Part shown: in pieces, positions 1-64,000 of the stretch | How the letters are laid out: every line of letters starts with the position of its first letter | Position numbering within the stretch: position 1 is the stretch's first letter | From: Candidatus Egerieisoma sp. | Lineage (GTDB): Bacteria > Bacteroidota > Bacteroidia > Bacteroidales > UBA932 | Direction of reading: 5' to 3' | Assembly (NCBI GenBank): GCA_045531975.1 | Contig: JAZSEZ010000052.1 | Span: forward strand, 34,870-98,869 | DNA length: 64,000 nucleotides | The notes under the pieces: model-generated | Told to the model about the DNA's origin: nothing | Database searches by the model: none | What the model saw: only the letters and a program-made list of their open reading frames with translations | Made by a program: the position numbers and the translations under genes

Positions 1-1412
1 TTTTTGGTTGCGTTTCCCGCAATGAGTGCGTCAATGACGTATTTTATGGTACCGACTACCTTTCACACTTGGGAACCAAGCGTGCCGGTATGGCTTTCTA
101 CACAGGAACTAAATTTGTCCGCTCTATCCACTCCCTAGAAAACGGATATTTCAGAAACAAATTTGAGGATGACCTCCCTAAGTTTGGAGAATCCAATATG
201 GGTATTGGTATTATATCTGACTGCGAATCCCAACCAATTACAATAACATCACATCTTGGAAGATATGCGGTAGTTACTGTTGCAAGAATTGACAACATAG
301 AAGAACTTACCCAGGAACTGCTTGTCAAGAGACACCACTTTGCAGAACTTTCAGATTCAACCATAAACGCAACCGAGCTTGTTGCAATACTTATAGCTCA
401 GGCAAACTCACTTAAAGAGGGTATTGAACTGGTTCAGAAAAAGATTAAAGGTTCGTGCTCTATGCTTATCCTTACAGACCACGCAATTTATGCGGCAAGG
501 GACAAGTTTGGACGTACCCCTATTGTTATAGGAAAGAATGACAAAGGCTACGTATGTGCCAGTGAAAGTTCAAGCTTTGACAACTTGGGCTACAGCCACG
601 TAAGGGATCTTGGTCCGGGTGAGATTGTGCAGATTACCGCAGACGGTATGAGGGTTGTAACACCTCCTCAGGAGCGTATGCAGATGTGCTCTTTCTTGTG
701 GGTTTACTACGGTTATCCAAGTTCAAACTACGAGGGTATAAATGTAGAGGACTCACGTTACCGCAGCGGTGCGGCTATGGCCAGAAGAGATTCAGACATT
801 GAAGCCGATTTTGCAGCAGGTATTCCAGATTCAGGTGTAGGACACGCCGTTGGTTATGTAAATGAAAAAGGAATCCCTTACAAGAGACCTTTTGTAAAAT
901 ATACCCCTACCTGGCCGCGCAGCTTTATGCCGCAGAACCAGAAGATGAGAGACCTTGTGGCAAAAATGAAACTCCTTCCAAACGAGCAGTTTACCAGAGA
1001 CCAGAGAATTGTGTTTATGGACGACAGTATTGTAAGGGGCACACAGTTGAAAGACAATGTTGTAAAACTGCTTGACTCCGGAGTTAAGGAGATACATATG
1101 AGAATTGCCTGCCCTCCACTTATTTTCCCTTGTCCGTTCCTCAACTTCTCAACCTCCCGCAGTTCATTTGACCTTTATGCAAGGAGAATCATCAGAGACC
1201 TTGAGGGAACAGAGAACCTTTCAGATGAGGTATTGCAGGAATATGTTAATCCCGACAGCGAAAAGCATAAGGAGATGGTGGAGACAATGCGCAAGCATCT
1301 TCAGCTGACAACACTCAAATTCCAGAGGATTGATGACCTTATAGAGTCTATCGGATTGCCTAAATGCAAACTTTGTACACACTGCTGGGACAACAGCAGC
1401 TATCTGGAGTAA
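1..1412 (+). CDS. amidophosphoribosyltransferase-family protein (PurF-like), 5'-partial
   Basis: The reading frame is open to the window edge (FGCVSRNECVNDVFYGTDYLSHLGTKRAG precedes the listed ORF). It carries the PRTase motif FMDDSIVRGTQ and GIPDSGVGHA. Confidence 0.8.
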   Translation, partial: FGCVSRNECVNDVFYGTDYLSHLGTKRAGMAFYTGTKFVRSIHSLENGYFRNKFEDDLPKFGESNMGIGIISDCESQPITITSHLGRYAVVTVARIDNIEELTQELLVKRHHFAELSDSTINATELVAILIAQANSLKEGIELVQKKIKGSCSMLILTDHAIYAARDKFGRTPIVIGKNDKGYVCASESSSFDNLGYSHVRDLGPGEIVQITADGMRVVTPPQERMQMCSFLWVYYGYPSSNYEGINVEDSRYRSGAAMARRDSDIEADFAAGIPDSGVGHAVGYVNEKGIPYKRPFVKYTPTWPRSFMPQNQKMRDLVAKMKLLPNEQFTRDQRIVFMDDSIVRGTQLKDNVVKLLDSGVKEIHMRIACPPLIFPCPFLNFSTSRSSFDLYARRIIRDLEGTENLSDEVLQEYVNPDSEKHKEMVETMRKHLQLTTLKFQRIDDLIESIGLPKCKLCTHCWDNSSYLE

Positions 1413-1513
1413 ATGAGTGAGGATTTATCGGGAAGAAAATAATTGACACAAAATAACAACGGGAGCCTCCTTGCACGGAGGTTCTCTTTTTAATTAACCT
1501 AATTTATAAAATT

Positions 1514-3604
1514 ATGAAAAAGTGTAAATTGACACTTACATTGGTGTTATCCCTAATTGTTGCCAATCTGATGGGACAAGAATACACCGGCCCTTTCACC
1601 CATAGTCTTATGAGTGAGAAAGTTTATGACCTGATTGTTGGAGAATCATCGGGAGACAGGGCTTTTTATTACATTATGGATATTGCTCCATACGAGAGAG
1701 ACCGCAAGAGTGCAGACTATAAAGGTCTTTTTATGGAGTCTGTTTATGTTGTAGACAAACTTAAGGCTGCCGGTTTTGAGGAGGCCAAAACTGAGATTGT
1801 TGGAAAATCAAAAACTTGGGATGGTGTTAGTGCAGATGTATGGGAAGTTTCTCCCAATACTGCAAAACTTGCAGATTACAGAGATTTGGCTGCAATGCTT
1901 GGTCAGGGAAGCCAGAATGCTGATGTTACTGCAGAGCTTGCTTGGGTAGGACGCGGCACTCAGGCTGAAATTGATGCGGCTGACCTTAAAGGAAAGATTG
2001 CAGTTACTGAGGCTTCTGCAAGCAGAGTTCACGATTTGGCTGTTAAGGCTGGTGCAGTAGGTATCATCTCTTATTATTCTCCACGTCCTTTGGTTGACCC
2101 TATTCAGATTCCAAACAGCGGTATTAGAGGTGGTGAGAATGCCACTTTCTGTATAAATCTTACCCCAAGAGACGGTTATGTATTGCGTGACCGCCTTCTA
2201 CGTGGCGAGAAAATTACCGTTAAAGCCAAAATTGAGGCTACAACTGAGGAGACAAACATTGAGGTTCCTACTTGTGTAATTAAAGGTGCCAATGAGAATG
2301 CAGAGGAGATTATTCTTTGTGCACATTTGTATGAAGGATATGTGAAACTTGGTGCAAATGACAATATTTCAGGTTCGGCTGCCTTGATTGAGGTTGCACG
2401 CACCTTGAACCAGCTTATTGAGAGCGGCCAGATTGAGAGACCAGCCCGTTCTATCAGATTTATCTGGATTCCTGAGTTCCAGGGGTCTATTCCTTGGGCA
2501 CAGCAGAACAAGGAGATTTTGAGCAGAACATTGTGCAACATAAATCTTGATATGGTTGGTTTGTGGTTGAGCAAGAGCCAGTCTTTCTATTGCCTTCACA
2601 GAACCACTATGGGTAACCCTCATTATTTGAACGATGTGGCAGAGAGTTTCTACCATTATATGGGTGCAACCAACAAATCTTTTGTGGCTACCGGAATGGG
2701 AAGACCTGATGCATTGAAACCTGTAGTAAGTGTTACCGGTTCAAGAGATCCGTTCTACTACTCAATTAACGCACACTACGGTGCTTCAGACCACGAGGTG
2801 TTCAGCGACTGGGGTGTTCAGGCTCCTGGCGTTATTATGATTACCTGGCCGGACAACTACTACCACACTTCAGGTGACCGCCCTGAGATTTGTGACCCTA
2901 CACAGCTTCACAGAGCAATTGTTCTGGCTGCCGCTTCTGCCTATACTATTGCTGATGCAGATGCACAGGATGCAGTTAAGATTGCTTCAGAGGTTGCTGC
3001 AAATGGGGTGAAACGTATGTCAATTAAGATGAAACAGAATCTGGCTGCTATGAATGATGCAAGTGCTGATGAGTTTGCTGCCCTTTACAGAGCTGCCAAA
3101 TTCAATCAGGATGCTATGCTTAACAACGAGATTGCAACATTGGGTACCGTTCTTGAACTTGCCCCTGCAAGCGCTTCCCTTAAAGAGCTTGTTGCAACTA
3201 TGCAGGAGAGTGTAAAAGCTGCCTGGGCTGCAAACAACAAGAATATTGATGCAGCTATGAAAGTTAAGGCTACCGCTCTTGGTGTTGCTCCGTTTAAAGG
3301 TGTTACCCTTACAGCTGCAGAGAAAGCCGCTTCAAAGATATATCCTAAGAGTACTGCAAAGGTTAAGGAGTTCGGTTATGGCGTTTTGAACTCTGTTCCA
3401 AGAGACCTTATGGCAAAATATGGTTTTGCACAGCGCGGTGCGGTTAAGAACGGCGGTGAGATTGCAAAACTTACCACAAACGGCACAAACAGCATTCTTG
3501 ACATTAAGAAGATGCTTGATGCCCAGTTCCCTGCTGCAGACAGCCTTGAAACTGTTACCAAATATATTGAGATGTTGAAAGAAGCAGGGCTTGTTACCTA
3601 CTAA
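1514..3604 (+). CDS. M28 family metallopeptidase with PA domain, secreted
   Basis: Has an N-terminal signal peptide and M28-type motifs NDNISGSAALIEVARTL and HYGASDHEVF. Confidence 0.8.
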   Translation: MKKCKLTLTLVLSLIVANLMGQEYTGPFTHSLMSEKVYDLIVGESSGDRAFYYIMDIAPYERDRKSADYKGLFMESVYVVDKLKAAGFEEAKTEIVGKSKTWDGVSADVWEVSPNTAKLADYRDLAAMLGQGSQNADVTAELAWVGRGTQAEIDAADLKGKIAVTEASASRVHDLAVKAGAVGIISYYSPRPLVDPIQIPNSGIRGGENATFCINLTPRDGYVLRDRLLRGEKITVKAKIEATTEETNIEVPTCVIKGANENAEEIILCAHLYEGYVKLGANDNISGSAALIEVARTLNQLIESGQIERPARSIRFIWIPEFQGSIPWAQQNKEILSRTLCNINLDMVGLWLSKSQSFYCLHRTTMGNPHYLNDVAESFYHYMGATNKSFVATGMGRPDALKPVVSVTGSRDPFYYSINAHYGASDHEVFSDWGVQAPGVIMITWPDNYYHTSGDRPEICDPTQLHRAIVLAAASAYTIADADAQDAVKIASEVAANGVKRMSIKMKQNLAAMNDASADEFAALYRAAKFNQDAMLNNEIATLGTVLELAPASASLKELVATMQESVKAAWAANNKNIDAAMKVKATALGVAPFKGVTLTAAEKAASKIYPKSTAKVKEFGYGVLNSVPRDLMAKYGFAQRGAVKNGGEIAKLTTNGTNSILDIKKMLDAQFPAADSLETVTKYIEMLKEAGLVTY

Positions 3605-3731
3605 AATTGTGACGTTGTCCTAATTTGTAATTAACTGATACCCAGGGGTATCAAAAAAACGGGGTTTATAACCCCGTTTTTGTTAATATCTGATAATTAA
3701 CTAATTACAAATTAGGACAACGTCACAATTT
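3604..3731. repeat. 128-bp MITE-like element bounded by perfect 30-bp inverted repeats
   Basis: 3604-3633 AAATTGTGACGTTGTCCTAATTTGTAATTA is the exact reverse complement of 3702-3731. The interior carries two nested hairpins. The arms abut the stop codons of both convergent genes. Confidence 0.85.
3653..3681. terminator. bidirectional rho-independent terminator
   Basis: AAAAAAACGGGGTTTATAACCCCGTTTTT is a GC stem flanked by an A-run and a T-run, between convergent genes. Confidence 0.8.
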
Positions 3732-5361
3732 ATTTTGCTACTGCTCTCTTGTAGGTATCAGAGTAGCCAGGGAACATTGGTTGAGGAGGAACGCGGTCTG
3801 AGTGGCCGTTGTTTTTGAATGAGCCGTCAGGGTTCTGATGTTTGGTGTTTCCGTCAATGAATTTTACAAGAAGGTATTCATCCAATGATTTCCATTTTGC
3901 AAACAGGGCGTCTGCCTGGGAAACTGAGAACTCTGTAAGGTATTTTTGTACAGCTTTGCCGGAACGGAGTTTCAATGCGGCCTCATCAGCAGCAGCAACA
4001 GCCTCCATCATTGCAAGCTCGTGTGCATCAACATTTTCACGCACCTCTTTACCAATATGGTTGTAGCGCAAATATGCAAACTGTGCAATACGGTTCTGCA
4101 ACCAGAACATAGAGGTAGGTGAGTACTCCAACATACTTCCGTTGCCAAGGGCGTAATGCTCTGAAATTCCATTTATGCAAGTGTAGAATGGAGACAATGG
4201 AGATGTGCCGGCATCATCAACAGCAAACCAGAACAAACCGCCAATTTCATCTGGCAACCATCCGCGGCATTGTCCTACAAACCAGAAACCGGTCTGCTGG
4301 GTAGCAATTGCACGCTCGTTCAATCCCTTTTTGCCGTCAATTACATATGAAGAAGGTCTCCAACGGTAAGGCAACTCATTTCCACCTGCAGCAATTCCAA
4401 TAGTCATATCAAACTCGGTACCCTCATAATGGTCGCGCATCATATCTGCCACATCCTTAACGGAAAGTTTCTCTTTAGCCTTAACATACAAAGGCATACG
4501 GTTTTTAGGATTGTCGCCGCGGGCAAAATCAAGATATTTGTCCATATCTTCTGCGCCGTGTTTGCGGAAGAAGCTCCATACACGTGCCTCACAAGATCTC
4601 ATACCTGAAAAATCAAGCGGACCGTAAGTATCGGCAAAGCTGAAATCGCTTCCGTCACCCTCATAAAGGCCACACTCGCGGGCGTGATCCACTACATCTG
4701 CAGCATAAAGGCAGTTCTGCGGATCATCCTTAGGGAATGTGGTAATTCTGGCACAATTGGCGTGTGCAGAGATATAACCGTCGGGAATACGGATTGCCAC
4801 CCAAACGGCACCCTTGTTAAGGTTCACCCCATTCTCATATTTTGGTTTGCGCGCAATAATGTCCATAAACCACACCTCATTCTTATCTGCAAATGAAATG
4901 GATTCTCCTCCCGATGCATATCCGTATTCATCTGCCAGTGCAGTGAAAATTTCAATTGCCTCGCGGGCAGTTTTGGCCCTCTGCAGGGTAATGTATATCA
5001 ACGAACCATAATCCAGAATTGCAGTAGTATCCCTGAACTCCTCAAGGCCACCCCAAGTGGATTCTCCAATAAGAACCTGGTGTTCATTCATATTCCCGAT
5101 AACATTATAAGTATACTCTACCTGAGGAATATATCCCAAGAATCGCTCTTTTCCCCACTCCCTAACTTCAATCATTTCACCTTTCTTATGGAATCCGCGT
5201 GGCATATAAACCAATGTGCCGTAACGTGTATGCGAGTCTGCAGCATAACTTACCATAACCGAACCATCCTTACTGGCCCCCTTGGAAATCAATAGATTGG
5301 TACACGCAAAAGCCTCTGCTGTAAAAAGTGCCACCAATAATATGCATATAAGTTTTTTCAT
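3730..5361 (-). CDS. C69 family dipeptidase
   Basis: A signal peptide is followed by the Cys nucleophile context AFACTNLLISKGASKDGSVM, typical of peptidase C69. Confidence 0.85.
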   Translation of the reverse strand: MKKLICILLVALFTAEAFACTNLLISKGASKDGSVMVSYAADSHTRYGTLVYMPRGFHKKGEMIEVREWGKERFLGYIPQVEYTYNVIGNMNEHQVLIGESTWGGLEEFRDTTAILDYGSLIYITLQRAKTAREAIEIFTALADEYGYASGGESISFADKNEVWFMDIIARKPKYENGVNLNKGAVWVAIRIPDGYISAHANCARITTFPKDDPQNCLYAADVVDHARECGLYEGDGSDFSFADTYGPLDFSGMRSCEARVWSFFRKHGAEDMDKYLDFARGDNPKNRMPLYVKAKEKLSVKDVADMMRDHYEGTEFDMTIGIAAGGNELPYRWRPSSYVIDGKKGLNERAIATQQTGFWFVGQCRGWLPDEIGGLFWFAVDDAGTSPLSPFYTCINGISEHYALGNGSMLEYSPTSMFWLQNRIAQFAYLRYNHIGKEVRENVDAHELAMMEAVAAADEAALKLRSGKAVQKYLTEFSVSQADALFAKWKSLDEYLLVKFIDGNTKHQNPDGSFKNNGHSDRVPPQPMFPGYSDTYKRAVAK

Positions 5362-5433
5362 AAGTATTTTGTATTAAATCTGATAACAAAGATATAAATT
5401 TGTAGAGCAAAAGAACACTCAAAACATTCAGCT

Positions 5434-6603
5434 ATGCATATTTTTAGATTTCTACCGGTTATTGCCGCATCACTTGTGATGCTTCTTTCCTGTACCCCAA
5501 CACGTGAGCAGCGTACAGACGAGGCACTGAAAGTTATTATGGATGAATATAATACTGTTGGCCTTGCAGTTGCAGTTGTAAAGGATGGCAAGTTCATTTA
5601 CAACAAATCTTTCGGATACAAAGATCTTGCAAACAAAATTCCATTGCAGAACGGTGATATAGTTAGAATTGCATCGGCTTCAAAGTCATTTACCGCTACA
5701 GGTCTGATGCAGCTTGTAGATAAAGGGCTCGTCTCTCTTGATGATGATGTAAGTGACCTTATAGGTTTCAGAGTGAGAAACCCTCATCATCCAAATACTC
5801 CAATTACCCTTAGAATGATTCTGTCCCATACAGCCAGCATAAATGACAACGGGGAAAACTATTTTACATTGGACCACATTAACCCGGCAGTTAACGGTGA
5901 TTGTGCAGATGCCTACTTCACATATGGTCCGGGTGAGGGGTACAACTACTCAAATATGGGTATGAACCTTGCCGGAGCAATACTTGAAAAGATATCGGGA
6001 GTAAGATTTGACAATTATATTAGAGATAATATCATCAAACCTCTGGGCCTGTACGGCGGGCATAATGTTGATTCTTTGGATGCCAGCAGGTTTGCCCTTA
6101 TTTACAAGAATGTGGATGGCGAGTGGGTAGCCTCTGACGGCCCTTACAAAAGCAGGGCTGAGGATATGCCGGGTTATATTTTGGGATATTCTGCACCAAT
6201 CTTTTCCCCTACCGGAGGTGTTAAAATGTCTGTAGAGGATTTGGCAAAATATGTGATGATGCACATTAACTACGGCCAGCTGAACGGCGTGCGCATTATC
6301 TCTGAAGAGAGTTCAAGAATTATGCAGACTCCTGTTCCGTTTACCAAAGGGGATGCCAAAAACACATACTGCCTTGGCCTGGGTGAATTCCCATACCAGA
6401 CAGATGAGCCAAAATACAATGTTCCTGGCAATTACCTTATAGGGCACTCTGCCGGCTCATACGGCCTCAGCGGAATTATGCTGTGGAGCCCTTCAGACAA
6501 ATGGGGTATGGTTGCAATGGCAACCGGCCTCACCCCTGTACCGGGCAAAAGTTTCCTTCAGCGCATTGCTACTGATGTTTACCACGCCTGTGTGGAGGAG
6601 TAA
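5434..6603 (+). CDS. serine hydrolase, beta-lactamase-related (S12-like) lipoprotein
   Basis: Has the S-x-x-K motif SASKSF and the lipobox-like LLSC. Confidence 0.75.
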   Translation: MHIFRFLPVIAASLVMLLSCTPTREQRTDEALKVIMDEYNTVGLAVAVVKDGKFIYNKSFGYKDLANKIPLQNGDIVRIASASKSFTATGLMQLVDKGLVSLDDDVSDLIGFRVRNPHHPNTPITLRMILSHTASINDNGENYFTLDHINPAVNGDCADAYFTYGPGEGYNYSNMGMNLAGAILEKISGVRFDNYIRDNIIKPLGLYGGHNVDSLDASRFALIYKNVDGEWVASDGPYKSRAEDMPGYILGYSAPIFSPTGGVKMSVEDLAKYVMMHINYGQLNGVRIISEESSRIMQTPVPFTKGDAKNTYCLGLGEFPYQTDEPKYNVPGNYLIGHSAGSYGLSGIMLWSPSDKWGMVAMATGLTPVPGKSFLQRIATDVYHACVEE

Positions 6604-6610
6604 TTTCTTC

Positions 6611-6633
6611 TTCCCGATAGTTTCTGTCGGGAA
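6611..6633. repeat. inverted pair of the over-represented TTCCCGAYA motif
   Basis: TTCCCGATAGTTTCTGTCGGGAA forms a hairpin immediately 5' of the terminator at 6644. Confidence 0.8.
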
Positions 6634-6643
6634 TATGATAAAG

Positions 6644-6671
6644 AAGGTGGTCTTTTGGGGACCACCTTTTT
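6644..6671. terminator. rho-independent terminator between convergent genes
   Basis: AAGGTGGTCTTTTGGGGACCACCTTTTT. Confidence 0.75.
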
Positions 6672-6690
6672 CTGCTATGCAACTTCTATA

Positions 6691-7878
6691 TCAGTTCAAT
6701 TTTTGGATATCCAAACCCGTAGGGCTCTGGAATATTTTCAGATCAAAGATGTGAAGCATTGCCAGAATATGGTCAAACACCTCTCCCTGCAGATGCTCAT
6801 ACCTCAACCAGGCAGTGTCTGCAGAGAAGAAATAAAGTTCAACAGGAATACCCTGAGGTGTTGGCTGCAACTGACGCACCAACATAGTCATCTCCTTGTG
6901 TACCTTAGGGTGGTTCTTTATGTAATACTCCAGATAATGTCTGAAAATATAAAGGTTAACCTCCTCTTTACCTGTAGCCTCAAATCCCTCCATCCACGGC
7001 TGTTTTCTGAAATTCTCCATCTCCTGGGCAGTGCAGAAGCGCACGGTATGCATATCAATGTTAATTGATCTCTTAATACGTCTGCCGCCTATATCAAACA
7101 TACCTCTCCAGTTCTGGAAAGAATCATTGACCAGGGCATAAGGTGGAACTGTTGTAATGGTCTTGTCCCAGTTGCGCACTTTAACAGTTGTTAGAGTAAC
7201 CTCTATTACATCACCATCTGCGCCATATTTGGGAACTGTAATCCAGTCGCCAGGGCGCAACATGTCATTAACCATAAGCTGTATACCGGCAACCAAGCCT
7301 TTTATGGTATCCTGGAACACCAACATAAGAATGGCGGTACCGGCACCCAAACCAGTTAAAACGGCAATTGGATTTTTATCTATAAGGGTGCTTATGATTA
7401 TTATTGCCCCAATACATACAACTACCAGTTTGAGCATCTGATAAAACCCTTTCAATGAATGGTCTTTCAGTTTCTCGTGCTGGGATGACATATTGTAGAT
7501 AGAATCTATAAATGCAAATACCAGTTTTACAGCCACTATGGTAATGTAAATCCAGCAGAACTTAAGGATAAATACCCTCAATGACGGCTCATCATGCAAT
7601 GCAAATGGGATGAGGGTATAAATTACAATTGGAGCCACAAGTCTGCATACACTTGCCAGAACCTCATCGCTGAGCAAATAGTCATCCCAGCTGTTTTCTG
7701 TTTTTGAAGTGACCTTACGGATTGTTGGGATAATTATCCTCTTGCACACCTTGTTAAGAACAAATGCCACAATCAGAATTGCAGCAATAGCCCCAACCTT
7801 AAGCAACAATGTTATATATTCCTCTGCAACACCCAACTGCTGTAGCCATTGGGCCAAACCATTATCTATTGTTTCCAT
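6691..7878 (-). CDS. mechanosensitive ion channel (MscS family) protein
   Basis: Has N-terminal TM helices plus the MscS beta-domain segment GDWITVPKYGADGDVIEVTLTTVKVRNWDKTITTVP. Confidence 0.8.
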   Translation of the reverse strand: METIDNGLAQWLQQLGVAEEYITLLLKVGAIAAILIVAFVLNKVCKRIIIPTIRKVTSKTENSWDDYLLSDEVLASVCRLVAPIVIYTLIPFALHDEPSLRVFILKFCWIYITIVAVKLVFAFIDSIYNMSSQHEKLKDHSLKGFYQMLKLVVVCIGAIIIISTLIDKNPIAVLTGLGAGTAILMLVFQDTIKGLVAGIQLMVNDMLRPGDWITVPKYGADGDVIEVTLTTVKVRNWDKTITTVPPYALVNDSFQNWRGMFDIGGRRIKRSINIDMHTVRFCTAQEMENFRKQPWMEGFEATGKEEVNLYIFRHYLEYYIKNHPKVHKEMTMLVRQLQPTPQGIPVELYFFSADTAWLRYEHLQGEVFDHILAMLHIFDLKIFQSPTGLDIQKLN

Positions 7879-8027
7879 ATTTACGTCTTAAAAATTAATG
7901 TCCCTTTTTCTGCTACCACAGAGAAGCTCCCGGCATCTCACTGCAAAAATAAGCAAAAACTGCACACCAGTATTGCAAAAAATGTACCTTTGCGCTCCCA
8001 TTTGAGAACAAAACGGTCTTCACGCAA

Positions 8028-8272
8028 ATGACAAGAATAGAGTATGAAAAAAAGACAGTAGAGACAATGATCCGCCTCTACTGCAAATTGCATAAGCACA
8101 ACAACGGCCAGCCATTGTGTGAAGATTGCTCCCAACTGTTGGTATATGCCCCATCCACTGTTACACCCCCCGTATGCGTGAACAGATGCGCGCCGTAATG
8201 CGCTTCTGTGGCCCCCGAATGATACTTTACCACCCCATAATGGCAATCAGGCACCTTTGGGCAGAGAGGTAA
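8028..8272 (+). pseudogene. nitrous-oxide-stimulated-promoter (YgbA-like) family gene, disrupted by internal deletion and frameshift
   Basis: The N-terminal part MTRIEYEKKTVETMIRLYCKLHKHNNGQPLCEDCSQLLVYA is in one frame. The C-terminal part CPIHCYTPRMREQMRAVMRFCGPRMILYHPIMAIRHL is in another frame starting at 8147. The roughly 18-aa Cys-rich middle segment of the family is missing. Confidence 0.55.
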
Positions 8273-8900
8273 TCGGTAAGCTCTTTAGCTTTTCTATCTC
8301 CCTCTGCAACAGCTCCAGGAACGTTGCGCCGTGCCCGCCATCCATTTGGGAATGGTGGAACTGGAATGAGATTGGGAGGGTTGTCCTGAACCACCCCTTG
8401 CGGTATTTGCCCCACATTACCATTGGGTTGTTGAACTTGTCTGTGTGCTGATTAACAATGCAGTCCAACTCTGTCTGCACCATTGCAGAGGTTCCCACAA
8501 TCATATAATCCTCCAGAAATGTACTTTTGCACTCGGCTGAGGCCTGCGCTGTAAGGCTCTGGTATGCCTCAACAAACTCTTTCACATCACCCGTAAATGG
8601 GATATCACAAGAATTGATTCCCCCTTTGCAGTTGTTTACAATCACATTTATAGCTATGCTATCAAACTTGTACAGTTTGTCTTTATCGGGAAGAAGATAG
8701 AACTCCTCCATTTGGGTTGCTGCCTTTCCAATGCACCAGCAGAGGAGGGCGTTGAATTTCATTCCCAACTTCCGGCTTGCCTTAAGCAAGTTGCTCACAT
8801 CAAAGGTTTTGGTAAGAGTAACCATTGGCATAGGCGAGGTCATCCACATCTGGAATGCCTCTGCCCTGGTTGTATCTTGTGGATTTACTTCTGTTCTCAT
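8247..8900 (-). CDS. chloramphenicol acetyltransferase (type A CAT) family protein
   Basis: Has the catalytic-site context FQFHHSQMDGGHG. Length is 217 aa. Confidence 0.75.
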   Translation of the reverse strand: MRTEVNPQDTTRAEAFQMWMTSPMPMVTLTKTFDVSNLLKASRKLGMKFNALLCWCIGKAATQMEEFYLLPDKDKLYKFDSIAINVIVNNCKGGINSCDIPFTGDVKEFVEAYQSLTAQASAECKSTFLEDYMIVGTSAMVQTELDCIVNQHTDKFNNPMVMWGKYRKGWFRTTLPISFQFHHSQMDGGHGATFLELLQREIEKLKSLPITSLPKGA

Positions 8901-8949
8901 ACTTCAAAGATACAGTTTATTGCCGCTTCCTGCAATTCAACAAATCATA

Positions 8950-9004
8950 TTCCCGACAGAATCATCGGGAATAAAAAGCCTCCCCACCATCAGGCAGAGA
9001 GGCT
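8950..9004. repeat. 55-bp direct repeat copy A (motif hairpin plus terminator hairpin)
   Basis: TTCCCGACAGAATCATCGGGAATAAAAAGCCTCCCCACCATCAGGCAGAGAGGCT matches 9933-9987 at 53 of 55 positions. Confidence 0.9.
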
Positions 9005-9064
9005 TTCTACCTCCTCAATTGCAGTTAAAATATCATGCAACGATTTCTTTACCACATCATCCAT
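8990..9064 (-). pseudogene. remnant (24 codons) of a HEPN/DUF86 toxin gene
   Basis: MDDVVKKSLHDILTAIEEVESLSA* overlaps the upstream nucleotidyltransferase stop by 8 nt (ATGGATGA). This matches the DUF86 N-terminal pattern, and the ORF ends inside repeat copy A. Confidence 0.55.
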
Positions 9065-9362
9065 AGATTAACATTTTTGAAGAATCAATACTCTTTCTTA
9101 AATATGGGTTCCTGATAGCCTGCTCTTCAAGCAAATCTACCTCTCTACCCAAAACTTCCTGCAAGGAATCTTTCAGGTTATAATAATTGTCAAAATAATC
9201 CGAGATATCTTCTTTATTAAAATCGACAACAAGATCAATATCGCTCTCCTTGTTAAATCTCTCAGTAAGGATTGAGCCAAACACAAACAACTTGTTCACC
9301 TTGTACATCTGGCACAAAGCAATAATCGTCTGCATATTTCTCTCAATCAATTTCATAAACAA
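9057..9362 (-). CDS. nucleotidyltransferase-domain protein (MNT-type antitoxin)
   Basis: Has the minimal NTase motif FGSILTERFNKESDIDLVVDF. Length is 101 aa. Confidence 0.75.
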   Translation of the reverse strand: MFMKLIERNMQTIIALCQMYKVNKLFVFGSILTERFNKESDIDLVVDFNKEDISDYFDNYYNLKDSLQEVLGREVDLLEEQAIRNPYLRKSIDSSKMLIYG

Positions 9363-9720
9363 GGATTTTCACAAATAAACAATTTTTCTTTTAAAGAGTT
9401 ATCCCACAAAAAATCCCGACAGTTCTTCAACCGTCAGGATTTTATAAACACTATCTCTAAACTTTTCCCCTCCTCCGTTGTTATATAGATGAAATAGTTT
9501 TTTAAGTTAGGTTAAGTCGGGCAGACCCTGCAGCTTCGGGATGAGGTTGTGGGGTTTGTTTTTCTTCTCTACAAGTGAATAAGTATATCCTTAATACGTG
9601 TTAAGACTTGGGGCAATGTATCTTTACATCACCCCCTTCATCAACGAAACTAAAATACCCAACCCTAAGTAACTATTAAATGGTCAGGTAGCGTCATCCA
9701 TAATTGAGAGAGCATTATAC

Positions 9721-9865
9721 CCCAAGAGGTTAAGCACGCCTACCGCCGCTACAGGTGCTTCCAGGGCATATTGGCGTGCTCATCCCCCATCGTCCAAGGA
9801 TGGTTAAGCACACCCACCGCCCCCAGAGACACCTGCAGGGCACATAGCCGTGCTTAACCTCTTGG
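9721..9865. repeat. REP-doublet cluster 1
   Basis: CCCAAGAGGTTAAGCACGCC...GGCGTGCT and GGTTAAGCAC...GTGCTTAACCTCTTGG. The outer arms AAGAGGTTAAG / CTTAACCTCTT match the clusters at 48339 and 49594. Confidence 0.8.
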
Positions 9866-9932
9866 AGGAATCACCATCAGCAGGGCAAACAACAAAAAAG
9901 GCGGCCTCAAAAAGACCACCTTCTCTATCTTT

Positions 9933-9987
9933 TTCCCGACAGAATCATCGGGAAGAAAAAGCCTCCCCACCATCAGGCGGAGAGGCT
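9933..9987. repeat. 55-bp direct repeat copy B; also the likely terminator of the GGGtGRT operon
   Basis: Matches 8950-9004 at 53 of 55 positions. On the minus strand it reads AGCCTC..GAGGCTTTTT directly after the stop at 10021. Confidence 0.9.
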
Positions 9988-10020
9988 ATATACAATAATT
10001 TGTTTTCTCCTAAGAGTCAA

Positions 10021-11034
10021 TTATTTTGCAAGTGCAGTAGCAACATCCACAGCAACAGCAACAGTTGCACCTACCATTGGGTTGTTACCAATTCCTAGGA
10101 AGCCCATCATCTCAACGTGGGCAGGAACTGATGAAGAACCTGCAAACTGAGCGTCTGAGTGCATACGGCCCATTGTGTCGGTCATACCGTATGATGCAGG
10201 ACCTGCAGCCATGTTGTCTGGGTGAAGGGTTCTACCTGTACCGCCACCTGAAGCAACTGAGAAATATTTCTTGCCAAGTTCCATGCACTCTTTTTTGTAA
10301 GTACCTGCAACTGGGTGCTGGAAACGGGTTGGGTTGGTTGAGTTACCAGTGATTGATACGTCAACGCCCTCAAGGTGCATAATTGCAACACCCTCGCGTA
10401 CGTCGTCTGCGCCGTAGCAGTTAACTTTTGCGCGTGGACCGTCTGAGTAAGCAATTTTGTTTACTACTTTAACCTCACCTGTAGCGTAGTCAAACTCAGT
10501 CTGGCAGTAAGTAAAGCCGTTGATTCTTGAAATGATCATAGCAGCGTCTTTACCCAAACCGTTAAGGATACAACGTAGAGGCTCTTTTCTTACTTTGTCT
10601 GCTTTAGCTGCAATTTTGATTGCACCCTCTGCAGCAGCAAATGACTCGTGACCTGCCAAGAAAGCGAAACATTTTGTCTCCTCTCTTAGTAGACGGGCTG
10701 CAAGGTTACCGTGGCCGATACCTACTTTACGGTCGTCAGCTACTGAACCTGGTACGCAGAATGACTGCAAACCAAGACCAATTGCCTCAGCTGCGTCAGC
10801 AGCGTTTGAGCAACCTTTCTTAAGTGCAATTGCAGCACCTACTACGTAAGCCCATTTTGCATTCTCAAAACAGATTGGCTGAGTCTCCTCGCAAGTTTTG
10901 TATGGATCCAAGCCATACTGCTCGCAAATCTCGTTAGCCTCCTCTATACTTTTAATACCGTTAGCATTCAATGCAGCAAGAATCTGCGGCATTCTACGGT
11001 CCTGACTCTCAAATTTTACTTCTCTAATAGCCAT
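10021..11034 (-). CDS. GGGtGRT family protein (function unknown)
   Basis: Carries the signature SGGGTGRTLHPDN. Start is taken at MAIREVKF, which follows an AGGAAAGGAAA stretch and avoids overlap with the upstream gene. Confidence 0.75.
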   Translation of the reverse strand: MAIREVKFESQDRRMPQILAALNANGIKSIEEANEICEQYGLDPYKTCEETQPICFENAKWAYVVGAAIALKKGCSNAADAAEAIGLGLQSFCVPGSVADDRKVGIGHGNLAARLLREETKCFAFLAGHESFAAAEGAIKIAAKADKVRKEPLRCILNGLGKDAAMIISRINGFTYCQTEFDYATGEVKVVNKIAYSDGPRAKVNCYGADDVREGVAIMHLEGVDVSITGNSTNPTRFQHPVAGTYKKECMELGKKYFSVASGGGTGRTLHPDNMAAGPASYGMTDTMGRMHSDAQFAGSSSVPAHVEMMGFLGIGNNPMVGATVAVAVDVATALAK

Positions 11035-11047
11035 TTTCCTTTCCTCC

Positions 11048-11749
11048 TTATTCGTTACGTGGGTCAATGTGTTTAACAGCACCTTGCTCAGCAGTAAAAC
11101 GGCCATAAGTACCGGTTACTTTCTTCAAAGCCTCGTTTGCGTCTGTACCTTTTTTAATCTCCTCCATGAATTTGCCCATATGAACAAACTCGTAGCCGAT
11201 AACCTGATCATCTTTATCAAGAGCCATTCTTGTACAGTAACCCTCAGCCATCTCCAGGTATCTTACACCTTTAGCGTTAGTTGAGAACATTGTACCTACC
11301 TGGCTTCTAAGACCTTTACCCAAATCCTCAAGACCTGCACCAATCTGAAGGCCACCCTCTGAGAATGCAGACTGTGTACGACCGTAAACAATCTGTAGGA
11401 AAAGCTCTCTCATTGCAGTATTGATAGCGTCGCAAACCAAGTCAGTATTCAAAGCCTCCAATAGAGTTTTGCCGGCAAGAATCTCTGCAGCCATAGCAGC
11501 TGAGTGAGTCATACCTGAACAACCGATAGTCTCAATCAAAGCCTCCTGAATAATACCCTCTTTTACGTTAAGAGTAAGTTTGCAGGCACCCTGCTGAGGT
11601 GCACACCAGCCAATACCGTGAGTAAGACCTGAAATGTCTTTAATCTCTTTGCTTCTCACCCATTTGCCCTCTTCAGGAATAGGTGCCGGTCCGTGGTTAG
11701 GACCTTTTTTAACAACACACATGTGTTGAACTTCGTGAGTATAAATCAT
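11048..11749 (-). CDS. NifU/IscU-N-like iron-sulfur scaffold-like protein
   Basis: Has the Cys-containing segment GIGWCAPQQGACKLTLNVKEGIIQEALIETIGCSGMTHSAAMAAE, resembling the NifU N-terminal domain. It is adjacent to and co-directional with the GGGtGRT gene. Confidence 0.6.
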   Translation of the reverse strand: MIYTHEVQHMCVVKKGPNHGPAPIPEEGKWVRSKEIKDISGLTHGIGWCAPQQGACKLTLNVKEGIIQEALIETIGCSGMTHSAAMAAEILAGKTLLEALNTDLVCDAINTAMRELFLQIVYGRTQSAFSEGGLQIGAGLEDLGKGLRSQVGTMFSTNAKGVRYLEMAEGYCTRMALDKDDQVIGYEFVHMGKFMEEIKKGTDANEALKKVTGTYGRFTAEQGAVKHIDPRNE

Positions 11750-11858
11750 ACCTTTAAATATGTGTTTGTAGTTAACAATTCTTTGTGAATTTGCAAATAT
11801 AGTGTATTTTTACAAACCAAAGGAATCTGAAAACAAAATTTAATTTAAATACACTAAT

Positions 11859-14741
11859 ATGAAGAGATTAACCCTAACGCTAACATTGCTTTTTGCGGTT
11901 GCAGCGGCATTCGCACAAAAGCCTGCACTAGACCACTCAGTTTATGACTCGTGGAACAGTTTGAGGGGCATTTCAATGCCTAAGAACGGAGATGTGCTAC
12001 TTTACACAATTACCCCTGGAGAGGGTGATGCAACTCTGGTTATAGAGAACATCAGAAACAGCAAGAAGATTGAGGTTCCAAGGGCAACCCGTGCCAAATT
12101 GAGCGAAGACGGCAGCAAGGTTGTTGCAGTTATAAAACCCCTTTTCAGCCAGACAAGAGATGCAAAAATAAAGAAGGCCAAGAAAGATGATATGCCAAAA
12201 GATACATTGGCAGTAATAGACCTTGCTTCGGGCAAAGTTGAGAAATTTGCAAACTACAAATCTCATAATACTCCCGACAAATTATTCACTTACATAGCAT
12301 TTGAGCAGACCCCTGCAAAGGAGAAAGCTGCACCGAAAGGTGAGAAGCCTGCTGCAAAAGAGGGAAAACCTGCACCAAAAGATGCAAAAAAACCTGAGAA
12401 GAAGGCTCCTGTAAAAGAGTTGTATGTAATGAATATCCACACCGGCAAGATGGATACCCTTAAAAATGTTGCTTCATACAAGTTCAACAAAGAGGGTGAC
12501 CTTATGGCATACGTTGTAGAGCCAGAGAAAAAAGACTCTACCGGCAAAGCTGCCCTATACCTTTACAACACCGCAACAGGTGAGAGCAAAGAGGTTCTTG
12601 CAGGTCCTAAAGGTTCAAAAATCAAACTTCCTGAGTTCAGCAAAGTTGGAACAATGGCATTCTATGCAAATACCGACACTTCAAAAGCTGCAAAGAAAGA
12701 TGTGGAGATTTACCTTTACAATATTTCGTCGGGAAGCTTGAATGTTGCTGCAAACAACAAGATGGAGGGTTTGCAGAAAGGTTGGATTGTTAATGAGAAC
12801 GGCAATTTGAGTTTCAGTGAAGATGGTGGAAGACTGTTCTTTGGCACCTCTCCAAAACCGCTTGAGAAAGATACAACATTGGTGGAGTTTGAGCAGCCAC
12901 AGCTTGACATCTGGTCTTGGCACGATGATTACCTTCAGCCAGTTCAGTTGCTTAGAAGGGCAAGAGACCTTAAACAGACATATACTGCATATATAAACAC
13001 TTCTCTTGCAGACAACTTTGTACAGTTGGGTGATTTGGATGTTCCTAACGTAAATGTTCCAAACAAGAAGATGGCCGATTGGGTACTTGTTGGAAACGAC
13101 AAGGCTTACAGAGTTCAGGGCCAGTGGGATTACAGCAGATTTACAGACATTTACCTTCTTAACGTTAAAACAGGTGAGAGAAAACTTGTTCAGAAAAAGG
13201 CTTGCTTTGGTGCAATGAGCGTTTCACCAAACGGAGAGTGGGTTATTGTTTATGACAAACTTGCTAAAGCATGGTTCCAGTATACAATTGCAACCGGCGA
13301 GCTTAAAGACCTTACCTCAACCCTTGGTGTTGCATTCCACGATGAAGACCACGACACCCCTAGCCTTCCAGGTGCATACGGACAGGCAGTATGGTTCAAG
13401 GACAACAGCGCATTTGTAATCAATGACAGATTTGACTACTGGCAGTTTGATCCTAAAGGTGTTGCAGCCCCTAAGATGCTTACAGACAACTATGGCCGCA
13501 ACAACAACACCCGCCTTTCATTGGTAACCATTGTTGAAGACCCTGATGCTGATGGAATGCCTATGATGCGTGGTGCAGGACAGATTACAGGTAAAGATCC
13601 TCTATATTTCACCACATTCAACTTCACTACCAAACAGACCGGTCTTGCCACTAAAGACATTACCAAGAAGAAGAGCATTGTAACAAAAGTGGTTGAAGGT
13701 CCGTACGCTTACTCAAACTTTGCATACTCTAAAGCAGGAAAAGGTAAAAAAGCTGCTTTTGTATACACCAGAGGCTGTTTTGAGGATGGAAGCAACGCAT
13801 TTGTAACTTACGACAACTTTAAAACCCAGAAACAGATTACAGACATTAACCCTCAGCAGAGAGATTACAACTGGGGTACAGTAGAGCTTGTAAACTGGCA
13901 GACTGCAGATGATATCTTCTGCGAAGGTCTGTTGTTCAAACCGGAAGATTTTGATGCAAGCAAGAAATATCCTGTAATGATTTACTTCTACGAGAAGAAT
14001 TCTGAGACTTTGTATAACCCACGCAACCCTGCACCTAGCCGCTCAACAGTAAATATCCCTTACTTTGTAAGTAACGGTTATGTAGTGTTTGTACCGGATA
14101 TCTACTATAAAGACGGTCACCCTGGCCAGAGCGCAATGCGTTCAATTATGCCTGGTGTAGAGATGCTTGAGAAAACTTACCCTTGGATTGACGGCGAGAA
14201 TATGGCTATTCAGGGTCAGAGCTGGGGAGGTTATCAGGTTGCCTATATGATTACCCAAACAGACAAGTTCAAGGCTGCAGGTTCAGGTGCTCCGGTAGCA
14301 AATATGACAAGTGCTTACGGCGGTATCCGCTGGGGTAGCGGAATTACCCGTCAGGTACAGTACGAGCAGGGCCAGAGCCGTATTGGCAAAGACCTTTGGA
14401 GCGGTTATGATTTGTATGTTGAGAACTCTCCTTTGTTCTTTGTACCAAACGTGAAAACCCCTGTACTTATTATGCATAACGATAAAGACGGTGCAGTTCC
14501 TTGGTATCAGGGTATTGAGTTCTTTACAGCTCTTCGCCGTTGCGGCAAGATTGCCTGGTTGCTTCAGTACAACAATGAGGAGCACAACCTTACAGAGAGA
14601 AGAAACTCTAAAGACTTGAGTATAAGACTTTCACAGTTCTTTGACCACTACTTGAAAGGTGCCCCAATGCCTAAATGGATGAAAGAGGGCCGCCCTGCAA
14701 CTGAGAAAGGATTTGACTTGGGATACGAACTGATGGACTAA
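11859..14741 (+). CDS. S9 family (prolyl oligopeptidase-type) serine peptidase, secreted
   Basis: Has a signal peptide, nucleophile elbow GQSWGGY, and downstream HNDKDGAVP and NEEHNL (Asp and His). Confidence 0.8.
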   Translation: MKRLTLTLTLLFAVAAAFAQKPALDHSVYDSWNSLRGISMPKNGDVLLYTITPGEGDATLVIENIRNSKKIEVPRATRAKLSEDGSKVVAVIKPLFSQTRDAKIKKAKKDDMPKDTLAVIDLASGKVEKFANYKSHNTPDKLFTYIAFEQTPAKEKAAPKGEKPAAKEGKPAPKDAKKPEKKAPVKELYVMNIHTGKMDTLKNVASYKFNKEGDLMAYVVEPEKKDSTGKAALYLYNTATGESKEVLAGPKGSKIKLPEFSKVGTMAFYANTDTSKAAKKDVEIYLYNISSGSLNVAANNKMEGLQKGWIVNENGNLSFSEDGGRLFFGTSPKPLEKDTTLVEFEQPQLDIWSWHDDYLQPVQLLRRARDLKQTYTAYINTSLADNFVQLGDLDVPNVNVPNKKMADWVLVGNDKAYRVQGQWDYSRFTDIYLLNVKTGERKLVQKKACFGAMSVSPNGEWVIVYDKLAKAWFQYTIATGELKDLTSTLGVAFHDEDHDTPSLPGAYGQAVWFKDNSAFVINDRFDYWQFDPKGVAAPKMLTDNYGRNNNTRLSLVTIVEDPDADGMPMMRGAGQITGKDPLYFTTFNFTTKQTGLATKDITKKKSIVTKVVEGPYAYSNFAYSKAGKGKKAAFVYTRGCFEDGSNAFVTYDNFKTQKQITDINPQQRDYNWGTVELVNWQTADDIFCEGLLFKPEDFDASKKYPVMIYFYEKNSETLYNPRNPAPSRSTVNIPYFVSNGYVVFVPDIYYKDGHPGQSAMRSIMPGVEMLEKTYPWIDGENMAIQGQSWGGYQVAYMITQTDKFKAAGSGAPVANMTSAYGGIRWGSGITRQVQYEQGQSRIGKDLWSGYDLYVENSPLFFVPNVKTPVLIMHNDKDGAVPWYQGIEFFTALRRCGKIAWLLQYNNEEHNLTERRNSKDLSIRLSQFFDHYLKGAPMPKWMKEGRPATEKGFDLGYELMD

Positions 14742-14812
14742 CTTAATGGAATCCGGTTGCCGACTTTGCTTGGCGAATGTCGGTTACCGGGTTTCCCCTA
14801 TTAAAAAACTAT

Positions 14813-17017
14813 ATGAGAAAACATTTTATACCGGTTATGATTATGGCAGCTGCACTATGTGGCTGCGGTGGTTCAGATACCACTGAGCCTATCATTACAA
14901 AAAAAGAGATTAAGGTTGAGAACGGGCAGTACACCCCTGAGATTATGCACCAGTTGGGCAAAGTAGGTGATCCTCAGATTTCTCCCGACGGCTCCAGAAT
15001 TCTTTATGGTGTAACCTACACCAGCATTGAGCAGAACAAGGGTAACAGAGAGCTTTACATTATGAATCTCAACGGTTCGGACAATGTAAAACTTACCAAT
15101 ACCCCTAAAAGCGAGTCTAACGCACGCTGGATAAATGACAGCCAGATTGTTTATATGAGAGGTGGCAAACTTTACACTGCAACCCTTAACGGTGCTACCC
15201 TTTCGGGTGAGGCTGAGGTTGCCGGCGGTGAGGGAATGGAAGGATTTGAGCTTTCTCCTGCAGGTGACAAGATTATGTTTGTAAAGAGCATCAAGGCTGC
15301 TGTTAAACCAACTGATATGTACCCTGACTTGGACAAATCATCGGGAAGAACATATACAGACCTTATGTACCGTCATTGGGATCACTTTGTAGAGGAGGTT
15401 CCTCACACTTATGTTGCTGATTTTACAGGTGCACAGGTGGGTGAGGCTACTGATATCCTTGCTGGTGACACTGCAAATCCTGAGAGTGCAGAGAAATTGT
15501 TTGAGCTTCCTACCCTTCCTTTTGGCGGTTTGGAGCAGCTTTCTTGGAGTCCTGACGGAAAATATATTGCATACTCTTGCAGAAAACTTGCCGGCAGAGA
15601 CTATGCCTTCTCAACCAATACAGACATTTACCTTTACAATGTTGAGAGTGGTGCTACCCAGAACCTTACTGCAGGAATGATGGGTTATGACACAAATCCT
15701 CTTTTCTCTCCCGACGGCAAACAGCTTGCATTCTTGAGTATGGAGAGAGACGGTTATGAGGCCGACAAGAACAGACTTTTTGTTATTGATATGGATAAGG
15801 TTCTTGCAAACTTGGGCAGCAAGGATTTCCGTCCGTTTATGAAAGAGCTTACCACAGATTACAAATACAATGTGGATGGTATTGCCTGGGCACCTAAATC
15901 AGACAAGATTTATTTCAACTCTTGTGTGAATGCCCTTACTGCATTGTTTGTTGTTGATGTAAACAAAGTGGTTGGCCTTCCTATTGAGGATAATGAGGGT
16001 ACCGGTTATCTTCCTGCTTCATACGGAAACGGCATAAGAAGAATCACATCTACTGAGGCTATTTATGATTTTGGAGGTCCTGCTCTTGTTGCTGATGAGA
16101 TTGGCGAGGTTAAGGAGATTATCACCACCAATACCTGTATGATGCGTCCTGCAGAGATTGTTACAGTTAACCCTGCTACCGGTGAGTTCAAGGAGCTTAC
16201 TGCAGAGAACAAGGCTACTTTAGACAAACTTGACACCCCTCTTGTAGAGCAGAGATGGATGACCACTGTTGACGGCAAGAAGATGCATACCTGGATCCTT
16301 TATCCTCCTAAGTTTGACAAGACCAAACAATATCCTGCAATCCTTATGTGTTTGGGCGGCCCTCAGGGTACAATCAGCCAGGGATTCTCTACAAGATGGA
16401 ACTACAGACTTATGGCTTCCCAGGGTTATATTGTAATCCTTCCTAACAGAAGGGGTACAACAGCATTCGGCCAGCCTTGGTGCGAGCAGATTTCGGGTGA
16501 CTACTGCGGTTTGAATATGCAGGATTACCTTAAAGCTGTTGACAATATGAAGAAAGAGCCTTATGTAGGTAAAGTTGCAGCTACAGGTGCAAGCTACGGC
16601 GGTTACTCTGTTTATTACCTTGCAGGTATCCACGAGAACAGATTCTCTGCCCTTATTGCTCACGCCGGCATCTTCAACCAGGAGCATATGTATATGATGA
16701 CAGAGGAGATGTGGTTCCCAACCTGGGATAACGGTGGTGCACCTTGGGACAACAATCCAACTGCAAAACGCCACTACGGCAACTCTCCTCATAAACTTAT
16801 CAAAAACTGGAACACCCCTATCCTTGTAACCCACGGTGAAATGGATTACCGTGTACCGGTAGACCAGGGTATGGCAGCTTTCAACGCTGCACGTATGATG
16901 GGTGTAGAGAGCAAACTGCTTCTATTCCCAGAGGAGAACCACTGGATTCTTAAACCACAGAACTCAATCCACTGGAACAGAGAGTTCTTTGGATGGTTGG
17001 ACAAATATTGTAAATAA
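14813..17017 (+). CDS. S9 family serine peptidase lipoprotein
   Basis: Start is taken at MRKHFIPVMIMAAALCGCGG (lipobox). Motifs are GASYGGY, HGEMDYRVP and ENHWI. Confidence 0.8.
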   Translation: MRKHFIPVMIMAAALCGCGGSDTTEPIITKKEIKVENGQYTPEIMHQLGKVGDPQISPDGSRILYGVTYTSIEQNKGNRELYIMNLNGSDNVKLTNTPKSESNARWINDSQIVYMRGGKLYTATLNGATLSGEAEVAGGEGMEGFELSPAGDKIMFVKSIKAAVKPTDMYPDLDKSSGRTYTDLMYRHWDHFVEEVPHTYVADFTGAQVGEATDILAGDTANPESAEKLFELPTLPFGGLEQLSWSPDGKYIAYSCRKLAGRDYAFSTNTDIYLYNVESGATQNLTAGMMGYDTNPLFSPDGKQLAFLSMERDGYEADKNRLFVIDMDKVLANLGSKDFRPFMKELTTDYKYNVDGIAWAPKSDKIYFNSCVNALTALFVVDVNKVVGLPIEDNEGTGYLPASYGNGIRRITSTEAIYDFGGPALVADEIGEVKEIITTNTCMMRPAEIVTVNPATGEFKELTAENKATLDKLDTPLVEQRWMTTVDGKKMHTWILYPPKFDKTKQYPAILMCLGGPQGTISQGFSTRWNYRLMASQGYIVILPNRRGTTAFGQPWCEQISGDYCGLNMQDYLKAVDNMKKEPYVGKVAATGASYGGYSVYYLAGIHENRFSALIAHAGIFNQEHMYMMTEEMWFPTWDNGGAPWDNNPTAKRHYGNSPHKLIKNWNTPILVTHGEMDYRVPVDQGMAAFNAARMMGVESKLLLFPEENHWILKPQNSIHWNREFFGWLDKYCK

Positions 17018-17049
17018 AAAAAAAGAGGCCTTGCGGCCTCTTTTTTTTA
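17016..17049. terminator. bidirectional rho-independent terminator
   Basis: AAAAAAAAAGAGGCCTTGCGGCCTCTTTTTTTT between convergent genes. Confidence 0.85.
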
Positions 17050-18543
17050 TTCCAATGTCCATTCAACCCCATCTTTGGTATCCTTTATTAGAACACCTAT
17101 AGCCTTAAGGTCGTCTCTGATTTTATCTGATTTTGCCCAATCCTTATTGGCTTTGGCAACTTTACGCTCCTCAAGAACCATATTCACAAGGGCATCCATA
17201 ACCTTTGTAACACCTGAATCACCGGCTGCAGCCTCCTGCTCAGGAGCTATACCCAAAACATCTGTTGCAATTGTTCCAAGCAGGAACTCCAAAGTCTCTT
17301 TCTCCTGCTCTCCAATGGCAAGCTTGCCATCTTTAACAAGATTTACAATTCTTACTGCATCAAACAGGTGAGAAAGGGCAATTGGGGTGTTAAGGTCATC
17401 ACAAAGGGCAACATATACATTCTCTTTAAGGTCTGCTATCTCTTTTGCCACCTCTGCAGTTGCACTTGTTACCTTCAACCCTTTCACATCCTTGGCAGCC
17501 TGAAGAATTCTCTTCAAACCTCTCTCTGCCGCCTGCAAAGCCTCATTACTGAAATCCAAAGTACTTCTGTAATGTGCCTGCAAAATGAAGAATCTTATTG
17601 TCATTGGAGAATATGCCTGCTCCAATACCGCATTGTTCCCGGTAAACAACTCATCCAAAGTAATGAAGTTTCCAAGAGACTTGCCCATCTTCTGGCCATT
17701 GATGGTAATCATATTGTTGTGCATCCAATATTTCACACCACCTTTACCCCTTGATGCGGTATTCTGTGCCAACTCACACTCGTGGTGAGGGAACATAAGA
17801 TCCATACCGCCACCGTGAATGTCAAACTCCTCTCCAAGATATTTTGCACTCATTGCAGAACACTCCAAGTGCCATCCTGGGAAGCCGTCACTCCAAGGAG
17901 AAGGCCATCTCATAATGTGCTCCGGAGCAGCTTTCTTCCAAAGGGCAAAATCTGCAGGGGAGTGTTTGTCATCCTGACCGTCCAATGCTCTGGTATTGGA
18001 AATCATATCATCAAGGTTTCTTCCCGACAATACTCCATAATTATGTCTCTTGTTATACTCCTTTACATCAAAATAAACAGAGCCGTTGCTTTCATACGCA
18101 TATCCGTTCTTAAGAATCTCTTGAACAAGGGCAATCTGCTCAATAATATGCCCCGATGCCCTTGGCTCAATGCTTGGAGGACAGTTGTTCAGCTTTTTCA
18201 TTGCATCGTGGAACCTTAGAGTATAGTACTGGACCACCTCCATTGGCTCAAGCTGCTCCAATCTGGCTTTCTTTGCAATCTTATCCTCACCATTATCAGA
18301 ATCACTCTCAAGGTGACCAACATCGGTAATGTTTCTCACATATCTTACCTTGTATCCAAGATGTCTGAACAAACGTACAAGCACATCGTATGTAACACCA
18401 GGTCTTGCGTGTCCCAAATGGGCATCTCCGTATACGGTAGGACCGCATACATACAGGCCAACCATTCCTGGAGTTACAGGCACAAACACCTCTTTCAGTC
18501 TGCTTAACGTATTGTAAATCTGAATATCTCTAATTTTTTCCAT
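17047..18543 (-). CDS. cysS: cysteine--tRNA ligase
   Basis: Has class I aaRS motifs HLGHAR and KMGKSLGN, plus [10 protein letters not shown]. Start is taken at [11 protein letters not shown]. Confidence 0.9.
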
Positions 18544-18590
18544 CTCTAAAGAATTTATATCTTGCAAAGATAGTGAGAAATAAGTTAATA

Positions 18591-18926
18591 TCACTCCACT
18601 AAGGGTATAATAATTTTATGGGCAACAATCTCAGTAATGTTCTTTTCCTCCCCCTGTGAATTGGTATATTTCACATACCTGAGCTTACCCTCAAGGACAA
18701 TATAGGCCCCTTTTTTGATAAGGGCAAAATCGGGCATACCTTTTCTGTCCCACGCCACAACATTATGCCAGGTGGTCTCTTCTCTAAAAGTATTGTCCTT
18801 CCCCTTTATGAATTCATTTGTTGCCACGGTAAACCTTGCCGCTGTTCCTCCATTTTCCACTTTAAGAAGTCTGGCATCCTGCCCAATTCTTCCTCTCAAT
18901 TCAACTTTGTTCAATGATTTGTCCAT
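18591..18926 (-). CDS. single-stranded DNA-binding (OB-fold) protein, short form
   Basis: [16 protein letters not shown]...[10 protein letters not shown] is typical of SSB. It is 111 aa with no Gly/Pro-rich linker or acidic C-terminal tip. Confidence 0.7.
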
Positions 18927-19139
18927 ACCCGTCCGTATTTTTTAATTGTTTGTGTTGGGGCAAAGCAAACAAGAAATATTCATCGGGAGGATAAATTATC
19001 CGTATATAAACGTTTAAATTGCTTTTTTGCAAATTGGAGATTTAGAAAAAAGATATTTTTCATCCCGGGGGAAAATATATACCGTATCTGCACATTTAAA
19101 CATATACCTTTATGGCTGATAAGCAAGTTTGTGTCAGCT

Positions 19140-19409
19140 ATGGAGAATGTGCAGATGTTTGAGAAAAAATGCCCGGTATGCGGTACAAAGATTATTGGAA
19201 GGACAGACAAGATTTATTGTTCCAACGAATGCAGGGTGCATGCGAACAATTCGCGTAGGAGAAGTGTTGGGACCAACAGGGAGAAAAGCAGAGCAGAAAT
19301 GATTGGTAAGGAGCTTTTGCTGTTGCAGGAGTCCGGTGGTGTCCAGTATCTTAAAATAATTGGGTTAGTAACCCGATTTTGTAAAATATTGTATAAATTT
19401 GGACGCTGA
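19140..19409 (+). CDS. small zinc-ribbon protein, hypothetical
   Basis: Has CPVCGTKIIGRTDKIYCSNEC followed by a basic tail. The ATG lies 9 nt inside the listed GTG-start ORF. Confidence 0.45.
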   Translation: MENVQMFEKKCPVCGTKIIGRTDKIYCSNECRVHANNSRRRSVGTNREKSRAEMIGKELLLLQESGGVQYLKIIGLVTRFCKILYKFGR

Positions 19410-19433
19410 TAGTGGTAATTAAATTATTTGTAT

Positions 19434-20315
19434 ATGAAAAAATTGATATTGTGTGCTGCAGTGGTAGCATTGGGTTTGTCCTCTTGTGTGGAGAACTCTG
19501 GAAAATATAAGGCATTGCAGGCAAAACTTGACTCGTTGCAAACGAATTACAATATTCAGGGGGCTGAACTGGATGAGGTATTTGCTACAATAAACGAAAT
19601 TGAGCAGGGTTTGAGCTCTATCCGTGAGAGCGAGAGTATCCTTGCTGTTCAGACAGCAGACGGACTGGAGATTAAGAAAGGTTCAAAAGAGCAGCTGAAA
19701 CAAGATGTGGAGGCTATTCAGGATGCCATAAAGAATTATCAGGAGGAGATTAAGAAACTCCAGAATGACAACAGGCTGCAGTCTTCACAGTTTAAGAAAA
19801 GGCTTGCTGCAATGCAGAAGGAACTTAAAGAGAAGTCTGCAATAATTGAGACAATCTCAAAACAGCTTGAGGAGAAAGAGGCTCAGATTATGCTGCAGAA
19901 CAAACAGATTGCCACATTGGACCAGGTTGTTTCAAACCTTAAGGATGAGGTTTCAAATTTGAATACAGAGGGTTCACAACTTAGGGCCAAGGTTGCAGAC
20001 CAGGAGGCGGAAATCTACTCTGTATATTATATTGTAGGTTCAAAAGCTGAACTTATTGAAGCTGGAGTGATGACAAAAGGGGGATTGTTCAAATCTTCAA
20101 AAGTATCATATCAGGCAGAGAAAGAGACCTTTATAAAAATTGACCTGCGAGAGATTTCAGAGATAAACACCAATGCCTCAAAAGCAAAGGTTATGTCTAT
20201 ACATCCTAAAGGGACATACGCTTTTGTTGAAAATGACGGCGAAATGATTCTTAATATATCTGACCCTGAGAAATTCTGGGAGCAGACCAAGTATCTTGTA
20301 ATTCAAGTAATGTAA
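19434..20315 (+). CDS. coiled-coil lipoprotein, hypothetical
   Basis: Has the lipobox MKKLILCAAVVALGLSSC and a long heptad-like E/K/Q/L-rich region. Confidence 0.6.
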   Translation: MKKLILCAAVVALGLSSCVENSGKYKALQAKLDSLQTNYNIQGAELDEVFATINEIEQGLSSIRESESILAVQTADGLEIKKGSKEQLKQDVEAIQDAIKNYQEEIKKLQNDNRLQSSQFKKRLAAMQKELKEKSAIIETISKQLEEKEAQIMLQNKQIATLDQVVSNLKDEVSNLNTEGSQLRAKVADQEAEIYSVYYIVGSKAELIEAGVMTKGGLFKSSKVSYQAEKETFIKIDLREISEINTNASKAKVMSIHPKGTYAFVENDGEMILNISDPEKFWEQTKYLVIQVM

Positions 20316-20328
20316 TAATATAAACCTG

Positions 20329-22431
20329 ATGAAAAAAACATTTACACTTGTGGCGGCTTGTGCTGCCATTTCATTAATGTCTTGCAAAACAGAGATGAAC
20401 AATCCATTATTAACAGAGTCCACTTATAGATATGAGGCTCCGGTTTTTGACAAGATTACCGAAGACCATTATCTGCCTGCTTTTGAAGCAGCTGTTGCAG
20501 AGGGTAAAAAAGAGATTGAGGCAATTGTTTCCAACCCCGATGCACCTACTTTTGAAAATACTATTCTTGCATTGGAATATGCAGGAGGCACTTTGAACAG
20601 AGTTGCCAGCATTTTCTATAACCTTAACGAGGCCAATACAAGTGACCGTATGCAGGAGATTGCTGAGCAGATCTCCCCTATGATGACTGAGTATTCCCTT
20701 TCAATTATGCTTAATGGAGACCTTTTCAATAGAGTTAAGGCTGTTTATGAGCAGAGGGAGTCTTTGAATCTTGATGCGGAGCAGGCAAAACTTCTTGAGA
20801 AAACTTACAAGGGCTTTGCAGACAATGGTGCCAACCTTTCTGCTGAGGACAAGGAGAAATACAGCAAAATACAGGAGGAACTCTCTCTTGCAACCCTTAA
20901 ATTTGGAAAGAATACCCTTGGTGCCACCAATGCGTATATTATGCACATAACAAAAGAGGAGGATCTTGCAGGACTTCCTGCTTTTGTAAAAGATGCAGCT
21001 GCTTTTGAGGCAAAGAACAGGAATCTTGAGGGTTGGGTAATAACACTGCAGCAGCCAAGCTACAGCCCTTTTATGCAGTATAGCGAGAAAAGGGAGCTTA
21101 GAGAGCAGCTTTGGAAAGCCTACAACTCAAAATGTATTGAGGGCGAGTTCAGCAACCTTGACATTATCAAACAGATTGTAGGTTTGAGAATTGAGGCTGC
21201 CAACCTTTTGGGCTACAACACATACGCAGATATGGCCCTTAAAGACAGAATGGCCAAAGATGCCCCTACAGTAAATGCTTTCCTTAAGAACCTGCTTGAC
21301 AAATCTATGCCATTTGCCAAGAAAGATGTAAAAGCTATTGCAGATTATGCAAAAGCAAACGGTTTTAAAGGTGAACTTATGCCTTGGGATTTCTCTTTCT
21401 ATTCAGAGAAACTTAAAAAGGAGAAATACTCCCTTAATGATGAGGTTCTTAAACCTTACTTCAAACTTGAGAATGTAACAGAGGCTGTTTTTGCCCTTGC
21501 AAATTCTCTTTACGGACTTAATTTCACCCCTGCTACAGATATCCCGGGCTACCACCCCGATGTTACAGTATATGATGTAACCGATGCCAACGGAAGACAT
21601 ATGGCCCTTTTCTATGCCGACTTTTTCCCAAGAGCAAGCAAGGGAGGTGGAGCTTGGATGACCTCTTTCCGCGAGCAGAGTTTTACAAAAGACGGAAAAG
21701 TTGAGAAGAGACCTCACGTTTCTATTGTGTGCAACTTTACAAAACCTACAGAGACTGAGCCTTCGTTGCTTACTTTCTATGAGGTTACAACTTTCCTTCA
21801 CGAGTTTGGTCACGCCCTACACGGTATTTTGGCTGAGGGTAAATATGCGTCCCTTACAGGTACCAGCGTAGCAAGGGATTTTGTTGAGCTTCCTTCTCAG
21901 ATTATGGAGAACTGGGCTACCGAGAAAGAGTATCTTGCATCTTTTGCAAAACATTACCAGACCGGTGAGGTTATCCCACAGGAACTTATTGACAAAATTA
22001 TTGAGTCCAAGAACTATAACAGCGGCTATTCAAGTGTAAGACAGTTACAGTTTGGTATTGAGGATATGGCTTGGCACTCTGTTACTGAAGTTCCTGCAGC
22101 AGATGTAGTTGCATTTGAAAAAGAGGCTGTAAAAGCTTGTGCTCTTATGCCGGATGTTCCTGCTACTGCATTCTCTCCTTCTTTCGGACATATTTTCAGC
22201 GGCGGATATGCTGCAGGATACTACTCATACAAATGGGCAGAGGTTCTTGAGGCTGATGCTTTCCAGGTTTTCAAAGAGGAGGGTATTTTCAATAAAGAGA
22301 CAGCCGAGAGATTCCGCAAGGAGATTCTTTCAAGAGGAAGCATTGAGGATGCTGATGTAATCTACAGAAACTTCCGCGGCAGGGATCCTGAGCCTGATGC
22401 ATTGCTTAAGAAATTTGGAATGGTTAAATAA
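20329..22431 (+). CDS. dcp: M3 family peptidyl-dipeptidase (Dcp-like) lipoprotein
   Basis: Has the zinc motif HEFGHALH. At 700 aa it matches the length and architecture of M3A peptidases. Confidence 0.8.
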   Translation: MKKTFTLVAACAAISLMSCKTEMNNPLLTESTYRYEAPVFDKITEDHYLPAFEAAVAEGKKEIEAIVSNPDAPTFENTILALEYAGGTLNRVASIFYNLNEANTSDRMQEIAEQISPMMTEYSLSIMLNGDLFNRVKAVYEQRESLNLDAEQAKLLEKTYKGFADNGANLSAEDKEKYSKIQEELSLATLKFGKNTLGATNAYIMHITKEEDLAGLPAFVKDAAAFEAKNRNLEGWVITLQQPSYSPFMQYSEKRELREQLWKAYNSKCIEGEFSNLDIIKQIVGLRIEAANLLGYNTYADMALKDRMAKDAPTVNAFLKNLLDKSMPFAKKDVKAIADYAKANGFKGELMPWDFSFYSEKLKKEKYSLNDEVLKPYFKLENVTEAVFALANSLYGLNFTPATDIPGYHPDVTVYDVTDANGRHMALFYADFFPRASKGGGAWMTSFREQSFTKDGKVEKRPHVSIVCNFTKPTETEPSLLTFYEVTTFLHEFGHALHGILAEGKYASLTGTSVARDFVELPSQIMENWATEKEYLASFAKHYQTGEVIPQELIDKIIESKNYNSGYSSVRQLQFGIEDMAWHSVTEVPAADVVAFEKEAVKACALMPDVPATAFSPSFGHIFSGGYAAGYYSYKWAEVLEADAFQVFKEEGIFNKETAERFRKEILSRGSIEDADVIYRNFRGRDPEPDALLKKFGMVK

Positions 22432-22441
22432 CTATCCGTAT

Positions 22442-23719
22442 ATGAACAGATTTGTTTCTACAATAATAATGGTGGCGCTTTCGGGCGCCATCTTTGCACA
22501 GGAGAACAGTAAAGTTTTCACAATTACTGCCTCTCCTGCCCAAAATACCCGTAATGAGATGAATTTCAGTTGGGCAACCGGCAGCCAGACTGGTACTGCC
22601 CTGTTGGAAATAACCTCCTTGAAGGACAAGAATTGGGAAAAAGCCGCAAGGAAGATGATTGATGGTGTATACTGTACAACTTATGACAGCATTTATTCCA
22701 AGGCTGCCAATGGGGAGAATTTTTACGAGAATGTAAAGATTAACAAGTATAATGCTTCGGTTGGCAATCTTAAGAAGAATAAAAACTACAAATACAGAAT
22801 AATTGCAGATGGTGATACCAGCAAGGTGCATTACTTTAAGACTTCCGGTGCAAAGGAGTGGAGTGCCTGCATCATTTCTGATTTTCACGTGTACTCCCCT
22901 TTGTATGGCAGAACAAAGGCTGCAATGGATATGATTGCCACTGTAGAGAAATATGGGAATCCGTTTGAGTGGATACTCCACCTTGGAGATATTACCGCCT
23001 GGGGCGGAAGTTACTCTTTCTGGAAAAACCTTTATGAGGAGAAACCTTTTGTGGATTATATGTGGGCAGGTGTGAACGGTAATCACGATAATATGACCCG
23101 TACCAACAAAGGGAATACCAACAAATTCTTCAGAGATGCAGCGGCATATCCCCATAACGGCTATGAGGGGGAGATGGGTGTATGCTACTTCTTCAAATAC
23201 GGCGATGTCCTTTTCATTATGCTTAACAATGAGAGTATGAGAACAGAAGAGGGATTGGAAAAGGCTCAGAAATGGGTAAGGGAGGTTGTGGAGAACAATC
23301 CGGCCCGTTATAAAGTGGTTTGCGAGCATTACCAGTGGTTCAATGGCAAAACCGGAAAAGAGGCCCAGTTCAGCCGCTGGAACCAGCTTTTTGATGAGCT
23401 TGGCATTTCATTGGCACTTGCCGGCAACAATCACATTTATGTGAGTACCCATCCTATATATAAGGGTGAGATTGCAGAGCCCGGCAATGGTACCACATAT
23501 ATACAATCTGTTTCTTCTGATAATGAGAGGGGTGAAGAGTGGGATTACAGCAAACCGCTGGAATTCAATACAGACAGAATAAAGTTCCGTTGGGGTGAAG
23601 GGCCAAAGACAATTGGTGGAATGCACCTGAATGTTACAAAAAAGAAAATGACCGTTACCTTGCTTGACAGGAACGGGAAGGTGCTGGATATTACTGAAGT
23701 TTTTCCCTGCAAAAAATAA
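22442..23719 (+). CDS. metallophosphoesterase (purple acid phosphatase-like), secreted
   Basis: Start is taken at MNRFVSTIIMVALSGAIFAQ. Motifs are ISDFH, GDITAWGG, GNHD and AGNNH. Confidence 0.7.
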   Translation: MNRFVSTIIMVALSGAIFAQENSKVFTITASPAQNTRNEMNFSWATGSQTGTALLEITSLKDKNWEKAARKMIDGVYCTTYDSIYSKAANGENFYENVKINKYNASVGNLKKNKNYKYRIIADGDTSKVHYFKTSGAKEWSACIISDFHVYSPLYGRTKAAMDMIATVEKYGNPFEWILHLGDITAWGGSYSFWKNLYEEKPFVDYMWAGVNGNHDNMTRTNKGNTNKFFRDAAAYPHNGYEGEMGVCYFFKYGDVLFIMLNNESMRTEEGLEKAQKWVREVVENNPARYKVVCEHYQWFNGKTGKEAQFSRWNQLFDELGISLALAGNNHIYVSTHPIYKGEIAEPGNGTTYIQSVSSDNERGEEWDYSKPLEFNTDRIKFRWGEGPKTIGGMHLNVTKKKMTVTLLDRNGKVLDITEVFPCKK

Positions 23720-23724
23720 GAAAA

Positions 23725-23755
23725 AGGGTGGCCAAAAGCCACCCTCAATTTTTGT
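23725..23755. terminator. rho-independent terminator between convergent genes
   Basis: AGGGTGGCCAAAAGCCACCCTCAATTTTT, followed directly by a copy of the TCGGGAAG motif. Confidence 0.75.
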
Positions 23756-23768
23756 CGGGAAGAAAAAA

Positions 23769-24356
23769 TTACTTCACAACTTTTACAAGCTCCACATCAA
23801 AGATAAGGGTTGCAAATGGTGGGATCTGTGCTCCGGCACCTCTCTCTCCGTATGCAAGGTTGTACGGTATATACAACTGCCATTTGTCACCCTCTTTCAT
23901 AAGCTGAAGTGCCTCTACCCAACCTGCAATAACCTGGGTAACACCAAATGTAGCAGTCTCACCTCTCTGGTAAGAGCTGTCAAATACAGTACCGCTGATA
24001 AGACGTCCCTCATAGTGGCACTCAACGCTGTCTGATGCTTTAGGGGTTGCACCGTTGCCTGACTGAAGCACTTTATACTGCAAACCGCTTGGAAGGGTTA
24101 CAACACCCTCTTTTTTGGCATTCTCTGCAAGGAACTGCTCACCCTCAGCCTTTAGAGCTGCAGTCTGCTCCTCCTGCAATTTTGTGAAATAGTCATTCAA
24201 AACCTGCTGAGCCTCCATAACGCTCATTTCAGGCTCCTGACCTGCCAATGAAGCTTTTATAGCTTTTACAAACTCCTCTACATTCAAATTCTGTACTCCG
24301 CTTGCCATAATGTTGTTGGCAATGCTCATACCCAATGCGTAACTTACTTTCTCCAT
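23769..24356 (-). CDS. FKBP-type peptidyl-prolyl cis-trans isomerase
   Basis: The C-terminal FKBP domain reads LPSGLQYKVLQSGNG...VFDSSYQRGETATFGVTQVIAGWVEALQLMKEGDKWQLYIP. Confidence 0.85.
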   Translation of the reverse strand: MEKVSYALGMSIANNIMASGVQNLNVEEFVKAIKASLAGQEPEMSVMEAQQVLNDYFTKLQEEQTAALKAEGEQFLAENAKKEGVVTLPSGLQYKVLQSGNGATPKASDSVECHYEGRLISGTVFDSSYQRGETATFGVTQVIAGWVEALQLMKEGDKWQLYIPYNLAYGERGAGAQIPPFATLIFDVELVKVVK

Positions 24357-24388
24357 ATTTGCTTAAAATTAAAGCGCAAAGATAATGA

Positions 24389-25666
24389 TTAAGCCTTAAT
24401 GTTTATAATCTCCTTTATATCCGTAGTATAATTGCCGCTCAAACAGCTCCTTTTCATCGCCCACCTCTCATTCTCCCCATCCTTCCCCTGCAAACCGCCC
24501 TGAACAGCTATCTTAAGGGTATCCCTCCCATATTTCTGGTTTATACTGTCAAGCACCTTGTTTATACTATTAATCTTCTCTACATCTTTGTGTTCAAACA
24601 GGTTCTGCTGCACCCCATTACAAGGGGAAATATCCCCCACAATAACCCCAGCCTTCTTGTAAAGGTACCCTTTGCGGTAAATCTGCTTCAACCCCTTCAG
24701 AGCCTCCCTCACCAGTTCCATAGTACCATCGGTTGCCTCCGGCAATTTTAAAGTAATGCTGTTGTAATATTTTGGAAGATCTTCCCGATAGAAATTTGTG
24801 AGTATATACACCGTTATATACCCCGCAACAGAGTTCTGATGTCTGAGTTTGCCGGCACAGGCCGCCGCAAAACTTGAAACCGCACTCTCCAGATCCTCCA
24901 AAGAGGAAACCATCTCCCCAAAGCTTCTGCTTGTGGTAATGGATTTCTTCTCCTCCCTTATATCCAGTTGGGTCACAGGTTGCCCGTTCAGCTCCATTTG
25001 AGTTCTAAGCCCTGTTATTCCCATATTCTTTTTTACCCACCAGGCACTCTTTTGGGTAAACGCGTATGCGGTATTCACCCCTTCACCCCTAAGGAATTTT
25101 GCATACCTGCGTCCTATTCCCCACACTTCCCCTATATCCAGTTTTTGCAGAGCCTTCTCCCTTTTCTCCGGGGTGTCAATTATACAGTAACCGTTATACC
25201 CTTTATATTTTTTTGCATACCAGTTGGCTACCTTTGCCAGGGTTTTGGTTGGGGCAATCCCCACACAAACCGGAATTCCGGTATACCTTCTCACTGTCCT
25301 TACAATCTGGGCCGCCTTCTCCACAATCTGATCTTGCGACATCCCCTTAAACGAAGCAAACGCCTCATCAATGGAGTAAATCTCCATACTGGGCACCATC
25401 TCCTGCAAAACATTCATCACCCTGCGGCTCATATCCCCATACAACCTGTAATTGCTTGAAAACGGCTGCACCTTATCCCCAAACTGCTCCTCCATCTGAT
25501 ATGCCGGCATCCCCATCTTCACCCCCAAATCCTTTGCCTCCTGGCTCCTTGAAACCACACACCCGTCATTATTGGAGAGCACAACAACAGCTTTCCCCTC
25601 CAACGCCGGATTGAAAACCTTCTCACACGAGACAAAAAAATTATTACAGTCAATTACCGCAAACAT
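24389..25666 (-). CDS. umuC: Y-family DNA polymerase (UmuC-like)
   Basis: The N-terminus MFAVIDCNNFFVSCEKVFNP and overall layout are typical of UmuC/ImpB. It lies downstream of a umuD-like gene. Confidence 0.8.
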   Translation of the reverse strand: MFAVIDCNNFFVSCEKVFNPALEGKAVVVLSNNDGCVVSRSQEAKDLGVKMGMPAYQMEEQFGDKVQPFSSNYRLYGDMSRRVMNVLQEMVPSMEIYSIDEAFASFKGMSQDQIVEKAAQIVRTVRRYTGIPVCVGIAPTKTLAKVANWYAKKYKGYNGYCIIDTPEKREKALQKLDIGEVWGIGRRYAKFLRGEGVNTAYAFTQKSAWWVKKNMGITGLRTQMELNGQPVTQLDIREEKKSITTSRSFGEMVSSLEDLESAVSSFAAACAGKLRHQNSVAGYITVYILTNFYREDLPKYYNSITLKLPEATDGTMELVREALKGLKQIYRKGYLYKKAGVIVGDISPCNGVQQNLFEHKDVEKINSINKVLDSINQKYGRDTLKIAVQGGLQGKDGENERWAMKRSCLSGNYTTDIKEIINIKA

Positions 25667-25740
25667 AACCTGTACCCGGTCCCCGGGTAGCGCTGTACTC
25701 GATCCCTGAGTGTACCTGTACCCGGTGACCGAGTTACATA

Positions 25741-26163
25741 TTAAAAACTTCTTATTGAATGAGTTACTATTCCCCAGATGATAAACTGGTTCTCCTGGGT
25801 AACCTTTATTGGTTGGAAAGATTCATTATGGGGCTGCAGCCATACGGCAACTACAGAACCGCCCTCACGTTCAAAGTGAATCTGTTTAAGGGTAAACTCT
25901 CCATCTATAAAACACACAGCTATAGCACCTTCCCGGGGCTCCAGAGACTTATCTATAATAAGGAGATCACCATCATAAATCCCGGCCCCTTCCATTGAAG
26001 AGCCACGCGCCCTCCCAAAGAAAGTGCTGGAAGGATTCTTTACCAGTTCCCTGTTCAAATCAATACCATTTTCCACATAATCCTGTGCAGGACTTGGAAA
26101 ACCGGCCTTAATCTCAGGTAACTCAACACTTGTACCGGCCAGAACTTTTTTAGTACTCATCAA
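25741..26163 (-). CDS. umuD: S24 LexA/UmuD-like autopeptidase
   Basis: Has the nucleophile context ARGSSMEGAGIYDGDLLIIDKS and a downstream Lys in EFTLKQI. Confidence 0.8.
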   Translation of the reverse strand: MMSTKKVLAGTSVELPEIKAGFPSPAQDYVENGIDLNRELVKNPSSTFFGRARGSSMEGAGIYDGDLLIIDKSLEPREGAIAVCFIDGEFTLKQIHFEREGGSVVAVWLQPHNESFQPIKVTQENQFIIWGIVTHSIRSF

Positions 26164-27346
26164 TAGCCCCCTTCAATTGAGTCATCGCCTGCTCCAACAT
26201 ACCAATACCACAACCTACATTAAGTCTCATATAACCCTCACCACCAGGACCAAAAGTACCACCATCATTAAGGGCCAGCCCGGCCTTTACCACAAACAGG
26301 TGCACAAGACGCTGCTGGTCTATACAGCCAAACAGTTTATGGCACAACTCCCTGCAATCCAACCAGATTAAAAATGAACTCAACGGTCTCACAGGCTTTA
26401 CAAGACCATTAAGATTCTCTTTGCAGAAATCCTCCACATAAACAACATTTCCCTCTATGTAATCCAACATTTTCATTCTCCAGTCATCTCCCTCTGTATA
26501 TGCAGCAATTGCTCCCAATGTGGCAAAAATTGTAGGACTGCTCAACTCATTAACCTGCATCCATTTATAGAACGGCACCCTTATCTTCTCATTGGGAACA
26601 ACAGCATACGAACTAACTATGCCAGCCATATTGAAGGTCTTGGAAGGGGCACCAAATGTAATGCTTATCTGGGCAGCCTCTTTACTAACAGATGCAAACG
26701 GAATATGTTCAGTCCCAAACAGCGGCATATCGGCGTGTATCTCATCTGAGATAACAAGAATATTATGCTCAAAACATATGGCGGCAAGTTCACGCAAAGA
26801 ATCAGCATCCCAGGCAATACCTCCAGGATTGTGAGGATTGCTTAAAATAAGCAGCTTGCAGTTGCCCTTAGAAGCAACCTCCCTAAGATTATCAAAATCC
26901 ATCCTGTAACCGCACCTTGCACCAGGCTCCTCAACCCTAATCAGAGGATTGAAAACCAGCTCCCTGCCGTTACCCTTTGGAAGATTCAAGAAAGGAGGAT
27001 ACACAGGAGGCTGCACAATAACTCCGTCACCGGGTTTGGTAAAATAGTTTATCACATACCCTATACCCTTAACAATACCTGGGATAAATGCCAGCCACTC
27101 ACTCTCCACTTCCCACCTCTGCTTCTCCCCCAACCATTTTACAATTGTAGGAAAATAATTGTGAGGAATAACATTATAGCCATAAACCCCATTATCCACC
27201 ACACCCTGAATAGCATTCTTCACACACTCCGGAGTTTTAAAATCCATATCCGCCACCCAAAGAGGCAGAAGATTGTCTCTCCCAAAATATTTCTGCAAGG
27301 CATCCACCTTAACTGAATATGAACCTTTTCTGTTAATATGTTCCAT
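26150..27346 (-). CDS. PLP-dependent C-S lyase / aminotransferase (MalY/PatB family)
   Basis: Has SNPHNPGG and the PLP-lysine context APSKTFNMAG. Confidence 0.8.
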   Translation of the reverse strand: MEHINRKGSYSVKVDALQKYFGRDNLLPLWVADMDFKTPECVKNAIQGVVDNGVYGYNVIPHNYFPTIVKWLGEKQRWEVESEWLAFIPGIVKGIGYVINYFTKPGDGVIVQPPVYPPFLNLPKGNGRELVFNPLIRVEEPGARCGYRMDFDNLREVASKGNCKLLILSNPHNPGGIAWDADSLRELAAICFEHNILVISDEIHADMPLFGTEHIPFASVSKEAAQISITFGAPSKTFNMAGIVSSYAVVPNEKIRVPFYKWMQVNELSSPTIFATLGAIAAYTEGDDWRMKMLDYIEGNVVYVEDFCKENLNGLVKPVRPLSSFLIWLDCRELCHKLFGCIDQQRLVHLFVVKAGLALNDGGTFGPGGEGYMRLNVGCGIGMLEQAMTQLKGAIDEY

Positions 27347-27434
27347 ATCTGTATCTGTTTATTCCACTATAAAACTATTGGATTCCACATATTATATGAA
27401 CTCCACATACAAATGATAAGATTAAAAAAATTGT

Positions 27435-27442
27435 TATATTTG
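27435..27442 (+). promoter_or_regulatory. Bacteroidota -7 box (TAnnTTTG)
   Basis: TATATTTG lies 43 nt upstream of the ATG at 27485. Confidence 0.4.
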
Positions 27443-27484
27443 TATTGTTATCGCAAATTTAATCAATCTTAAAAAACTACAATT

Positions 27485-27670
27485 ATGGGAACTATCATTT
27501 GGTTGGTTGGAACAGTATTGGCAATTATGGCTGTTATGGATGTTTTCAAGAAAAACATCAGTACAGGATGGAAAATTATCTGGTCTGTACTGCTTCTTGT
27601 AACCGGTTGGATCGGCTTGGCTGTATACTATTTATTTGCAAAAGATAAAATTGAGGGCTGGAGCAAATAA
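27485..27670 (+). CDS. PLD-nuclease-N-terminal (PLDc_N) small membrane protein
   Basis: Is 61 aa with two TM helices, the pattern AIMAVMDVFKK...WKIIWSVLLL...GLAVYYLF. Confidence 0.6.
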   Translation: MGTIIWLVGTVLAIMAVMDVFKKNISTGWKIIWSVLLLVTGWIGLAVYYLFAKDKIEGWSK

Positions 27671-27693
27671 TCCTCAACCCACTACAAAAAAAC

Positions 27694-27733
27694 AACGTGT
27701 CCCTAAACAGAAGTTTGGGACACGTTATTTTTT
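27694..27733 (+). terminator. rho-independent terminator
   Basis: AACGTGTCCCTAAACAGAAGTTTGGGACACGTTATTTTTTT. Confidence 0.8.
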
Positions 27734-27734
27734 T

Positions 27735-27931
27735 ACCTAAAAATTAACCTATGAAAAACCTATGCTAAAACAATTGCAAAGTTCATACCGCAAAGCGTAA
27801 ATCAGCGTAAAATTTTAACAAAAATCAAAAATTTATCCTTTTTTAAGATTTTTTCTTCCCGATAAATATTTTGGCACGCACTTTGTTTAACCTTATAACG
27901 AATAGTTTTTTTCATAGGTTAAATTTTAGGT
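27735..27931. repeat. 197-bp MITE-like element bounded by 24-bp inverted repeats
   Basis: 27735-27758 ACCTAAAAATTAACCTATGAAAAA matches the reverse complement of 27908-27931 at 23 of 24 positions. The interior carries the 17-mer TTTTCTTCCCGATAAAT. Confidence 0.7.
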
Positions 27932-27934
27932 TAG

Positions 27935-27985
27935 AGAATACGCCCCGGTCAAATAAAGTGATTGTAATTGACCGGGGCGTATTCT
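27935..27985. repeat. perfect 18-bp stem hairpin downstream of folC
   Basis: AGAATACGCCCCGGTCAA, a 15-nt loop, then TTGACCGGGGCGTATTCT. There is no adjacent T-run on either strand. Confidence 0.8.
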
Positions 27986-28001
27986 ATATATACCATTCAG
28001 G

Positions 28002-29318
28002 CTATCCGAAATATTCTATAGCCTCAGCTACCACAAAAGTACTTCCCCCTATAAAAATGAAATCACCCTTATTTGCTCCCGGTATTATTCTGCCCAAAAA
28101 CTCTCCTATCCCCTCCTGCACAGCCTCACCCCTGAAGCCATAAGAAATCATTTTCTCAGCCAATGTCTCTGCAGGCAACGCCCTAGAACCCCTGGCCTTC
28201 ACAAAATAATAATACGCATCCCTTGGCAAATACTCTACAATAGACTCAAGATCCTTATCGGCAACAACTCCAAAAATCATACTGAATTTACTTTGCGGAG
28301 AGTCCCCCCTTCTAACCTGCGCCGTTGCCTCTACTTGCGGACCAAGCACCTTAAAACCGTGAGAATTATGCCCGGTATCACAAATTACCAGCGGTTCCGC
28401 ACTTAAGGTTTCCCAGCGTCCCCTCAAACCGGTTATTTTTGCAGCACAGCATATATTATCAACCACATTCCCCACAAGCAACTCCCTTTGCAGCACCTCC
28501 AATGCAGCAGATACAGTCCTAATATTTTTCTCCTGACACGCCCCCTTCAAATCCATATCCGCACCAAGAAGCTCCCCATATACTCTTCCCGACAATCCTT
28601 CCCCAAGAACCTCATCCTCTGCAAAAACAATTGGAGCACCCATCTGTGCAGCCTTGGCTCTGAAAACTACCTCAACCTCCGGGCAACCTTTCTCCCCAAT
28701 AACCACTGGCACACCAGCCTTAATAATACCAGCCTTCTCCGCAGCAACTTCCGGCAAAGAAAAGCCCAAATGCTCACAATGGTCCAACCCAATATTGGTA
28801 ATTATAGAAACTGCCGGCGTAATGATATTGGTAGAATCCAGACGGCCACCCAAACCACACTCAACAACAGCAACATCCACATTCTCCGATGCAAAATAAG
28901 CAAAAGCCAAAGCCGTAGTAATCTCAAAAAAACTTGCCCCAAGCTCTACAAACCTCTCCTTATAAGATTGCAGGAACTCATACACAAACTCCTGTGAAAC
29001 CATCTGACCATTAACCTTCACCCTCTCCCTGAAATCCACCAGGTGCGGAGAAGTATACAACCCCACCTTATAACTCTTCTGCAAAGCAGCTGTTAGCATG
29101 TGACTTGTAGAGCCTTTCCCGTTAGTACCCGCCACGTGAACACATTTGAACTTACGGTGCGGATGCCCAAGCATCCCATCCAACGCCTCCATTGTCTCAA
29201 TCCCCGGCTTATACGCCACCTTCCCCACCATCTGATAAGACGGAAACCTGTTAAAAATAAAATCCAGCTCCTGCTGATACTCCTGTTGTGTCATCTCTGA
29301 TTGATTATCTGTATGCAA
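28002..29318 (-). CDS. folC: bifunctional folylpolyglutamate synthase / dihydrofolate synthase
   Basis: Has the Mur-ligase P-loop HVAGTNGKGST and the FolC-like layout. Length is 438 aa. Confidence 0.85.
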   Translation of the reverse strand: MHTDNQSEMTQQEYQQELDFIFNRFPSYQMVGKVAYKPGIETMEALDGMLGHPHRKFKCVHVAGTNGKGSTSHMLTAALQKSYKVGLYTSPHLVDFRERVKVNGQMVSQEFVYEFLQSYKERFVELGASFFEITTALAFAYFASENVDVAVVECGLGGRLDSTNIITPAVSIITNIGLDHCEHLGFSLPEVAAEKAGIIKAGVPVVIGEKGCPEVEVVFRAKAAQMGAPIVFAEDEVLGEGLSGRVYGELLGADMDLKGACQEKNIRTVSAALEVLQRELLVGNVVDNICCAAKITGLRGRWETLSAEPLVICDTGHNSHGFKVLGPQVEATAQVRRGDSPQSKFSMIFGVVADKDLESIVEYLPRDAYYYFVKARGSRALPAETLAEKMISYGFRGEAVQEGIGEFLGRIIPGANKGDFIFIGGSTFVVAEAIEYFG

Positions 29319-29320
29319 AA

Positions 29321-29596
29321 TTACTTCTTGAACAATTCAGAATGTGATCCTAATCTAACTAGCTTTATAATATCAGCTTCCTCATCAAACCATATAAGTA
29401 AAAAGTCATTCTCTATATGGCACTCCATAAATCCCTTATAATTGCCTATTAAAAGATGTGGCTTATACTCATTTGGTACAGTTCCTGTCTCACGCAACAA
29501 TTTCACAACCCTCTCCAGACTATCCATCTTACGAGGATTGTTCTGGTACCTCTTCAAGTCCTTCTTAAATTGGCTAGTCAGCTTTATTATCTTCAT
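29321..29596 (-). CDS. type II toxin, YafQ/RelE family mRNA interferase
   Basis: Aligns by eye to E. coli YafQ: YKPHLLIGNYKGFMECHIENDFLLIW and the C-terminal RLGSHSELF. It overlaps the upstream antitoxin gene by 4 nt. Confidence 0.8.
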   Translation of the reverse strand: MKIIKLTSQFKKDLKRYQNNPRKMDSLERVVKLLRETGTVPNEYKPHLLIGNYKGFMECHIENDFLLIWFDEEADIIKLVRLGSHSELFKK

Positions 29597-29841
29597 AAGG
29601 ATTTCACAAAGCTTCTAAAATTATCCACATCAAGAGTTTCAAGTTCAACACCGCTTACAGCTTCTTTCATTGCAGCCAATGTTTCCTCGTTAGGCTCATT
29701 ATATGCAACCTCCATAAGAGTATATTCCACAAAATTATTCAAGCTCCTGTTCTCTCTTTTGGCAAGAACTTTAAGCCTTTCCAACAAATCCTCACTCAAA
29801 CGGAAGGTTGTAACTTTCTTTGCTGTTATAGTTGTTTCCAT
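29593..29841 (-). CDS. ribbon-helix-helix antitoxin
   Basis: Has the RHH-like segment TTFRLSEDLLERLKVLAKRENRSLNNFVEYTL. It sits immediately upstream of the toxin and overlaps it. Confidence 0.65.
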   Translation of the reverse strand: METTITAKKVTTFRLSEDLLERLKVLAKRENRSLNNFVEYTLMEVAYNEPNEETLAAMKEAVSGVELETLDVDNFRSFVKSL

Positions 29842-30002
29842 TATTATAATACTTTTAATTGCAAATATATATCATATGTAATACAATAACAAAAATTTTA
29901 CTCTTACGTTCTATTATTTGCCAATTTTAGAAGAATGCAAACTTTATTTGAAACCCAAAACATCATATCATTGAATTTCAATAAGTTATATCACCAACAA
30001 CC

Positions 30003-30036
30003 ACAAAAAAAGACACCTGCATTTGTGCAAGTGTCT
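30003..30036 (-). terminator. rho-independent terminator of the tRNA pair
   Basis: The minus strand reads AGACACTTGCACAAATGCAGGTGTCTTTTTTTG. Confidence 0.75.
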
Positions 30037-30049
30037 TAACTTTTTTTTG

Positions 30050-30123
30050 TAGCGCGACCCAGGATTGAACTGGGGACCTCATGATTATGAATCATGCGCT
30101 CTAACCAGCTGAGCTATCGCGCC
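30050..30123 (-). tRNA. tRNA with CAT anticodon (elongator Met, or Ile2 if lysidine-modified)
   Basis: The reverse complement GGCGCGATAGCTCAGCTGGTTAGAGCGCATGATTCATAATCATGAGGTCCCCAGTTCAATCCTGGGTCGCGCTA folds as a cloverleaf. It has a 7-bp acceptor, anticodon loop TTCATAA and T-loop TTCAATC. CCA is not encoded, and it lacks the three G-C pairs of an initiator anticodon stem. Confidence 0.85.
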
Positions 30124-30132
30124 AACATGTAG

Positions 30133-30203
30133 TTGAGATATTAGGACTCGAACCCAAACCGAAAGAGCCAGAATCTTTTGTGCTACCATTACACCATATC
30201 TCA
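30133..30203 (-). tRNA. tRNA-Gln (CTG)
   Basis: The reverse complement TGAGATATGGTGTAATGGTAGCACAAAAGATTCTGGCTCTTTCGGTTTGGGTTCGAGTCCTAATATCTCAA folds as a cloverleaf. The acceptor is TGAGATA/TATCTCA with U1-A72, the anticodon loop is TTCTGGC and the T-loop is TTCGAGT. Confidence 0.8.
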
Positions 30204-30250
30204 ATGAGTACCGTTCCTTTCCGAACAGGTTGCAAAGGTAGGTATTTTTT

Positions 30251-32230
30251 TTAATTCTCCAAATTTTTATTGCCTCTTTTTTCTAAATCATCATAAATTT
30301 TTTGCAAATATGCCTTTCCGTGCTCCAGAGCGAGGGTATCGGGTAGATTATTTGAGTATATTTTTTTTGCAACATTATCAAAAACTACCTCTCCGGAGTC
30401 AGTTACTACCCCAAAAGCATCGGGAACAGTAAAGAATGCAAAATGGGGATTTGACGGATTAAGGATATCTTTACTGAATGCAAATTCGGTATGCGACAAC
30501 CCCAACTGCCCCAACAATGTGGCAGCAATATCTACCTGGGAACCCAATGCATCAACTCGCTCCCCTCTGCAAGCCAAAGCCTGGCCGTAGAAAATCAAAG
30601 GAATCTTGTATCTTTCTACAGAAAATACATCCAAATCTACCGGATACTGCATTGCGTGGTCCGGGACAAATACAAAAAGGGTATTCTCCCAATAAGGTGT
30701 CTCCTTATACCTGTTCACAAATACCTGCAGGCAACTGTCGGTATATGCTATTGAATTCAGCCGCTCATCTTCCAACCGCCCAAACCCCGGCACCTCAAAC
30801 GGCTCGTGGCTGCTGGAGGTTTGAATCACTTTCAAAAACGGCTCCTTCTCTTCCCCAGCCTCAAGTTGCGAGGCAATTTTATCAAACATAACATCATCGT
30901 GCGCCCCCCATTTGCTCAATTTTTGCGAAAGTGGAAAATCCGCATCACTTATAATATTCTCAAACCCCATAGCTGTAAGGTAAGAGCGCATATTTGTAAA
31001 GTTTGCATCGCCACCATAAATGTACTGCAAATCATATCCGTTGCGGGCCAAAGCACCAGAAATAGATGGCAACGACTGGCTTTTGCGGGGATATTTCATA
31101 ATGCTGTTGGTGGGCTGTGCCGGATAACCGCTCAGAATAGAGACAATTCCCCTGTCGGTACGGAAACTGTTGGCATAAAAATTTGTAAACAGCACCCCAT
31201 TTGCCCCAAGGGTATCCAAATTCACCGCAACCCCCTCAATCCCCCCAAGAGTCCCCATTGCTTTGGAAAGAAAACTCTCCAGAATCACAATCACCACATT
31301 AGGTTTCCCAGGTTTCACCAACTGCTTTCTTCCCGACAATTCCTGTACCACTCCTGCCTCATCAGCCTCCGCAGCCACTTCAATTGCATCAGCATCAATC
31401 AGGCCACCTTGAAGCAAAGTGGAAGATGCTGTACTATCGGGAAGAGAATTGCCCTGCGGATGGTGGTTCTGCAATGAAACATCCTGCATCCTGGCAAAAA
31501 GCTCATCAGCCCTGTGGGGAGGAAGATATCTGTATTGGGTGGCAAAAGAGGCATCCCTGGAGAGGGATTCCAACAGGCTGAAACAAGGGTTTATTGCAGC
31601 GTGGTTCAATCTCATATTCTGACTGTAATACACTTTTCCGGTATTTAGGGTGGCCACTGTAAAGCCCCCTCTGATTGGGAGGAACAATGCTCCGGCAAGG
31701 AGTACAAGGGATACGGTTTTCCAAACCTTGTTAATTACAGGCCTCCCGTCAAACTTCTCTACAAGGAACTTGCGGCAAAGCCACCAGAAAACATATACAT
31801 ACACCCCCAAATCCACCGCACCGGCCAGCATCATCCCAAAGGTTGCACTTGCAAAGGCATCTTTAGGACTTGATTTGAGATAAAACAGCGGAGTGGAATC
31901 AAGGCGGAACCCCCAATGCTGGTACAAAGCCAAATCAGCTACAAAAATTAACCCCAGCAGCACCGCACAAAAGATATAGTACCCTCTGAAAATATAATTG
32001 AGGGCCTTACTTCTCCACCACACACTTGCAATAAGGAGCAATGCAGGTATTGCAGTAAGGTAACCTGCAATTGCCGCATCTAACGGAAGGCCGTGCAGAA
32101 CCACATCTGCAAAATCCGAGAAACCGCACTCATTGTAAAACTCCTTGTAGTAATAGAGCCAGAATACAACTTTCTGTACCACACAGAAAAGGAAAAACAG
32201 TATGTAATGTTTGAAGAAACGCCAGATCAT
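30251..32230 (-). CDS. LTA synthase / sulfatase-family membrane protein (phosphoglycerol- or phosphoethanolamine-transferase-like)
   Basis: Has an N-terminal multi-TM region and a C-terminal alkaline-phosphatase-superfamily domain (VVIVILESF...FYANSFRTDRG). The ATG at 32230 is preferred over the listed TTG at 32260. Confidence 0.65.
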   Translation of the reverse strand: MIWRFFKHYILFFLFCVVQKVVFWLYYYKEFYNECGFSDFADVVLHGLPLDAAIAGYLTAIPALLLIASVWWRSKALNYIFRGYYIFCAVLLGLIFVADLALYQHWGFRLDSTPLFYLKSSPKDAFASATFGMMLAGAVDLGVYVYVFWWLCRKFLVEKFDGRPVINKVWKTVSLVLLAGALFLPIRGGFTVATLNTGKVYYSQNMRLNHAAINPCFSLLESLSRDASFATQYRYLPPHRADELFARMQDVSLQNHHPQGNSLPDSTASSTLLQGGLIDADAIEVAAEADEAGVVQELSGRKQLVKPGKPNVVIVILESFLSKAMGTLGGIEGVAVNLDTLGANGVLFTNFYANSFRTDRGIVSILSGYPAQPTNSIMKYPRKSQSLPSISGALARNGYDLQYIYGGDANFTNMRSYLTAMGFENIISDADFPLSQKLSKWGAHDDVMFDKIASQLEAGEEKEPFLKVIQTSSSHEPFEVPGFGRLEDERLNSIAYTDSCLQVFVNRYKETPYWENTLFVFVPDHAMQYPVDLDVFSVERYKIPLIFYGQALACRGERVDALGSQVDIAATLLGQLGLSHTEFAFSKDILNPSNPHFAFFTVPDAFGVVTDSGEVVFDNVAKKIYSNNLPDTLALEHGKAYLQKIYDDLEKRGNKNLEN

Positions 32231-32282
32231 ATAAAAACTTATTGCATTGTAACTCTGCAAAAATACGCAAATTCTTCAATCA

Positions 32283-35249
32283 CTACATCATATTGAACAT
32301 TGCACTTGTGGCGCTGCGGTTTTTGGCCGTATTCATTTTTCCAAAATTGAATGTAAGACTTACAAGAAAATGTCTTCCTATAATGTTTTTGTACGTATCC
32401 TCTACATAGTTTGCGGTTGTATTGCGGCTAAAGCTGCTTGTCTGGTTAAGGATATCATTAACCTTCAGTCCAAAAGTAAAAGCCTTAACCGTTTTATAAG
32501 CCTCTATATTCCAACTTAATGCCGGCTGGCCAAACCCGTTGGTATACCCTCTGTAAAAGCGGTAGCCCAAATCACTTATAAAACTGAATTTGTTTTTGGT
32601 GTCATATTGCATTGTACAGTAGGTATAGAAATTCCAGGCCTCCACATTGGCATTCTTGTTAATGCTGTAGTTTGTTTCTGTATATGTGGCACTGCCCCCT
32701 ATCCTTCCTGTAAAACTTTCAGTTTTATACTTTATGCTTCCACTAGTGGTAACAGATGTACTAACAGTCTTGCTCTCTTCAAACCCGCTTTGCCCACTAT
32801 AAAATTTGCTTCCCTGTGAATTTCCCCAGAACTCATTCATAAAATCTGAATAGTTGAAAGTATCCAAATCAATGCTTGCCCCCTGTGCAACATTCTGATA
32901 ACTGTACGACAAAGAGTAAGACACATTTGCATTTAATCCAAATGTAAGACTCCTCTCCTTGTTTAGAGGAATGCTGCCGCCACTGGCACTTAGAGATACA
33001 TTATTGCGCCCTTTCCTTGAGTTTACCGGCACATTGTACTGTACACCCTCATTATCAAACCAGTTGGCATAAACTACCCCATTGCTGGTATTGATTGCAT
33101 TCATATAAACTTGCCAGTAACTGAAATTCTTCTTGTTGTTGTAACTGTACAACATCCACAAATCATTTGTAAACGGAGTTTCAAGATATATGTTTCCAAT
33201 GGTAATATATACCGGATTGGAGATATTTGGCACAGGGGTAATCTGGGAATTGCCCAACGCCGATGAACTGCCTGAGTAGTTTATATTCAAGTTTGCCCCA
33301 CTTTTAAAGCCGTTCCTGAATCTGAGGAAAGGTGCCCAGTTCCACAAATACTCCCCCTTGCCGGTTGTTTGGGATATTCCGTACGATTTGCTGTAGTTCT
33401 CATTGTTTACAGCCTCTGCTGTAGCACCAAACTGCAAAGTGATTTTATCCTTGCTGTATTGGGAAAGGAGCTCTCCACTGTTCCTGAAATATCTGTAATT
33501 GGAAACAGAAGAGTAATAATCATCAAATATCTTATAATCCCCCTTATCTCCAAACCAGGATGTAAATGTCTCCTCCCCATAAGGGCGGGTAAAGGCATCA
33601 CTTGTAACATCATTAACCCTAAGGTTACTCCCCAAAGCCACACTTATATTCCACTGTTTGCCTAAAGGCTCCACATACTTCACATTGGCTTTATAACTGA
33701 AGCTCTCCGTACGGGATTTATAATAAAGATCCTTTATGGCATTTTCCCCGGAGTTATAATACAGAATATTGGAATACTCCTTGCTTTGGGAATCATCATT
33801 GGAAATGGAGTAGTTTGCATTAACCGTAATGCTCCTCTGCTCCTTGCCCAGATTCTTTAAAGTAAGATAGAACTCGGTCTTGTGCATAAAATAATCAGAC
33901 TCCAGATAACTCCTTGTATCCGACTCATTCATCATATCCCCATCCTGTGAAGTCTGGTTGGTGGTACGGGAATCCCTTTTCACTTTAGTATAATTGAACT
34001 TGGGGGCAATCCTGGCATATACCTTTTTCTGGTTGGTATTTTTCAACTCCAAACCAACATCAAGCAAATCATCCCTGTAGTTATCGGTATACTCAGAGTT
34101 TGACAGTATGCTTGATGCATCACCCTGGAAAGTGTTCCTTTGGGAAACTTTCTCAGATTCAATCAGATTCCCCTTATAGTTTGCAGTTGCGGTGGAGTTG
34201 AACCCCTTAATTCTGGTGGTATTCAAATTGGCACCCAACTGTCGGGAAGATGTAAGACCTCCTGTTGGGCGGCTCTTGCCTCCCTGCTCATCCCCTCCAT
34301 ACATCACCACAATATAATCTCCTGTCCCCATATTTGGGGTGTTGAGCATATTCCCGATGAATGTTACCTGGTCTTTCTCATTGTATCCCGATAGCATCAC
34401 ATTGCCATTGTACATAAAATCCTTCCCACCAACCAGCATACCTGCTTTAGAACTCTCAGGTGCAATTGGGGCACCTGCAGCCAGTTTGGCATTGCCGAAC
34501 CACCCCTGTTCATACTCCTTTTTAAGGGAGATATCCATCTCTTTGGCTTGGGTGGAAGCCATATCTGAAATACCGGTACTCTTCTCTGTATCAGACTTGT
34601 AGTCTGTAATTTTTATTTTGTCTACAATTTTGGCCGGAAGATTCTTTACCGCCATAGTAGGGTCATCAAAGAAGAAAGTTCTGCCGTTTACAGTAATCTT
34701 GGAAACTTTCACCCCATTCTGGGTAACCTCTCCGCTGCTTGAAACCTCAACTCCGGGCATCTTCTTAAGGAGCTCCCCAAGTACGGCATTATCTGCAGTG
34801 CGGAACATTGAGGCATTGTATACAATGGTGTCCTGTTTTACCTCAATTGCGTTTCCAACTGCTGTAACCTTTGCAGCCTCAAGCATTACCATATCTTCCA
34901 CCATCTTTACAGTACCTATATCCACTTTAGAGTCTCTGAAATAGAAAGACTTCTTAAAAGGCTTGTACCCAAGAAACTCTGCTGTAAGGTTATAATTACC
35001 CCTTACAACTTTTTCAAGGACTGCTGTTCCACTTGTATCTGTAAGGTTAAAGTACATGATTGTTGTATCACCTTTGGGCTGCAGATACACTGTAGCCATA
35101 ACCAGCGGCTCATTGGTAAGAGAATCCAACAGGCGTATCTTAACATCAGATTCTGGGTTACGGAACTGGTCTGCAGAGATTATTATCTGCGCATCAAGAC
35201 CTGTGGCAAACAAAATGCCCACAAAAAGAAATAGAAACAATTTTTTCAT
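32283..35249 (-). CDS. outer-membrane beta-barrel protein with N-terminal carboxypeptidase-regulatory-like domain
   Basis: Has a signal peptide, a CarboxypepD_reg-like segment (VRGNYNLTAEFLGYKPF), a plug-like region and a long Y/N/S/T-rich beta-strand region. Confidence 0.6.
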   Translation of the reverse strand: MKKLFLFLFVGILFATGLDAQIIISADQFRNPESDVKIRLLDSLTNEPLVMATVYLQPKGDTTIMYFNLTDTSGTAVLEKVVRGNYNLTAEFLGYKPFKKSFYFRDSKVDIGTVKMVEDMVMLEAAKVTAVGNAIEVKQDTIVYNASMFRTADNAVLGELLKKMPGVEVSSSGEVTQNGVKVSKITVNGRTFFFDDPTMAVKNLPAKIVDKIKITDYKSDTEKSTGISDMASTQAKEMDISLKKEYEQGWFGNAKLAAGAPIAPESSKAGMLVGGKDFMYNGNVMLSGYNEKDQVTFIGNMLNTPNMGTGDYIVVMYGGDEQGGKSRPTGGLTSSRQLGANLNTTRIKGFNSTATANYKGNLIESEKVSQRNTFQGDASSILSNSEYTDNYRDDLLDVGLELKNTNQKKVYARIAPKFNYTKVKRDSRTTNQTSQDGDMMNESDTRSYLESDYFMHKTEFYLTLKNLGKEQRSITVNANYSISNDDSQSKEYSNILYYNSGENAIKDLYYKSRTESFSYKANVKYVEPLGKQWNISVALGSNLRVNDVTSDAFTRPYGEETFTSWFGDKGDYKIFDDYYSSVSNYRYFRNSGELLSQYSKDKITLQFGATAEAVNNENYSKSYGISQTTGKGEYLWNWAPFLRFRNGFKSGANLNINYSGSSSALGNSQITPVPNISNPVYITIGNIYLETPFTNDLWMLYSYNNKKNFSYWQVYMNAINTSNGVVYANWFDNEGVQYNVPVNSRKGRNNVSLSASGGSIPLNKERSLTFGLNANVSYSLSYSYQNVAQGASIDLDTFNYSDFMNEFWGNSQGSKFYSGQSGFEESKTVSTSVTTSGSIKYKTESFTGRIGGSATYTETNYSINKNANVEAWNFYTYCTMQYDTKNKFSFISDLGYRFYRGYTNGFGQPALSWNIEAYKTVKAFTFGLKVNDILNQTSSFSRNTTANYVEDTYKNIIGRHFLVSLTFNFGKMNTAKNRSATSAMFNMM

Positions 35250-35294
35250 AACGGTAGTCTTTCCTCACCAATATGCCATAATGGTGCCAGAATT

Positions 35295-36626
35295 TTATTT
35301 TAACGGTTCTTTCCCCTCCTGCATAAACAGCTCCTCCTTAATGAAGGCTATTTCCTCCTCCACAAATTTCCATATAGCAGAACCCTGCTTGCCAACTTTA
35401 AGATACTGGTTGTAATATTTCATTGCATTGTCGTAATCTTTAAGACGCCTGTATGCATACCCCAATGCGGAAAGCTGTGTTGGCTGCAATTCCCCATACC
35501 TCTGTGCAACCTTAAGCTGCTTTACAGCCCTGTTGAACTGGGCAGAATTGACAAACACCTCCCCCTTTGTGGAGTTTATCTTGTACATCATTGTAGAATC
35601 GGGCTGCAACATAGACTCCGCCAAATTCAGATACCACTCTGCCGTTTCATAATATTGTGACGACTCCTTTGAATAACACACCCCTATATAATAAGGTATG
35701 TTCACATCAGAGGAATCAAGCCGCATTGCCTTTTTGAACCATTTCCTTGCGTCACGGTATTCCTTATCCATAAATTTGCTCAATCCCAAGTAGTAGCATC
35801 CAGACAGCGAATCGCATCCATACTCCAAACTTTTAAGGAATGTCCTGTAGGCACCCTTGTAATCCTGCAACCCGTATTGGGCCAGCCCTTTGATAGGATT
35901 TATCACATAATTTGCAGAGTCTCTTTCAAGATAATTTTCTGTAAGGGTAAGGACTGTATCATACATCTCCCTTTTCAGACAGATATTGGATATTTTCTCC
36001 AGTGTGGAGTAGTCATACGGATTCAGATTGTAGGCCCTCCCGTAATATACCAGTGCAGAATCTCCCATATTCATTCTGTTGAAACTGTTACCCACTGTTA
36101 TAAGTATATTTGGAATGGTATCCATTTGCAGTATCTCCTTTCCCTCAAAAATACATTTGCCGAACTCCTCCATTTTGTAGTTGAGCAACATCTTCTGAAT
36201 TCTCAGGAACAGATTGCCTGGAGCCATACGTACAGCATTGTCATAAAATATGTATGCTGCAACATTGTTTCCTGAGAGTCTGTGGCACTCTGCAATATTT
36301 GCAAAAGTTATGGCATCTTCCCCTCCGGTTTGCAGCGCCTCATCCAATGTATTTATAGCCTGTGTGAATTTATACAGGTTCTTCTGGCAAGTTGCTTTAT
36401 GCAGCAGCAGTTCTTTCAGCTTCTGTGACTCTTTTGCGTATATGGTTGAATCCTGCGCAGTATTCAGAATACTGCGGAGAGAATCCAGTTGCGGCTCCAG
36501 CAGTTCTATTGCCTTTGAATAATTGTACTGGTCCATTGCCACCTTCCACTGCGGGGCAGTTTGCTGCGCCCTGGCTATTGTTCCAAATACAAGGAAACAT
36601 AAAATTATTGCAGACAGTCTCTTCAT
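35295..36626 (-). CDS. tetratricopeptide-repeat protein, secreted
   Basis: Start is taken at MKRLSAIILCFLVFGTIARAQ. It has repeated 34-aa A/Y/L patterns (AYIFYDNAVRMAP, YYGRAYNLNP, LGYAYRRLKDYDNAMKYYNQYLK). Confidence 0.7.
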   Translation of the reverse strand: MKRLSAIILCFLVFGTIARAQQTAPQWKVAMDQYNYSKAIELLEPQLDSLRSILNTAQDSTIYAKESQKLKELLLHKATCQKNLYKFTQAINTLDEALQTGGEDAITFANIAECHRLSGNNVAAYIFYDNAVRMAPGNLFLRIQKMLLNYKMEEFGKCIFEGKEILQMDTIPNILITVGNSFNRMNMGDSALVYYGRAYNLNPYDYSTLEKISNICLKREMYDTVLTLTENYLERDSANYVINPIKGLAQYGLQDYKGAYRTFLKSLEYGCDSLSGCYYLGLSKFMDKEYRDARKWFKKAMRLDSSDVNIPYYIGVCYSKESSQYYETAEWYLNLAESMLQPDSTMMYKINSTKGEVFVNSAQFNRAVKQLKVAQRYGELQPTQLSALGYAYRRLKDYDNAMKYYNQYLKVGKQGSAIWKFVEEEIAFIKEELFMQEGKEPLK

Positions 36627-36882
36627 AGTATTTGCCGTTTGTTTATTGTAAAGATACGCATTTTTCAAGCCGTTTCTCCCCCTGCCTCACCTGTTGCGGT
36701 ACGCAACTGAAGAAATCCCGCTCAGAACACACTGCACAAAGGTTTTAAAGAGTTCTCACAGTCAAAAGTTTCGGTATTTATACATAAAAAAGTGGCGCAC
36801 TTTAAAGTCCACTGGTGGCACATATGAAGTGGACTTGTTTTTCTCCACGTGTTAGAGTATCTTTGAATGGATAATAGAGTAT

Positions 36883-37527
36883 ATGGAAAACAACAGTTTG
36901 AACAATAACCTTGCGGCTCAGGTGGAGCAGGTAAGAGTGGATATGCAGGAGATTGCCACAACGGGGCAGTATCCGGTGGTAACTTTGCTCAGAGGATATG
37001 ACTTATTGGAGAGGCTTGGTGACTGGGAGAATGTGGAGTATAATCTCAAGCAGTACGGGCAGGAGGAGATTGTGGCGTTTGAAGATGCGGTAAAAAATTA
37101 TCGGGAAGAATATATTGCAAATGGGGAACAGTTGTATGCTGTTATGGATGTGGAGCAGATTAAATTGAAGTGTGCGGCATATATGAGTCCGTGGGTGAGG
37201 CTTTATAAGGAGGCAAAGGGGGAGTTGGAAAAGGCAACTGCTTTATGGGAGATGGCTAAGGTTGCACATCAGGCCCAACTGGAGGGCGGATTCTGGGAGA
37301 AGTGGCGTACTTTAAGGGAGGTTAGAAAGATGGCCGGATTCCGTTTGGAACGCAAACGTACCGGGAATTTTGTAACCCGTACGTTTGACCTTATGCAACA
37401 GGCTCAGGCAAAGGCCAGGGAGGCGGAACTTAAAATGTATGAGCACAATGTGGCTTATAAATGTTCTCCCAACACCTATTTGAAAATTTTTGAGCTTTTA
37501 TCTGAGAAATACACTAACAGACAATAA
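36883..37527 (+). CDS. hypothetical protein
   Basis: A 214-aa ORF with coding-like composition, no recognisable motif and no signal peptide. Confidence 0.45.
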   Translation: MENNSLNNNLAAQVEQVRVDMQEIATTGQYPVVTLLRGYDLLERLGDWENVEYNLKQYGQEEIVAFEDAVKNYREEYIANGEQLYAVMDVEQIKLKCAAYMSPWVRLYKEAKGELEKATALWEMAKVAHQAQLEGGFWEKWRTLREVRKMAGFRLERKRTGNFVTRTFDLMQQAQAKAREAELKMYEHNVAYKCSPNTYLKIFELLSEKYTNRQ

Positions 37528-37545
37528 AATTTAAAACAGACAGAT

Positions 37546-38835
37546 ATGAAACTTACAAAACTTTTTGCTACGGCATTGTGCGCAGTACTTTTGGCATCTT
37601 GCGGAAAATCTGGTTTTGAGACCGTGGGTGTTGCCCAATTTAAAGAGATTATTAAAGATCCTGCTATTGCACTTGTAGATGTGAGAACCCCGGCTGAATA
37701 TGCAGAGGGTCATATTGAGAATGCAATGAATATTGATGTATGGGATTCTCTTTTTGTAGAAAATGCAGTAAAAGCTATACCTGAGGGGAAAAAAGTTGCA
37801 GTTTATTGCAAAAGCGGAAAAAGAAGTGCAGATGCAGCTGGCAAATTGCAGGAGAAAGGGTATGAGGTTATTAACCTTGATGGTGGATTCATTGGATGGA
37901 ACGAGTACAAGCATAAGAGAGATTATGTTATTGTAATCCACGGTGGTGCAGGCAATATTGCCAAAGTTGAGAAGGATTCACTTAAGGCTGCCCAATATTA
38001 TGCGGCTCTTGATTCAGCCCTTATGGCCGGCAGTGTTGTTCTTGACAACGGCGGAGACGGTCCTAAAGCGGTTATGGCTGTAATAAACTATTTGGAGAAC
38101 AATCCTCTTTTCAATGCCGGTAAAGGTGCAACCATTACCAATGAGGGTACATTTGAACTTGATGCCTGCATTATGGAGGGTAAAGACCTTTCTGCCGGAG
38201 CAGTGGCAGGTGTAAAAACCATCAAGAACCCTATTAACGCAGCTTACGCTGTAAAGACAAAATCTGAGCACGTGCTTTTGGCTGGTGAGGGTGCAGATGC
38301 CTTTGCTGCTGAGCAGGGATTGGAGATTGTTGACAACAGTTACTTTGTATCCCCTAAAACAATGAAATGGGTAGCAGAGCTCGCTAAGAAAAGCAAGAAA
38401 AACGGTACTGTAGGTTGTGTAATCTTGGATAAAGAGGGCAATCTTACTGCAGGTACCAGTACTGGTGGCAGGTTCCGCAAACAGTGGGGCCGAATTGGTG
38501 ATGCTCCAATTGTGGGTGCCGGCACATACGCCGACAACAACTCTTGCGCCGTTTCCTGCACAGGTCACGGAGAGTATTATATCCGCCACGCTGTAGCGTT
38601 CAATATGACAGCCCGCTACAAATATCTTGGAGAGTCACTTGAAGAGGCTGCAAAATACATCATCCACACAGAACTTAACTCAGAAGCCGGTAACGGCGGA
38701 CTTATTGCTGTAGACAAAGACGGCAATATTGCAATGGAGTTCAACAGCACCGGAATGTACAGAGGTTACCTTTATAAGAATGAGGGAACATCTGGTGTTG
38801 TAAGCAAAGTGGGTATTGGAGAGAACTTAAAATAA
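37546..38835 (+). CDS. lipoprotein fusing a rhodanese domain to an isoaspartyl peptidase / L-asparaginase (Ntn hydrolase)
   Basis: Has the lipobox LLASCG. The rhodanese part reads VDVRTPAEYAEGHI...VYCKSGKRS...GGFIGW. The asparaginase_2 part has VIHGGAG and the Thr nucleophile context KKNGTVGCVILD. Confidence 0.75.
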   Translation: MKLTKLFATALCAVLLASCGKSGFETVGVAQFKEIIKDPAIALVDVRTPAEYAEGHIENAMNIDVWDSLFVENAVKAIPEGKKVAVYCKSGKRSADAAGKLQEKGYEVINLDGGFIGWNEYKHKRDYVIVIHGGAGNIAKVEKDSLKAAQYYAALDSALMAGSVVLDNGGDGPKAVMAVINYLENNPLFNAGKGATITNEGTFELDACIMEGKDLSAGAVAGVKTIKNPINAAYAVKTKSEHVLLAGEGADAFAAEQGLEIVDNSYFVSPKTMKWVAELAKKSKKNGTVGCVILDKEGNLTAGTSTGGRFRKQWGRIGDAPIVGAGTYADNNSCAVSCTGHGEYYIRHAVAFNMTARYKYLGESLEEAAKYIIHTELNSEAGNGGLIAVDKDGNIAMEFNSTGMYRGYLYKNEGTSGVVSKVGIGENLK

Positions 38836-38861
38836 CAACATACCGGGCTTATCAAACAAGT

Positions 38862-38898
38862 AGAGGCTGGACCAACAATCCAGCCTCTCTTCTTTATT
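38862..38898 (+). terminator. rho-independent terminator
   Basis: AGAGGCTGGACCAACAATCCAGCCTCTCTTCTTTATT. Confidence 0.75.
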
Positions 38899-38911
38899 AT
38901 CAACTTGTTAT

Positions 38912-38936
38912 AAATTAGGACAACGTCAAAATTTTA
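38912..38936. repeat. solo copy of the inverted-repeat arm seen at 3702-3731
   Basis: AAATTAGGACAACGTCAAAATTT matches AAATTAGGACAACGTCACAATTT at 22 of 23 positions. It again abuts the TAA stop of a minus-strand gene. Confidence 0.75.
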
Positions 38937-39695
38937 CAAACCTGCAGATCTCTTCTTATACTCGGCAATACAAGCATCCAAACGCTCGTGAGCTGTGGTA
39001 TCACCAGGAACGTTGTGAGAAGGGTGGATATAAAGTTTAACACCTCTCTCTTCCAAAATCTCAGCAACTGTACAGATAGTCATCCAAACAGTAGTTACAG
39101 AAGCCATAGTTGAAAGAGGACCAACTTTATCCTGATGTTTCTTCAACTGGCAAGATGCGTCAACTATAGGGCAGCAAGTATCAACTACGTAGTCTGCAAT
39201 CTGGAAAAGGTTCTTTCCGCAAGAGTGGCGAGGAACTTTGTTGCCTGTCTCTGAAGCCGAACCAAATACAATAACTTTCATACCACGTTTTTTAGCCTCA
39301 AGAGCCACATCAATATTCACTGCATTGATACCGGTATGTGAGAAAATCCAAAGGACATCTTTCTCATCAAAGTTCCAGCTCTTCATAATAGACTGTCCGT
39401 AACCCTCTGCGCGCTCCAGCCACAAGAACTGATGGATACCCATCTCACCTGTAATATGTGTAAAGAATGTTAGAGGAAGCTCACAAAGAGGGTGAAATCC
39501 TACAAAACCACCAATTCTTGGATACATCTCCTCAATTGGAAGGTTAGCGTGACCGCAACCGAAAGTGTGAACCCAACGGCCTGCCTCAATGGTATCAGCC
39601 ATAACTTCAGCAACTTTTCTGATGTTCTCCATCTGAGTCTCCTCAATTTTGTCCATTACGCTAATAGCGTTCTTTTTCCATTCGTTAGCTAACAT
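38934..39695 (-). CDS. SIS (sugar isomerase) domain protein, UPF0309-like
   Basis: Has a SIS-type fold pattern (VHTFGCGHANLP, IFSHTGINAVNIDVALEAKKRGMKVIVFGS). Confidence 0.65.
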   Translation of the reverse strand: MLANEWKKNAISVMDKIEETQMENIRKVAEVMADTIEAGRWVHTFGCGHANLPIEEMYPRIGGFVGFHPLCELPLTFFTHITGEMGIHQFLWLERAEGYGQSIMKSWNFDEKDVLWIFSHTGINAVNIDVALEAKKRGMKVIVFGSASETGNKVPRHSCGKNLFQIADYVVDTCCPIVDASCQLKKHQDKVGPLSTMASVTTVWMTICTVAEILEERGVKLYIHPSHNVPGDTTAHERLDACIAEYKKRSAGL

Positions 39696-39733
39696 TTTCT
39701 TATATTTTTAAGTGTTTATAAATAGGTTTCACG

Positions 39734-40876
39734 TTATTTTTTTGATACTTTAACCGCTAGTGGCACAAGTACCACCATTACTGCCACACATACAATGAGG
39801 GTTACAGGGAGGTTTGTGAAATTGCCTCCGTCAAACTGCAAGCCCATAAACTTATTGCCCAAAGACTGTCCGCACAATCCAATGAAAAGGGCAATTGAAA
39901 ATGCTGTTCCGCTCAGATCCTTAAAGGCTCCTCCAATAAAGTTGAGCACTACAGGGAAAGTGGCTCCCACTCCAAATCCGATAAGGGCCATTGCGGTATA
40001 AACTGCAGCAGCGCTGGATGCCTCTACAAAGAACAGGATTACACCCGCAAGAGCTACACCCAAGTAAAGGTAAAGGGTTCCCAACTCCTTAAGTTTGCCC
40101 ATAATGTTTCCAAGGGGCAATCTACCTGCCAGCATTCCTATTGTAAACCAGGTCATAGCCAATGTGGCGGTAGCATTATCCATACCACCCACATTTGAAA
40201 GGTACTGCACTGTAAAGTTGCCGCTGGTTCCCTCAAAAGCACATTGGAAGAACAATACAACGGCAAAAAGTATAAGGGCAGGATATTTTAGCAATCCCAA
40301 AGATTTTGAAACCGAGACATTCTCCTGAGGTTTTGCTTTAGGAAAAGCAATGAAGAAGAATGAAATGATGAACACAGCCATAACAGCTGAAACTGCATTC
40401 AACGGAATTCTGAAATCTGGAATGAAGTAATTCATAAGAGTCCACAACAGGGCACCTATACAATAGAATGCGCCAAGCAGGCCAAGGCGTCCTCCACGTT
40501 TGTTATCATCGTAGATATCCGATACCAGTGCATTGGTTTCGCCGTTAAGGATGCCGCCACCCAAGCCCAAAAGGAAAATGGAAGCGTGAAGCAATCCTAT
40601 CTCATTGAAAGTTGCAAGCCCCTGAACTCCGGCAAGGGCACAGATAGAAGCCAGAATAAGCAGCCATTTGTAACCGAATTTGTCTACAACAGGTCCGAAT
40701 AGGATTGTACCTATTATAATACCTATAGACATTGTGGAAGGCAATGCGTTTGCCCCTTCAACAACTGCATTCAGCGGACCAAGAATAGGCCCCAAAGAAA
40801 GCATGGTTACCCCAAAAAATGACATGCCTGCACAGGCAGCTGTAAATACCAGACCGGTTGAATATTTCTTCTCCAT
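39734..40876 (-). CDS. MFS transporter
   Basis: Is 380 aa with about 12 predicted TM helices and the MFS-like loop GPVVDKFGYKW. Confidence 0.75.
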   Translation of the reverse strand: MEKKYSTGLVFTAACAGMSFFGVTMLSLGPILGPLNAVVEGANALPSTMSIGIIIGTILFGPVVDKFGYKWLLILASICALAGVQGLATFNEIGLLHASIFLLGLGGGILNGETNALVSDIYDDNKRGGRLGLLGAFYCIGALLWTLMNYFIPDFRIPLNAVSAVMAVFIISFFFIAFPKAKPQENVSVSKSLGLLKYPALILFAVVLFFQCAFEGTSGNFTVQYLSNVGGMDNATATLAMTWFTIGMLAGRLPLGNIMGKLKELGTLYLYLGVALAGVILFFVEASSAAAVYTAMALIGFGVGATFPVVLNFIGGAFKDLSGTAFSIALFIGLCGQSLGNKFMGLQFDGGNFTNLPVTLIVCVAVMVVLVPLAVKVSKK

Positions 40877-40889
40877 ATAGCCTTAAATT

Positions 40890-41849
40890 TTATTTTTCGT
40901 GCATTGATTCCCTGATAGCCAGATAACCCGCCCCATAAAGCGCAGCCTCGCCCTCAACTTTTGAAGCCCTGAATTTCACCTGTTTCATTGAAATGGGCTG
41001 TCCCCATTTGCACGCCTCATCATAAATTCTTGGGATGAATTTTTCTGCAGGACCAAAAACCCCGCCGCCAAAAATGAATCTTTCAGGATTAAAGAGGCTT
41101 ACCAGATTTGCAGCCCCCATTCCCCACATCTCAATTGCCTTGTCAAGCACCTTGCGGGCAATCAGATCCCCCTCATCATAGGCAGCAAACACATCTCTGG
41201 AAGTAACTTCTTCTATAGGTTTTCCCGATAGCGGACCGCTGTAATTCTTCTCACATCTGAGAGCCTTCTGTGCCTGCAGGGCAATGCCGTTGCCGGAAGC
41301 AAAATGCTCAAAACATCCGCAAGGGATAAAATCTTCGTGATAAGGGTTCTGAAGAGCCATCCAACCTGTAGCACCCACAATATCACTATGGCCGTGCAAC
41401 ACCCTTCCGTCAATAAGGATACCGCCACCAATACCGGTTCCAACCGCCAGATATATTACATTCTGACACCCCTTAGCACCACCTTTCCACACCTCACCAA
41501 GCACATAGCAGGTGCGGTCGCTCTCCAGACTAACTTTAATTCTCGGATTCTGAAGAGCACCCTCTATCCTCTTTTTAAGCGGGTAATTGGTCCACCCTGG
41601 AATATTGGGGGCCCACACAGTATTTTTCTTGGAGTAAACAATTCCTGGAACACATACACCTATTGCCTTCACATTCTGCCTGGGATTCCCCTCCATAAGT
41701 GAGAGTATCACTTCGTTTACAAGTTTTCCAACTTTGTCCCCTTGTGCCCCTTCAAGCAATCTGACCTCCTTGGCCTTAATGTTGCCAAAATGGTCAAAAA
41801 TAGCAGCGGCAATCTTTGTACCGCCAAGATCTACACCAATAACTGCCAT
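40890..41849 (-). CDS. ROK family sugar kinase
   Basis: Start is taken at MAVIGVDLGGTKIAAA (ATP-binding DxGGT). It has the ROK signature region with GCFEHFASG. Confidence 0.8.
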   Translation of the reverse strand: MAVIGVDLGGTKIAAAIFDHFGNIKAKEVRLLEGAQGDKVGKLVNEVILSLMEGNPRQNVKAIGVCVPGIVYSKKNTVWAPNIPGWTNYPLKKRIEGALQNPRIKVSLESDRTCYVLGEVWKGGAKGCQNVIYLAVGTGIGGGILIDGRVLHGHSDIVGATGWMALQNPYHEDFIPCGCFEHFASGNGIALQAQKALRCEKNYSGPLSGKPIEEVTSRDVFAAYDEGDLIARKVLDKAIEMWGMGAANLVSLFNPERFIFGGGVFGPAEKFIPRIYDEACKWGQPISMKQVKFRASKVEGEAALYGAGYLAIRESMHEK

Positions 41850-41933
41850 AAACTTTATATTTATCGGGAAGAATATTCCCCAAAATGCCACGCAAGATAA
41901 GAAATATTTTACATAAGTGTTTCCCCAAATGGT

Positions 41934-41941
41934 TATCTTTG
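41934..41941 (+). promoter_or_regulatory. Bacteroidota -7 box (TAnnTTTG)
   Basis: TATCTTTG lies 13 nt upstream of the ATG at 41954. Confidence 0.45.
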
Positions 41942-41953
41942 TAAAAAAAGTTA

Positions 41954-42793
41954 TTGAAAATGAAAAACTTTAAAATCCAGCTTTTGCTGCCGTTATTGGC
42001 AGTCATTTGTTCTTGCGGAGGCAATAAAAACGCTGCTCCGGTATTTGTAACTGATGAATATGGGGTTGTGGAAAAAATCAATCCCCAAAACAAGGAGGTG
42101 TATCTGGTATTTACGGGGCATTACAGCCAGGCAGACTCCGGACGGTTTGAGAATTTTGACGGCGTGGTTCCAGTCCTTAACACGCTGGAGGAGAAAGGGG
42201 TGAAAGGCTCGTTCTTCCCTACTGGTGTGTGCTTTGATGTGGAGAGATACCAGGAGCCTGTAAAACGTATAATAAACAACGGACATTACCTTTCTTCCCA
42301 TTCTTACGCGCATCTGTTGCTGTGCAGCGAGGAGGACCGCAACATCTCATTGGTAAGTGAGGATTCATTGAGGGCAGATTTTGCAATTATGGAGAACAGG
42401 CTTGAGGGGTACGGCCTTACCAAAGAACAGTATTGCTGGCTGATTCCTCCGTATGAAACCTATGACCAGAAAGCGGTGGATGTAATGAAGGATATGGGAT
42501 ACAGGCTTGTAAACCCAACCAGCGGGTTCCTTACAGGAATGGACTGGACCAGTCCGGGAACAGAGAGCTATATCTCAACAGAGAAAATCATGGAGCAGCT
42601 TTGGCAATACGAACAGGAGAATACTTTCAATGGTGTGATACTTCTTATCCACGCAATGAATTATCCCGACAGAACCGATGCCGACCGCCCTTATACATAC
42701 CTGGGTGAGATAATAGACAAACTTAAAGCAAAAGGTTACACATTCAAAAACATGTTTGATGTAATTGAGACAGAGAAGAGCAGCCTGAAATAA
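41954..42793 (+). CDS. polysaccharide deacetylase (NodB-homology) lipoprotein
   Basis: Has the lipobox LAVICSCGG and NodB-like segments (VYLVFTGH, GVKGSFFPTG, LSSHSYAH, ILLIHA). Confidence 0.65.
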   Translation: MKMKNFKIQLLLPLLAVICSCGGNKNAAPVFVTDEYGVVEKINPQNKEVYLVFTGHYSQADSGRFENFDGVVPVLNTLEEKGVKGSFFPTGVCFDVERYQEPVKRIINNGHYLSSHSYAHLLLCSEEDRNISLVSEDSLRADFAIMENRLEGYGLTKEQYCWLIPPYETYDQKAVDVMKDMGYRLVNPTSGFLTGMDWTSPGTESYISTEKIMEQLWQYEQENTFNGVILLIHAMNYPDRTDADRPYTYLGEIIDKLKAKGYTFKNMFDVIETEKSSLK

Positions 42794-42801
42794 TTGCTGA
42801 T

Positions 42802-42841
42802 AAATAAGGGCACCCTATCAGCTCCTGGGCGCCCTTATTTA
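42802..42841. terminator. bidirectional hairpin terminator between convergent genes
   Basis: AAATAAGGGC, a 19-nt loop, then GCCCTTATTT. Confidence 0.65.
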
Positions 42842-43576
42842 TAGGATTGAAAAACTCAGCCCGATATTCCAGTAAAATTTCTCCAGATACGGGTTGTATG
42901 CAACAGTGGCCGAAACTGGTATATCATAGTTCCACAATGTGAATATTCTGGTATAAGCCGCTGTAAGGTTCACCGGATAGAACCCTTTTTCATAATCTGT
43001 ATAATATCCCCTGTTTAATGAGAAACCAACTGCTGCCCCGGCGCTGTTCTTCTCATTGAACTCGTGTGTATAACCTATCTCTCCGTATGATGAGAAGGCA
43101 TTTTTACCGTTCTCCAGCTTGTCATCACCGTAAATGGTTGAACCTATAATTATGTGTATGGGAACCGCCTCCGGCTCATAATAAAGTATAACCTCTGCCG
43201 AGTGTGTAGTGGAACTGTTCCTGAAATTGAAGAAATCCGAGCCCGGTCCGGGAAAGAAATAATCTACAAGCTCTATTGTAAAGTTGCTGAATGAATAACT
43301 TACAGCAACATTAAGTTCATTGTAACTGTTATCTACAGCATATGCCCACCAGCCGTAAACATCAAAACCTCCTTTACTGAATCCCACTGTAGGATAAACA
43401 AGAGGAGCTTTTCCGTTTCCAATACCTCTCCAAATATTCTTGGTGGCGACATCCAATGTCAGATAAAACGGAGATTCTTTCTCTTCTTCCTGCGCAAAGG
43501 CAAATGCTGGAACACATACCAGCAAAATCACTAACAGCCTCTTAAAGAAGCCACCGGCAATACGTTGATACTGCAT
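42839..43576 (-). CDS. outer-membrane beta-barrel protein (TorF/Gcw_chp-like putative porin)
   Basis: The ATG start gives MQYQRIAGGFFKRLLVILLVCVPAFAFAQ. It has an alternating beta-strand pattern and a KNIWRG motif. Confidence 0.5.
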   Translation of the reverse strand: MQYQRIAGGFFKRLLVILLVCVPAFAFAQEEEKESPFYLTLDVATKNIWRGIGNGKAPLVYPTVGFSKGGFDVYGWWAYAVDNSYNELNVAVSYSFSNFTIELVDYFFPGPGSDFFNFRNSSTTHSAEVILYYEPEAVPIHIIIGSTIYGDDKLENGKNAFSSYGEIGYTHEFNEKNSAGAAVGFSLNRGYYTDYEKGFYPVNLTAAYTRIFTLWNYDIPVSATVAYNPYLEKFYWNIGLSFSIL

Positions 43577-43678
43577 TTCAATAAAATTTAAAGTGGAGTG
43601 CACCGGGCACCCTCAGGTTAAAAAATCATTCGCACCCACACCGGGGAGGTAAAAACAAAAATATAAAAAAACTGCCAA

Positions 43679-44164
43679 TTATAATTGCATCCTCTGCAAT
43701 AAAACAGTTGCATACACAGCAATTGCCTCTTCACGCCCAACAAAGCCGGCCCCCTCTGTTGTAGTGGCTTTTACAGAAACCCTCTCCACGTCAACACCAA
43801 GTACCCCTGCAAGACACTTCCTCATTGGTATTATATATGGGGCAACTTTAGGCTTCTGCAATAATATTGTGCAATCTGCATTTACAAGGGTATATCCTTT
43901 TGATTTTATCAGTTCATTTACCCTTGCAAGGAGGATTTTGCTGTCTATCCCTTTAAACTCCGCTGAATTGTCGGGAAAATGCTTTCCTATATCTCCCAAT
44001 GCCAGGGCACCCAGCATTGCATCACATAATGCGTGAATAAGGGTATCCCCATCTGAGTGGGCCACACACCCTTTTGTGTGCTCAACTTTAACTCCGCCAA
44101 GCCAGAATTCAAGCCCAGGAGCAAGCAGATGCACATCATAACCGTTTCCTACACGTATATCCAT
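43679..44164 (-). CDS. ispF: 2-C-methyl-D-erythritol 2,4-cyclodiphosphate synthase
   Basis: Has MDIRVGNGYDVHLL and AHSDGDTLIHALCDAMLGA, the zinc and substrate motifs of IspF. Confidence 0.9.
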   Translation of the reverse strand: MDIRVGNGYDVHLLAPGLEFWLGGVKVEHTKGCVAHSDGDTLIHALCDAMLGALALGDIGKHFPDNSAEFKGIDSKILLARVNELIKSKGYTLVNADCTILLQKPKVAPYIIPMRKCLAGVLGVDVERVSVKATTTEGAGFVGREEAIAVYATVLLQRMQL

Positions 44165-44220
44165 ATCTGTAATTTTTTTGTCATTAAATTGTGTTCTTGG
44201 CAAATTTAACATAAATATTC

Positions 44221-44228
44221 TATCTTTG
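44221..44228 (+). promoter_or_regulatory. Bacteroidota -7 box (TAnnTTTG)
   Basis: TATCTTTG lies 27 nt upstream of the ATG at 44255. Confidence 0.45.
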
Positions 44229-44254
44229 TTTGTTTAGAAAAAAGGAGATTTATT

Positions 44255-44536
44255 ATGGGATTTTTTCATCAACGTCAAATAAGGAAATTCAACTACCAGC
44301 CTGTATTCTATGATGAGAGGAAAGAGGCATTGAAAAACAAGATAGATGCAGCTGAAAGGGAAAAAGCAGGGCAGTATGTGCCTGGAGCAAGTATCCGCGG
44401 GTCGTTCAAGAGAATGGAGGTAGCAAAAAAAGACCTCAAGTACACCCCATTTATGAGGTTCCTCTCCATTTTGGGTATTGCAGCAGTACTTGTTGCAGCT
44501 GTGTATATGGCCCAACTTATGGGATTATTGTTTTAG
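44255..44536 (+). CDS. small membrane-anchored hypothetical protein
   Basis: A 93-aa ORF with a C-terminal TM helix (ILGIAAVLVAAVYMAQLMGLLF), directly upstream of mutL. Confidence 0.5.
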   Translation: MGFFHQRQIRKFNYQPVFYDERKEALKNKIDAAEREKAGQYVPGASIRGSFKRMEVAKKDLKYTPFMRFLSILGIAAVLVAAVYMAQLMGLLF

Positions 44537-44545
44537 GATAACAGG

Positions 44546-46450
44546 ATGCTGCAAGTTCTACCAAGTCATATAGCAAACCTTATTGCTGCCGGAGAGGTTA
44601 TCCAGCGCCCTTGCAATGTTGTTAAGGAGCTTATGGAGAATGCCGTAGATGCCGGGGCCACCTCTGTTGTTGTAATAATCAACGACAGCGGGCGTACCCT
44701 CATACAGGTAATTGACAACGGCTGCGGAATGACACCCCAGGAGGCGGCACTCTGTTTTGAGAGGCACGCAACCTCAAAAATTGCAAAACCGGAGGACCTC
44801 TATTCCATTGAAACTTACGGTTTCAGGGGTGAGGCTCTTGCCTCTGTTGCAGCCTGTGCCGATGTTACCTTAAAAACCCGCAAAGAGGGGGAAGAGTGCG
44901 GCACCGAAATTCATATTGCAGAGAGCAACATAATCTCACAAACCGAAACCTCTTGCCCGGTTGGATGCAACTTTGCAGTGAGGAACATATTCTATAACAT
45001 TCCGGCAAGGAGAAAGTTCCTCAAGTCAGACAATGTGGAATACCGTCAGATTGTAAATGAGTTCATACGTGTGGCCCTAACCCGCACTAATGTGGAATTC
45101 AGACTTATCCACAACTCAAAAGACATTTTCCACGTACAGCCTGTCTCAAACATAAAGCAGCGAATTACAGGCCTTTGCGGAAAAGATATTGCCAAAGACC
45201 TCATTACAGCACAAACAGATACAAACATTGTAAGTATAAGGGGATTCATTGGGAGACCGGAATTTGCAAAAAAGAACCAGCCGAACCAGTATCTTTTTGT
45301 AAACGGCAGATTCTTTAAAAGCCCTCTGCTCCACAAGGCAATAATTAAGGGATATGGAAATCTTATTCCCGACAGCACCTCCCCGTCATACTTCATATTT
45401 CTGGAGATTGAACCGGGGAATCTGGATGTGAACATACATCCAAGCAAAACCGAAATAAAATTTGAAAACGACAGTGTAATATTTGAAATCCTCACAGCCT
45501 GTGTTAAGGAGGCTATTGGAGAGGGTTCATTTGTACCGTCCATTGATTTTGATACAGAGGGGGCACCTGAAATTCCGGTTGTAAAAACCGGATTTGGAGG
45601 GGGAAGGCCGCTTGTTGCACCAAAAATAAACTACGATCCACTCTTCAACCCTTTTGATGAGGAGAAAAAGAACGGGGCAAGGTGGAATTCATCTGCAGAG
45701 TGGAACAACAGCCAGCAGGATTTCAATTCCACCCCTGCATTTGAGGGGAACCCGTTGTTTGAGGAGGCCCCTGTCCTGCAGAACATCAGTTCTGAATTTG
45801 GAGATGACAGCAATCAATCATTGGGAAGATACAGCAGTACAAGAGAAGATGGGTACAACGGCTTTTTTGCCCAGGAAAATGCCTGCGCAAATCCGCTGCT
45901 TGTGCTGAAAGGGAAATATATCCTTACAACTGTAAAATCCGGGCTTATGCTTATAGACATATCAAGGGCCAAGGAGAGGATCTTCTACGAAAGATATCTG
46001 CAGACAATTACCGTTGCAAACCAGCCTATACAGGAACAGATGTTCCCCGACACTATAGATTTGGATCACAACTCCTACCATATACTTATGGAGAATCAGG
46101 AATTGATAAAGGGGTTGGGGTTTGATATCCGTTCATTTGGAGAAAACTGCGTTGTTGTATACGGCACCCCTGCCACTTTTGCAGACGGGAATCTTGCTGT
46201 GAGAGAGTGCGTTGACACTCTTGTAGCAGACCTTCAGGAAATTGGCAAGGATTTTGGACTCCAACTGAAAGAAAAAATTGCGCTGGATATGGTTCACAAA
46301 TCCGGCATAACAAAACCCTCTGCTATAGGAAATGTACAGGCCCAGGAGCTTATTGATGCTCTGTTTGCCTGCAAAGAGCCTAACAGAACCCCTCAGGGGC
46401 ACCCTGTTATGGCAATAATGACTATGGAAGAGCTGGCCAACAAACTTTAA
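44546..46450 (+). CDS. mutL: DNA mismatch repair protein MutL
   Basis: Has the GHKL ATPase N-terminus IANLIAAGEVIQRPCNVVKELMENAVDAGAT, plus DNGCGM and FRGEAL. Confidence 0.9.
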   Translation: MLQVLPSHIANLIAAGEVIQRPCNVVKELMENAVDAGATSVVVIINDSGRTLIQVIDNGCGMTPQEAALCFERHATSKIAKPEDLYSIETYGFRGEALASVAACADVTLKTRKEGEECGTEIHIAESNIISQTETSCPVGCNFAVRNIFYNIPARRKFLKSDNVEYRQIVNEFIRVALTRTNVEFRLIHNSKDIFHVQPVSNIKQRITGLCGKDIAKDLITAQTDTNIVSIRGFIGRPEFAKKNQPNQYLFVNGRFFKSPLLHKAIIKGYGNLIPDSTSPSYFIFLEIEPGNLDVNIHPSKTEIKFENDSVIFEILTACVKEAIGEGSFVPSIDFDTEGAPEIPVVKTGFGGGRPLVAPKINYDPLFNPFDEEKKNGARWNSSAEWNNSQQDFNSTPAFEGNPLFEEAPVLQNISSEFGDDSNQSLGRYSSTREDGYNGFFAQENACANPLLVLKGKYILTTVKSGLMLIDISRAKERIFYERYLQTITVANQPIQEQMFPDTIDLDHNSYHILMENQELIKGLGFDIRSFGENCVVVYGTPATFADGNLAVRECVDTLVADLQEIGKDFGLQLKEKIALDMVHKSGITKPSAIGNVQAQELIDALFACKEPNRTPQGHPVMAIMTMEELANKL

Positions 46451-46454
46451 GAAG

Positions 46455-47129
46455 ATGTTTAGAGGAAATTCATTTTTGGGGAGCATACCTCCCGTTGTAA
46501 AGAACATTCTGATGATAAACGTTGTAATGTATCTCATTACAATGATTACGGGCAATTTTATGTATGAGCATTTTGCCCTGTTCTATTTCAAATCGCCGCT
46601 ATTCAAGCCCTACCAGCTTGTAACACATATGTTTATGCACGGTGGATTTACCCACATATTGTTCAATATGTACACCCTGTTCATATTTGGTTCTGTACTT
46701 GAGAGGATTTGGGGCGGACAGAAATTCCTGTTGTACTACTTTGTAACAGGATTGGGTGCAGCGTTCCTTCACCTTGGGGTTATGTATCTGCAGCTTCAGG
46801 GTTATATTGCAGAATTAAATGCAGGAAACATTTATGCACAGGCAAATATTCAGGCATTGCTTGCCACCCCTACCGTAGGTGCATCGGGTGCAATTTACGG
46901 CCTGCTGCTGGCATATGGAATGCTGTTCCCTAACAATGTGATGCAGCTGATATTCCCGCCTGTTGCCCTTAAGGCAAAATGGTTCGTACTTATTTTCGGT
47001 GCATTGGAGTTGCTGTTGGGACTGTCGGGAAGAGGAGGAGATGTAGCACATTTTGCACACCTTGGAGGTATGATTTTCGGATTCTTCCTTATCCTGTACT
47101 GGAAAAAGAATAACAGAATGTACTACTAA
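46455..47129 (+). CDS. rhomboid family intramembrane serine protease
   Basis: Has the catalytic GASGAIYG, HILFNM and a late HLGG histidine. It has six TM segments. Confidence 0.85.
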   Translation: MFRGNSFLGSIPPVVKNILMINVVMYLITMITGNFMYEHFALFYFKSPLFKPYQLVTHMFMHGGFTHILFNMYTLFIFGSVLERIWGGQKFLLYYFVTGLGAAFLHLGVMYLQLQGYIAELNAGNIYAQANIQALLATPTVGASGAIYGLLLAYGMLFPNNVMQLIFPPVALKAKWFVLIFGALELLLGLSGRGGDVAHFAHLGGMIFGFFLILYWKKNNRMYY

Positions 47130-47147
47130 TGCCTGCATCAATTTAAT

Positions 47148-48320
47148 ATGAGCAGAAAGAGAGACAGCGGGGGGAGAAAAAGGTCTCCCCTTTTGTTTGG
47201 GCTTACATTCAGGGCTATTCTGATTGTGGCCGCTGCCGCTATGCTCCTTTCATACCTTTCTGTATATGTAAATCCTTCAAAATTTGCCCTGCCGCTTTTC
47301 TTCGGCCTGTATTTTATCCCCATTCTTGCCATAAACCTGCTGTTGCTGCTGGTGGCACTGCTCCGCAGAAGTGCAAGTGCGTGGATTACAGTGGTGGCAC
47401 TGCTGCCTGCCCTGCTTTACACCGAACTTTTCTTTAAAATAGGACACAACGAGGAGGCTGAAAAAGAGGGGATAGAACTTAAAATAGAGAGCTACAATGT
47501 AGGAATGTTCTCATCTGCCCGGGGCGGCATAACCAGAGAAGAGTGCCGCAAGGAGATTGGGAAACATATTGCAAATGAGCTTCCCGACATATTATGCCTG
47601 CAGGAGTTTTTTGCAGAGAGCTATACCCAGGCCGACACCATTTACAGCCAGTATCCGTACCGCCACTATCACCTTTTCAAGGCACTGAACGGGAAACTTT
47701 TTGGAAATATCATCCTAAGCCGGTTCCCCATTGTAGAGAGCGGACGCCTGAGTTTTAAAGGGAGCACCAACCTCTCAATATTTGCAGATATTGAACACTA
47801 CGGTCGCACCCTGCGCATATACAACAACCACTTGGAATCATACAATGTATCATTCACAGCCCTTGCCCAAAAAGCGGCCCGGGCCCTTCAGGGGGAAACC
47901 ACCGAAGAAGGTGGTTCCACACCAGAGTTTTACGGCAGCAACATACTGAATGAAACAACCAGAGAAGAGCTTACGCGTGACATAGTTGAGACCCACGAAA
48001 AAATGAAAGACACCTTCATCAAGCGCTCCCAGCAGGTTGGAAAGATAATGGATGACATCAACCGCTCATCCAAACTCACAATCATCTGTGGAGACTTTAA
48101 TGACACCCCAATGTCATACACATATCACACACTGGCAAAACACCGCAAAGACACCTTCAAAGAGGCCGGCAAAGGATTTGGAGCCTCATTCGTCCCCGTA
48201 TGGCCCCTGCTCAGAATAGATTACCTCATTGTCCCCCAGGAAGCTGAGTGCCTTACCCACACCGTACACAAGATCAGTTTCTCAGACCACTACCCTGTAA
48301 GCGCAGAGATGATACTTTAA
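47148..48320 (+). CDS. endonuclease/exonuclease/phosphatase (EEP) family membrane protein
   Basis: Has N-terminal TM helices, then EEP motifs (ILCLQEF, NNHLES, GDFNDTP, SDHYPV). Confidence 0.75.
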   Translation: MSRKRDSGGRKRSPLLFGLTFRAILIVAAAAMLLSYLSVYVNPSKFALPLFFGLYFIPILAINLLLLLVALLRRSASAWITVVALLPALLYTELFFKIGHNEEAEKEGIELKIESYNVGMFSSARGGITREECRKEIGKHIANELPDILCLQEFFAESYTQADTIYSQYPYRHYHLFKALNGKLFGNIILSRFPIVESGRLSFKGSTNLSIFADIEHYGRTLRIYNNHLESYNVSFTALAQKAARALQGETTEEGGSTPEFYGSNILNETTREELTRDIVETHEKMKDTFIKRSQQVGKIMDDINRSSKLTIICGDFNDTPMSYTYHTLAKHRKDTFKEAGKGFGASFVPVWPLLRIDYLIVPQEAECLTHTVHKISFSDHYPVSAEMIL

Positions 48321-48338
48321 TACCTATCCCCCTAACCC

Positions 48339-48480
48339 GCAAGAGGTTAAGAGAACTTATACCCTTTGTGTGCGCTGTAGCACAGGTTCTCACCCTTAAC
48401 CTCAAGTAGTTCCTACAGGTTAAGTGAGTAAATCAGCTTTATATGCGCTGTGAGGCACACTATGTAGCTTAACCTCTTGG
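48339..48480. repeat. REP-doublet cluster 2 (3' flank of the RAYT-like gene)
   Basis: AAGAGGTTAAGAGAAC...GTTCTCACCCTTAACCTC, a spacer, then AGGTTAAGTGAG...TAGCTTAACCTCTTGG. Confidence 0.8.
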
Positions 48481-48501
48481 GAATACCCAAATTATTGCAA
48501 A

Positions 48502-49476
48502 TTATACATACCCTTTCAGAAGCTCTGTATCCAAATGAAGCATCCTTGCTATCTGCTTGTGGGTAGAGGCGTATTCATAGCGCAGTTTCCTGGCAATGAC
48601 AAGCCTGGATGCAATGTTGAGGTTACGCACATCAGCTTCTCCAAACATTCTGGCGGCAAGTTCTGCAACGGCAGGTCTCAAATCTTTGTCGGGAATGAAA
48701 GATTTGTTCCCTTTCCAAATGGCAGCATCAATCTCTCCCTCAAGTTTTTTTGACAAATGGTAAAGATATTTTGCCGGTGATTTGAAAAGAGATTCAATAA
48801 TGCCGGTATCAAAGAAAGAGGCAGGCATAAGCATTCCCCTGTGGTCCATAACCCAATCATCGGGAAGATTTACACGAGTACCCAATTTCGAATATTTTTC
48901 ATTTGCCGATATTGCGCCAAGGGGAACTCGAGAGTTGCAGATGCACTCCCCGTTGCAGGTTGTTTCATCCGCTCTTCCCTGCAGATTATTTTCTTTAAAG
49001 ACAAACTGTGCACTACCCCAGGGGTATTCAGAGGGGAGTTTCCTGTATCCGGCCATTATTGGATTCCTGTCTATATATGCAATTACCGAAAGGAGATTAT
49101 CCTCATCTTCAATTGGAATTATTCTGGTTGTCAATCCTCTCAGATGCCCCTCAATGGAATATCGGGTATAGATATATTTTCCGGTAAGATGCTTGTATCT
49201 GGTTATGAAATCCTTACAGGATGGCATTGGACCACATAGGAGGAAATGGACGTGATTGTCCATAAGTGTGTATGACAAAACTCTTACTTGTGTAAGGTAA
49301 GAACATATTCCTATTCTGTTTATCCCATTTATAAAATCGGTATCATCTTTGAACATCCACGGCAGAACATTACCGTCCGTACATATGTGAAAACAGTTGC
49401 ACGCATTGAACCTATTGCCTGACTCAAAACTGAAAAAATCCCTCTCCACCATAAAAGAAATGTTTTCTGGCCCCAC
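48502..49476 (-). CDS. IS200-like HUH/Y1 transposase-family protein, REP-associated (RAYT-like), with C-terminal DnaA-C-like HTH
   Basis: Has the HUH motif in YTLMDNHVHFLL and the Tyr motif AYIDRNPIMAGY. The C-terminus ASRLVIARKLRYEYASTHKQIARMLHLD resembles DnaA domain IV. The gene is flanked on both sides by REP clusters. Confidence 0.7.
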   Translation of the reverse strand: MGPENISFMVERDFFSFESGNRFNACNCFHICTDGNVLPWMFKDDTDFINGINRIGICSYLTQVRVLSYTLMDNHVHFLLCGPMPSCKDFITRYKHLTGKYIYTRYSIEGHLRGLTTRIIPIEDEDNLLSVIAYIDRNPIMAGYRKLPSEYPWGSAQFVFKENNLQGRADETTCNGECICNSRVPLGAISANEKYSKLGTRVNLPDDWVMDHRGMLMPASFFDTGIIESLFKSPAKYLYHLSKKLEGEIDAAIWKGNKSFIPDKDLRPAVAELAARMFGEADVRNLNIASRLVIARKLRYEYASTHKQIARMLHLDTELLKGYV

Positions 49477-49593
49477 AATCCTTTCCCCTCAATCCCACCC
49501 GGGCCAATTTGGTGGAAACATTGAAGTCTTTTACAAAGATTGCAATATTTTTTGCCCATTCCAAATCTTTTCTTCCCGATAAATCTTCACATA

Positions 49594-49738
49594 CCCAAGA
49601 GGTTAAGCGAGATACCCCCGGTTTTGTGGCGCTGTAGGATACATACCCTTGCTTAACCTCCTATATTTACTTGAGGTTAAGATTGCATATGTCGTTCAGA
49701 ATGTATTTTGGGAGGGGATAGTGTTACTAACCTCTTGT
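49594..49738. repeat. REP-doublet cluster 3 (5' flank of the RAYT-like gene)
   Basis: CCCAAGAGGTTAAGCGAG...TTGCTTAACCTCC, a spacer, then TGAGGTTAAGATT...TTACTAACCTCTTG. Confidence 0.8.
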
Positions 49739-49875
49739 GAAAATTTTTCATTCTCTGCGAGGGTAAGGCAAGAGTGCCTCTGGTATTAATTGTGTGAAAG
49801 CCTAGTGTTGGAAAAAGGCAACTCTCTTTGGGAAAAATCAGCGGTAATGAGTAAATTTGCAAAAATCGCTTAATA

Positions 49876-50448
49876 ATGCAGATTATGAAAGAACAGATTG
49901 ATGCAGCAATAAAAGTACTTAAAGAGGGGGGAGTGATTCTTTACCCTACAGATACCATTTGGGGGTTGGGTTGTGATGCAACCAACGAGGCTGCCGTTGA
50001 AAAGATATTTAAGATTAAGCAGCGTCAAGACAGCAAGAGCCTTATCACTCTTGTGGCGGACATTGATATGATTGGGCGTTATGTAAAGGAGATACCGGAG
50101 ATTGCAATCCAATTGGTTGAGGTGAATGACAAGCCTATGACAATCATCTATCCGGGAGCAATGGGGCTGGCAAAGAATGTTGTGGCTGAAGATGGCACAG
50201 CAGGTATCCGTATCCCTAATCACGAGTTCTGCCACCAGTTGATCTACAAGTTCCGCAAGGCAATAGTATCTACATCTGCAAATTTGTCGGGAGAAAAATC
50301 ACCTGCCACTTTTGAGGAGATTCCTCAGGAGATAAAGGATGCTGTGGATTACATTGTTGCTCCGGAGTTTGAGGGTGAGTGTACCCACAGTGCTTCACAA
50401 ATTATAAAGGTGGGGCTTGGCAGTGAGATTGAGATTATCCGCGGATAG
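49876..50448 (+). CDS. L-threonylcarbamoyladenylate synthase (YrdC/TsaC/Sua5 family)
   Basis: Has YPTDTIWGLGCDATN and STSANLSGE. Confidence 0.8.
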   Translation: MQIMKEQIDAAIKVLKEGGVILYPTDTIWGLGCDATNEAAVEKIFKIKQRQDSKSLITLVADIDMIGRYVKEIPEIAIQLVEVNDKPMTIIYPGAMGLAKNVVAEDGTAGIRIPNHEFCHQLIYKFRKAIVSTSANLSGEKSPATFEEIPQEIKDAVDYIVAPEFEGECTHSASQIIKVGLGSEIEIIRG

Positions 50449-50487
50449 TTTGGATTTGAATTGAAGTGCCCCAACAGGGGCAACAAC

Positions 50488-51288
50488 TCAACCGCACATA
50501 AAGTACACCCCGGCAACGGCAGCAACGGCGGCCGTTTCTGTGCGGAGGCGGGATTCACCAAGGGTGAGTGGTTTGAATCCTGCGGCTATGGCGGCATCTA
50601 CTTCGGCTGGAGAGAAATCTCCTTCCGGCCCAATAAGGATTGTAATGTGCGGCAGCGTAAACACAGGGCGTGTGTCACCAGCAGCGAAATCTATTCCTGT
50701 ATCCAATGCCCCCGCCTGAGCCCCCACCTGAACATCTGCCTCGGCGCAAGCCTGGGCAACAGCCTGAGCAAGGGTTACCTTTTCTCTCTCTCCGCAATAT
50801 GCAATCAGTTTTACCCCGGGATATGAAGCTGCTTCCTTAATGAACTGTTTCACCGGAACTGCCTCCTGCAATACCGGCACAGCCCCTTTCAGGGATTGCT
50901 TGGCAGCGGAAACCAGAATTTTCTCCAAACGCTCCGGTTTTATGATGCGGCGCTCAGAGTGCTCCCCTATTACAGGAACCACTGTATCCAGTCCCATTTC
51001 TGTTGCCTTTTCAAGGAACCACTCGTAGCGGTCTATATTTTTTGTAGGACATACCGCCATTGTAAGGTTATACCTGTGAGCCCCAAATCCTTCCTGCACA
51101 TTCTCCACACTGCAAACCACTTTTTTGCCGCACTCCAGAATCTTGCAGGTATATAGTGCCCCGCTCCCGTCAATTACATTTATAGTATCACCCACAGTAT
51201 GCCTGAGCACCTTTGCACAATGTCTGCTCTCCTCTTCTGTAAGGGTGCAGAGCCCGTTTGCCATTTCTGCAGAGAAAAAAAGTTCCAT
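50488..51288 (-). CDS. rsmE: 16S rRNA (uracil1498-N3)-methyltransferase
   Basis: Has the RsmE layout with an N-terminal PUA-like part (HCAKVLRHTVGD), then LIGPEGDFSPAEV and LGESRLRTETAAV. Confidence 0.8.
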   Translation of the reverse strand: MELFFSAEMANGLCTLTEEESRHCAKVLRHTVGDTINVIDGSGALYTCKILECGKKVVCSVENVQEGFGAHRYNLTMAVCPTKNIDRYEWFLEKATEMGLDTVVPVIGEHSERRIIKPERLEKILVSAAKQSLKGAVPVLQEAVPVKQFIKEAASYPGVKLIAYCGEREKVTLAQAVAQACAEADVQVGAQAGALDTGIDFAAGDTRPVFTLPHITILIGPEGDFSPAEVDAAIAAGFKPLTLGESRLRTETAAVAAVAGVYFMCG

Positions 51289-51474
51289 ATTCTTTTGCTG
51301 ATAATCCGTTTATACCTGTTTGCCGCCTGGGAGGTTACATTACAGTCCCCCTATCTGCTTATAGGGCAAATTTACTAAAGATTTGCGTAATGATGATGTT
51401 TATCTGCAAGTTCACGCAATTGCAGCAAGTATAATAGTATGGTAAAATGAGATATGTAATTTAAATTATAGTTT

Positions 51475-51482
51475 TATCTTTG
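51475..51482 (+). promoter_or_regulatory. Bacteroidota -7 box (TAnnTTTG)
   Basis: TATCTTTG lies 46 nt upstream of the ATG at 51528. Confidence 0.4.
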
Positions 51483-51527
51483 TGAAGCAAAGTATGCAAT
51501 TCAGATAAAAATTTATAGCTATAAAAT

Positions 51528-52748
51528 ATGACACAATCTAAATCACAGCGTTATGTGGCACTTGATGTGCTTAGGGGTATGACTGTTGCAGGAATGATTC
51601 TTGTAAACAACCCCGGTTCATGGGCCCATATTTTCCCCCCTTTGGCACACGCCAAATGGGCCGGATGTACTCCAACAGACCTTGTTTTCCCATTCTTCCT
51701 TTTTGTAGTGGGAGCGGCAATGGCATTCTCGTTTGCAAAATACAATGAGGGACTTACAGCAGAGAGCCTGAAGAAACTCATTAAGAGAGGCATCCTTATC
51801 TTCCTTGTAGGTTTTGGACTTAACTGGTTCCCGTTCTATCCAACCAGCCCTAACCCCGACCTTTCAGTTTGGGGAAATTTCATTTACCGTCTGGAGCACG
51901 TGAGGATTATTGGTGTGCTTCAACGAATTGCAATGTGCTATGTGCTTGGCGGTTTTGTGGCACTTTGGTTACAGAAAACCAAAAAGATTATCCCTGCAAT
52001 GGCAATTCTTATGGGGTTGCACTGGCTTATCCTCTGGCTTATAGGTGATTCTTCTGCAGAGATGGTCAATGGTGCTGCAGGTGCTTTCTCATTGGCGGGC
52101 CAGAATGCAGACAAGATTGATTTGGCAATTTTTGGAGTAGACCATATCTACAAAGGTTTTGGTATTCCATTTGATCCGGAAGGGTTGCTCGGTGCATTGT
52201 CGGGAGCATGTACGGTATTGTTGGGATATATTATCGGGAAGAAAATACAGCAGACAAAAGAGAAGATTGATGTTGTGGCCCAACTTTATACAATTGGCCT
52301 TTGCTGCCTTGCAGGCGGTTTGGTATGGAGCATCTGCTACCCTATCATTAAGGCTCTTTGGACAGGTTCGTATGTACTGTATGCGGGTGGATGGAGCATA
52401 GTTATGCTGGCTTTCTTCATTTACCTTATAGACATTAAGGGGAAAGAGAAGGTGTTTACCCCATTTAAAGCTATGGGTATGAACCCGTTGTTTGCATTTG
52501 TAATGGCAGCTCTTTTTGCTAAGGTGCTTGGCCAGATTATCAAATGGAAAACCACAATTGTTATGGATGACGGTGCTGTTAAGGAGAAGACCTGGACTGC
52601 GTTGAGCTGGTTCTACAACAATGTGTGCGTAGCCATTGTAGGTGAGAACAATGAGATTTCTTCACTTATATTTGCCCTTGTTTATGTGGCGGTATTTACT
52701 GCTATGGCAATGTGGCTTTACAAGAAGAAAATTGTAATAAAACTTTAA
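51528..52748 (+). CDS. heparan-alpha-glucosaminide N-acetyltransferase-like (DUF1624/DUF5009) membrane protein
   Basis: Is multi-pass membrane, with the N-terminus RYVALDVLRGMTVAGMILVNNPGSW typical of this acyltransferase family. Confidence 0.65.
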   Translation: MTQSKSQRYVALDVLRGMTVAGMILVNNPGSWAHIFPPLAHAKWAGCTPTDLVFPFFLFVVGAAMAFSFAKYNEGLTAESLKKLIKRGILIFLVGFGLNWFPFYPTSPNPDLSVWGNFIYRLEHVRIIGVLQRIAMCYVLGGFVALWLQKTKKIIPAMAILMGLHWLILWLIGDSSAEMVNGAAGAFSLAGQNADKIDLAIFGVDHIYKGFGIPFDPEGLLGALSGACTVLLGYIIGKKIQQTKEKIDVVAQLYTIGLCCLAGGLVWSICYPIIKALWTGSYVLYAGGWSIVMLAFFIYLIDIKGKEKVFTPFKAMGMNPLFAFVMAALFAKVLGQIIKWKTTIVMDDGAVKEKTWTALSWFYNNVCVAIVGENNEISSLIFALVYVAVFTAMAMWLYKKKIVIKL

Positions 52749-52763
52749 GCATAAAGGCCCGGT

Positions 52764-53261
52764 ATGGCTTATATAGGATTGATTTCAGATACTCACGGAG
52801 TTTTTGATGACAAGCTCCGCAAGTTCCTTGAGCCGGTGGATGAAATTTGGCATGCGGGGGATTTTGGGAATATAGAAACAGCGGATGCCATTGCCGCATT
52901 CAAACCTCTGCGGGGGGTGTACGGCAACTGCGATGACCAGACAGTAAGGCTGGCCCATCCGTATGTACAGCTCTTTGAGATGGAGGGGATGAGAATCCTT
53001 ATGATGCACATAGGAGGCTATCCGGGAAGGTATGATTTTAAGGCATTCCAACTTATAAACGCCCATCTTCCCGACATATTCATCTGCGGGCATTCCCATA
53101 TACTTAAAGTTATTAACGACACAAAATACAGAGTGCTCACCATCAACCCTGGTGCTGCAGGGATACAGGGGTTTCACAATGTAAGGACCGCACTGAGATT
53201 CCGCATAGAGAACGGCACCATAAAGGATATGGAAGTGGGTGAGTGGGAAAGGAAATTATAA
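52764..53261 (+). CDS. YfcE/MJ0936-type metallophosphoesterase
   Basis: Has GLISDTHG, HAGD, GNCD and GHSH. Confidence 0.8.
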   Translation: MAYIGLISDTHGVFDDKLRKFLEPVDEIWHAGDFGNIETADAIAAFKPLRGVYGNCDDQTVRLAHPYVQLFEMEGMRILMMHIGGYPGRYDFKAFQLINAHLPDIFICGHSHILKVINDTKYRVLTINPGAAGIQGFHNVRTALRFRIENGTIKDMEVGEWERKL

Positions 53262-53306
53262 ACAATGGAACCTTTGGCAACGGTTCCGCCTAACAACAAA
53301 ATATAC

Positions 53307-55760
53307 ATGAAAAAACTGTTTCTACTTATTGCTTTGGCAGTTTGCTCTTTGGCGTATGCACAGCAGACTCCGGTTACCAAAGCAAATTATGATTTGGCAG
53401 AGAGATTTTCTGCAAAGAAAGTTGGCCAGATGGTTTTCTCTACAGATGTAAGGCCTAACTGGTTCAAGAATTCAGACAAGTTCTGGTATTCTTACAAAAC
53501 TACAAACGGTACTGAGTACTATATTGTAGACCCTGTTGCCGGAACAAAAAGAAAAGCTTGGGATATGGGCAAACTTGCAGCCCAAATCTCTTCAATTACA
53601 AAAGATCCGTTTGATGCACAGCACCTTCCTATTGAGAAACTGGAGCTTACAGACAACGACAAAGCTTTTGAATTTGAAATCAGGACCTCTATAATGGTTC
53701 CTAAAAAAGAGAAACCTGGTGAGAAAAAACCTGCCAAAGGGGCAAAAGAGAAGAAAGTTTTCCGTTTCAAATATGACATTGCTTCAGGCAAACTTACAGA
53801 TATAACAGAGCAGGAGAAAGAGAAGGATTACCCAAGATGGGCAAATATTTCTCCCGACGGAAAATACGCTGTATACGGAAAGAACTACAACCTTTGGTAT
53901 ATGGATATGGAGAACCTTAAGAAAGCAATGGAGAATGAGAAAGATTCAACAATTGTAGAGTTCCAGCTTACCAAAGACGGTACCAAAGAGTTCCCATACG
54001 CAGGTAGAGGAATGTATGGCGGAAACCACGAGGAGGATACCACAAAACGTACAGGTGCAAGCCTTGCATGGTCTCCAGACTCAAAACACTTTGCAATTAC
54101 CAGAAGCGATATGCGCAAGGTTAAAGAGTTGTGGGTAATTGATGTACTTGCAAATCCTCGTCCCAAATTGGAGGGTTACAAATATCAGATGCCTGGCGAG
54201 CCTGGTCCTAAGGTACATATGTACTTGTTTGATTTTGCAGCAAAAACTTCAAAAACCATAAATATTGATGCTTTCAAAGACCAGTCTGTAGGTATCCTAA
54301 GAGAGCCTGTTACAATTACAGAGCGTACTTATATGGATTGGGTTCCTGCAAAATGGTTGGGAGACAACAGCAAGTTCTACTTTGAGCGTCAGAGCAGAGA
54401 CCAGAAGAGGGTAGATATATGTACCGTAGATGTGGCTACCGGTGAGTGCAAAGTTGTTTTGCACGAGGAGTTGAATACATACGTTGAAACAAGAGACCCT
54501 AAATTCTTCAACAACGGCTCTGAGTTTGTATTCTGGTCTGAGAGAGACGGTTGGGCACACTTGTACTTGTATGGTGCAGACGGTACACTTAAAAACCAGA
54601 TTACCAGCGGTGAGTTCCACGTTGACCAGATTTTGGGTGTAGATGCAGCCAAGAGAGTTGTATACTTTACAGCTTGTGGAAAAGAGAAAGGGATTAACCC
54701 TTACTATATGTATGCTTACAGCGCAAACTTGGACGGCAGCAATGTGAAGCTTTTGAACAAAGGTGACTTTGACAACAAAGTGAATATGTCTGACAACAAC
54801 AAATACTTTGTAAACAACTACTCAAGAGTTGACTGCACTCCTAAAACTGCACTTTACGACAATACCGGCCGTAAGGTTATGGATTTGGAGGAGGCTGATT
54901 TGAGCCAGCTGTTTGCCCGCGGATACAAATTCCCTGAAATCTTTACAGTTAAAGCAGGAGACGGCATTACAGACCTTTACGGTGTAATGTACAAACCTTT
55001 TGATTTTGACTCAACCAAACTTTACCCTATCATTGAGTATGTATATCCTGGTCCTCAGACAGAGGCCAACAACTCTTCTTGGACAAAGAGTATGGACAGA
55101 GTAGACCGCCTTGCCCAGCTTGGATTCATTGTTGTAACTGTAGGTAACAGAGGAGGACACCCTAACCGCTCTAAATGGTACCACAACTTTGGTTACGGCA
55201 ACCTTAGAGATTATGGTTTGGAGGATAAGAAAGTTACCGTTCAGCAGCTTGCAGCACGCCATCCGTTCATAAACGGCAACAAAGTTGGTATCCACGGCCA
55301 CTCAGGTGGAGGATTTATGTCTACAGCAGCAATCCTTAAGTACCCTGATTTCTTCTCGGCAGCTGTATCTTGTGCAGGTAACCACGACAACAATATCTAC
55401 AACCGCTGGTGGAGTGAGCAGCATCACGGAGTATTGGAGGAGATATCTGAAAAAGGTGACACTACTTTCAAATATAGTATAAACACCAACCAGCAATTGG
55501 CTAAGAACCTTAAAGGAAATTTGTTGTTGGTTCACGGTGATATAGACAATAATGTACACCCAGGTAATACTATCAGAGTGGTAGACGCACTTATAAGAGC
55601 AAACAAACGTTTCCAGATGCTTATCCTTCCGGGACAGAGACACGCATTTGGTGATATGACAGAATATTTCTTCTGGAGAATGGCAGACCATTTCTGCGAG
55701 TATCTGATTGGAGATTCCCAGAAAGAGCAGATAGACATCAAACAAATGAATAACAACTAG
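53307..55760 (+). CDS. S9B (dipeptidyl-peptidase IV-like) serine peptidase, secreted
   Basis: Start is taken at MKKLFLLIALAVCSLAYAQ. It has a DPPIV-type N-terminal propeller region plus GHSGGG, HGDIDNNV and GQRHAF. Confidence 0.8.
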   Translation: MKKLFLLIALAVCSLAYAQQTPVTKANYDLAERFSAKKVGQMVFSTDVRPNWFKNSDKFWYSYKTTNGTEYYIVDPVAGTKRKAWDMGKLAAQISSITKDPFDAQHLPIEKLELTDNDKAFEFEIRTSIMVPKKEKPGEKKPAKGAKEKKVFRFKYDIASGKLTDITEQEKEKDYPRWANISPDGKYAVYGKNYNLWYMDMENLKKAMENEKDSTIVEFQLTKDGTKEFPYAGRGMYGGNHEEDTTKRTGASLAWSPDSKHFAITRSDMRKVKELWVIDVLANPRPKLEGYKYQMPGEPGPKVHMYLFDFAAKTSKTINIDAFKDQSVGILREPVTITERTYMDWVPAKWLGDNSKFYFERQSRDQKRVDICTVDVATGECKVVLHEELNTYVETRDPKFFNNGSEFVFWSERDGWAHLYLYGADGTLKNQITSGEFHVDQILGVDAAKRVVYFTACGKEKGINPYYMYAYSANLDGSNVKLLNKGDFDNKVNMSDNNKYFVNNYSRVDCTPKTALYDNTGRKVMDLEEADLSQLFARGYKFPEIFTVKAGDGITDLYGVMYKPFDFDSTKLYPIIEYVYPGPQTEANNSSWTKSMDRVDRLAQLGFIVVTVGNRGGHPNRSKWYHNFGYGNLRDYGLEDKKVTVQQLAARHPFINGNKVGIHGHSGGGFMSTAAILKYPDFFSAAVSCAGNHDNNIYNRWWSEQHHGVLEEISEKGDTTFKYSINTNQQLAKNLKGNLLLVHGDIDNNVHPGNTIRVVDALIRANKRFQMLILPGQRHAFGDMTEYFFWRMADHFCEYLIGDSQKEQIDIKQMNNN

Positions 55761-55783
55761 TTACACACACTGTTGGTAATATT

Positions 55784-55814
55784 AAAAGGGGGCGGAGCTT
55801 TTCCGTCCCCTTTT
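55784..55814 (+). terminator. rho-independent terminator
   Basis: AAAAGGGGGCGGAGCTTTTCCGTCCCCTTTT. Confidence 0.8.
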
Positions 55815-55911
55815 ATATTTTCACACAGCTTATATATGAGTGTAATTTTATCATTCTCATTTACTGCATCTTACAAGAATTAACAAAATTTGGTATATTA
55901 AAATTTTTGAT

Positions 55912-55919
55912 TACCTTTG
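55912..55919 (+). promoter_or_regulatory. Bacteroidota promoter -7 box, with a TTTG -33 element at 55889-55892
   Basis: TACCTTTG lies 19 nt downstream of a TTTG and 29 nt upstream of the ATG at 55948. Confidence 0.5.
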
Positions 55920-55947
55920 CGCCCGTTTTTAACTAAACCTACAAAAA

Positions 55948-57396
55948 ATGAAATTTAGAAAACTAGCAAACAAACTGGTTCTTGTAGCGGCAGCAGTGCT
56001 TTCATCACTAACTGCAAACGCAGAGGGATACCAGATTAACTCACAGAGTGCAAGACAGTGGGGTATGGCCCACACCGGTACTGCCCTTAAACTTGGCGCA
56101 GAGAGCATGTTGTTCAACCCTGCCGGTATGGCATTTATGAACTCAAAATTTGATATTTCACTTGGAACTATAGCTATCAAATCTAAAGTAGAGTTTGAAC
56201 AGGGCAGTTACACCCACCAGACAAATAACCCTCTTAGCACTCCTGTTTTTGGATACATAGGTTACAAACCTTGCAAGAATCTTGCATTTGGTGTGAGCCT
56301 TACAAACCCTGCAGGAAACTCTTTGGTATGGGGTGACAACTGGGCAGGTTCAACTATGATTCAGGATGTATCACTTAAAGCATTCAGCATTCAGCCAACC
56401 ATTTCTTACAAAATTGCTGATATTGTAAGCATTGGTGCAGGTCTTATGATTGACTTTGGAAGTTTCAGCCAGAATAAGGGACTTGTGGCAGTAGGAGGTT
56501 TTGATGCACTTGGCACACTTGCTCAGGGACTTTCCTCTTTTGTTCCAGGTTTGGATGCAGTTCCAGGTGCAATTGCAAGCTTTGCAGGCCAGACACCTGT
56601 TGCAATAGGATTGGAAGGAAATTCAAAAGTTGCATATGGCGTAAACTTGGGTATTATGGTTAATGTCTCACCAAAAGTTACACTTGGTGCAACTTACCGT
56701 TCAAAAATGAAATTGTCTGTAGAGGATGGTTCAGCAGCATTGAAATATGCCAACTCAAACGCACAGGCTTTGGTAAATATAGTTTCAAACTTTGATTTGC
56801 AATCTCTTGCAGGCTCATTGCCTCCAGCTGTACTGCAGCAGATTCCAGTAGATGTCCTTAAACAGACTCAGGCAAACCTTACATCAATGAAATATCTTGA
56901 TGGTGCAACATTCTCTGCCCAGATGCCAATCCCAAGCATCTTCAGTGCGGGTATAACATACAAACCAACTGAGGCTTGGACCCTAACCGGTGAGGCTCAG
57001 TTTACCGGTTGGAGCGCCTACGACAAATTGGATCTTGTATTCAAGACAGCAGCAGGTGAGATAACCCAGTCATTTGAGAAAAACTACAAAAATACAGTAG
57101 CTGTAAGAATTGGTGCTGAGCGTGTAATCTCAGACTTCTTTACTGTAAGAGCTGGTGTATATATGGATACCCCTCCAGTTCAGATGGACAACTACAACCC
57201 TGAGACTCCAAGTGCAGACTCATACGGAGTAACTGCAGGAGCAACTTTGAATCCAACCAAATTCCTGGCTGTAGACCTTGCTGTAGGATATTTGAGAGGA
57301 GAAAAAACTACCGGTTCGTTTGATAACGGAAGTTTTGTGGCAGACTATACAAAGAGTGCAATTATGCCGGGTCTTGCATTGAGATTCAAGTTCTAA
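55948..57396 (+). CDS. outer-membrane transport protein (OmpP1/FadL/TodX family)
   Basis: Has a signal peptide, then EGYQINSQSARQWGMAHTG and MLFNPAGMAF. The C-terminus ends in aromatic ...RFKF. Confidence 0.7.
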   Translation: MKFRKLANKLVLVAAAVLSSLTANAEGYQINSQSARQWGMAHTGTALKLGAESMLFNPAGMAFMNSKFDISLGTIAIKSKVEFEQGSYTHQTNNPLSTPVFGYIGYKPCKNLAFGVSLTNPAGNSLVWGDNWAGSTMIQDVSLKAFSIQPTISYKIADIVSIGAGLMIDFGSFSQNKGLVAVGGFDALGTLAQGLSSFVPGLDAVPGAIASFAGQTPVAIGLEGNSKVAYGVNLGIMVNVSPKVTLGATYRSKMKLSVEDGSAALKYANSNAQALVNIVSNFDLQSLAGSLPPAVLQQIPVDVLKQTQANLTSMKYLDGATFSAQMPIPSIFSAGITYKPTEAWTLTGEAQFTGWSAYDKLDLVFKTAAGEITQSFEKNYKNTVAVRIGAERVISDFFTVRAGVYMDTPPVQMDNYNPETPSADSYGVTAGATLNPTKFLAVDLAVGYLRGEKTTGSFDNGSFVADYTKSAIMPGLALRFKF

Positions 57397-57436
57397 GAAA
57401 GACAAAACCTAAAATTTACCTTACTACAAAAAGAGA

Positions 57437-57475
57437 AACCCGCTTCTGGCCCAAATGTGCCGGTTGCGGGTTTTT
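57437..57475 (+). terminator. rho-independent terminator
   Basis: AACCCGC, a 22-nt loop, then GCGGGTTTTT. Confidence 0.65.
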
Positions 57476-57504
57476 CCCTTATTGTATAAAACGTTCTTTT
57501 TAAA

Positions 57505-57512
57505 TACCTTTG
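57505..57512 (+). promoter_or_regulatory. Bacteroidota -7 box (TAnnTTTG)
   Basis: TACCTTTG lies 38 nt upstream of the ATG at 57550. Confidence 0.45.
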
Positions 57513-57549
57513 TACAATGTATACCACGCAAATAAATAACCTGTTATAT

Positions 57550-58845
57550 ATGAAAAAACTATTTACCACTCTTGCCGCTGCAGTTGTATCACTTACACTT
57601 TGCGCCTGCGGACAAACTCAAGACCAGGCAGCTGCTCAGGCTCCTGAAACAACCCCTGCTCCAAGCAATGCTATGGGAACATTCCCTGGAGAGGAGAATA
57701 TGAACTACGCAACAGATATCCTTACCGGAGCACAACAGGTAGAAGAATACCTTAAACTTGTAGAGGGCAAACGCCTATGCGTACTTTCAAACCAGTCTGG
57801 AATGGCATCTGCTACAGCTCACGTATTGGATACCCTATTGGCTCACAACGTAAAAGTTACTTGCATTATGTCACCTGAGCACGGATTCAGAGGCGATGCC
57901 GATGCCGGTGAGCACGTATCAAGTTCAACAGACCCTAAAACCGGTATTCCAATCCGCTCACTATATGAGGGAAAAACAGGCAAACCTTCACCAGAAGTAA
58001 TGAAAGAGTTTGACGTTCTTGTATTTGACCTTCAGGATGTGGGAGTAAGATTCTACACATACTACGTAACAATGGTTAAAATGATGGCTGCCTGCGCAAT
58101 TGACGGCAAAGAGTTCATTGTACTTGACCGCCCTAACCCTATAGGATTCTACGTAGACGGTCCTATCCTTGATATGGAGAAATACAAATCAGGCGTTGGA
58201 AGCCTTCCAATCCCTGTTGTACACGGTATGACCCTTGGTGAGATAGCATATATGGCTAACGAGAAAGACTGGTTGAAACACGGTCACAAAGATGCTGCAG
58301 GCAAAAAAGTTGACCTTAAAGTTGTAAAATGCCAGAATTACACCCACGCAAAACTATACAGATTGCCTATCAAGCCATCTCCAAACTTGGGCGATATGAG
58401 AGCAATCTACCTTTACCCTTCAACCTGCTACTTTGAGGGAACCCCTGTAAGCCTTGGCCGCGGTACTGCAAAAGCATTCCAGATGTACGGCCACCCAAAT
58501 ATGTTGGGCTACAAATACAGCTTCACCCCAAGAAGCATCCCTGGAGCAAAAAATCCTCCTCTATTGGATAAAGAGTGCTGGGGCGTAGACCTTACAACCA
58601 ACCCTTCAATTGAGCAGATTAATGCAGACGGTATCAACTTGGAGTACATTGTAGATGCATACACCAACCTTAACCTTGGCGACCACTTCTTCCGCAATAT
58701 GTTTGAGCTTGAGATTGGCCAGGCATACGTAAGAAAAATGATTAAAGAGGGTAAATCTGCCAAAGAGATTGAGGCAATGTGGACAGAAGACGTGGAGAAA
58801 TTCAAACAGGAGAGAAAACCTTACCTTCTATACCCGGAAAACTAA
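57550..58845 (+). CDS. DUF1343 family protein (exo-beta-N-acetylmuramidase NamZ-like) lipoprotein
   Basis: Has the lipobox LTLCACG. The length and segments (VLSNQSGM, PEHGFRGD, FDLQDVGVRFYTY, LDRPNP) resemble DUF1343/NamZ proteins. Confidence 0.6.
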   Translation: MKKLFTTLAAAVVSLTLCACGQTQDQAAAQAPETTPAPSNAMGTFPGEENMNYATDILTGAQQVEEYLKLVEGKRLCVLSNQSGMASATAHVLDTLLAHNVKVTCIMSPEHGFRGDADAGEHVSSSTDPKTGIPIRSLYEGKTGKPSPEVMKEFDVLVFDLQDVGVRFYTYYVTMVKMMAACAIDGKEFIVLDRPNPIGFYVDGPILDMEKYKSGVGSLPIPVVHGMTLGEIAYMANEKDWLKHGHKDAAGKKVDLKVVKCQNYTHAKLYRLPIKPSPNLGDMRAIYLYPSTCYFEGTPVSLGRGTAKAFQMYGHPNMLGYKYSFTPRSIPGAKNPPLLDKECWGVDLTTNPSIEQINADGINLEYIVDAYTNLNLGDHFFRNMFELEIGQAYVRKMIKEGKSAKEIEAMWTEDVEKFKQERKPYLLYPEN

Positions 58846-58870
58846 GATTCTCTTCCCGACAGAAACATTC

Positions 58871-58895
58871 CGTGCCCCACTTCGGGGCACGTTTT
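58871..58895 (+). terminator. rho-independent terminator
   Basis: CGTGCCCCACTTCGGGGCACGTTTT. Confidence 0.8.
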
Positions 58896-58975
58896 GCATA
58901 TGCACCATTCCCCAACTGACACTCCAGTGCGATTGGGGCACGTTTCGGGGCAGATTTGTTCCCCAACAGGCACCA

Positions 58976-59025
58976 GAAAACACTTCGGGCACAGAATCGT
59001 ATGATTTTGTGCCCGAAGTGTTTTC
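58976..59025. repeat. perfect 18-bp stem hairpin downstream of uvrA
   Basis: GAAAACACTTCGGGCACA, a 14-nt loop, then TGTGCCCGAAGTGTTTTC. The 3' arm runs straight into a CTTCCCGACAGA motif copy. Confidence 0.85.
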
Positions 59026-59055
59026 TTCCCGACAGATTCCGCTCACCCCCCGCCT

Positions 59056-61884
59056 TTACCCAAAAATTTCCTTAAGGAACTGCCCCGTATAAGAGTGCGG
59101 GCAAGCGGCAACCTGCTCAGGGGTTCCTTGGGCAATAATCTGACCGCCACCGGCACCACCTTCAGGGCCCATATCTACCAACCAGTCCACACATTTGAGC
59201 ACATCAAGGTTGTGTTCTATCACTACAACTGTATTTCCTTGCTCCACAATCTTATGCAATACACCAAGAAGAATTTTTATATCCTCAAAATGCAATCCTG
59301 TGGTAGGCTCATCCAAAATATAGATACTGTTACCAGTCCCTTTTTTGGACAATTCTGTTGCCAGTTTCACCCTCTGGCTCTCTCCACCGCTCAACGTTGT
59401 TGATGGCTGGCCAAGTTTTATATAGCCCAATCCCACATCATTAAGGGCCTTTATCTTTTGGGCAATTGAAGGTACCGGTTCAAAGAATTCCACAGCCTCC
59501 GCTATGGTCATCTCCAGTACATCATTTATGCTCTTGCCTTTATATTTTACAGCCAAAGTCTCGTGATTGTACCTCTTTCCGTTGCACTCTTTACAATGTA
59601 CATACACACTTGGAAGGAAATTCATCTCTACGGTTTCCACTCCTGCCCCCTTGCAGGTTTCGCAACGCCCACCCTTTACATTAAAGGAGAAACGTCCAGC
59701 CTTGAATCCGCGCACTTTGGCGTCGGGAGTATTCTCAAACAACTTCCTTATATCTCCAAACACATTGGTGTAGGTTGCCGGATTGCTGCGTGGGGTACGC
59801 CCAATGGGGCTCTGGTCCACTACAATAAGTTTGTCTATATTCTCCAACCCCTCAATTCCGGTATATGGAAGAGGGTTTGCCAATGAGCGGTAGAAATGTT
59901 TGCTCAAAATTGGCATCAGGGTTTCATTTATAAGGGTAGATTTTCCGCTGCCGCTCACACCGCTAACCCCCACAAAACATCCCAAAGGAAGTTTTAAGTC
60001 TACCCCTTTAAGATTATTTCCGGTTGCCCCAAACAGCTCCAGGAACTTGCCGTTTCCTGCGCTGCGGGCAGCAGGTATCTCTATTTTGCGCACACCCCTC
60101 AAATAATCTGCGGTAAAGCTGTTGAGTTTATGCAGCTCATCCAAAGGCATCTGATAAACCCCCTCAGGTTTGCCGTTATAAAGCAGCTTGCCGCCGTGTG
60201 CACCTGCCCCTGGACCAAGGTCTATGAGCCAGTCGCTCTCTCTAATCATCTCCTCATCGTGCTCAACCACCATTACAGAGTTCCCTTCATCACGCAACCG
60301 TTTAAGGGAAGCAATCAGTTTTCTGTTATCCCTTTGGTGCAGGCCAATACTCGGCTCATCCAAAATGTACAATACATTCACCAGTTTGCTTCCTATTTGG
60401 GTTGCAAGTCTTATTCGCTGGCTCTCTCCTCCACTAAGGCTGCGGGTAGCACGCCCCAATGAGAGGTAATTCAACCCCACCTGCTGCAAGAACCCAACCC
60501 TGTCCCTCAGCTCCTTAAGGATATCCTGGGCAATAAGGTTCTGTTTAGGTGATAATTTATAGGGAAGAGACTCTATCCACTGGGCCAGCTGGTCTATATC
60601 CAATGCACTTACCTGTGCAATATCTTTATCATCTATTTTAAAATAAAGGGCATCCTTTTTAAGGCGGTTGCCTCCACACTCCGGACACTCCACCTCCTCT
60701 ATGAAACGCTCTTTTTTCTCACTTATCTCCTCATTGTTCTGCTCCAGCTTTGAGATTACCCCTGCAAATGGGGCAAGCTGGGTGCCATCAGTAAGATTTA
60801 CCCTAAAGAGTTCATCGGTACCGTAAATTATCATATCCAGCACCTCTTGCGGCAACTCCTTAACCGGTACATTAAGTGAGAATTCGTGCACCTTGGCCAT
60901 ACTCTCCAAAATGCGGAACCAGTTGTTGTCTTTATATGGCCCCAACGGTTCAAATGCCCCCTGCAAAATACTCTTGGATGGGTTAGGGATAATCTTCCCC
61001 ATATCTATACGTGAAATATAACCCAAGCCTTTGCATTTTGGACAGGCTCCCTGAGGGGAATTGAATGAGAATGTATGAGGTGCAGGCTCGGGGAATGAAA
61101 GTCCGCTCTCCGGGCACATAAGATGTTTGCTCAAGAACCTCAACGGAGTGGAATCTATATCCTCCTGTTTCTCAAAATTAAGGATAGCCATTGTCCCTTT
61201 ACCCTGCTCCAGCGCCTGCCCAACAGAATTTGCAATACGCTTGTAATCCTCTTGTTGAGGAACCAGCTTGTCTATTACAAGCTCTATGAAGTGGGTTTTA
61301 TAACGGTCCAACGGATCTACATCTGCCAGATAGAACATCTCCCCATCTATCCTTATCTGCTGGTAACCCTTCCTTACAAGTGATTCAAACAGCTCTTTAT
61401 AATGACCTTTTCTACCTACCACAAGGGGGGCCAGAACAATACATTTCTTTCCGGCATATTCATCAAGGATAAGTGAAACAATCTGCTCGTTGGTATATTT
61501 CACCATTGGCTTGCCCGTTGCAGGAGAATAAGCTACAGAAGCCTTTGCATAAAGCAGACGCAAAAAATCGTAAATCTCTGTAATTGTGCCTACTGTAGAA
61601 CGGGGATTCTTGCCGGTAGTCTTCTGCTCAATTGCAATAATAGGGCTGAGTCCCGTAATGGAATCTACGGCCGGACGCTCCAGTATGCCAATAAATTGCC
61701 TTGCATATGCAGAAAGGGTCTCCATATAGCGGCGCTGCCCCTCTGCATAAATTGTATCAAAAGCCAATGAAGATTTGCCACTGCCGCTCAACCCTGTAAC
61801 CGTAACAAGCCTGTTGCGCGGAATGGTAACATTCACCCCCTTAAGATTGTGCACCCTTGCACCTGTAACCTCAATTTTATCCAT
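59056..61884 (-). CDS. uvrA: excinuclease ABC subunit A
   Basis: Has two ABC modules (GLSGSGKSSL, GVSGSGKST, LSGGESQR twice) and the zinc-finger motifs CPECGG and CETCKGAG. Length is 942 aa. Confidence 0.95.
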   Translation of the reverse strand: MDKIEVTGARVHNLKGVNVTIPRNRLVTVTGLSGSGKSSLAFDTIYAEGQRRYMETLSAYARQFIGILERPAVDSITGLSPIIAIEQKTTGKNPRSTVGTITEIYDFLRLLYAKASVAYSPATGKPMVKYTNEQIVSLILDEYAGKKCIVLAPLVVGRKGHYKELFESLVRKGYQQIRIDGEMFYLADVDPLDRYKTHFIELVIDKLVPQQEDYKRIANSVGQALEQGKGTMAILNFEKQEDIDSTPLRFLSKHLMCPESGLSFPEPAPHTFSFNSPQGACPKCKGLGYISRIDMGKIIPNPSKSILQGAFEPLGPYKDNNWFRILESMAKVHEFSLNVPVKELPQEVLDMIIYGTDELFRVNLTDGTQLAPFAGVISKLEQNNEEISEKKERFIEEVECPECGGNRLKKDALYFKIDDKDIAQVSALDIDQLAQWIESLPYKLSPKQNLIAQDILKELRDRVGFLQQVGLNYLSLGRATRSLSGGESQRIRLATQIGSKLVNVLYILDEPSIGLHQRDNRKLIASLKRLRDEGNSVMVVEHDEEMIRESDWLIDLGPGAGAHGGKLLYNGKPEGVYQMPLDELHKLNSFTADYLRGVRKIEIPAARSAGNGKFLELFGATGNNLKGVDLKLPLGCFVGVSGVSGSGKSTLINETLMPILSKHFYRSLANPLPYTGIEGLENIDKLIVVDQSPIGRTPRSNPATYTNVFGDIRKLFENTPDAKVRGFKAGRFSFNVKGGRCETCKGAGVETVEMNFLPSVYVHCKECNGKRYNHETLAVKYKGKSINDVLEMTIAEAVEFFEPVPSIAQKIKALNDVGLGYIKLGQPSTTLSGGESQRVKLATELSKKGTGNSIYILDEPTTGLHFEDIKILLGVLHKIVEQGNTVVVIEHNLDVLKCVDWLVDMGPEGGAGGGQIIAQGTPEQVAACPHSYTGQFLKEIFG

Positions 61885-61942
61885 TACTTAACTCTCCTCT
61901 TCCCGATAATTTTATCTCTGTTCCCTCTATCCCACATCCCCA

Positions 61943-62881
61943 CTACTCATTCTTGGCTGCCTCTCTGCTAACCGGCACAAGCACTTTATATGTCTTGCCC
62001 AACTTGTTTGTAAGTTTGTTTGAACGTATCCACTCGTTGCACATCTTAATCATCTTAAAGTTGGTATTGTGCTTGCGTGCAAATTCACTCCAGTTGGCAA
62101 CAGGGCCCTTAACCTCAACTGTCTTGCACTCAATTGGCTTATACAAATCATCTTCAGAAATGTTGAAACCGTAATCTTTAAGATTGTTCATCATTATCTT
62201 AAATGCAACAGCCCTGTAAACATATCTTGCAGTCTCCAAAGGGAGCTGCATATCGTAATAATTGTTCAAAGACTGGTAACCTATACGGCTGTCAATATTT
62301 GCCATACCTACATTGTATGAAGCTGCAGCGAGTGTCCAGGTACCATATTTTTCATACCCTTTCTTAAAATATTTGCAGGCAGCACGGGTAGCTTTCTCCC
62401 AATTGTATCTCTCATCCACCTCAGAACCAACCTCCAAACCATAATCCCTTGCTGTACCGGCCAGAAACTGCCAGTACCCTTTTGCCCCTGCAGGGGATGT
62501 CTGAGGCTGTAAAGAGCTCTCCGCCACACACAGGTAGAAGAAGTCTTCAGGAACCCCCTCCTCTGCAAGAATCTTGCATATCATATCCTTATATCTACCA
62601 CTCAGCTGAACAATATAAGAAAGGCTTCCGTGCCAATAATTTATTATAAGCATCTCCCGCTGAAGGCTCTCCCTTACATCAAAATACTCCAACGGAACCC
62701 TCTCTCCGGCAAATGATGCCTCCTGTGGAACTTTTGGAATAACCACATTCTGAATCTGTTGCTGTTGGGTAGAAACATTTCCCAGCAAAGATGCAAGAAA
62801 TCCTTTCTCCTCTGAGTTCTGTGCAAATGCAGCTGTGCAAACTGCAAAAAAGGCAACTGCCACCAAAACCACCCTCTTCAT
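61943..62881 (-). CDS. lytic transglycosylase (SLT domain) protein, secreted
   Basis: Start is taken at MKRVVLVAVAFFAVCTAAFAQ. The SLT catalytic region reads LCVAESSLQPQTSPAGAKGYWQF and AASYNVG. Confidence 0.7.
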   Translation of the reverse strand: MKRVVLVAVAFFAVCTAAFAQNSEEKGFLASLLGNVSTQQQQIQNVVIPKVPQEASFAGERVPLEYFDVRESLQREMLIINYWHGSLSYIVQLSGRYKDMICKILAEEGVPEDFFYLCVAESSLQPQTSPAGAKGYWQFLAGTARDYGLEVGSEVDERYNWEKATRAACKYFKKGYEKYGTWTLAAASYNVGMANIDSRIGYQSLNNYYDMQLPLETARYVYRAVAFKIMMNNLKDYGFNISEDDLYKPIECKTVEVKGPVANWSEFARKHNTNFKMIKMCNEWIRSNKLTNKLGKTYKVLVPVSREAAKNE

Positions 62882-62882
62882 A

Positions 62883-63533
62883 TTACTCATATCTTAGGAA
62901 AGGATTGGTGTTAAGTTCGTGTCCTATTGAAGTTTCGGGGCCGTGTCCAGGGTAAACTTTGCTGAACGGATCTGCAATTTTGCACACTTTGTTCAGCAGG
63001 CTCTCCATAAGGGCATCATAATCCCCTCCCGGAAGGTCTGTACGGCCAATGCTCCCCTGGAAAAGTGAATCACCTGTTATGATAAATTTGTCGGGAGCAG
63101 AATAATAACAAACTCCTCCTCTTGTATGGCCTGGGGAGTGGATTACCTGTAAAGATGAGTTTCCAAATGTTACATTGTCCCCATCATTTATATTTACCAT
63201 ATTCTCTACCGGTGGACGCTCAATTGTATAGCCGAACATCTGGCAATACTGCTGCGCCCTCTCCAGCTGCCCAACATCATCCTTGTGAATATATGTTGGA
63301 ATACCCCATTTGGCAGTAACAAAGGCATTTCCCATAACGTGGTCGAAATGGCCGTGGGTGCAAAGGAGTTTCACCGGAGTAAGGGCATTCTCCTCTATGA
63401 ACTTCACAAGCCTTTTCTGCTCATTCTCATTCTGCATTCCCGGATCAATAATCACACACTCTTTTGTATCATCATAAAGCACATAGCAGCACTCACGCAA
63501 ATCGTTAAAATAAAATGTCTTAACCTGTATCAT
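62883..63533 (-). CDS. MBL-fold metallo-hydrolase (glyoxalase II-like)
   Basis: Has the HxHxDH motif THGHFDH, plus later HSPGHTRG and PGHGP. Start is taken at MIQVKTFYFN. Confidence 0.8.
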   Translation of the reverse strand: MIQVKTFYFNDLRECCYVLYDDTKECVIIDPGMQNENEQKRLVKFIEENALTPVKLLCTHGHFDHVMGNAFVTAKWGIPTYIHKDDVGQLERAQQYCQMFGYTIERPPVENMVNINDGDNVTFGNSSLQVIHSPGHTRGGVCYYSAPDKFIITGDSLFQGSIGRTDLPGGDYDALMESLLNKVCKIADPFSKVYPGHGPETSIGHELNTNPFLRYE

Positions 63534-63626
63534 ATTATTCTGTATTTTTTCTGTTTGCACTATTAACACCGTTAATCCCACAAAAATACAAATAAAGAAG
63601 GAAATAATTATATCATTTATTTTTTA

Positions 63627-63634
63627 TACTTTTG
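63627..63634 (+). promoter_or_regulatory. Bacteroidota -7 box (TAnnTTTG)
   Basis: TACTTTTG lies 20 nt upstream of the ATG at 63654. Confidence 0.45.
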
Positions 63635-63653
63635 TACTGATAAAAGGAAATTT

Positions 63654-64000
63654 ATGCATATAGCCATTGCAGGAAATATAGGAAGCGGCAAAACAACCCT
63701 TACCAGAATGCTTACAGAGCATTACGGTTGGGAGGCCAAATATGAGGATGTGGATGTGAATCCGTATCTCTCAGATTTCTATAATGATATGCAAAGGTGG
63801 TCATTCAATCTGCAGATTTATTTCCTTAACAAAAGGTTCAAAGGGGTGGTAGATATCCACAACGCATCAAACATTGTAGTACAAGACAGAACCATTTATG
63901 AAGATGCCCGCATCTTTGCCCCTAACCTTCACGCAATGGGACTTATGAGTACCAGAGATTTTGAGAACTACAAATCTCTGTTTGACCTTATGATTTCACT
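63654..64000 (+). CDS. deoxynucleoside kinase, 3'-partial
   Basis: This ORF is absent from the supplied track because it runs off the window. It reads MHIAIAGNIGSGKTTLTRML (P-loop) ...NPYLSDFYNDMQRWSFNLQIYFLNKRF...QDRTIYED, typical of the dNK family. Confidence 0.8.
   Translation, partial: MHIAIAGNIGSGKTTLTRMLTEHYGWEAKYEDVDVNPYLSDFYNDMQRWSFNLQIYFLNKRFKGVVDIHNASNIVVQDRTIYEDARIFAPNLHAMGLMSTRDFENYKSLFDLMIS

Follow-up and report, generated by a model that had tools for sequence, protein, structure and literature searches.

A lineage-restricted DNA word maintained at the DNA level throughout the chromosomes of uncultured gut Bacteroidales: a possible DNA-uptake signal

The DNA analysed in this study, referred to as the window, is a stretch of 64,000 nt from Candidatus Egerieisoma sp. 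(GCA_045531975.1, contig JAZSEZ010000052.1, positions 34,870-98,869). Its G+C content was uniform, the skew tracked gene orientation, and neither a sign of a replication origin or terminus nor a clear island of recently acquired DNA was seen in the window. The top-ranking 8-mer by frequency was CTTCCCGA (minus-strand form TCGGGAAG), which was present as 25 exact matches, split 12:13 between plus and minus strands, with the copies of the two orientations interleaved along the 64 kb. Dinucleotide-preserving shuffles of the window contained 1.19 copies on average and 4 at most, and first- to fourth-order Markov models predicted 0.6 to 2.6 copies. The enrichment of the 8-mer was 20-40-fold. Both the over-representation and the even use of the two strands had been recognized in the original prediction, in which all 22 listed coordinates proved to be exact matches (the full count being 25 versus 1.2 expected); three further copies at 8686 (minus), 24781 (plus), and 31437 (minus) had been missed. 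The one-mismatch copies that it had placed at 6627, 8949, 8965, and 9932 were also present.

The over-represented word was real, although the conserved core was found to be TCCCGAYR rather than CTTCCCGA itself, and its best form was TCTTCCCGAYA. The 54 occurrences of TCCCGA in the window were followed by C (29), T (24), or A (1) and never by G, giving 53 TCCCGAY sites against 1 TCCCGAR. The flanks of the core were weaker, T-rich and A/T-rich, with a conserved T at -3, a CTT prefix, and an A/T-rich 3' flank, so that the optimum word was roughly aTnwTCTTCCCGAYArwt. Information content was confined to about -7 to +10 around the core (~17 nt), and the repeat families in the window decayed outside the motif. 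Since flank conservation stopped after about 17 nt, the motif is not a long dispersed repeat. Three identical 17-mers, TTTTCTTCCCGATAAAT, were present as had been described, all of them intergenic, at the copies starting at 1428, 27855, and 49572. In terms of density, a core site was encountered about once per 1-1.2 kb and a strong CTTCCCGA copy about once per 2.6 kb, which extrapolates to roughly 1000 strong and 2500 core sites in a genome of about 3 Mb.

Nine of the 25 8-mers and 15 of the 53 core sites were intergenic, compared with 10% non-coding DNA in the window; the intergenic excess reported earlier was thereby retained at about threefold, whereas the count of about 10 of 22 copies on which it had rested was corrected. 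These sites were mostly located just 3' of stop codons. The copy at 1428-1435 (minus) lies 15 nt past the stop of ORF 69-1412, that at 58852-58859 (plus) lies 9 nt past the stop of ORF 57517-58845, and that at 23755-23762 (minus) lies between convergent genes with stops 35 and 9 nt away. The copy at 59025-59032 (plus) adjoins a hairpin (58975-59026), with the uvrA stop 23 nt away, and that at 61899-61906 (plus) is flanked by the start of uvrA and the stop of ORF 61943-62890. The copies at 27855-27862 (plus) and 49572-49579 (plus), the latter between divergent genes, fall within the 17-mer, as does that at 1428-1435. A core-only site at 18982-18988 (minus) lies upstream of ssb.

Three inverted motif pairs, all folding as hairpins at gene 3' ends, were found in the window. 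The first, formed by a copy at 6610-6617 (plus; left arm) and the core site ATTCCCGAC at 6626-6632 (minus; right arm of the pair 6612/6626), gives a hairpin at 6606-6647 between the stops of the convergent ORFs 5434-6603 and 6691-7878 (-16.2 kcal/mol, z -3.2). The other two belong to a duplicated 67-nt element. Its copy 1 (8944-9010; z -5.6), 3' of the nucleotidyltransferase ORF 9057-9362, contains the core sites at 8951-8957 (plus; left arm) and 8964-8970 (minus; right arm), followed by a second GC-rich hairpin. Copy 2 (9927-9993; z -6.6), which is 91% identical to copy 1 and lies 3' of ORF 10021-11106, contains the core site at 9934-9940 (plus; left arm) and the CTTCCCGA copy at 9948-9955 (minus; right arm). 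A further core site at 9414-9420 (plus) forms one arm of a hairpin in which the opposite arm has degenerated to TCAGGA. Separately, further REP-like elements were observed in the window. The earlier description of the motif as often forming inverted pairs beside terminators was correct as to the existence of the three pairs, but it was overstated, because tight pairs account for only about 2% of the sites in 399 kb of clade DNA (4 versus 0.45 expected).

The 38 genic core sites occurred in all three reading frames, as originally claimed, but with a strong bias that the claim had not included. Eighteen of the 20 sense copies read xxT CCC GAY (Pro-Asp). Among the exact 8-mers, these encode Leu-Pro-Asp (CTT CCC GAT at 8686-8693, minus, in ORF 8247-8900) at 31437-31444 (minus; sulfatase ORF 30251-32260, kept in the relative L082 despite diverged flanks), 47580-47587 (plus; ORF 47148-48320), 48860-48867 (minus; ORF 48502-49476), and 53067-53074 (plus; ORF 52764-53261). 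Core-only sites encoding Pro-Asp were located at 1250-1256 (plus), 4780-4786 (minus), 12272-12278 (plus), 30419-30425 (minus; conserved in L082), 42664-42670 (plus; conserved in L082), 43970-43976 (minus), 45367-45373 (plus; in mutL), 48688-48694 (minus), 59722-59728 (minus; in uvrA), and 63090-63096 (minus), and those at 14983-14989, 15709-15715, and 53852-53858 (all plus) encode SPDG, the PD40 repeat motif. The sense copies in a minority frame were those at 34242-34249 (minus; ORF 32283-35249) and 41864-41871 (minus; near the start of the ROK ORF 40890-41891, conserved in L082).

On the antisense strand, 13 of 18 copies read TCG GGA (Ser-Gly) in the gene. The exact 8-mers of this kind were at 12729-12736 (minus; S9 peptidase ORF 11859-14741) and 15341-15348 (minus; S9 peptidase ORF 14777-17017, TCG GGA AGA, Ser-Gly-Arg), and as part of the peptide LSGR at 18020-18027 (plus; cysS, 17047-18594, TTG TCG GGA AGA), 28585-28592 (plus; Mur-ligase-like ORF 28002-29318), 31329-31336 (plus; the sulfatase ORF 30251-32260, conserved in L082), and 47025-47032 (minus; rhomboid ORF 46455-47129). 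The core-only Ser-Gly sites were at 1648-1654 (minus), 4909-4915 (plus), 5994-6000 (minus), 34386-34392 (plus), 41223-41229 (plus; conserved in L082), 50286-50292 (minus), and 52199-52205 (minus). Antisense copies in a minority frame were found at 24781-24788 (plus; umuC-like ORF 24389-25666), 37101-37108 (minus; ORF 36883-37527), and 52234-52241 (minus; ORF 51528-52748), together with the core-only sites at 5094-5100 and 34352-34358 (both plus). In total, one of the two pairs, Pro-Asp or Ser-Gly, was encoded at 31 of the 38 genic core sites.

The codons used at these sites were examined in the window. CCC makes up 10% of Pro codons, yet it encodes 25 of the 41 Pro-Asp pairs and only 2 of the 50 Pro-Glu pairs; with 41 against 50 occurrences, Pro-Asp itself is not unusually common. 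Similarly, the rare codon pair TCG-GGA for Ser-Gly was observed 13 times versus 1.4 expected. The same rare-codon pattern was found in relatives and was absent in the outgroup L122. In cysS, the conserved peptide LSGR was coded TTR/CTA TCG GGA AGA in all five motif-clade genomes, whereas four outgroups used other synonymous codons. Orthologues of the outgroups thus have the same peptide with other codons, which indicates that the genic copies arose by point substitution and not by insertion. Furthermore, 25 of the 38 genic sites were kept at their position in relatives versus about 6.9 expected from control 7-mers, and each relative genome also had sites of its own at positions occupied by a near-match in the window, that is, lineage-specific gains. 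The word is therefore retained even where this imposes rare synonymous codons, and the force behind the motif acts on DNA rather than on protein, a proposal of the original prediction for which the synonymous-codon and orthologue comparisons provide much stronger support than reading frames had.

The motif was not confined to the window, being enriched in the DNA of related genomes as well. Pooled clade DNA from at least 15 related genomes contained 347 core sites in 399 kb, and the non-seed motif density was 0.25-0.5 per kb in multi-hit genomes versus 0.023 per kb in 73 other loci. The ratio of Y to R after the core was 53:1, 17:3, 22:1, 24:0, 16:1, and 12:1 in genomes with a CysS identity of at least 79%, and 8:5, 12:11, 6:6, 2:2, and 1:1 below 79%; Bacteroidales DNA of 60-69% identity (1.0 Mb) gave a ratio of 254:234. 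Enrichment was observed in all sampled relatives with a CysS identity of at least 79%, whereas 1 Mb of DNA from more distant Bacteroidales showed none, and the boundary was sharp, with relatives of about 79% on one side and of about 78% on the other. The core persisted across G+C contents of 32-48%, only the degenerate Y tracking composition. One relative, L123, keeps TCCCGACA but largely lacks the CTT prefix; its sites number only 16, including 5 in SPDG repeats, too few for a dialect to be called. At the level of sequence, these comparisons show that the enrichment spans the genome and is limited to a single lineage of uncultured gut Bacteroidales close to 'Candidatus Egerieousia'.

Taken together, the best explanation of the motif may be a DNA-uptake-enhancing sequence, to which we assign somewhat less than an even chance. 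Dense occurrence on both strands, pairs in terminators, a bias in reading frame, and restriction to particular lineages are listed as hallmarks of the uptake sequences DUS and USS, and sequence-specific uptake of self DNA is documented in only two proteobacterial families (bioRxiv 10.1101/2025.10.24.684340). Natural competence is established in Bacteroidota for P. gingivalis and R. anatipestifer (PMC3268665, PMC8459023). As had been stated beforehand, no description of such a signal in Bacteroidota was found in the searchable literature. The motif would be a sequence-specific recognition word, read on double-stranded DNA in either orientation, and a directional process acting on DNA would have spread it and would hold it throughout the chromosome of one lineage. 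In such a process, a surface component of the natural-transformation machinery would preferentially bind word-bearing fragments, and homologous recombination of the imported fragments would turn this uptake bias into a slow molecular drive. The drive would convert near-matches into matches wherever the protein code allows, namely at Leu-Pro-Asp (CTT CCC GAY), at Leu-Ser-Gly-Arg (YTR TCG GGA AGA on the other strand), and in the DNA just after stops, where occasional inverted pairs could double as terminator hairpins. We infer that the uptake machinery is what reads the motif; the uptake function named in the original prediction is to be taken as equally tentative.

Several observations count against the uptake reading. 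About half of the uptake sequences of Neisseriaceae and Pasteurellaceae lie in predicted terminators (bioRxiv 10.1101/2025.10.24.684340), compared with about 2% in tight pairs here. The degenerate YR step beside a core of 6 bp is likewise reminiscent of the sites that DNA methyltransferases recognize. Among the annotated genes of the window and of the 8-21 kb fragments of relatives, there was no competence gene. Moreover, a genomic imprint by itself does not tell uptake bias from other processes that favour a word.

One such process, which we regard as somewhat unlikely, would be recognition by another abundant sequence-specific protein of chromosome biology, such as a nucleoid-associated protein, an orientation-independent stimulator of recombination or repair, or a reader of a 'self' mark for defence or repair, with weak selection per site and no uptake drive. 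Such a protein would equally be expected to leave constraint on the DNA, a footprint of about 17 nt that includes a flexible YR step, use of both strands, positional conservation, and clade restriction. However, the 12:13 split in the window is unlike the strand-skewed Chi and KOPS, and these words, although selected genome-wide, are much less enriched than 20-40-fold. On population-genetic grounds, it would also be hard to keep thousands of sites fixed down to rare synonymous codons without a drive.

A methylation-based origin appears unlikely, though it would account for some of the data. HIP1 (highly iterated palindrome GCGATCGC) of cyanobacteria is a palindrome overlapping known methyltransferase sites, and a comparable origin here would involve a clade-specific methyltransferase acting at (T)CCCGAY(R) and a Vsr-like short-patch mismatch repair biased towards restoring the site, so that the word would gradually accumulate to excess in the genome with no benefit per site. 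Such a process would also be strand-independent and lineage-restricted. A 6-8 bp asymmetric word with degenerate positions and a CpG is typical of methyltransferase specificities, and the core, with its degenerate Y and R, is a word of this kind. Compared with outgroups, several single-substitution neighbours were depleted by 30-50%, among them TTCCGA and TCTCGA, which are C-to-T variants, but the depletion extended beyond C-to-T variants (TCCCGG, TCCGGA, TCCCGC, and TCCCGT) and TCCCAA was not depleted. In addition, the conserved positions (T at -3, the CTT prefix, and the A/T-rich 3' flank) reach well past a methyltransferase site, and the 20-40-fold excess of the 8-mer is far above the effect of Dcm/Vsr in E. 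coli. Neither a methyltransferase nor a vsr gene was present in the fragments examined, and no link between the TCCCGAYR word and methylation was found in the searchable literature.

The remaining explanations are far less probable. A Chi- or KOPS-type signal oriented with replication, which would likewise appear as an over-represented chromosomal 8-mer, is very improbable given the 12:13 split interleaved over 64 kb in a window with no sign of an origin or terminus. Insertion of a short dispersed repeat or a MITE/REP family with the motif as its conserved core would fit the genuine 67-nt repeat (8944-9010 and 9927-9993), which holds two copies, and the other REP-like elements, but it was effectively refuted by flanks that are random beyond about 17 nt, by repeat decay outside the motif, and by the placement of most copies as in-frame parts of conserved proteins whose peptides are encoded in outgroups, as in cysS, by different codons. 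A by-product of protein composition or translational codon-pair preference (Pro-Asp, Ser-Gly, or SPDG), suggested by the peptides at 31 of 38 genic core sites, three of them SPDG, can be dismissed just as firmly, for the rarest codons are used for a Pro-Asp pair of ordinary frequency, enrichment of the word extends to the antisense strand and, at threefold, to intergenic DNA, and outgroups code the same peptides differently.

If the motif is a DNA-uptake signal, as we consider possible at rather less than even probability, it would be the first such self-recognition signal outside Proteobacteria, pointing to a naturally competent lineage that prefers its own DNA via TCTTCCCGAYA through a receptor unrelated to ComP/ComN, with an origin recent enough to leave a datable phylogenetic boundary. 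As a third, independent case of self-DNA uptake, it would suggest that the strategy evolves repeatedly, and it would imply natural transformation in abundant, uncultured gut commensals. The 11-17-mer would then be a handle for building transformable DNA and for following within-lineage gene flow in metagenomes. Since the CysS boundary is sharp, with genomes on both sides, the responsible gene, whether for a receptor, a methyltransferase, or another binder, can be searched for by phylogenetic profiling. Even if uptake is not involved, a word that is enriched 20-40-fold and overrides codon usage at thousands of places would represent a strong, unexplained force of genome evolution, comparable to HIP1.

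Among the known systems, REP/BIME and MITE elements are similar in that some copies of the motif are intergenic hairpins near gene ends and one 67-nt repeat holds a motif pair; they differ in that no sequence is shared here past about 17 nt and most copies lie in-frame in conserved genes, having arisen by substitution. Chi and KOPS/AIMS (architecture-imparting sequences) are also over-represented chromosomal octamers, read by DNA-processing proteins, but they are co-oriented with replication and modestly enriched, whereas the present word is strand-symmetric and enriched 20-40-fold. HIP1 is likewise a hyper-abundant, lineage-restricted octamer that is maintained at the level of DNA, both within and outside coding sequence; in contrast to HIP1, the word described here is asymmetric and has no known methyltransferase link. 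By analogy, the genomic footprint appears to be of a kind for which the DNA-uptake signals of Neisseria and Haemophilus are the only known examples to date. The consensus TCTTCCCGAYA is unrelated to GCCGTCTGAA (DUS) or AAGTGCGGT (USS) and hence stands outside both described series, so that it would be at most an analogous, independent system. It also differs from DUS/USS in its two degenerate core positions (Y and R), in its much rarer inverted-pair and terminator placement, and in its occurrence in the phylum Bacteroidota, among uncultured gut anaerobes with no known receptor of the ComP/ComN type. The features in common with DUS/USS are a short word, conserved strongly in its core and more weakly in its flanks, occurring about once per kb; hundreds to thousands of copies (here by extrapolation), far above expectation (25 versus 1.2); presence on both strands of the window and in genes as well as intergenic DNA, with an intergenic excess; some inverted pairs that form putative terminator hairpins; a strong frame bias of coding copies, a known property of uptake sequences; confinement to a single lineage, with L123 (16 sites) hinting that the flanks vary between sub-lineages; and the retention of orthologous positions while new sites are gained.

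The 8-mer CTTCCCGA and its complement occurred 25 times in the window (12 plus, 13 minus, with the strands interleaved) and ranked first by count among its 8-mers. Dinucleotide-preserving shuffles of the window gave a mean of 1.19 and a maximum of 4 copies, and first- to fourth-order Markov models gave an expectation of 0.6 to 2.6. All 22 positions listed in the original prediction were exact matches to the 8-mer or its complement, and its one-mismatch copies were found as well, together with the three 17-mers of identical sequence; its total had missed three copies (8686, minus; 24781, plus; 31437, minus). The 8-mer does not describe the motif best. TCCCGA was found 54 times in the window, followed by C (29 times), T (24 times), A (once), and never by G, and a purine followed TCCCGAY in all 53 of these core sites. 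Upstream of the core, the preferred bases were T at −3 (87%), C at −2 (51%), and T at −1 (70%), with a weak A/T pattern to about −7; a weak R-W-T lay downstream, and the alignment columns outside about −7 to +10 were random. These preferences therefore give a consensus of roughly aTnwTCTTCCCGAYArwt, about 17 nt long with the hard core TCCCGAYR; the 17-mer form is TTTTCTTCCCGATAAAT. By hand arithmetic on the window positions, the spacing between sites fitted a Poisson process, so that a motif-free island could not be called in the window; same-strand pairs at 34 nt were seen twice and were regarded as chance. The Illumina adapter sequence (ATCGGAAGAG) resembles the motif word but differs from it (GGG against GG). 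Because of this mismatch and the in-frame conservation of the motif across independent assemblies, a sequencing-adapter artefact was rejected.

The window is ordinary chromosome of uniform G+C, about 90% coding, with no genomic island visible in it, and its genes include cysS, ssb, mutL, uvrA, umuCD-like, ispF, many peptidases, and outer-membrane proteins. Intergenic DNA held 15 of the 53 core sites and 9 of the 25 8-mers, a roughly threefold excess, mostly 9-36 nt past a stop codon. Three convergent inverted pairs of the motif lie at the 3' ends of genes and fold into stable hairpins: 6612/6626 (z-score −3.2), 8951/8964 (−5.6), and 9934/9947 (−6.6). Folding of single motif copies in the window gave no hairpin. 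In 399 kb of DNA from the motif clade (relatives with CysS identity of at least 79%), tight inverted pairs made up about 2% of sites, with 4 observed vs 0.45 expected. Two of the three pairs in the window lie in a duplicated 67-nt element (8944-9010 and 9927-9993), the sole genuine longer repeat containing the motif. In repeat families seeded on the motif, identity dropped to 60-80% on leaving it; thus, a long dispersed repeat was excluded for all but these two copies.

The 67-nt copies are 91% identical, each consisting of the motif-pair hairpin and then a second GC-rich hairpin, and they flank a 983-bp segment that resembles a cassette, inserted or duplicated, with terminators at its boundaries. 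This segment contains a small nucleotidyltransferase ORF (9057-9362, Polbeta/NTP_transf_2), an 85-nt non-coding element, and REP-like palindromes. The 85-nt element (9477-9563), in which the sole TCCCGAR site of the window sits, is 84-94% identical between clade genomes (L089, 5947-6030 and 7479-7562; L021, 6304-6385; L036, 715-798). Its 3' end is a hairpin with a T-run and compensatory changes (CCCTGCAG..TGTGGGG vs CCCCGCAG..TGCGGGG). No Rfam family matched the element, which is not a tRNA and may be an undescribed small RNA. The REP-like family, unrelated to the motif in sequence, consists of inverted CCAAGAGGTTAAGC copies about 130 nt apart or closer that form long intergenic palindromes (9723/9853, 48340/48468, and 49596/49652/49673), one of them about 15 nt from the motif copy at 49572. 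The 10-mer CCCCATTTGC / GCAAATGGGG was also over-represented, with six copies on both strands (2999, 30906, 31195, 37117, 41002, and 60764); the motif at 37101 has one of these copies 10 nt away. In the motif-poor neighbour L124 (16891-20105), the same nucleotidyltransferase/HEPN-type pair adjoins a restriction-modification module that the window lacks, made up of an Eco57I-like N6-methyltransferase and a HincII-family endonuclease.

Genic copies fell in all reading frames, as had been predicted, but their distribution was very uneven. Eighteen of the 20 sense copies read xxT CCC GAY (Pro-Asp), often as CTT CCC GAY (Leu-Pro-Asp), and among the 18 antisense copies TCG GGA (Ser-Gly) accounted for 13, often within YTR TCG GGA AGA (Leu-Ser-Gly-Arg). 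The codons used at these sites are the rarest: CCC makes up 10% of Pro codons and was used in 25 of 41 Pro-Asp pairs, where 4 would be expected, vs only 2 of 50 Pro-Glu pairs, and TCG makes up 6% of Ser codons, with TCG-GGA found 13 times against 1.4 expected. This rare-codon use at Pro-Asp and Ser-Gly upheld the proposed constraint on the DNA rather than the protein, and a translational codon-pair effect was ruled out because the word is also favoured antisense and in intergenic DNA. In S9 peptidases, PD40 beta-propeller repeats carry an SPDG signature, and several core sites coincided with it: 14983, 15709, and 53852 in the window and 18, 2582, 3122, and 3281 in the relative L123. Conserved SPDG supplies ready near-matches, and core-site counts are therefore inflated in these peptidase genes.

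All five motif-clade genomes encode the conserved cysS peptide Y-G-x-L-S-G-R with TTR/CTA TCG GGA AGA, against CTC TCG GGA CGC, CTC TCC GGA CGC, TTG TCC GGC CGC, and CTT TCA GGA AGA in four outgroups (more distant Bacteroidales); therefore, the motif was built by synonymous substitutions. On codon-aligned orthologues, window sites were retained in L119 (6/7), L082 (6/7), L120 (4/4), L121 (5/9), and L123 (4/11), giving a pooled 25/38 vs about 6.9 predicted by control 7-mers; the outgroup L124 retained 1/7. Each relative also had private sites with a near-match in the window, e.g. GTTGCCGGAAGC against GTTTCCCGATGC. The CCC-GAY / TCG-GGA codon signature was present in every motif-clade sample and not in the neighbour L122.

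The source of the window is an uncultured Bacteroidales whose exact proteins were found in metagenome assemblies only; among reference genomes the nearest fragment, L082 ('Rikenellaceae bacterium HGM05513'), shares 77-83% DNA identity with the window. A 17-mer scan with one genome per species returned at least 117 loci, a sample of motif-bearing genomes and not a census. Among the matches listed, all repeatedly matched genomes were uncultured Bacteroidales of the window's kind, and their 8-kb blocks held further CTTCCCGA at 0.25-0.5 per kb vs 0.023 per kb in 73 loci of other organisms. The motif is thus not confined to the window, and CTTCCCGA was again the top 8-mer in several of these genomes. 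Viral contigs scanned with TTTCTTCCCGAYAAA gave at least 120 loci; among the matches listed, the non-seed density of 0.047 per kb was near the background level, and a few contigs carried 3-4 copies.

With CysS identity to the window as the yardstick, TCCCGAY:TCCCGAR ratios were compared at orthologous 21-kb loci. The ratio was 53:1 in the window (100%; G+C 44%), 17:3 in L119 (93%), 22:1 in L120 (82%; G+C 32%), 24:0 in L121 (80%; G+C 36%), 16:1 in L123 (79%), and 12:1 in L247 (79%), and then 8:5 in L124 (78%), 12:11 in L125 (76%), 6:6 in L126 (75%), 2:2 in L122 (74%), and 1:1 in L248 (73%). Bacteroidales at 60-69% identity, sampled over 1.01 Mb, gave a ratio of 254:234, with CTTCCCGA at 0.033 per kb. 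The motif is therefore genome-wide, common to one lineage, and absent from its neighbours. Motif-plus MAGs include GCA_964368585.1 (L121), CAAGGO01 (HGM05513), JAZNUT01, and JAZRIV01, with L119, L120, and L123 being ENA contigs; L124 and L122 (GCA_964533215.1) are motif-minus neighbours. The core was constant over G+C of 32-48% and the degenerate Y alone tracked composition (T if AT-rich, else C), which is the prediction of true degeneracy in a recognition site. G+C was 31.7% in L120, 36.3% in L121, 43.5% in the window, and 48% in L051, a spread of up to 16 points among genomes with the motif and 80-93% CysS identity, and the G+C-rich TCCCGA showed no loss of density even where G+C was 32%. 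L123 retained TCCCGACA, mostly without the CTT prefix, a form that might be a dialect; only 16 sites stand behind it, and five of these fall within the SPDG repeats that two peptidase genes encode. With the phylogenetic boundary sharp and genomes on both sides of it, the responsible gene is directly findable.

Several motif-rich MAG records are titled 'Candidatus Egerieisoma sp.' (L004, L005, L012, L030, L040, L064, L067, L089, L097, L104, L105, and L110), a genus that NCBI taxonomy places in Clostridia. By GroEL these MAGs match Bacteroidales / Ca. Egerieousia proteins at 90-98% identity, they have no Shine-Dalgarno usage, and Egerieisoma was introduced as the name of GTDB genus UMGS1537 (order UBA1212, family UBA1255). 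On these grounds a Clostridia lineage sharing the motif was rejected. These MAGs are mislabelled Bacteroidales, likely through confusion of Egerieisoma with Egerieousia.

So far, DNA-uptake-enhancing sequences have been described from Neisseriaceae and Pasteurellaceae alone (bioRxiv 10.1101/2025.10.24.684340), and natural competence is known in the Bacteroidota P. gingivalis and R. anatipestifer, with no uptake signal mentioned (PMC3268665, PMC8459023). A literature search for the motif word and its variants, uptake sequences in Bacteroidota, Bacteroidales competence, and methylation motifs turned up nothing beyond chance matches to primers and papers on other subjects; in the searchable literature, neither this word nor any other motif resembling an uptake signal was found described for Bacteroidota. 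Because the imprint matches that of DNA-uptake-enhancing sequences and competence exists in Bacteroidota, we tentatively favour uptake-biased molecular drive as the leading candidate mechanism, in which an uptake bias for motif-bearing DNA would drive the spread of the motif; this function we infer from the genomic imprint. That some other sequence-specific DNA-binding or repair system reads the motif is compatible with the same imprint and seems rather unlikely. Still less probable is an origin like that of HIP1, the hyper-abundant cyanobacterial palindrome, through a methyltransferase and biased short-patch repair: the asymmetric 6-8 bp core with degenerate positions and CpG would suit it, and several one-substitution neighbours were depleted by 30-50% relative to outgroups, but this depletion, examined as a test of a Vsr-like origin, was not C-to-T-specific, and conservation reaches beyond a typical methyltransferase site. 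A dispersed repeat, a codon or protein bias, and a Chi/KOPS-type signal were each contradicted by direct tests.

The motif is unrelated in sequence to DUS and USS, the uptake sequences of Neisseriaceae and Pasteurellaceae, and is therefore not a member of either series; its tight inverted pairs are also far fewer (about 2% of sites). Like DNA-uptake-enhancing sequences, the word is short and asymmetric, hard in its core and soft in its flanks, and it is present at about one copy per kb on both strands, in genes and with an intergenic excess, with occasional terminator pairs and a strong frame bias; it is lineage-restricted, its positions are conserved, and its gain is ongoing. In every genomic respect tested, the motif appears to behave as DUS and USS do.

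What the first reader, a model, noticed from the sequence alone, without database searches (positions are those of the whole stretch)
48339..49738. RAYT-like HUH transposase gene flanked on both sides by REP-doublet clusters, with a third cluster 39 kb away
The 324-aa protein at 48502-49476 (minus strand) carries an HUH motif (MDNHVHFLL) and the Y-motif AYIDRNPIMAGY of IS200-like/Y1 transposases. It has no IS ends. Instead it is bracketed by two roughly 140-bp composite palindromic clusters at 48339-48480 and 49594-49738. Each cluster consists of two hairpin units of the form GAGGTTAAG-N(30-45)-CTTAACCTC. The units are nested inside outer arms CCAAGAGGTTAAG / CTTAACCTCTTGG. A third cluster with the same arms lies at 9721-9865, with degenerate GGTTAAG remnants around 9505-9620. 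Unit loops repeatedly contain GCGCTGTAG-like cores (48371, 48444, 49629; the reverse-complement form CTACAG is near 9750). This recalls the conserved GTAG tetranucleotide next to E. coli REPs. A domesticated Y1 transposase flanked by its own REPs is the hallmark of REP/RAYT systems, which are best characterised in Proteobacteria. Two features look atypical here. One is the apparent C-terminal DnaA-domain-IV-like HTH. The other is the large-loop architecture of the REP units.
Basis: partly seen in the sequence, partly recalled or inferred. Interest (0 to 1): 0.7.

Follow-up and report, generated by a model that had tools for sequence, protein, structure and literature searches.

The report
RAYT-like nuclease with cognate palindromic modules
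An unannotated gene of an uncultured gut Bacteroidales-type bacterium encodes a distant relative of the REP-associated (RAYT) single-strand DNA transposases. It sits between two copies of its own 140-base four-armed palindromic DNA module, which extends this kind of system to a large protein family that databases call hypothetical.

Summary
The ORF at 48502-49476(-) has an invariant HVH motif, Tyr134 and Asn138. Its predicted fold matches E. coli RAYT (4ER8) best.

It is bracketed by two 140-142 nt modules at 48339-48480 and 49594-49738. Each has four GGTTAAG-type arms in + - + - order. A third module lies at 9721-9865.

Twelve hand-inspected homologue loci show flanking four-arm modules, weak on one side of L013. 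The arm sequence changes with the paralogue, and about eight arm types were seen. Most closer types share a CCAA...TTGG foot.

The type-1 gene stays in one chromosomal neighbourhood in at least six MAGs. It evolves under purifying selection (dN/dS about 0.1-0.16). It was not found on plasmids, and only distant N-terminal-only relatives were found on phage contigs.

So it works like a REPtron/TIRtron, but it is not a canonical member:
- It scores below the curated Pfam and NCBIfam cut-offs.
- It lacks the WQ motif and has no GTAG at the hairpin foot.
- Module copy number is low, five or fewer perfect copies per MAG.
- Module interiors are all different.

The DnaA-domain-IV claim and the "degenerate remnants" at 9505-9620 are not supported. 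The latter is a separate multicopy terminator-like element.

Verdict: a new variant of a known kind, of moderate interest.

The parts
48502..49476 (-). RAYT-like Y1/HUH gene. It is 324 aa from GTG 49476, and the probable start is ATG 49452 (316 aa). The N-terminal Y1 core is about residues 28-141 and the family-specific C-terminal region about residues 176-324.
   Evidence: ORF. The AF2 model has pLDDT 84.7 with beta-alpha-beta-beta-alpha-beta-alpha order. Foldseek top hit is 4er8_A at E 1.8e-4, followed by ISDra2, IS608 and IS200 TnpA. NCBIfam REP_Tyr_transpos scores 27.5 bits, E 2.4e-6. Pfam Y1_Tnp scores 16.9 bits.
49246..49254 (-). HUH motif codons H75-V76-H77, within LMDNHVHF
   Evidence: H75 and H77 are invariant in 34 homologues. 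They lie on strand beta3 of the model.
49063..49077 (-). Catalytic-Tyr motif Y134-I-D-R-N138, a class-2 type Y-x-x-x-N-P
   Evidence: Y134, D136, R137 and N138 are invariant. The motif lies on helix 125-141. The class-2 signature is taken from PMC6006769 Table 1.
49453..49593 (-). Conserved promoter-like region and 5' leader of the gene: TTGCAATCTTTGTA ... ACTTCAATGTTTCCACCAAATTGGCCCGGGTGGGATTGAGGGG
   Evidence: The region aligns across paralogues of different module types (A4). Function is inferred only.
48339..48480 (+). Module A, 140 nt between the outer feet, 22 nt beyond the gene's stop codon. Arms are at 48340-48351, 48395-48403, 48416-48424 and 48468-48479.
   Evidence: (nhmmer 100.6 bits on +, 68.3 on -).
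49594..49738 (+). Module B, 142 nt, 118 nt upstream of the ORF start. Arms are at 49596-49607, 49652-49660, 49673-49681 and 49728-49737 (last arm imperfect).
   Evidence: (86.8 bits on +, 49.0 on -).
9721..9865 (-). Solo module C, 142 nt, in a 1.1-kb intergenic region. Arms are at 9723-9734, about 9773-9785 (degenerate), 9802-9808 and 9853-9864. Its interior is in the opposite orientation to A and B.
   Evidence: (105.7 bits on -, 79.1 on +). A 96.6% identical copy is in L007.

Best explanation
This is a REPtron/TIRtron-type system of an uncultured gut bacterium of the Bacteroidales type.

The gene encodes a chromosomal, vertically inherited Y1 HUH single-strand-DNA nuclease/transposase. It is related to RAYT/TnpA_REP and carries a family-specific C-terminal helical extension of about 150 aa.

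Its substrates are the cognate modules of about 140 nt that flank it and that occur as solo copies elsewhere. Each module has four arms in + - + - order, ends in a CCAAG...CTTGG foot, and has a variable interior.

Inferred mechanism: when the DNA is single-stranded, the arms fold. Covariation slightly favours an outer stem (arm 1 with arm 4) enclosing a central hairpin (arm 2 with arm 3). A protein dimer recognises the arm sequence specific to its own paralogue. It cleaves and rejoins at or near the conserved foot through a 5'-phosphotyrosine on Tyr134, with metal held by H75, H77 and N138. This moves, copies or maintains whole modules.

Shown: the fold, the catalytic residues, the module anatomy, the paralogue-module covariation, the synteny and the purifying selection. 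Inferred: binding, the cleavage site, and any present-day mobility.
For: Fold and residues:
- Foldseek gives 4er8_A (E. coli RAYT bound to a REP hairpin) as the best PDB match, followed by about 25 IS200/IS605 TnpA chains.
- H75, H77, Y134 and N138 are invariant.
- NCBIfam REP_Tyr_transpos gives E 2.4e-6.
- A distant family member passes Pfam Y1_Tnp (29.2 bits against a cut-off of 23), and IMG names it RayT.

The association is general:
- Flanking four-arm modules were seen in the window and in L001, L003, L010, L013 (weak on one side), L029, L032, L040, L043, L045, L047 and L049.
- A strict automatic detector found a module in 24 of 50 upstream and 25 of 50 downstream flanks of further metagenomic homologues. 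It found none in 100 shuffled flanks.

Covariation:
- The arms are the same on both sides of one gene but differ between paralogues. Examples are GGTTAAG, ACGGTGGCGCA, CCGATGCGAAC, ACCCGCTACTC, ACCTCAGGGCACAC, CCGTTGAGCGG and ATGGCGGCA.
- The foot CCAA.../...TTGG recurs.

Solo copies:
- The type-1 pattern occurs at 1-5 loci per genome in about a dozen related MAGs.
- The inner arms were not part of the search pattern, yet they are invariant (A63-C66, G83, T86) while the interiors vary.
- Length is fixed at 140-142 nt although 126-156 nt was allowed.

Domestication-like behaviour:
- The gene has the same MutL / rhomboid / Exo_endo_phos / Sua5 / RsmE neighbourhood in the window, L029, L001, L043, L032 and L013. 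Neighbours are 46-98% identical and the gene 52-70%.
- dN/dS is 0.10-0.16.
- One homologue (P0098) has the same neighbours in all three contigs shown, from three different samples.
- The family is absent from plasmids, and only N-terminal-only distant relatives were found on phage contigs.

The DNA folds equally well on both strands, which points to a DNA-level palindrome rather than an RNA structure.
Against: - There is no biochemical or population evidence of cleavage or movement. Four metagenomes showed no excision or insertion joints, and no empty-site/filled-site pair was found.
- Copy number is low, at most 5 perfect type-1 modules per MAG.
- No two modules share an interior, so there is no sign of recent replication, unlike REPIN populations.
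- The protein scores below the curated cut-offs: Pfam 16.9 against 23, NCBIfam 27.5 against 80.
- HMMER finds no PDB relative.
- The WQ motif of REP-associated subclasses is absent (one search compared).
- Support for the nested fold over two side-by-side hairpins is modest: 60.2% against 56.1% of cells paired, and 1/500 against 178/500 shuffles reaching the observed value. Orthologous copies may inflate it.
Confidence: 0.68

Rival explanations
1. It is an autonomous but rarely moving IS200/IS605-type insertion sequence. In this reading the flanking modules are its left and right ends, and the solo modules are MITE-like deletion derivatives (left end plus right end without the gene).
For: Modules flank the gene on both sides, as subterminal hairpins do in IS608. 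In the window, L001, L029 and L032 each flanking pair scores best on the same strand. No target-site duplication is seen at module ends, as in that family. Many homologues sit on contigs of 1.1-1.7 kb, as if bounded by repeats. The same intergenic site holds a type-1 solo module in L038 and a 2.3-kb type-3 gene cassette in L010.
Against: The gene stays in one neighbourhood across genomes whose housekeeping neighbours are only 46-98% identical. Paralogues within one genome are only about 50% identical and each has its own arm type. No identical copies were seen. The Y motif is Y-x-x-x-N-P (class 2), not Y-x-x-x-Q (class 1, IS200). Each side carries a complete four-arm module rather than a single hairpin. 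Nothing was found on plasmids and only distant N-terminal-only relatives on phage contigs.
Confidence: 0.15
2. It is a fully immobilised, co-opted system. The modules are fixed cis-elements, such as binding or cleavage sites used for local DNA inversion or rearrangement, replication-linked processing or gene regulation. The HUH-HTH protein serves the host and disperses nothing.
For: Module interiors are all different and copy number is low, so recent replication is not evident. Arms and length are conserved. Solo modules persist at orthologous loci in several species: the L028 type has matching flanks in L010, L024 and L028, with near-identical modules also in L005, L018, L021 and L039. The RAYT cassette lies at rearrangement points: the RAYT+Sua5 segment is inverted in L043, and the right flank is different in L001. 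Different paralogue types share a conserved leader with its own CCAAATTGG palindrome.
Against: Solo modules lie in unrelated intergenic contexts (convergent, divergent and tandem) with no common neighbouring gene. Several arm types with their own paralogues per genome fit element-enzyme co-evolution better than one host function. No phenotype or expression data exist, and no RNA runs hold the locus.
Confidence: 0.13
3. The modules are structured RNA genes or terminators unrelated to the protein, and their position next to the gene is a coincidence.
For: They are strongly self-complementary and intergenic.
Against: The arm type changes with the paralogue at twelve hand-inspected loci. Strict detection found modules in 49 of 100 flanks of further homologues and in 0 of 100 shuffled flanks. 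No Rfam family matches. Both strands fold about equally. No T-run terminators were found.
Confidence: 0.03

Closest known systems
RAYT / TnpA_REP with REP/BIME or REPIN repeats (E. coli, Pseudomonas; PDB 4ER8; class-2 Y1 transposases of Quentin et al. 2018, PMC6006769)
   Same: Both have the Y1 HUH fold, and 4ER8 is the best structural match. Both have the HUH motif plus Y-x-x-x-N-P. In both, a single-copy chromosomal gene is flanked by its own palindromic repeats, further copies lie elsewhere, one genome can hold several paralogues each with a cognate repeat type, and the repeats share a conserved short foot sequence.
   Different: The protein is twice as long, with a conserved extra C-terminal region of about 150 aa. 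It has no WQ motif and scores below the curated model cut-offs. The repeat is a 140-nt four-arm module of two direct-repeat units, not a 20-40 nt hairpin or an inverted REP doublet. The foot is CCAA(G), not GTAG. There are only a few copies per genome, with unique interiors.
TIRYT / TIRtrons (Di Nocera et al. 2013, PMC3733652), equal to subclass 2.1 / Bertels group 1 (PMC6006769)
   Same: Both are RAYT-like genes flanked by inverted repeats that are not GTAG REPs. In both, the repeats are sometimes self-complementary or 'double palindromic', sometimes form small dispersed families, and are low in copy number. Both have longer proteins with an NHVH motif and a C-terminal HTH-type extension.
   Different: The GGGGWSAS motif of many TIRs is absent. 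Subclass 2.1 was reported to have no REP-like sequences near the gene. Its C-terminal region matches Pfam Bac_DnaA_C, HTH_23 or HTH_28, whereas this one has no such Pfam hit. Membership could not be tested directly because no TIRYT sequences were at hand.
Subclass 2.6 / Bertels group 5 TnpA_Y1 of Bacteroidetes (PMC6006769)
   Same: Both occur in the phylum Bacteroidota, have an NH[LIV]H motif, and are flanked by 'atypical' structures lacking GTAG, copies of which occur elsewhere in the genome.
   Different: Subclass 2.6 has a median length of 179 aa, a WQ motif and YIH[QN]NP. Its repeats are hairpins of about 24 nt such as GCTAGCGCGAGCGTCCCGCTCGTG (Table S1). Its hosts are Flavobacteriia/Cytophagia-type genomes.
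IS200/IS605 (IS608, ISDra2) and their MITE derivatives
   Same: Both have the same catalytic fold. In both, hairpins lie on both sides of the gene and no target duplication is seen.
   Different: Here there are no multiple identical copies, the Y motif has N rather than Q, there is no tnpB, the locus is syntenic across genomes, and a whole four-arm module lies on each side.

Membership tests
Y1 HUH transposase superfamily (IS200/IS605 TnpA, RAYT) | beta-alpha-beta-beta-alpha-beta-alpha HUH fold with the HUH motif on a strand and a single catalytic Tyr on the following helix | tested here: met
   The AF2 model has pLDDT 84.7. Foldseek gives 4er8_A at E 1.8e-4 and prob 1.0, then ISDra2, IS608 and IS200. 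H75, H77 and Y134 are invariant.
Y1 HUH transposase superfamily (IS200/IS605 TnpA, RAYT) | Passes the curated sequence model (Pfam PF01797, gathering score 23) | tested here: not met
   The window protein scores 16.9 bits, E 0.007. 31 of 34 homologues match weakly, best E 3.7e-4. A distant member, P0334, does pass at 29.2 bits.
RAYT / TnpA_REP (class 2) | Tyr motif Y-x-x-x-N-P (class 2) rather than Y-x-x-x-Q (class 1) | tested here: met
   YIDRNP, with Y134 and N138 invariant. The signatures are from PMC6006769 Table 1.
RAYT / TnpA_REP (class 2) | Passes NCBIfam REP_Tyr_transpos NF047646 (cut-off 80 bits) | tested here: not met
   27.5 bits, E 2.4e-6, covering residues 62-153.
RAYT / TnpA_REP (class 2) | Conserved W[EQ] motif between HUH and Tyr, implicated in GTAG recognition | tested here: not met
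   No conserved W lies between H77 and Y134. The equivalent stretch reads GHLRGL (compared).
RAYT / TnpA_REP (class 2) | Gene flanked by cognate palindromic repeats that also occur elsewhere in the genome | tested here: met
   Modules A and B flank the gene and module C lies 39 kb away. The same holds at 11 further hand-inspected loci (weak on one side of L013) and in 49 of 100 flanks by strict automatic detection, against 0 of 100 shuffles. Solo copies occur in related MAGs.
RAYT / TnpA_REP (class 2) | REP is a 20-40 nt hairpin with a 5' GT[AG]G at its foot | tested here: not met
   The repeat is a 140-142 nt four-arm module whose foot is CCAAG. GTAG is only enriched in the interior, 30 against 10 on the other strand.
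RAYT / TnpA_REP (class 2) | Repeats present in tens to hundreds of copies per genome | tested here: inconclusive
   1-5 perfect type-1 modules per MAG and 3 in this 64-kb window. MAGs are incomplete and the source genome was not available whole.
RAYT / TnpA_REP (class 2) | Single copy, vertically inherited (domesticated) | tested here: met
   Synteny in at least 6 genomes. dN/dS is 0.10-0.16. The family is absent from plasmids, and only distant N-terminal-only relatives were found on viral contigs.
RAYT / TnpA_REP (class 2) | Sequence- and structure-specific cleavage and strand transfer on its own repeats | not testable with these tools
   This needs purified protein and oligonucleotide substrates.
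IS200/IS605 insertion sequence | Several near-identical copies per genome with defined ends | tested here: not met
   Paralogues in one genome are 53-57% identical to the query and each has its own arm type. One homologue (P0098) has the same neighbours in the three contigs shown, from different samples.
TIRYT / TIRtron | RAYT-like gene bounded by terminal inverted repeats that are not GTAG REPs | tested here: met
   The outermost arms of A and B are 10-13 nt inverted repeats bounding the 1.4-kb cassette (I2 and I20).
TIRYT / TIRtron | GGGGWSAS motif in the TIRs; sequence grouping with published TIRYTs | tested here: not met
   The motif is absent from the arms. Grouping with published TIRYT sequences was not tested because none were at hand.
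Subclass 2.6 (Bacteroidetes TnpA_Y1) | About 179 aa, NH[LIV]H + WQ + YIH[QN]NP, flanked by short atypical hairpins | tested here: not met
   The protein is 316-324 aa, has no WQ, and has YIDRNP. Its repeats are 140-nt modules, against 24-nt hairpins in Table S1.
DnaA domain IV (Bac_DnaA_C) HTH | Detectable sequence or fold similarity of the C-terminus to DnaA domain IV | tested here: not met
   No Pfam hit in 34 members at E<=1. hhalign against validated 1J1V gave probability 0.08%. Foldseek gave 3pvp_B at E 2.6 and prob 0.54, behind ParB HTH at E 0.66.
REPIN (inverted REP doublet) | Two REPs in inverted orientation whose interiors pair in one long hairpin | tested here: not met
   The two units are direct repeats: 71% identity over 35 nt in A (D1), and the same interior motifs lie on the same strand in both units.

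The most novel reading that the evidence does not exclude
The fixed-length (140-142 nt) four-arm module may be a purpose-built substrate with two-fold pseudo-symmetry, matched to a dimer of this HUH-HTH enzyme. The system may be kept by the host for something other than selfish spread. One possibility is enzyme-driven inversion or rearrangement at the cassette. Another is replication-fork-linked processing of a few fixed chromosomal sites. In this reading the arms and the length are actively maintained while the interiors drift. That would be a new functional class of domesticated HUH enzyme in gut Bacteroidales.
Probability: 0.13. Interest if true: 0.75.

Novelty: new variant of a known kind. 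Interest (0 to 1): 0.5.

Why it matters
REP/RAYT-type systems have mostly been worked out in Proteobacteria. This finding shows a large protein family with the same logic in uncultured gut Bacteroidales-type bacteria.

- The family has at least 351 clusters at 50% identity with E<=1e-30. In the clusters checked, NCBI calls the members hypothetical.
- The logic is one enzyme paralogue paired with one cognate palindromic repeat type.
- The repeat architecture is different, the conserved foot is a different tetranucleotide (CCAA), and the protein carries an extra domain.

This gives a natural panel of enzyme-substrate pairs. The pairs could be used to study how Y1 HUH nucleases read hairpin DNA, and possibly to build orthogonal HUH tags or ssDNA tools. 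The modules may also explain some assembly breaks and local rearrangements in these MAGs. The family deserves an annotation model of its own.

Tried and rejected
- HMMER against PDB sequences, with the single protein, the full-length profile and the C-terminal profile, found nothing relevant.
- The C-terminal domain alone was modelled and searched by fold.
- DnaA domain IV homology was rejected.
- Rfam at gathering threshold over the window, and at E<=1 over 8900-10030, gave only two tRNAs and chance hits.
- No RNA sequencing run holds the locus.
- Metagenome contigs from four runs showed no excision or insertion joints at any module.
- A search for empty-site/filled-site pairs among the fetched loci found none. 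It did find the L038/L010 site that holds different elements.
- A relaxed automatic module detector was discarded because 26-34% of shuffled flanks also scored. Only the strict detector is used.
- The orientation of the module interior relative to the gene is not consistent: opposite in the window, L029 and L032, the same in L001, and ambiguous in L043. No claim is built on it.
- PADLOC gave no hit and PHROGs only a weak transposase hit.
- The sigma-70 and terminator scans were uninformative.
- Taxonomic placement by NCBIfam hits of neighbouring genes was inconclusive.
Full report
**What is there.**
The ORF at 48502-49476 (minus strand) encodes 324 aa from a GTG start. The public database version starts at the ATG at 49452 and is 316 aa.

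The ORF lies between the end of an Exo_endo_phos gene and a Sua5/YrdC gene. It is bracketed by two palindromic clusters at 48339-48480 and 49594-49738. A third cluster lies at 9721-9865 in a 1.1-kb intergenic region.

GAGGTTAAG occurs 10 times in the window against 0.64 expected, and 0 of 100 shuffles reached 10. The three hits outside the clusters lie inside long ORFs. A generic scan for four arms in + - + - order finds only these three sites in 64 kb, against 0.33 per shuffled window.

**Anatomy of the module.**
- Each cluster runs from CAAGAGGTTAAG to CTTAACCTCTTG and is 140-142 nt long.
- Inside are a second CTTAACC arm, a spacer of about 13 nt, and a second GGTTAAG arm.
- The two halves are direct repeats of each other, 71% identical over 35 nt in A. 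The module is therefore a tandem pair of units and not an inverted REP doublet.

A scan of one genome per species for CAAGAGGTTRAG-N(105-135)-AACCTCTTG returned 36 loci.
- About 27 are in Bacteroidales-labelled or related herbivore and animal gut MAGs, at 1-5 loci per genome.
- About 9 are in unrelated taxa. I estimated about 8 by chance from the size of the collection.
- All true hits but one are 140-142 nt long, although 126-156 nt was allowed.

In an alignment of 28 distinct modules, the inner arms are invariant even though they were not part of the search pattern. The interiors differ in every copy.

Covariation in the 10-nt extensions of the arms slightly favours a nested fold, in which arm 1 pairs with arm 4 and arm 2 with arm 3.
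- Nested fold: 60.2% of cells paired, and 1 of 500 shuffles reached the observed value.
- Two side-by-side hairpins: 56.1% paired, and 178 of 500 shuffles reached it.
- This is modest evidence, because several rows are orthologous copies.

Both DNA strands fold about equally well, so the palindrome acts at the DNA level. GTAG is enriched on one strand of the interior (30 against 10), mostly about 20 nt before arm 4. It is not at a hairpin foot.

**The protein.**
- By sequence it is barely recognisable. Pfam Y1_Tnp gives 16.9 bits against a cut-off of 23. NCBIfam REP_Tyr_transpos gives 27.5 bits against a cut-off of 80, at E 2.4e-6.
- HMMER finds nothing in the PDB.
- An AlphaFold model built on 34 homologues has pLDDT 84.7. 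It shows the beta-alpha-beta-beta-alpha-beta-alpha order of HUH enzymes, with HVH on strand 3 and Tyr134 on the next helix.
- Foldseek's best PDB match is 4ER8, the E. coli RAYT bound to a REP hairpin (E 1.8e-4). ISDra2, IS608 and IS200 transposases follow.
- H75, H77, Y134 and N138 are invariant.
- YIDRNP is the class-2 (RAYT-type) form of the Tyr motif (PMC6006769).
- The WQ motif of the REP-associated subclasses is missing.

Residues 176-324 form a conserved helical region.
- It has no Pfam hit and no significant fold match. The best were ParB HTH at E 0.66 and the DnaA DNA-binding domain at E 2.6.
- hhalign against E. coli DnaA domain IV gave probability 0.08%. I first checked my recalled DnaA sequence against 1J1V.
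- The last three helices look like a generic helix-turn-helix, and no more can be said.

**The family.**
- A profile search of 1.84 billion representative proteins gives 351 clusters at E<=1e-30 and 1329 at E<=1e-10. Most are full length at 285-320 aa.
- NCBI calls the members checked 'hypothetical protein [Bacteroidales bacterium]'. IMG calls one distant cluster 'REP element-mobilizing transposase RayT', and that member passes Pfam.
- I found no paper linking RAYT to Bacteroidales.

**The enzyme-module link is general and specific.** Flanking four-arm modules were found at every homologue locus I inspected by hand, although the second one in L013 is weak. The arm sequence changes with the paralogue.

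| Locus | Arm or foot |
|---|---|
| window, L001, L029, L032, L043, L013 | GGTTAAG-type |
| L003 (second paralogue of the same MAG as L001) | CCAAGACGGTGGCGCA |
| L010 | CCAAGCCGATGCGAAC |
| L040 | CAAACCCGCTACTC |
| L045 | AAACCTCAGGGCACAC |
| L047 (module about 110 nt) | CCGTTGAGCGG |
| L049 (a 338-aa distant member) | AATGGCGGCA |

- In 54 further metagenomic loci, a strict detector found a module in 24 of 50 upstream flanks and 25 of 50 downstream flanks. It found none in 100 shuffled flanks.
- Many of these arms begin CCAA and end TTGG. This foot plays the part that GTAG plays in classical REPs.

**Behaviour of the gene.**
- The type-1 gene sits in the same neighbourhood (MutL, rhomboid, Exo_endo_phos, Sua5, RsmE, HGSNAT) in the window, L029, L001, L043, L032 and, more loosely, L013.
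- Neighbouring proteins are 46-98% identical and the gene itself 52-70%.
- dN/dS is 0.10-0.16. dS is near saturation.
- One homologue (P0098) has the same neighbours in the three contigs shown, from three different samples.
- Plasmids hold only one distant relative, and three viral contigs hold distant relatives. All match only the N-terminal core.
- In four herbivore-gut metagenomes the locus is contiguous at even depth, with no module-sized joints. The only structural variant is an in-frame 18-nt indel at 49397.

This is the profile of a resident, vertically inherited gene. It is not the profile of a hopping insertion sequence.

**Interpretation.**
The system works like a REPtron or TIRtron. 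A Y1 HUH nuclease is paired with its own palindromic repeat, several such pairs can occur in one genome, and solo repeats occur elsewhere.

It is not a canonical member.
- It fails the curated models.
- It lacks WQ and a GTAG foot.
- Its repeat is a long four-arm module, and copy number is low.
- No two interiors match, so recent replication is not evident.

Comparison with published groups:
- The Bacteroidetes subclass 2.6 differs in protein length (179 aa), in motifs, and in having 24-nt hairpins.
- The nearest published concept is the TIRYT/TIRtron of Di Nocera et al. and subclass 2.1 of Quentin et al. Both have long proteins with an HTH tail.
- Here, however, the GGGGWSAS motif is absent. 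Subclass 2.1 was also reported to have no neighbouring repeats.

The binding mode, the cut site and present-day activity are all inferences.

**Rivals.**
- A sluggish autonomous IS with MITE-like solo modules fits the flanking arrangement. It also fits the L038/L010 site, which holds different elements in two genomes. It does not fit the synteny or the lack of identical copies.
- A fully co-opted system, with fixed sites serving a host function, fits the unique interiors, the conserved arms and length, and the rearrangements next to the cassette. Nothing positive supports it.
- An unrelated RNA or terminator element is excluded by the paralogue-arm covariation.

**Host.**
Record titles name Bacteroidales, Muribaculaceae, Rikenellaceae, Candidatus Coprenecus and 'Candidatus Egerieisoma'. 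NCBI taxonomy files the last genus under Clostridiaceae. This conflicts with the other labels and with the Bacteroidota-type outer-membrane protein domains next to the locus. I treat the host as an uncultured Bacteroidales-type gut bacterium of ruminants.

Noticed in passing
Copies 90-94% identical occur in L007 (directly abutting its module) and twice in L003. Depth in four metagenomes is 10-15 times that of the flanks. On the + strand only, it folds into a 19-bp hairpin with G-U pairs followed by UUUGUUUUU (-30.3 kcal/mol, z -3.9), like a terminator or the 3' end of a small RNA. No Rfam match.
   Followed up: partly
window 9583-9722: A 140-nt stretch lies directly left of solo module C. It is absent from the otherwise 92-97% identical locus L007, where the 88-nt element abuts the module. 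It is the size of a module but has no recognisable arms. Whether it is an insertion or a deletion is unresolved.
   Followed up: partly
window 49453-49593 (minus strand); A4: The region upstream of the gene is conserved across paralogue types. It has a Bacteroidetes-style TTTG...TAnnTTTG-like promoter (TTGCAATCTTTGTA) and a leader containing CCACCAAATTGGCCCGGGTGG, which itself holds a CCAA-A-TTGG palindrome like the module foot. In some homologues (P0002, P0004) this leader is read in frame as an N-terminal extension. In the window it is out of frame, within the ORF at 49329-49559.
   Followed up: partly
window 49397: An 18-nt in-frame deletion polymorphism was seen in one metagenome. It removes the six residues (NRFNAC region) that the window protein has in excess of all its homologues.
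   Followed up: yes
L001 11290-11470; L003 11070-11290; L010 3660-3860, 4020-4140, 4380-4700; L040 5030-5110; L043 2936-3078; L045 2080-2160, 3560-3740: Short tandem-repeat arrays with periods of roughly 10-50 nt lie next to the gene cassettes in related loci. The window has none near its cassette.
   Followed up: no
L043 and L001 compared with window 47148-51288: There are rearrangements at the cassette. In L043 the segment holding the RAYT cassette plus Sua5 is inverted between Exo_endo_phos and RsmE. In L001 the right-hand flank is replaced by other genes (NamZ and a 778-aa protein) and the DPPIV block is inverted.
   Followed up: partly
L038 3464-3608 compared with L010 3965-6230: The same intergenic site, with flanks 91-97% identical, holds a solo type-1 module in one MAG. 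In another MAG it holds a 2.3-kb stretch with a type-3 gene flanked by type-3 modules plus tandem repeats.
   Followed up: partly
window 8247-8900 (minus strand): The gene next to the long intergenic region scores as a CatA-like O-acetyltransferase, family 2 (317.9 bits against a cut-off of 250).
   Followed up: no
L007, L009, L010, L012, L016, L021, L028, L033 record titles: These MAGs are titled 'Candidatus Egerieisoma sp.', a genus that NCBI taxonomy places in Clostridiaceae. Homologous loci in other MAGs are titled Bacteroidales, Muribaculaceae or Rikenellaceae, so a label is probably wrong. The 1.8-kb contig L005, titled Acetatifactor, carries a module near-identical to the L028-type module of those MAGs and looks mis-binned.
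   Followed up: partly
window 30050-30203 (minus strand): Two adjacent tRNA genes are the only Rfam matches at gathering threshold in the window.
   Followed up: no
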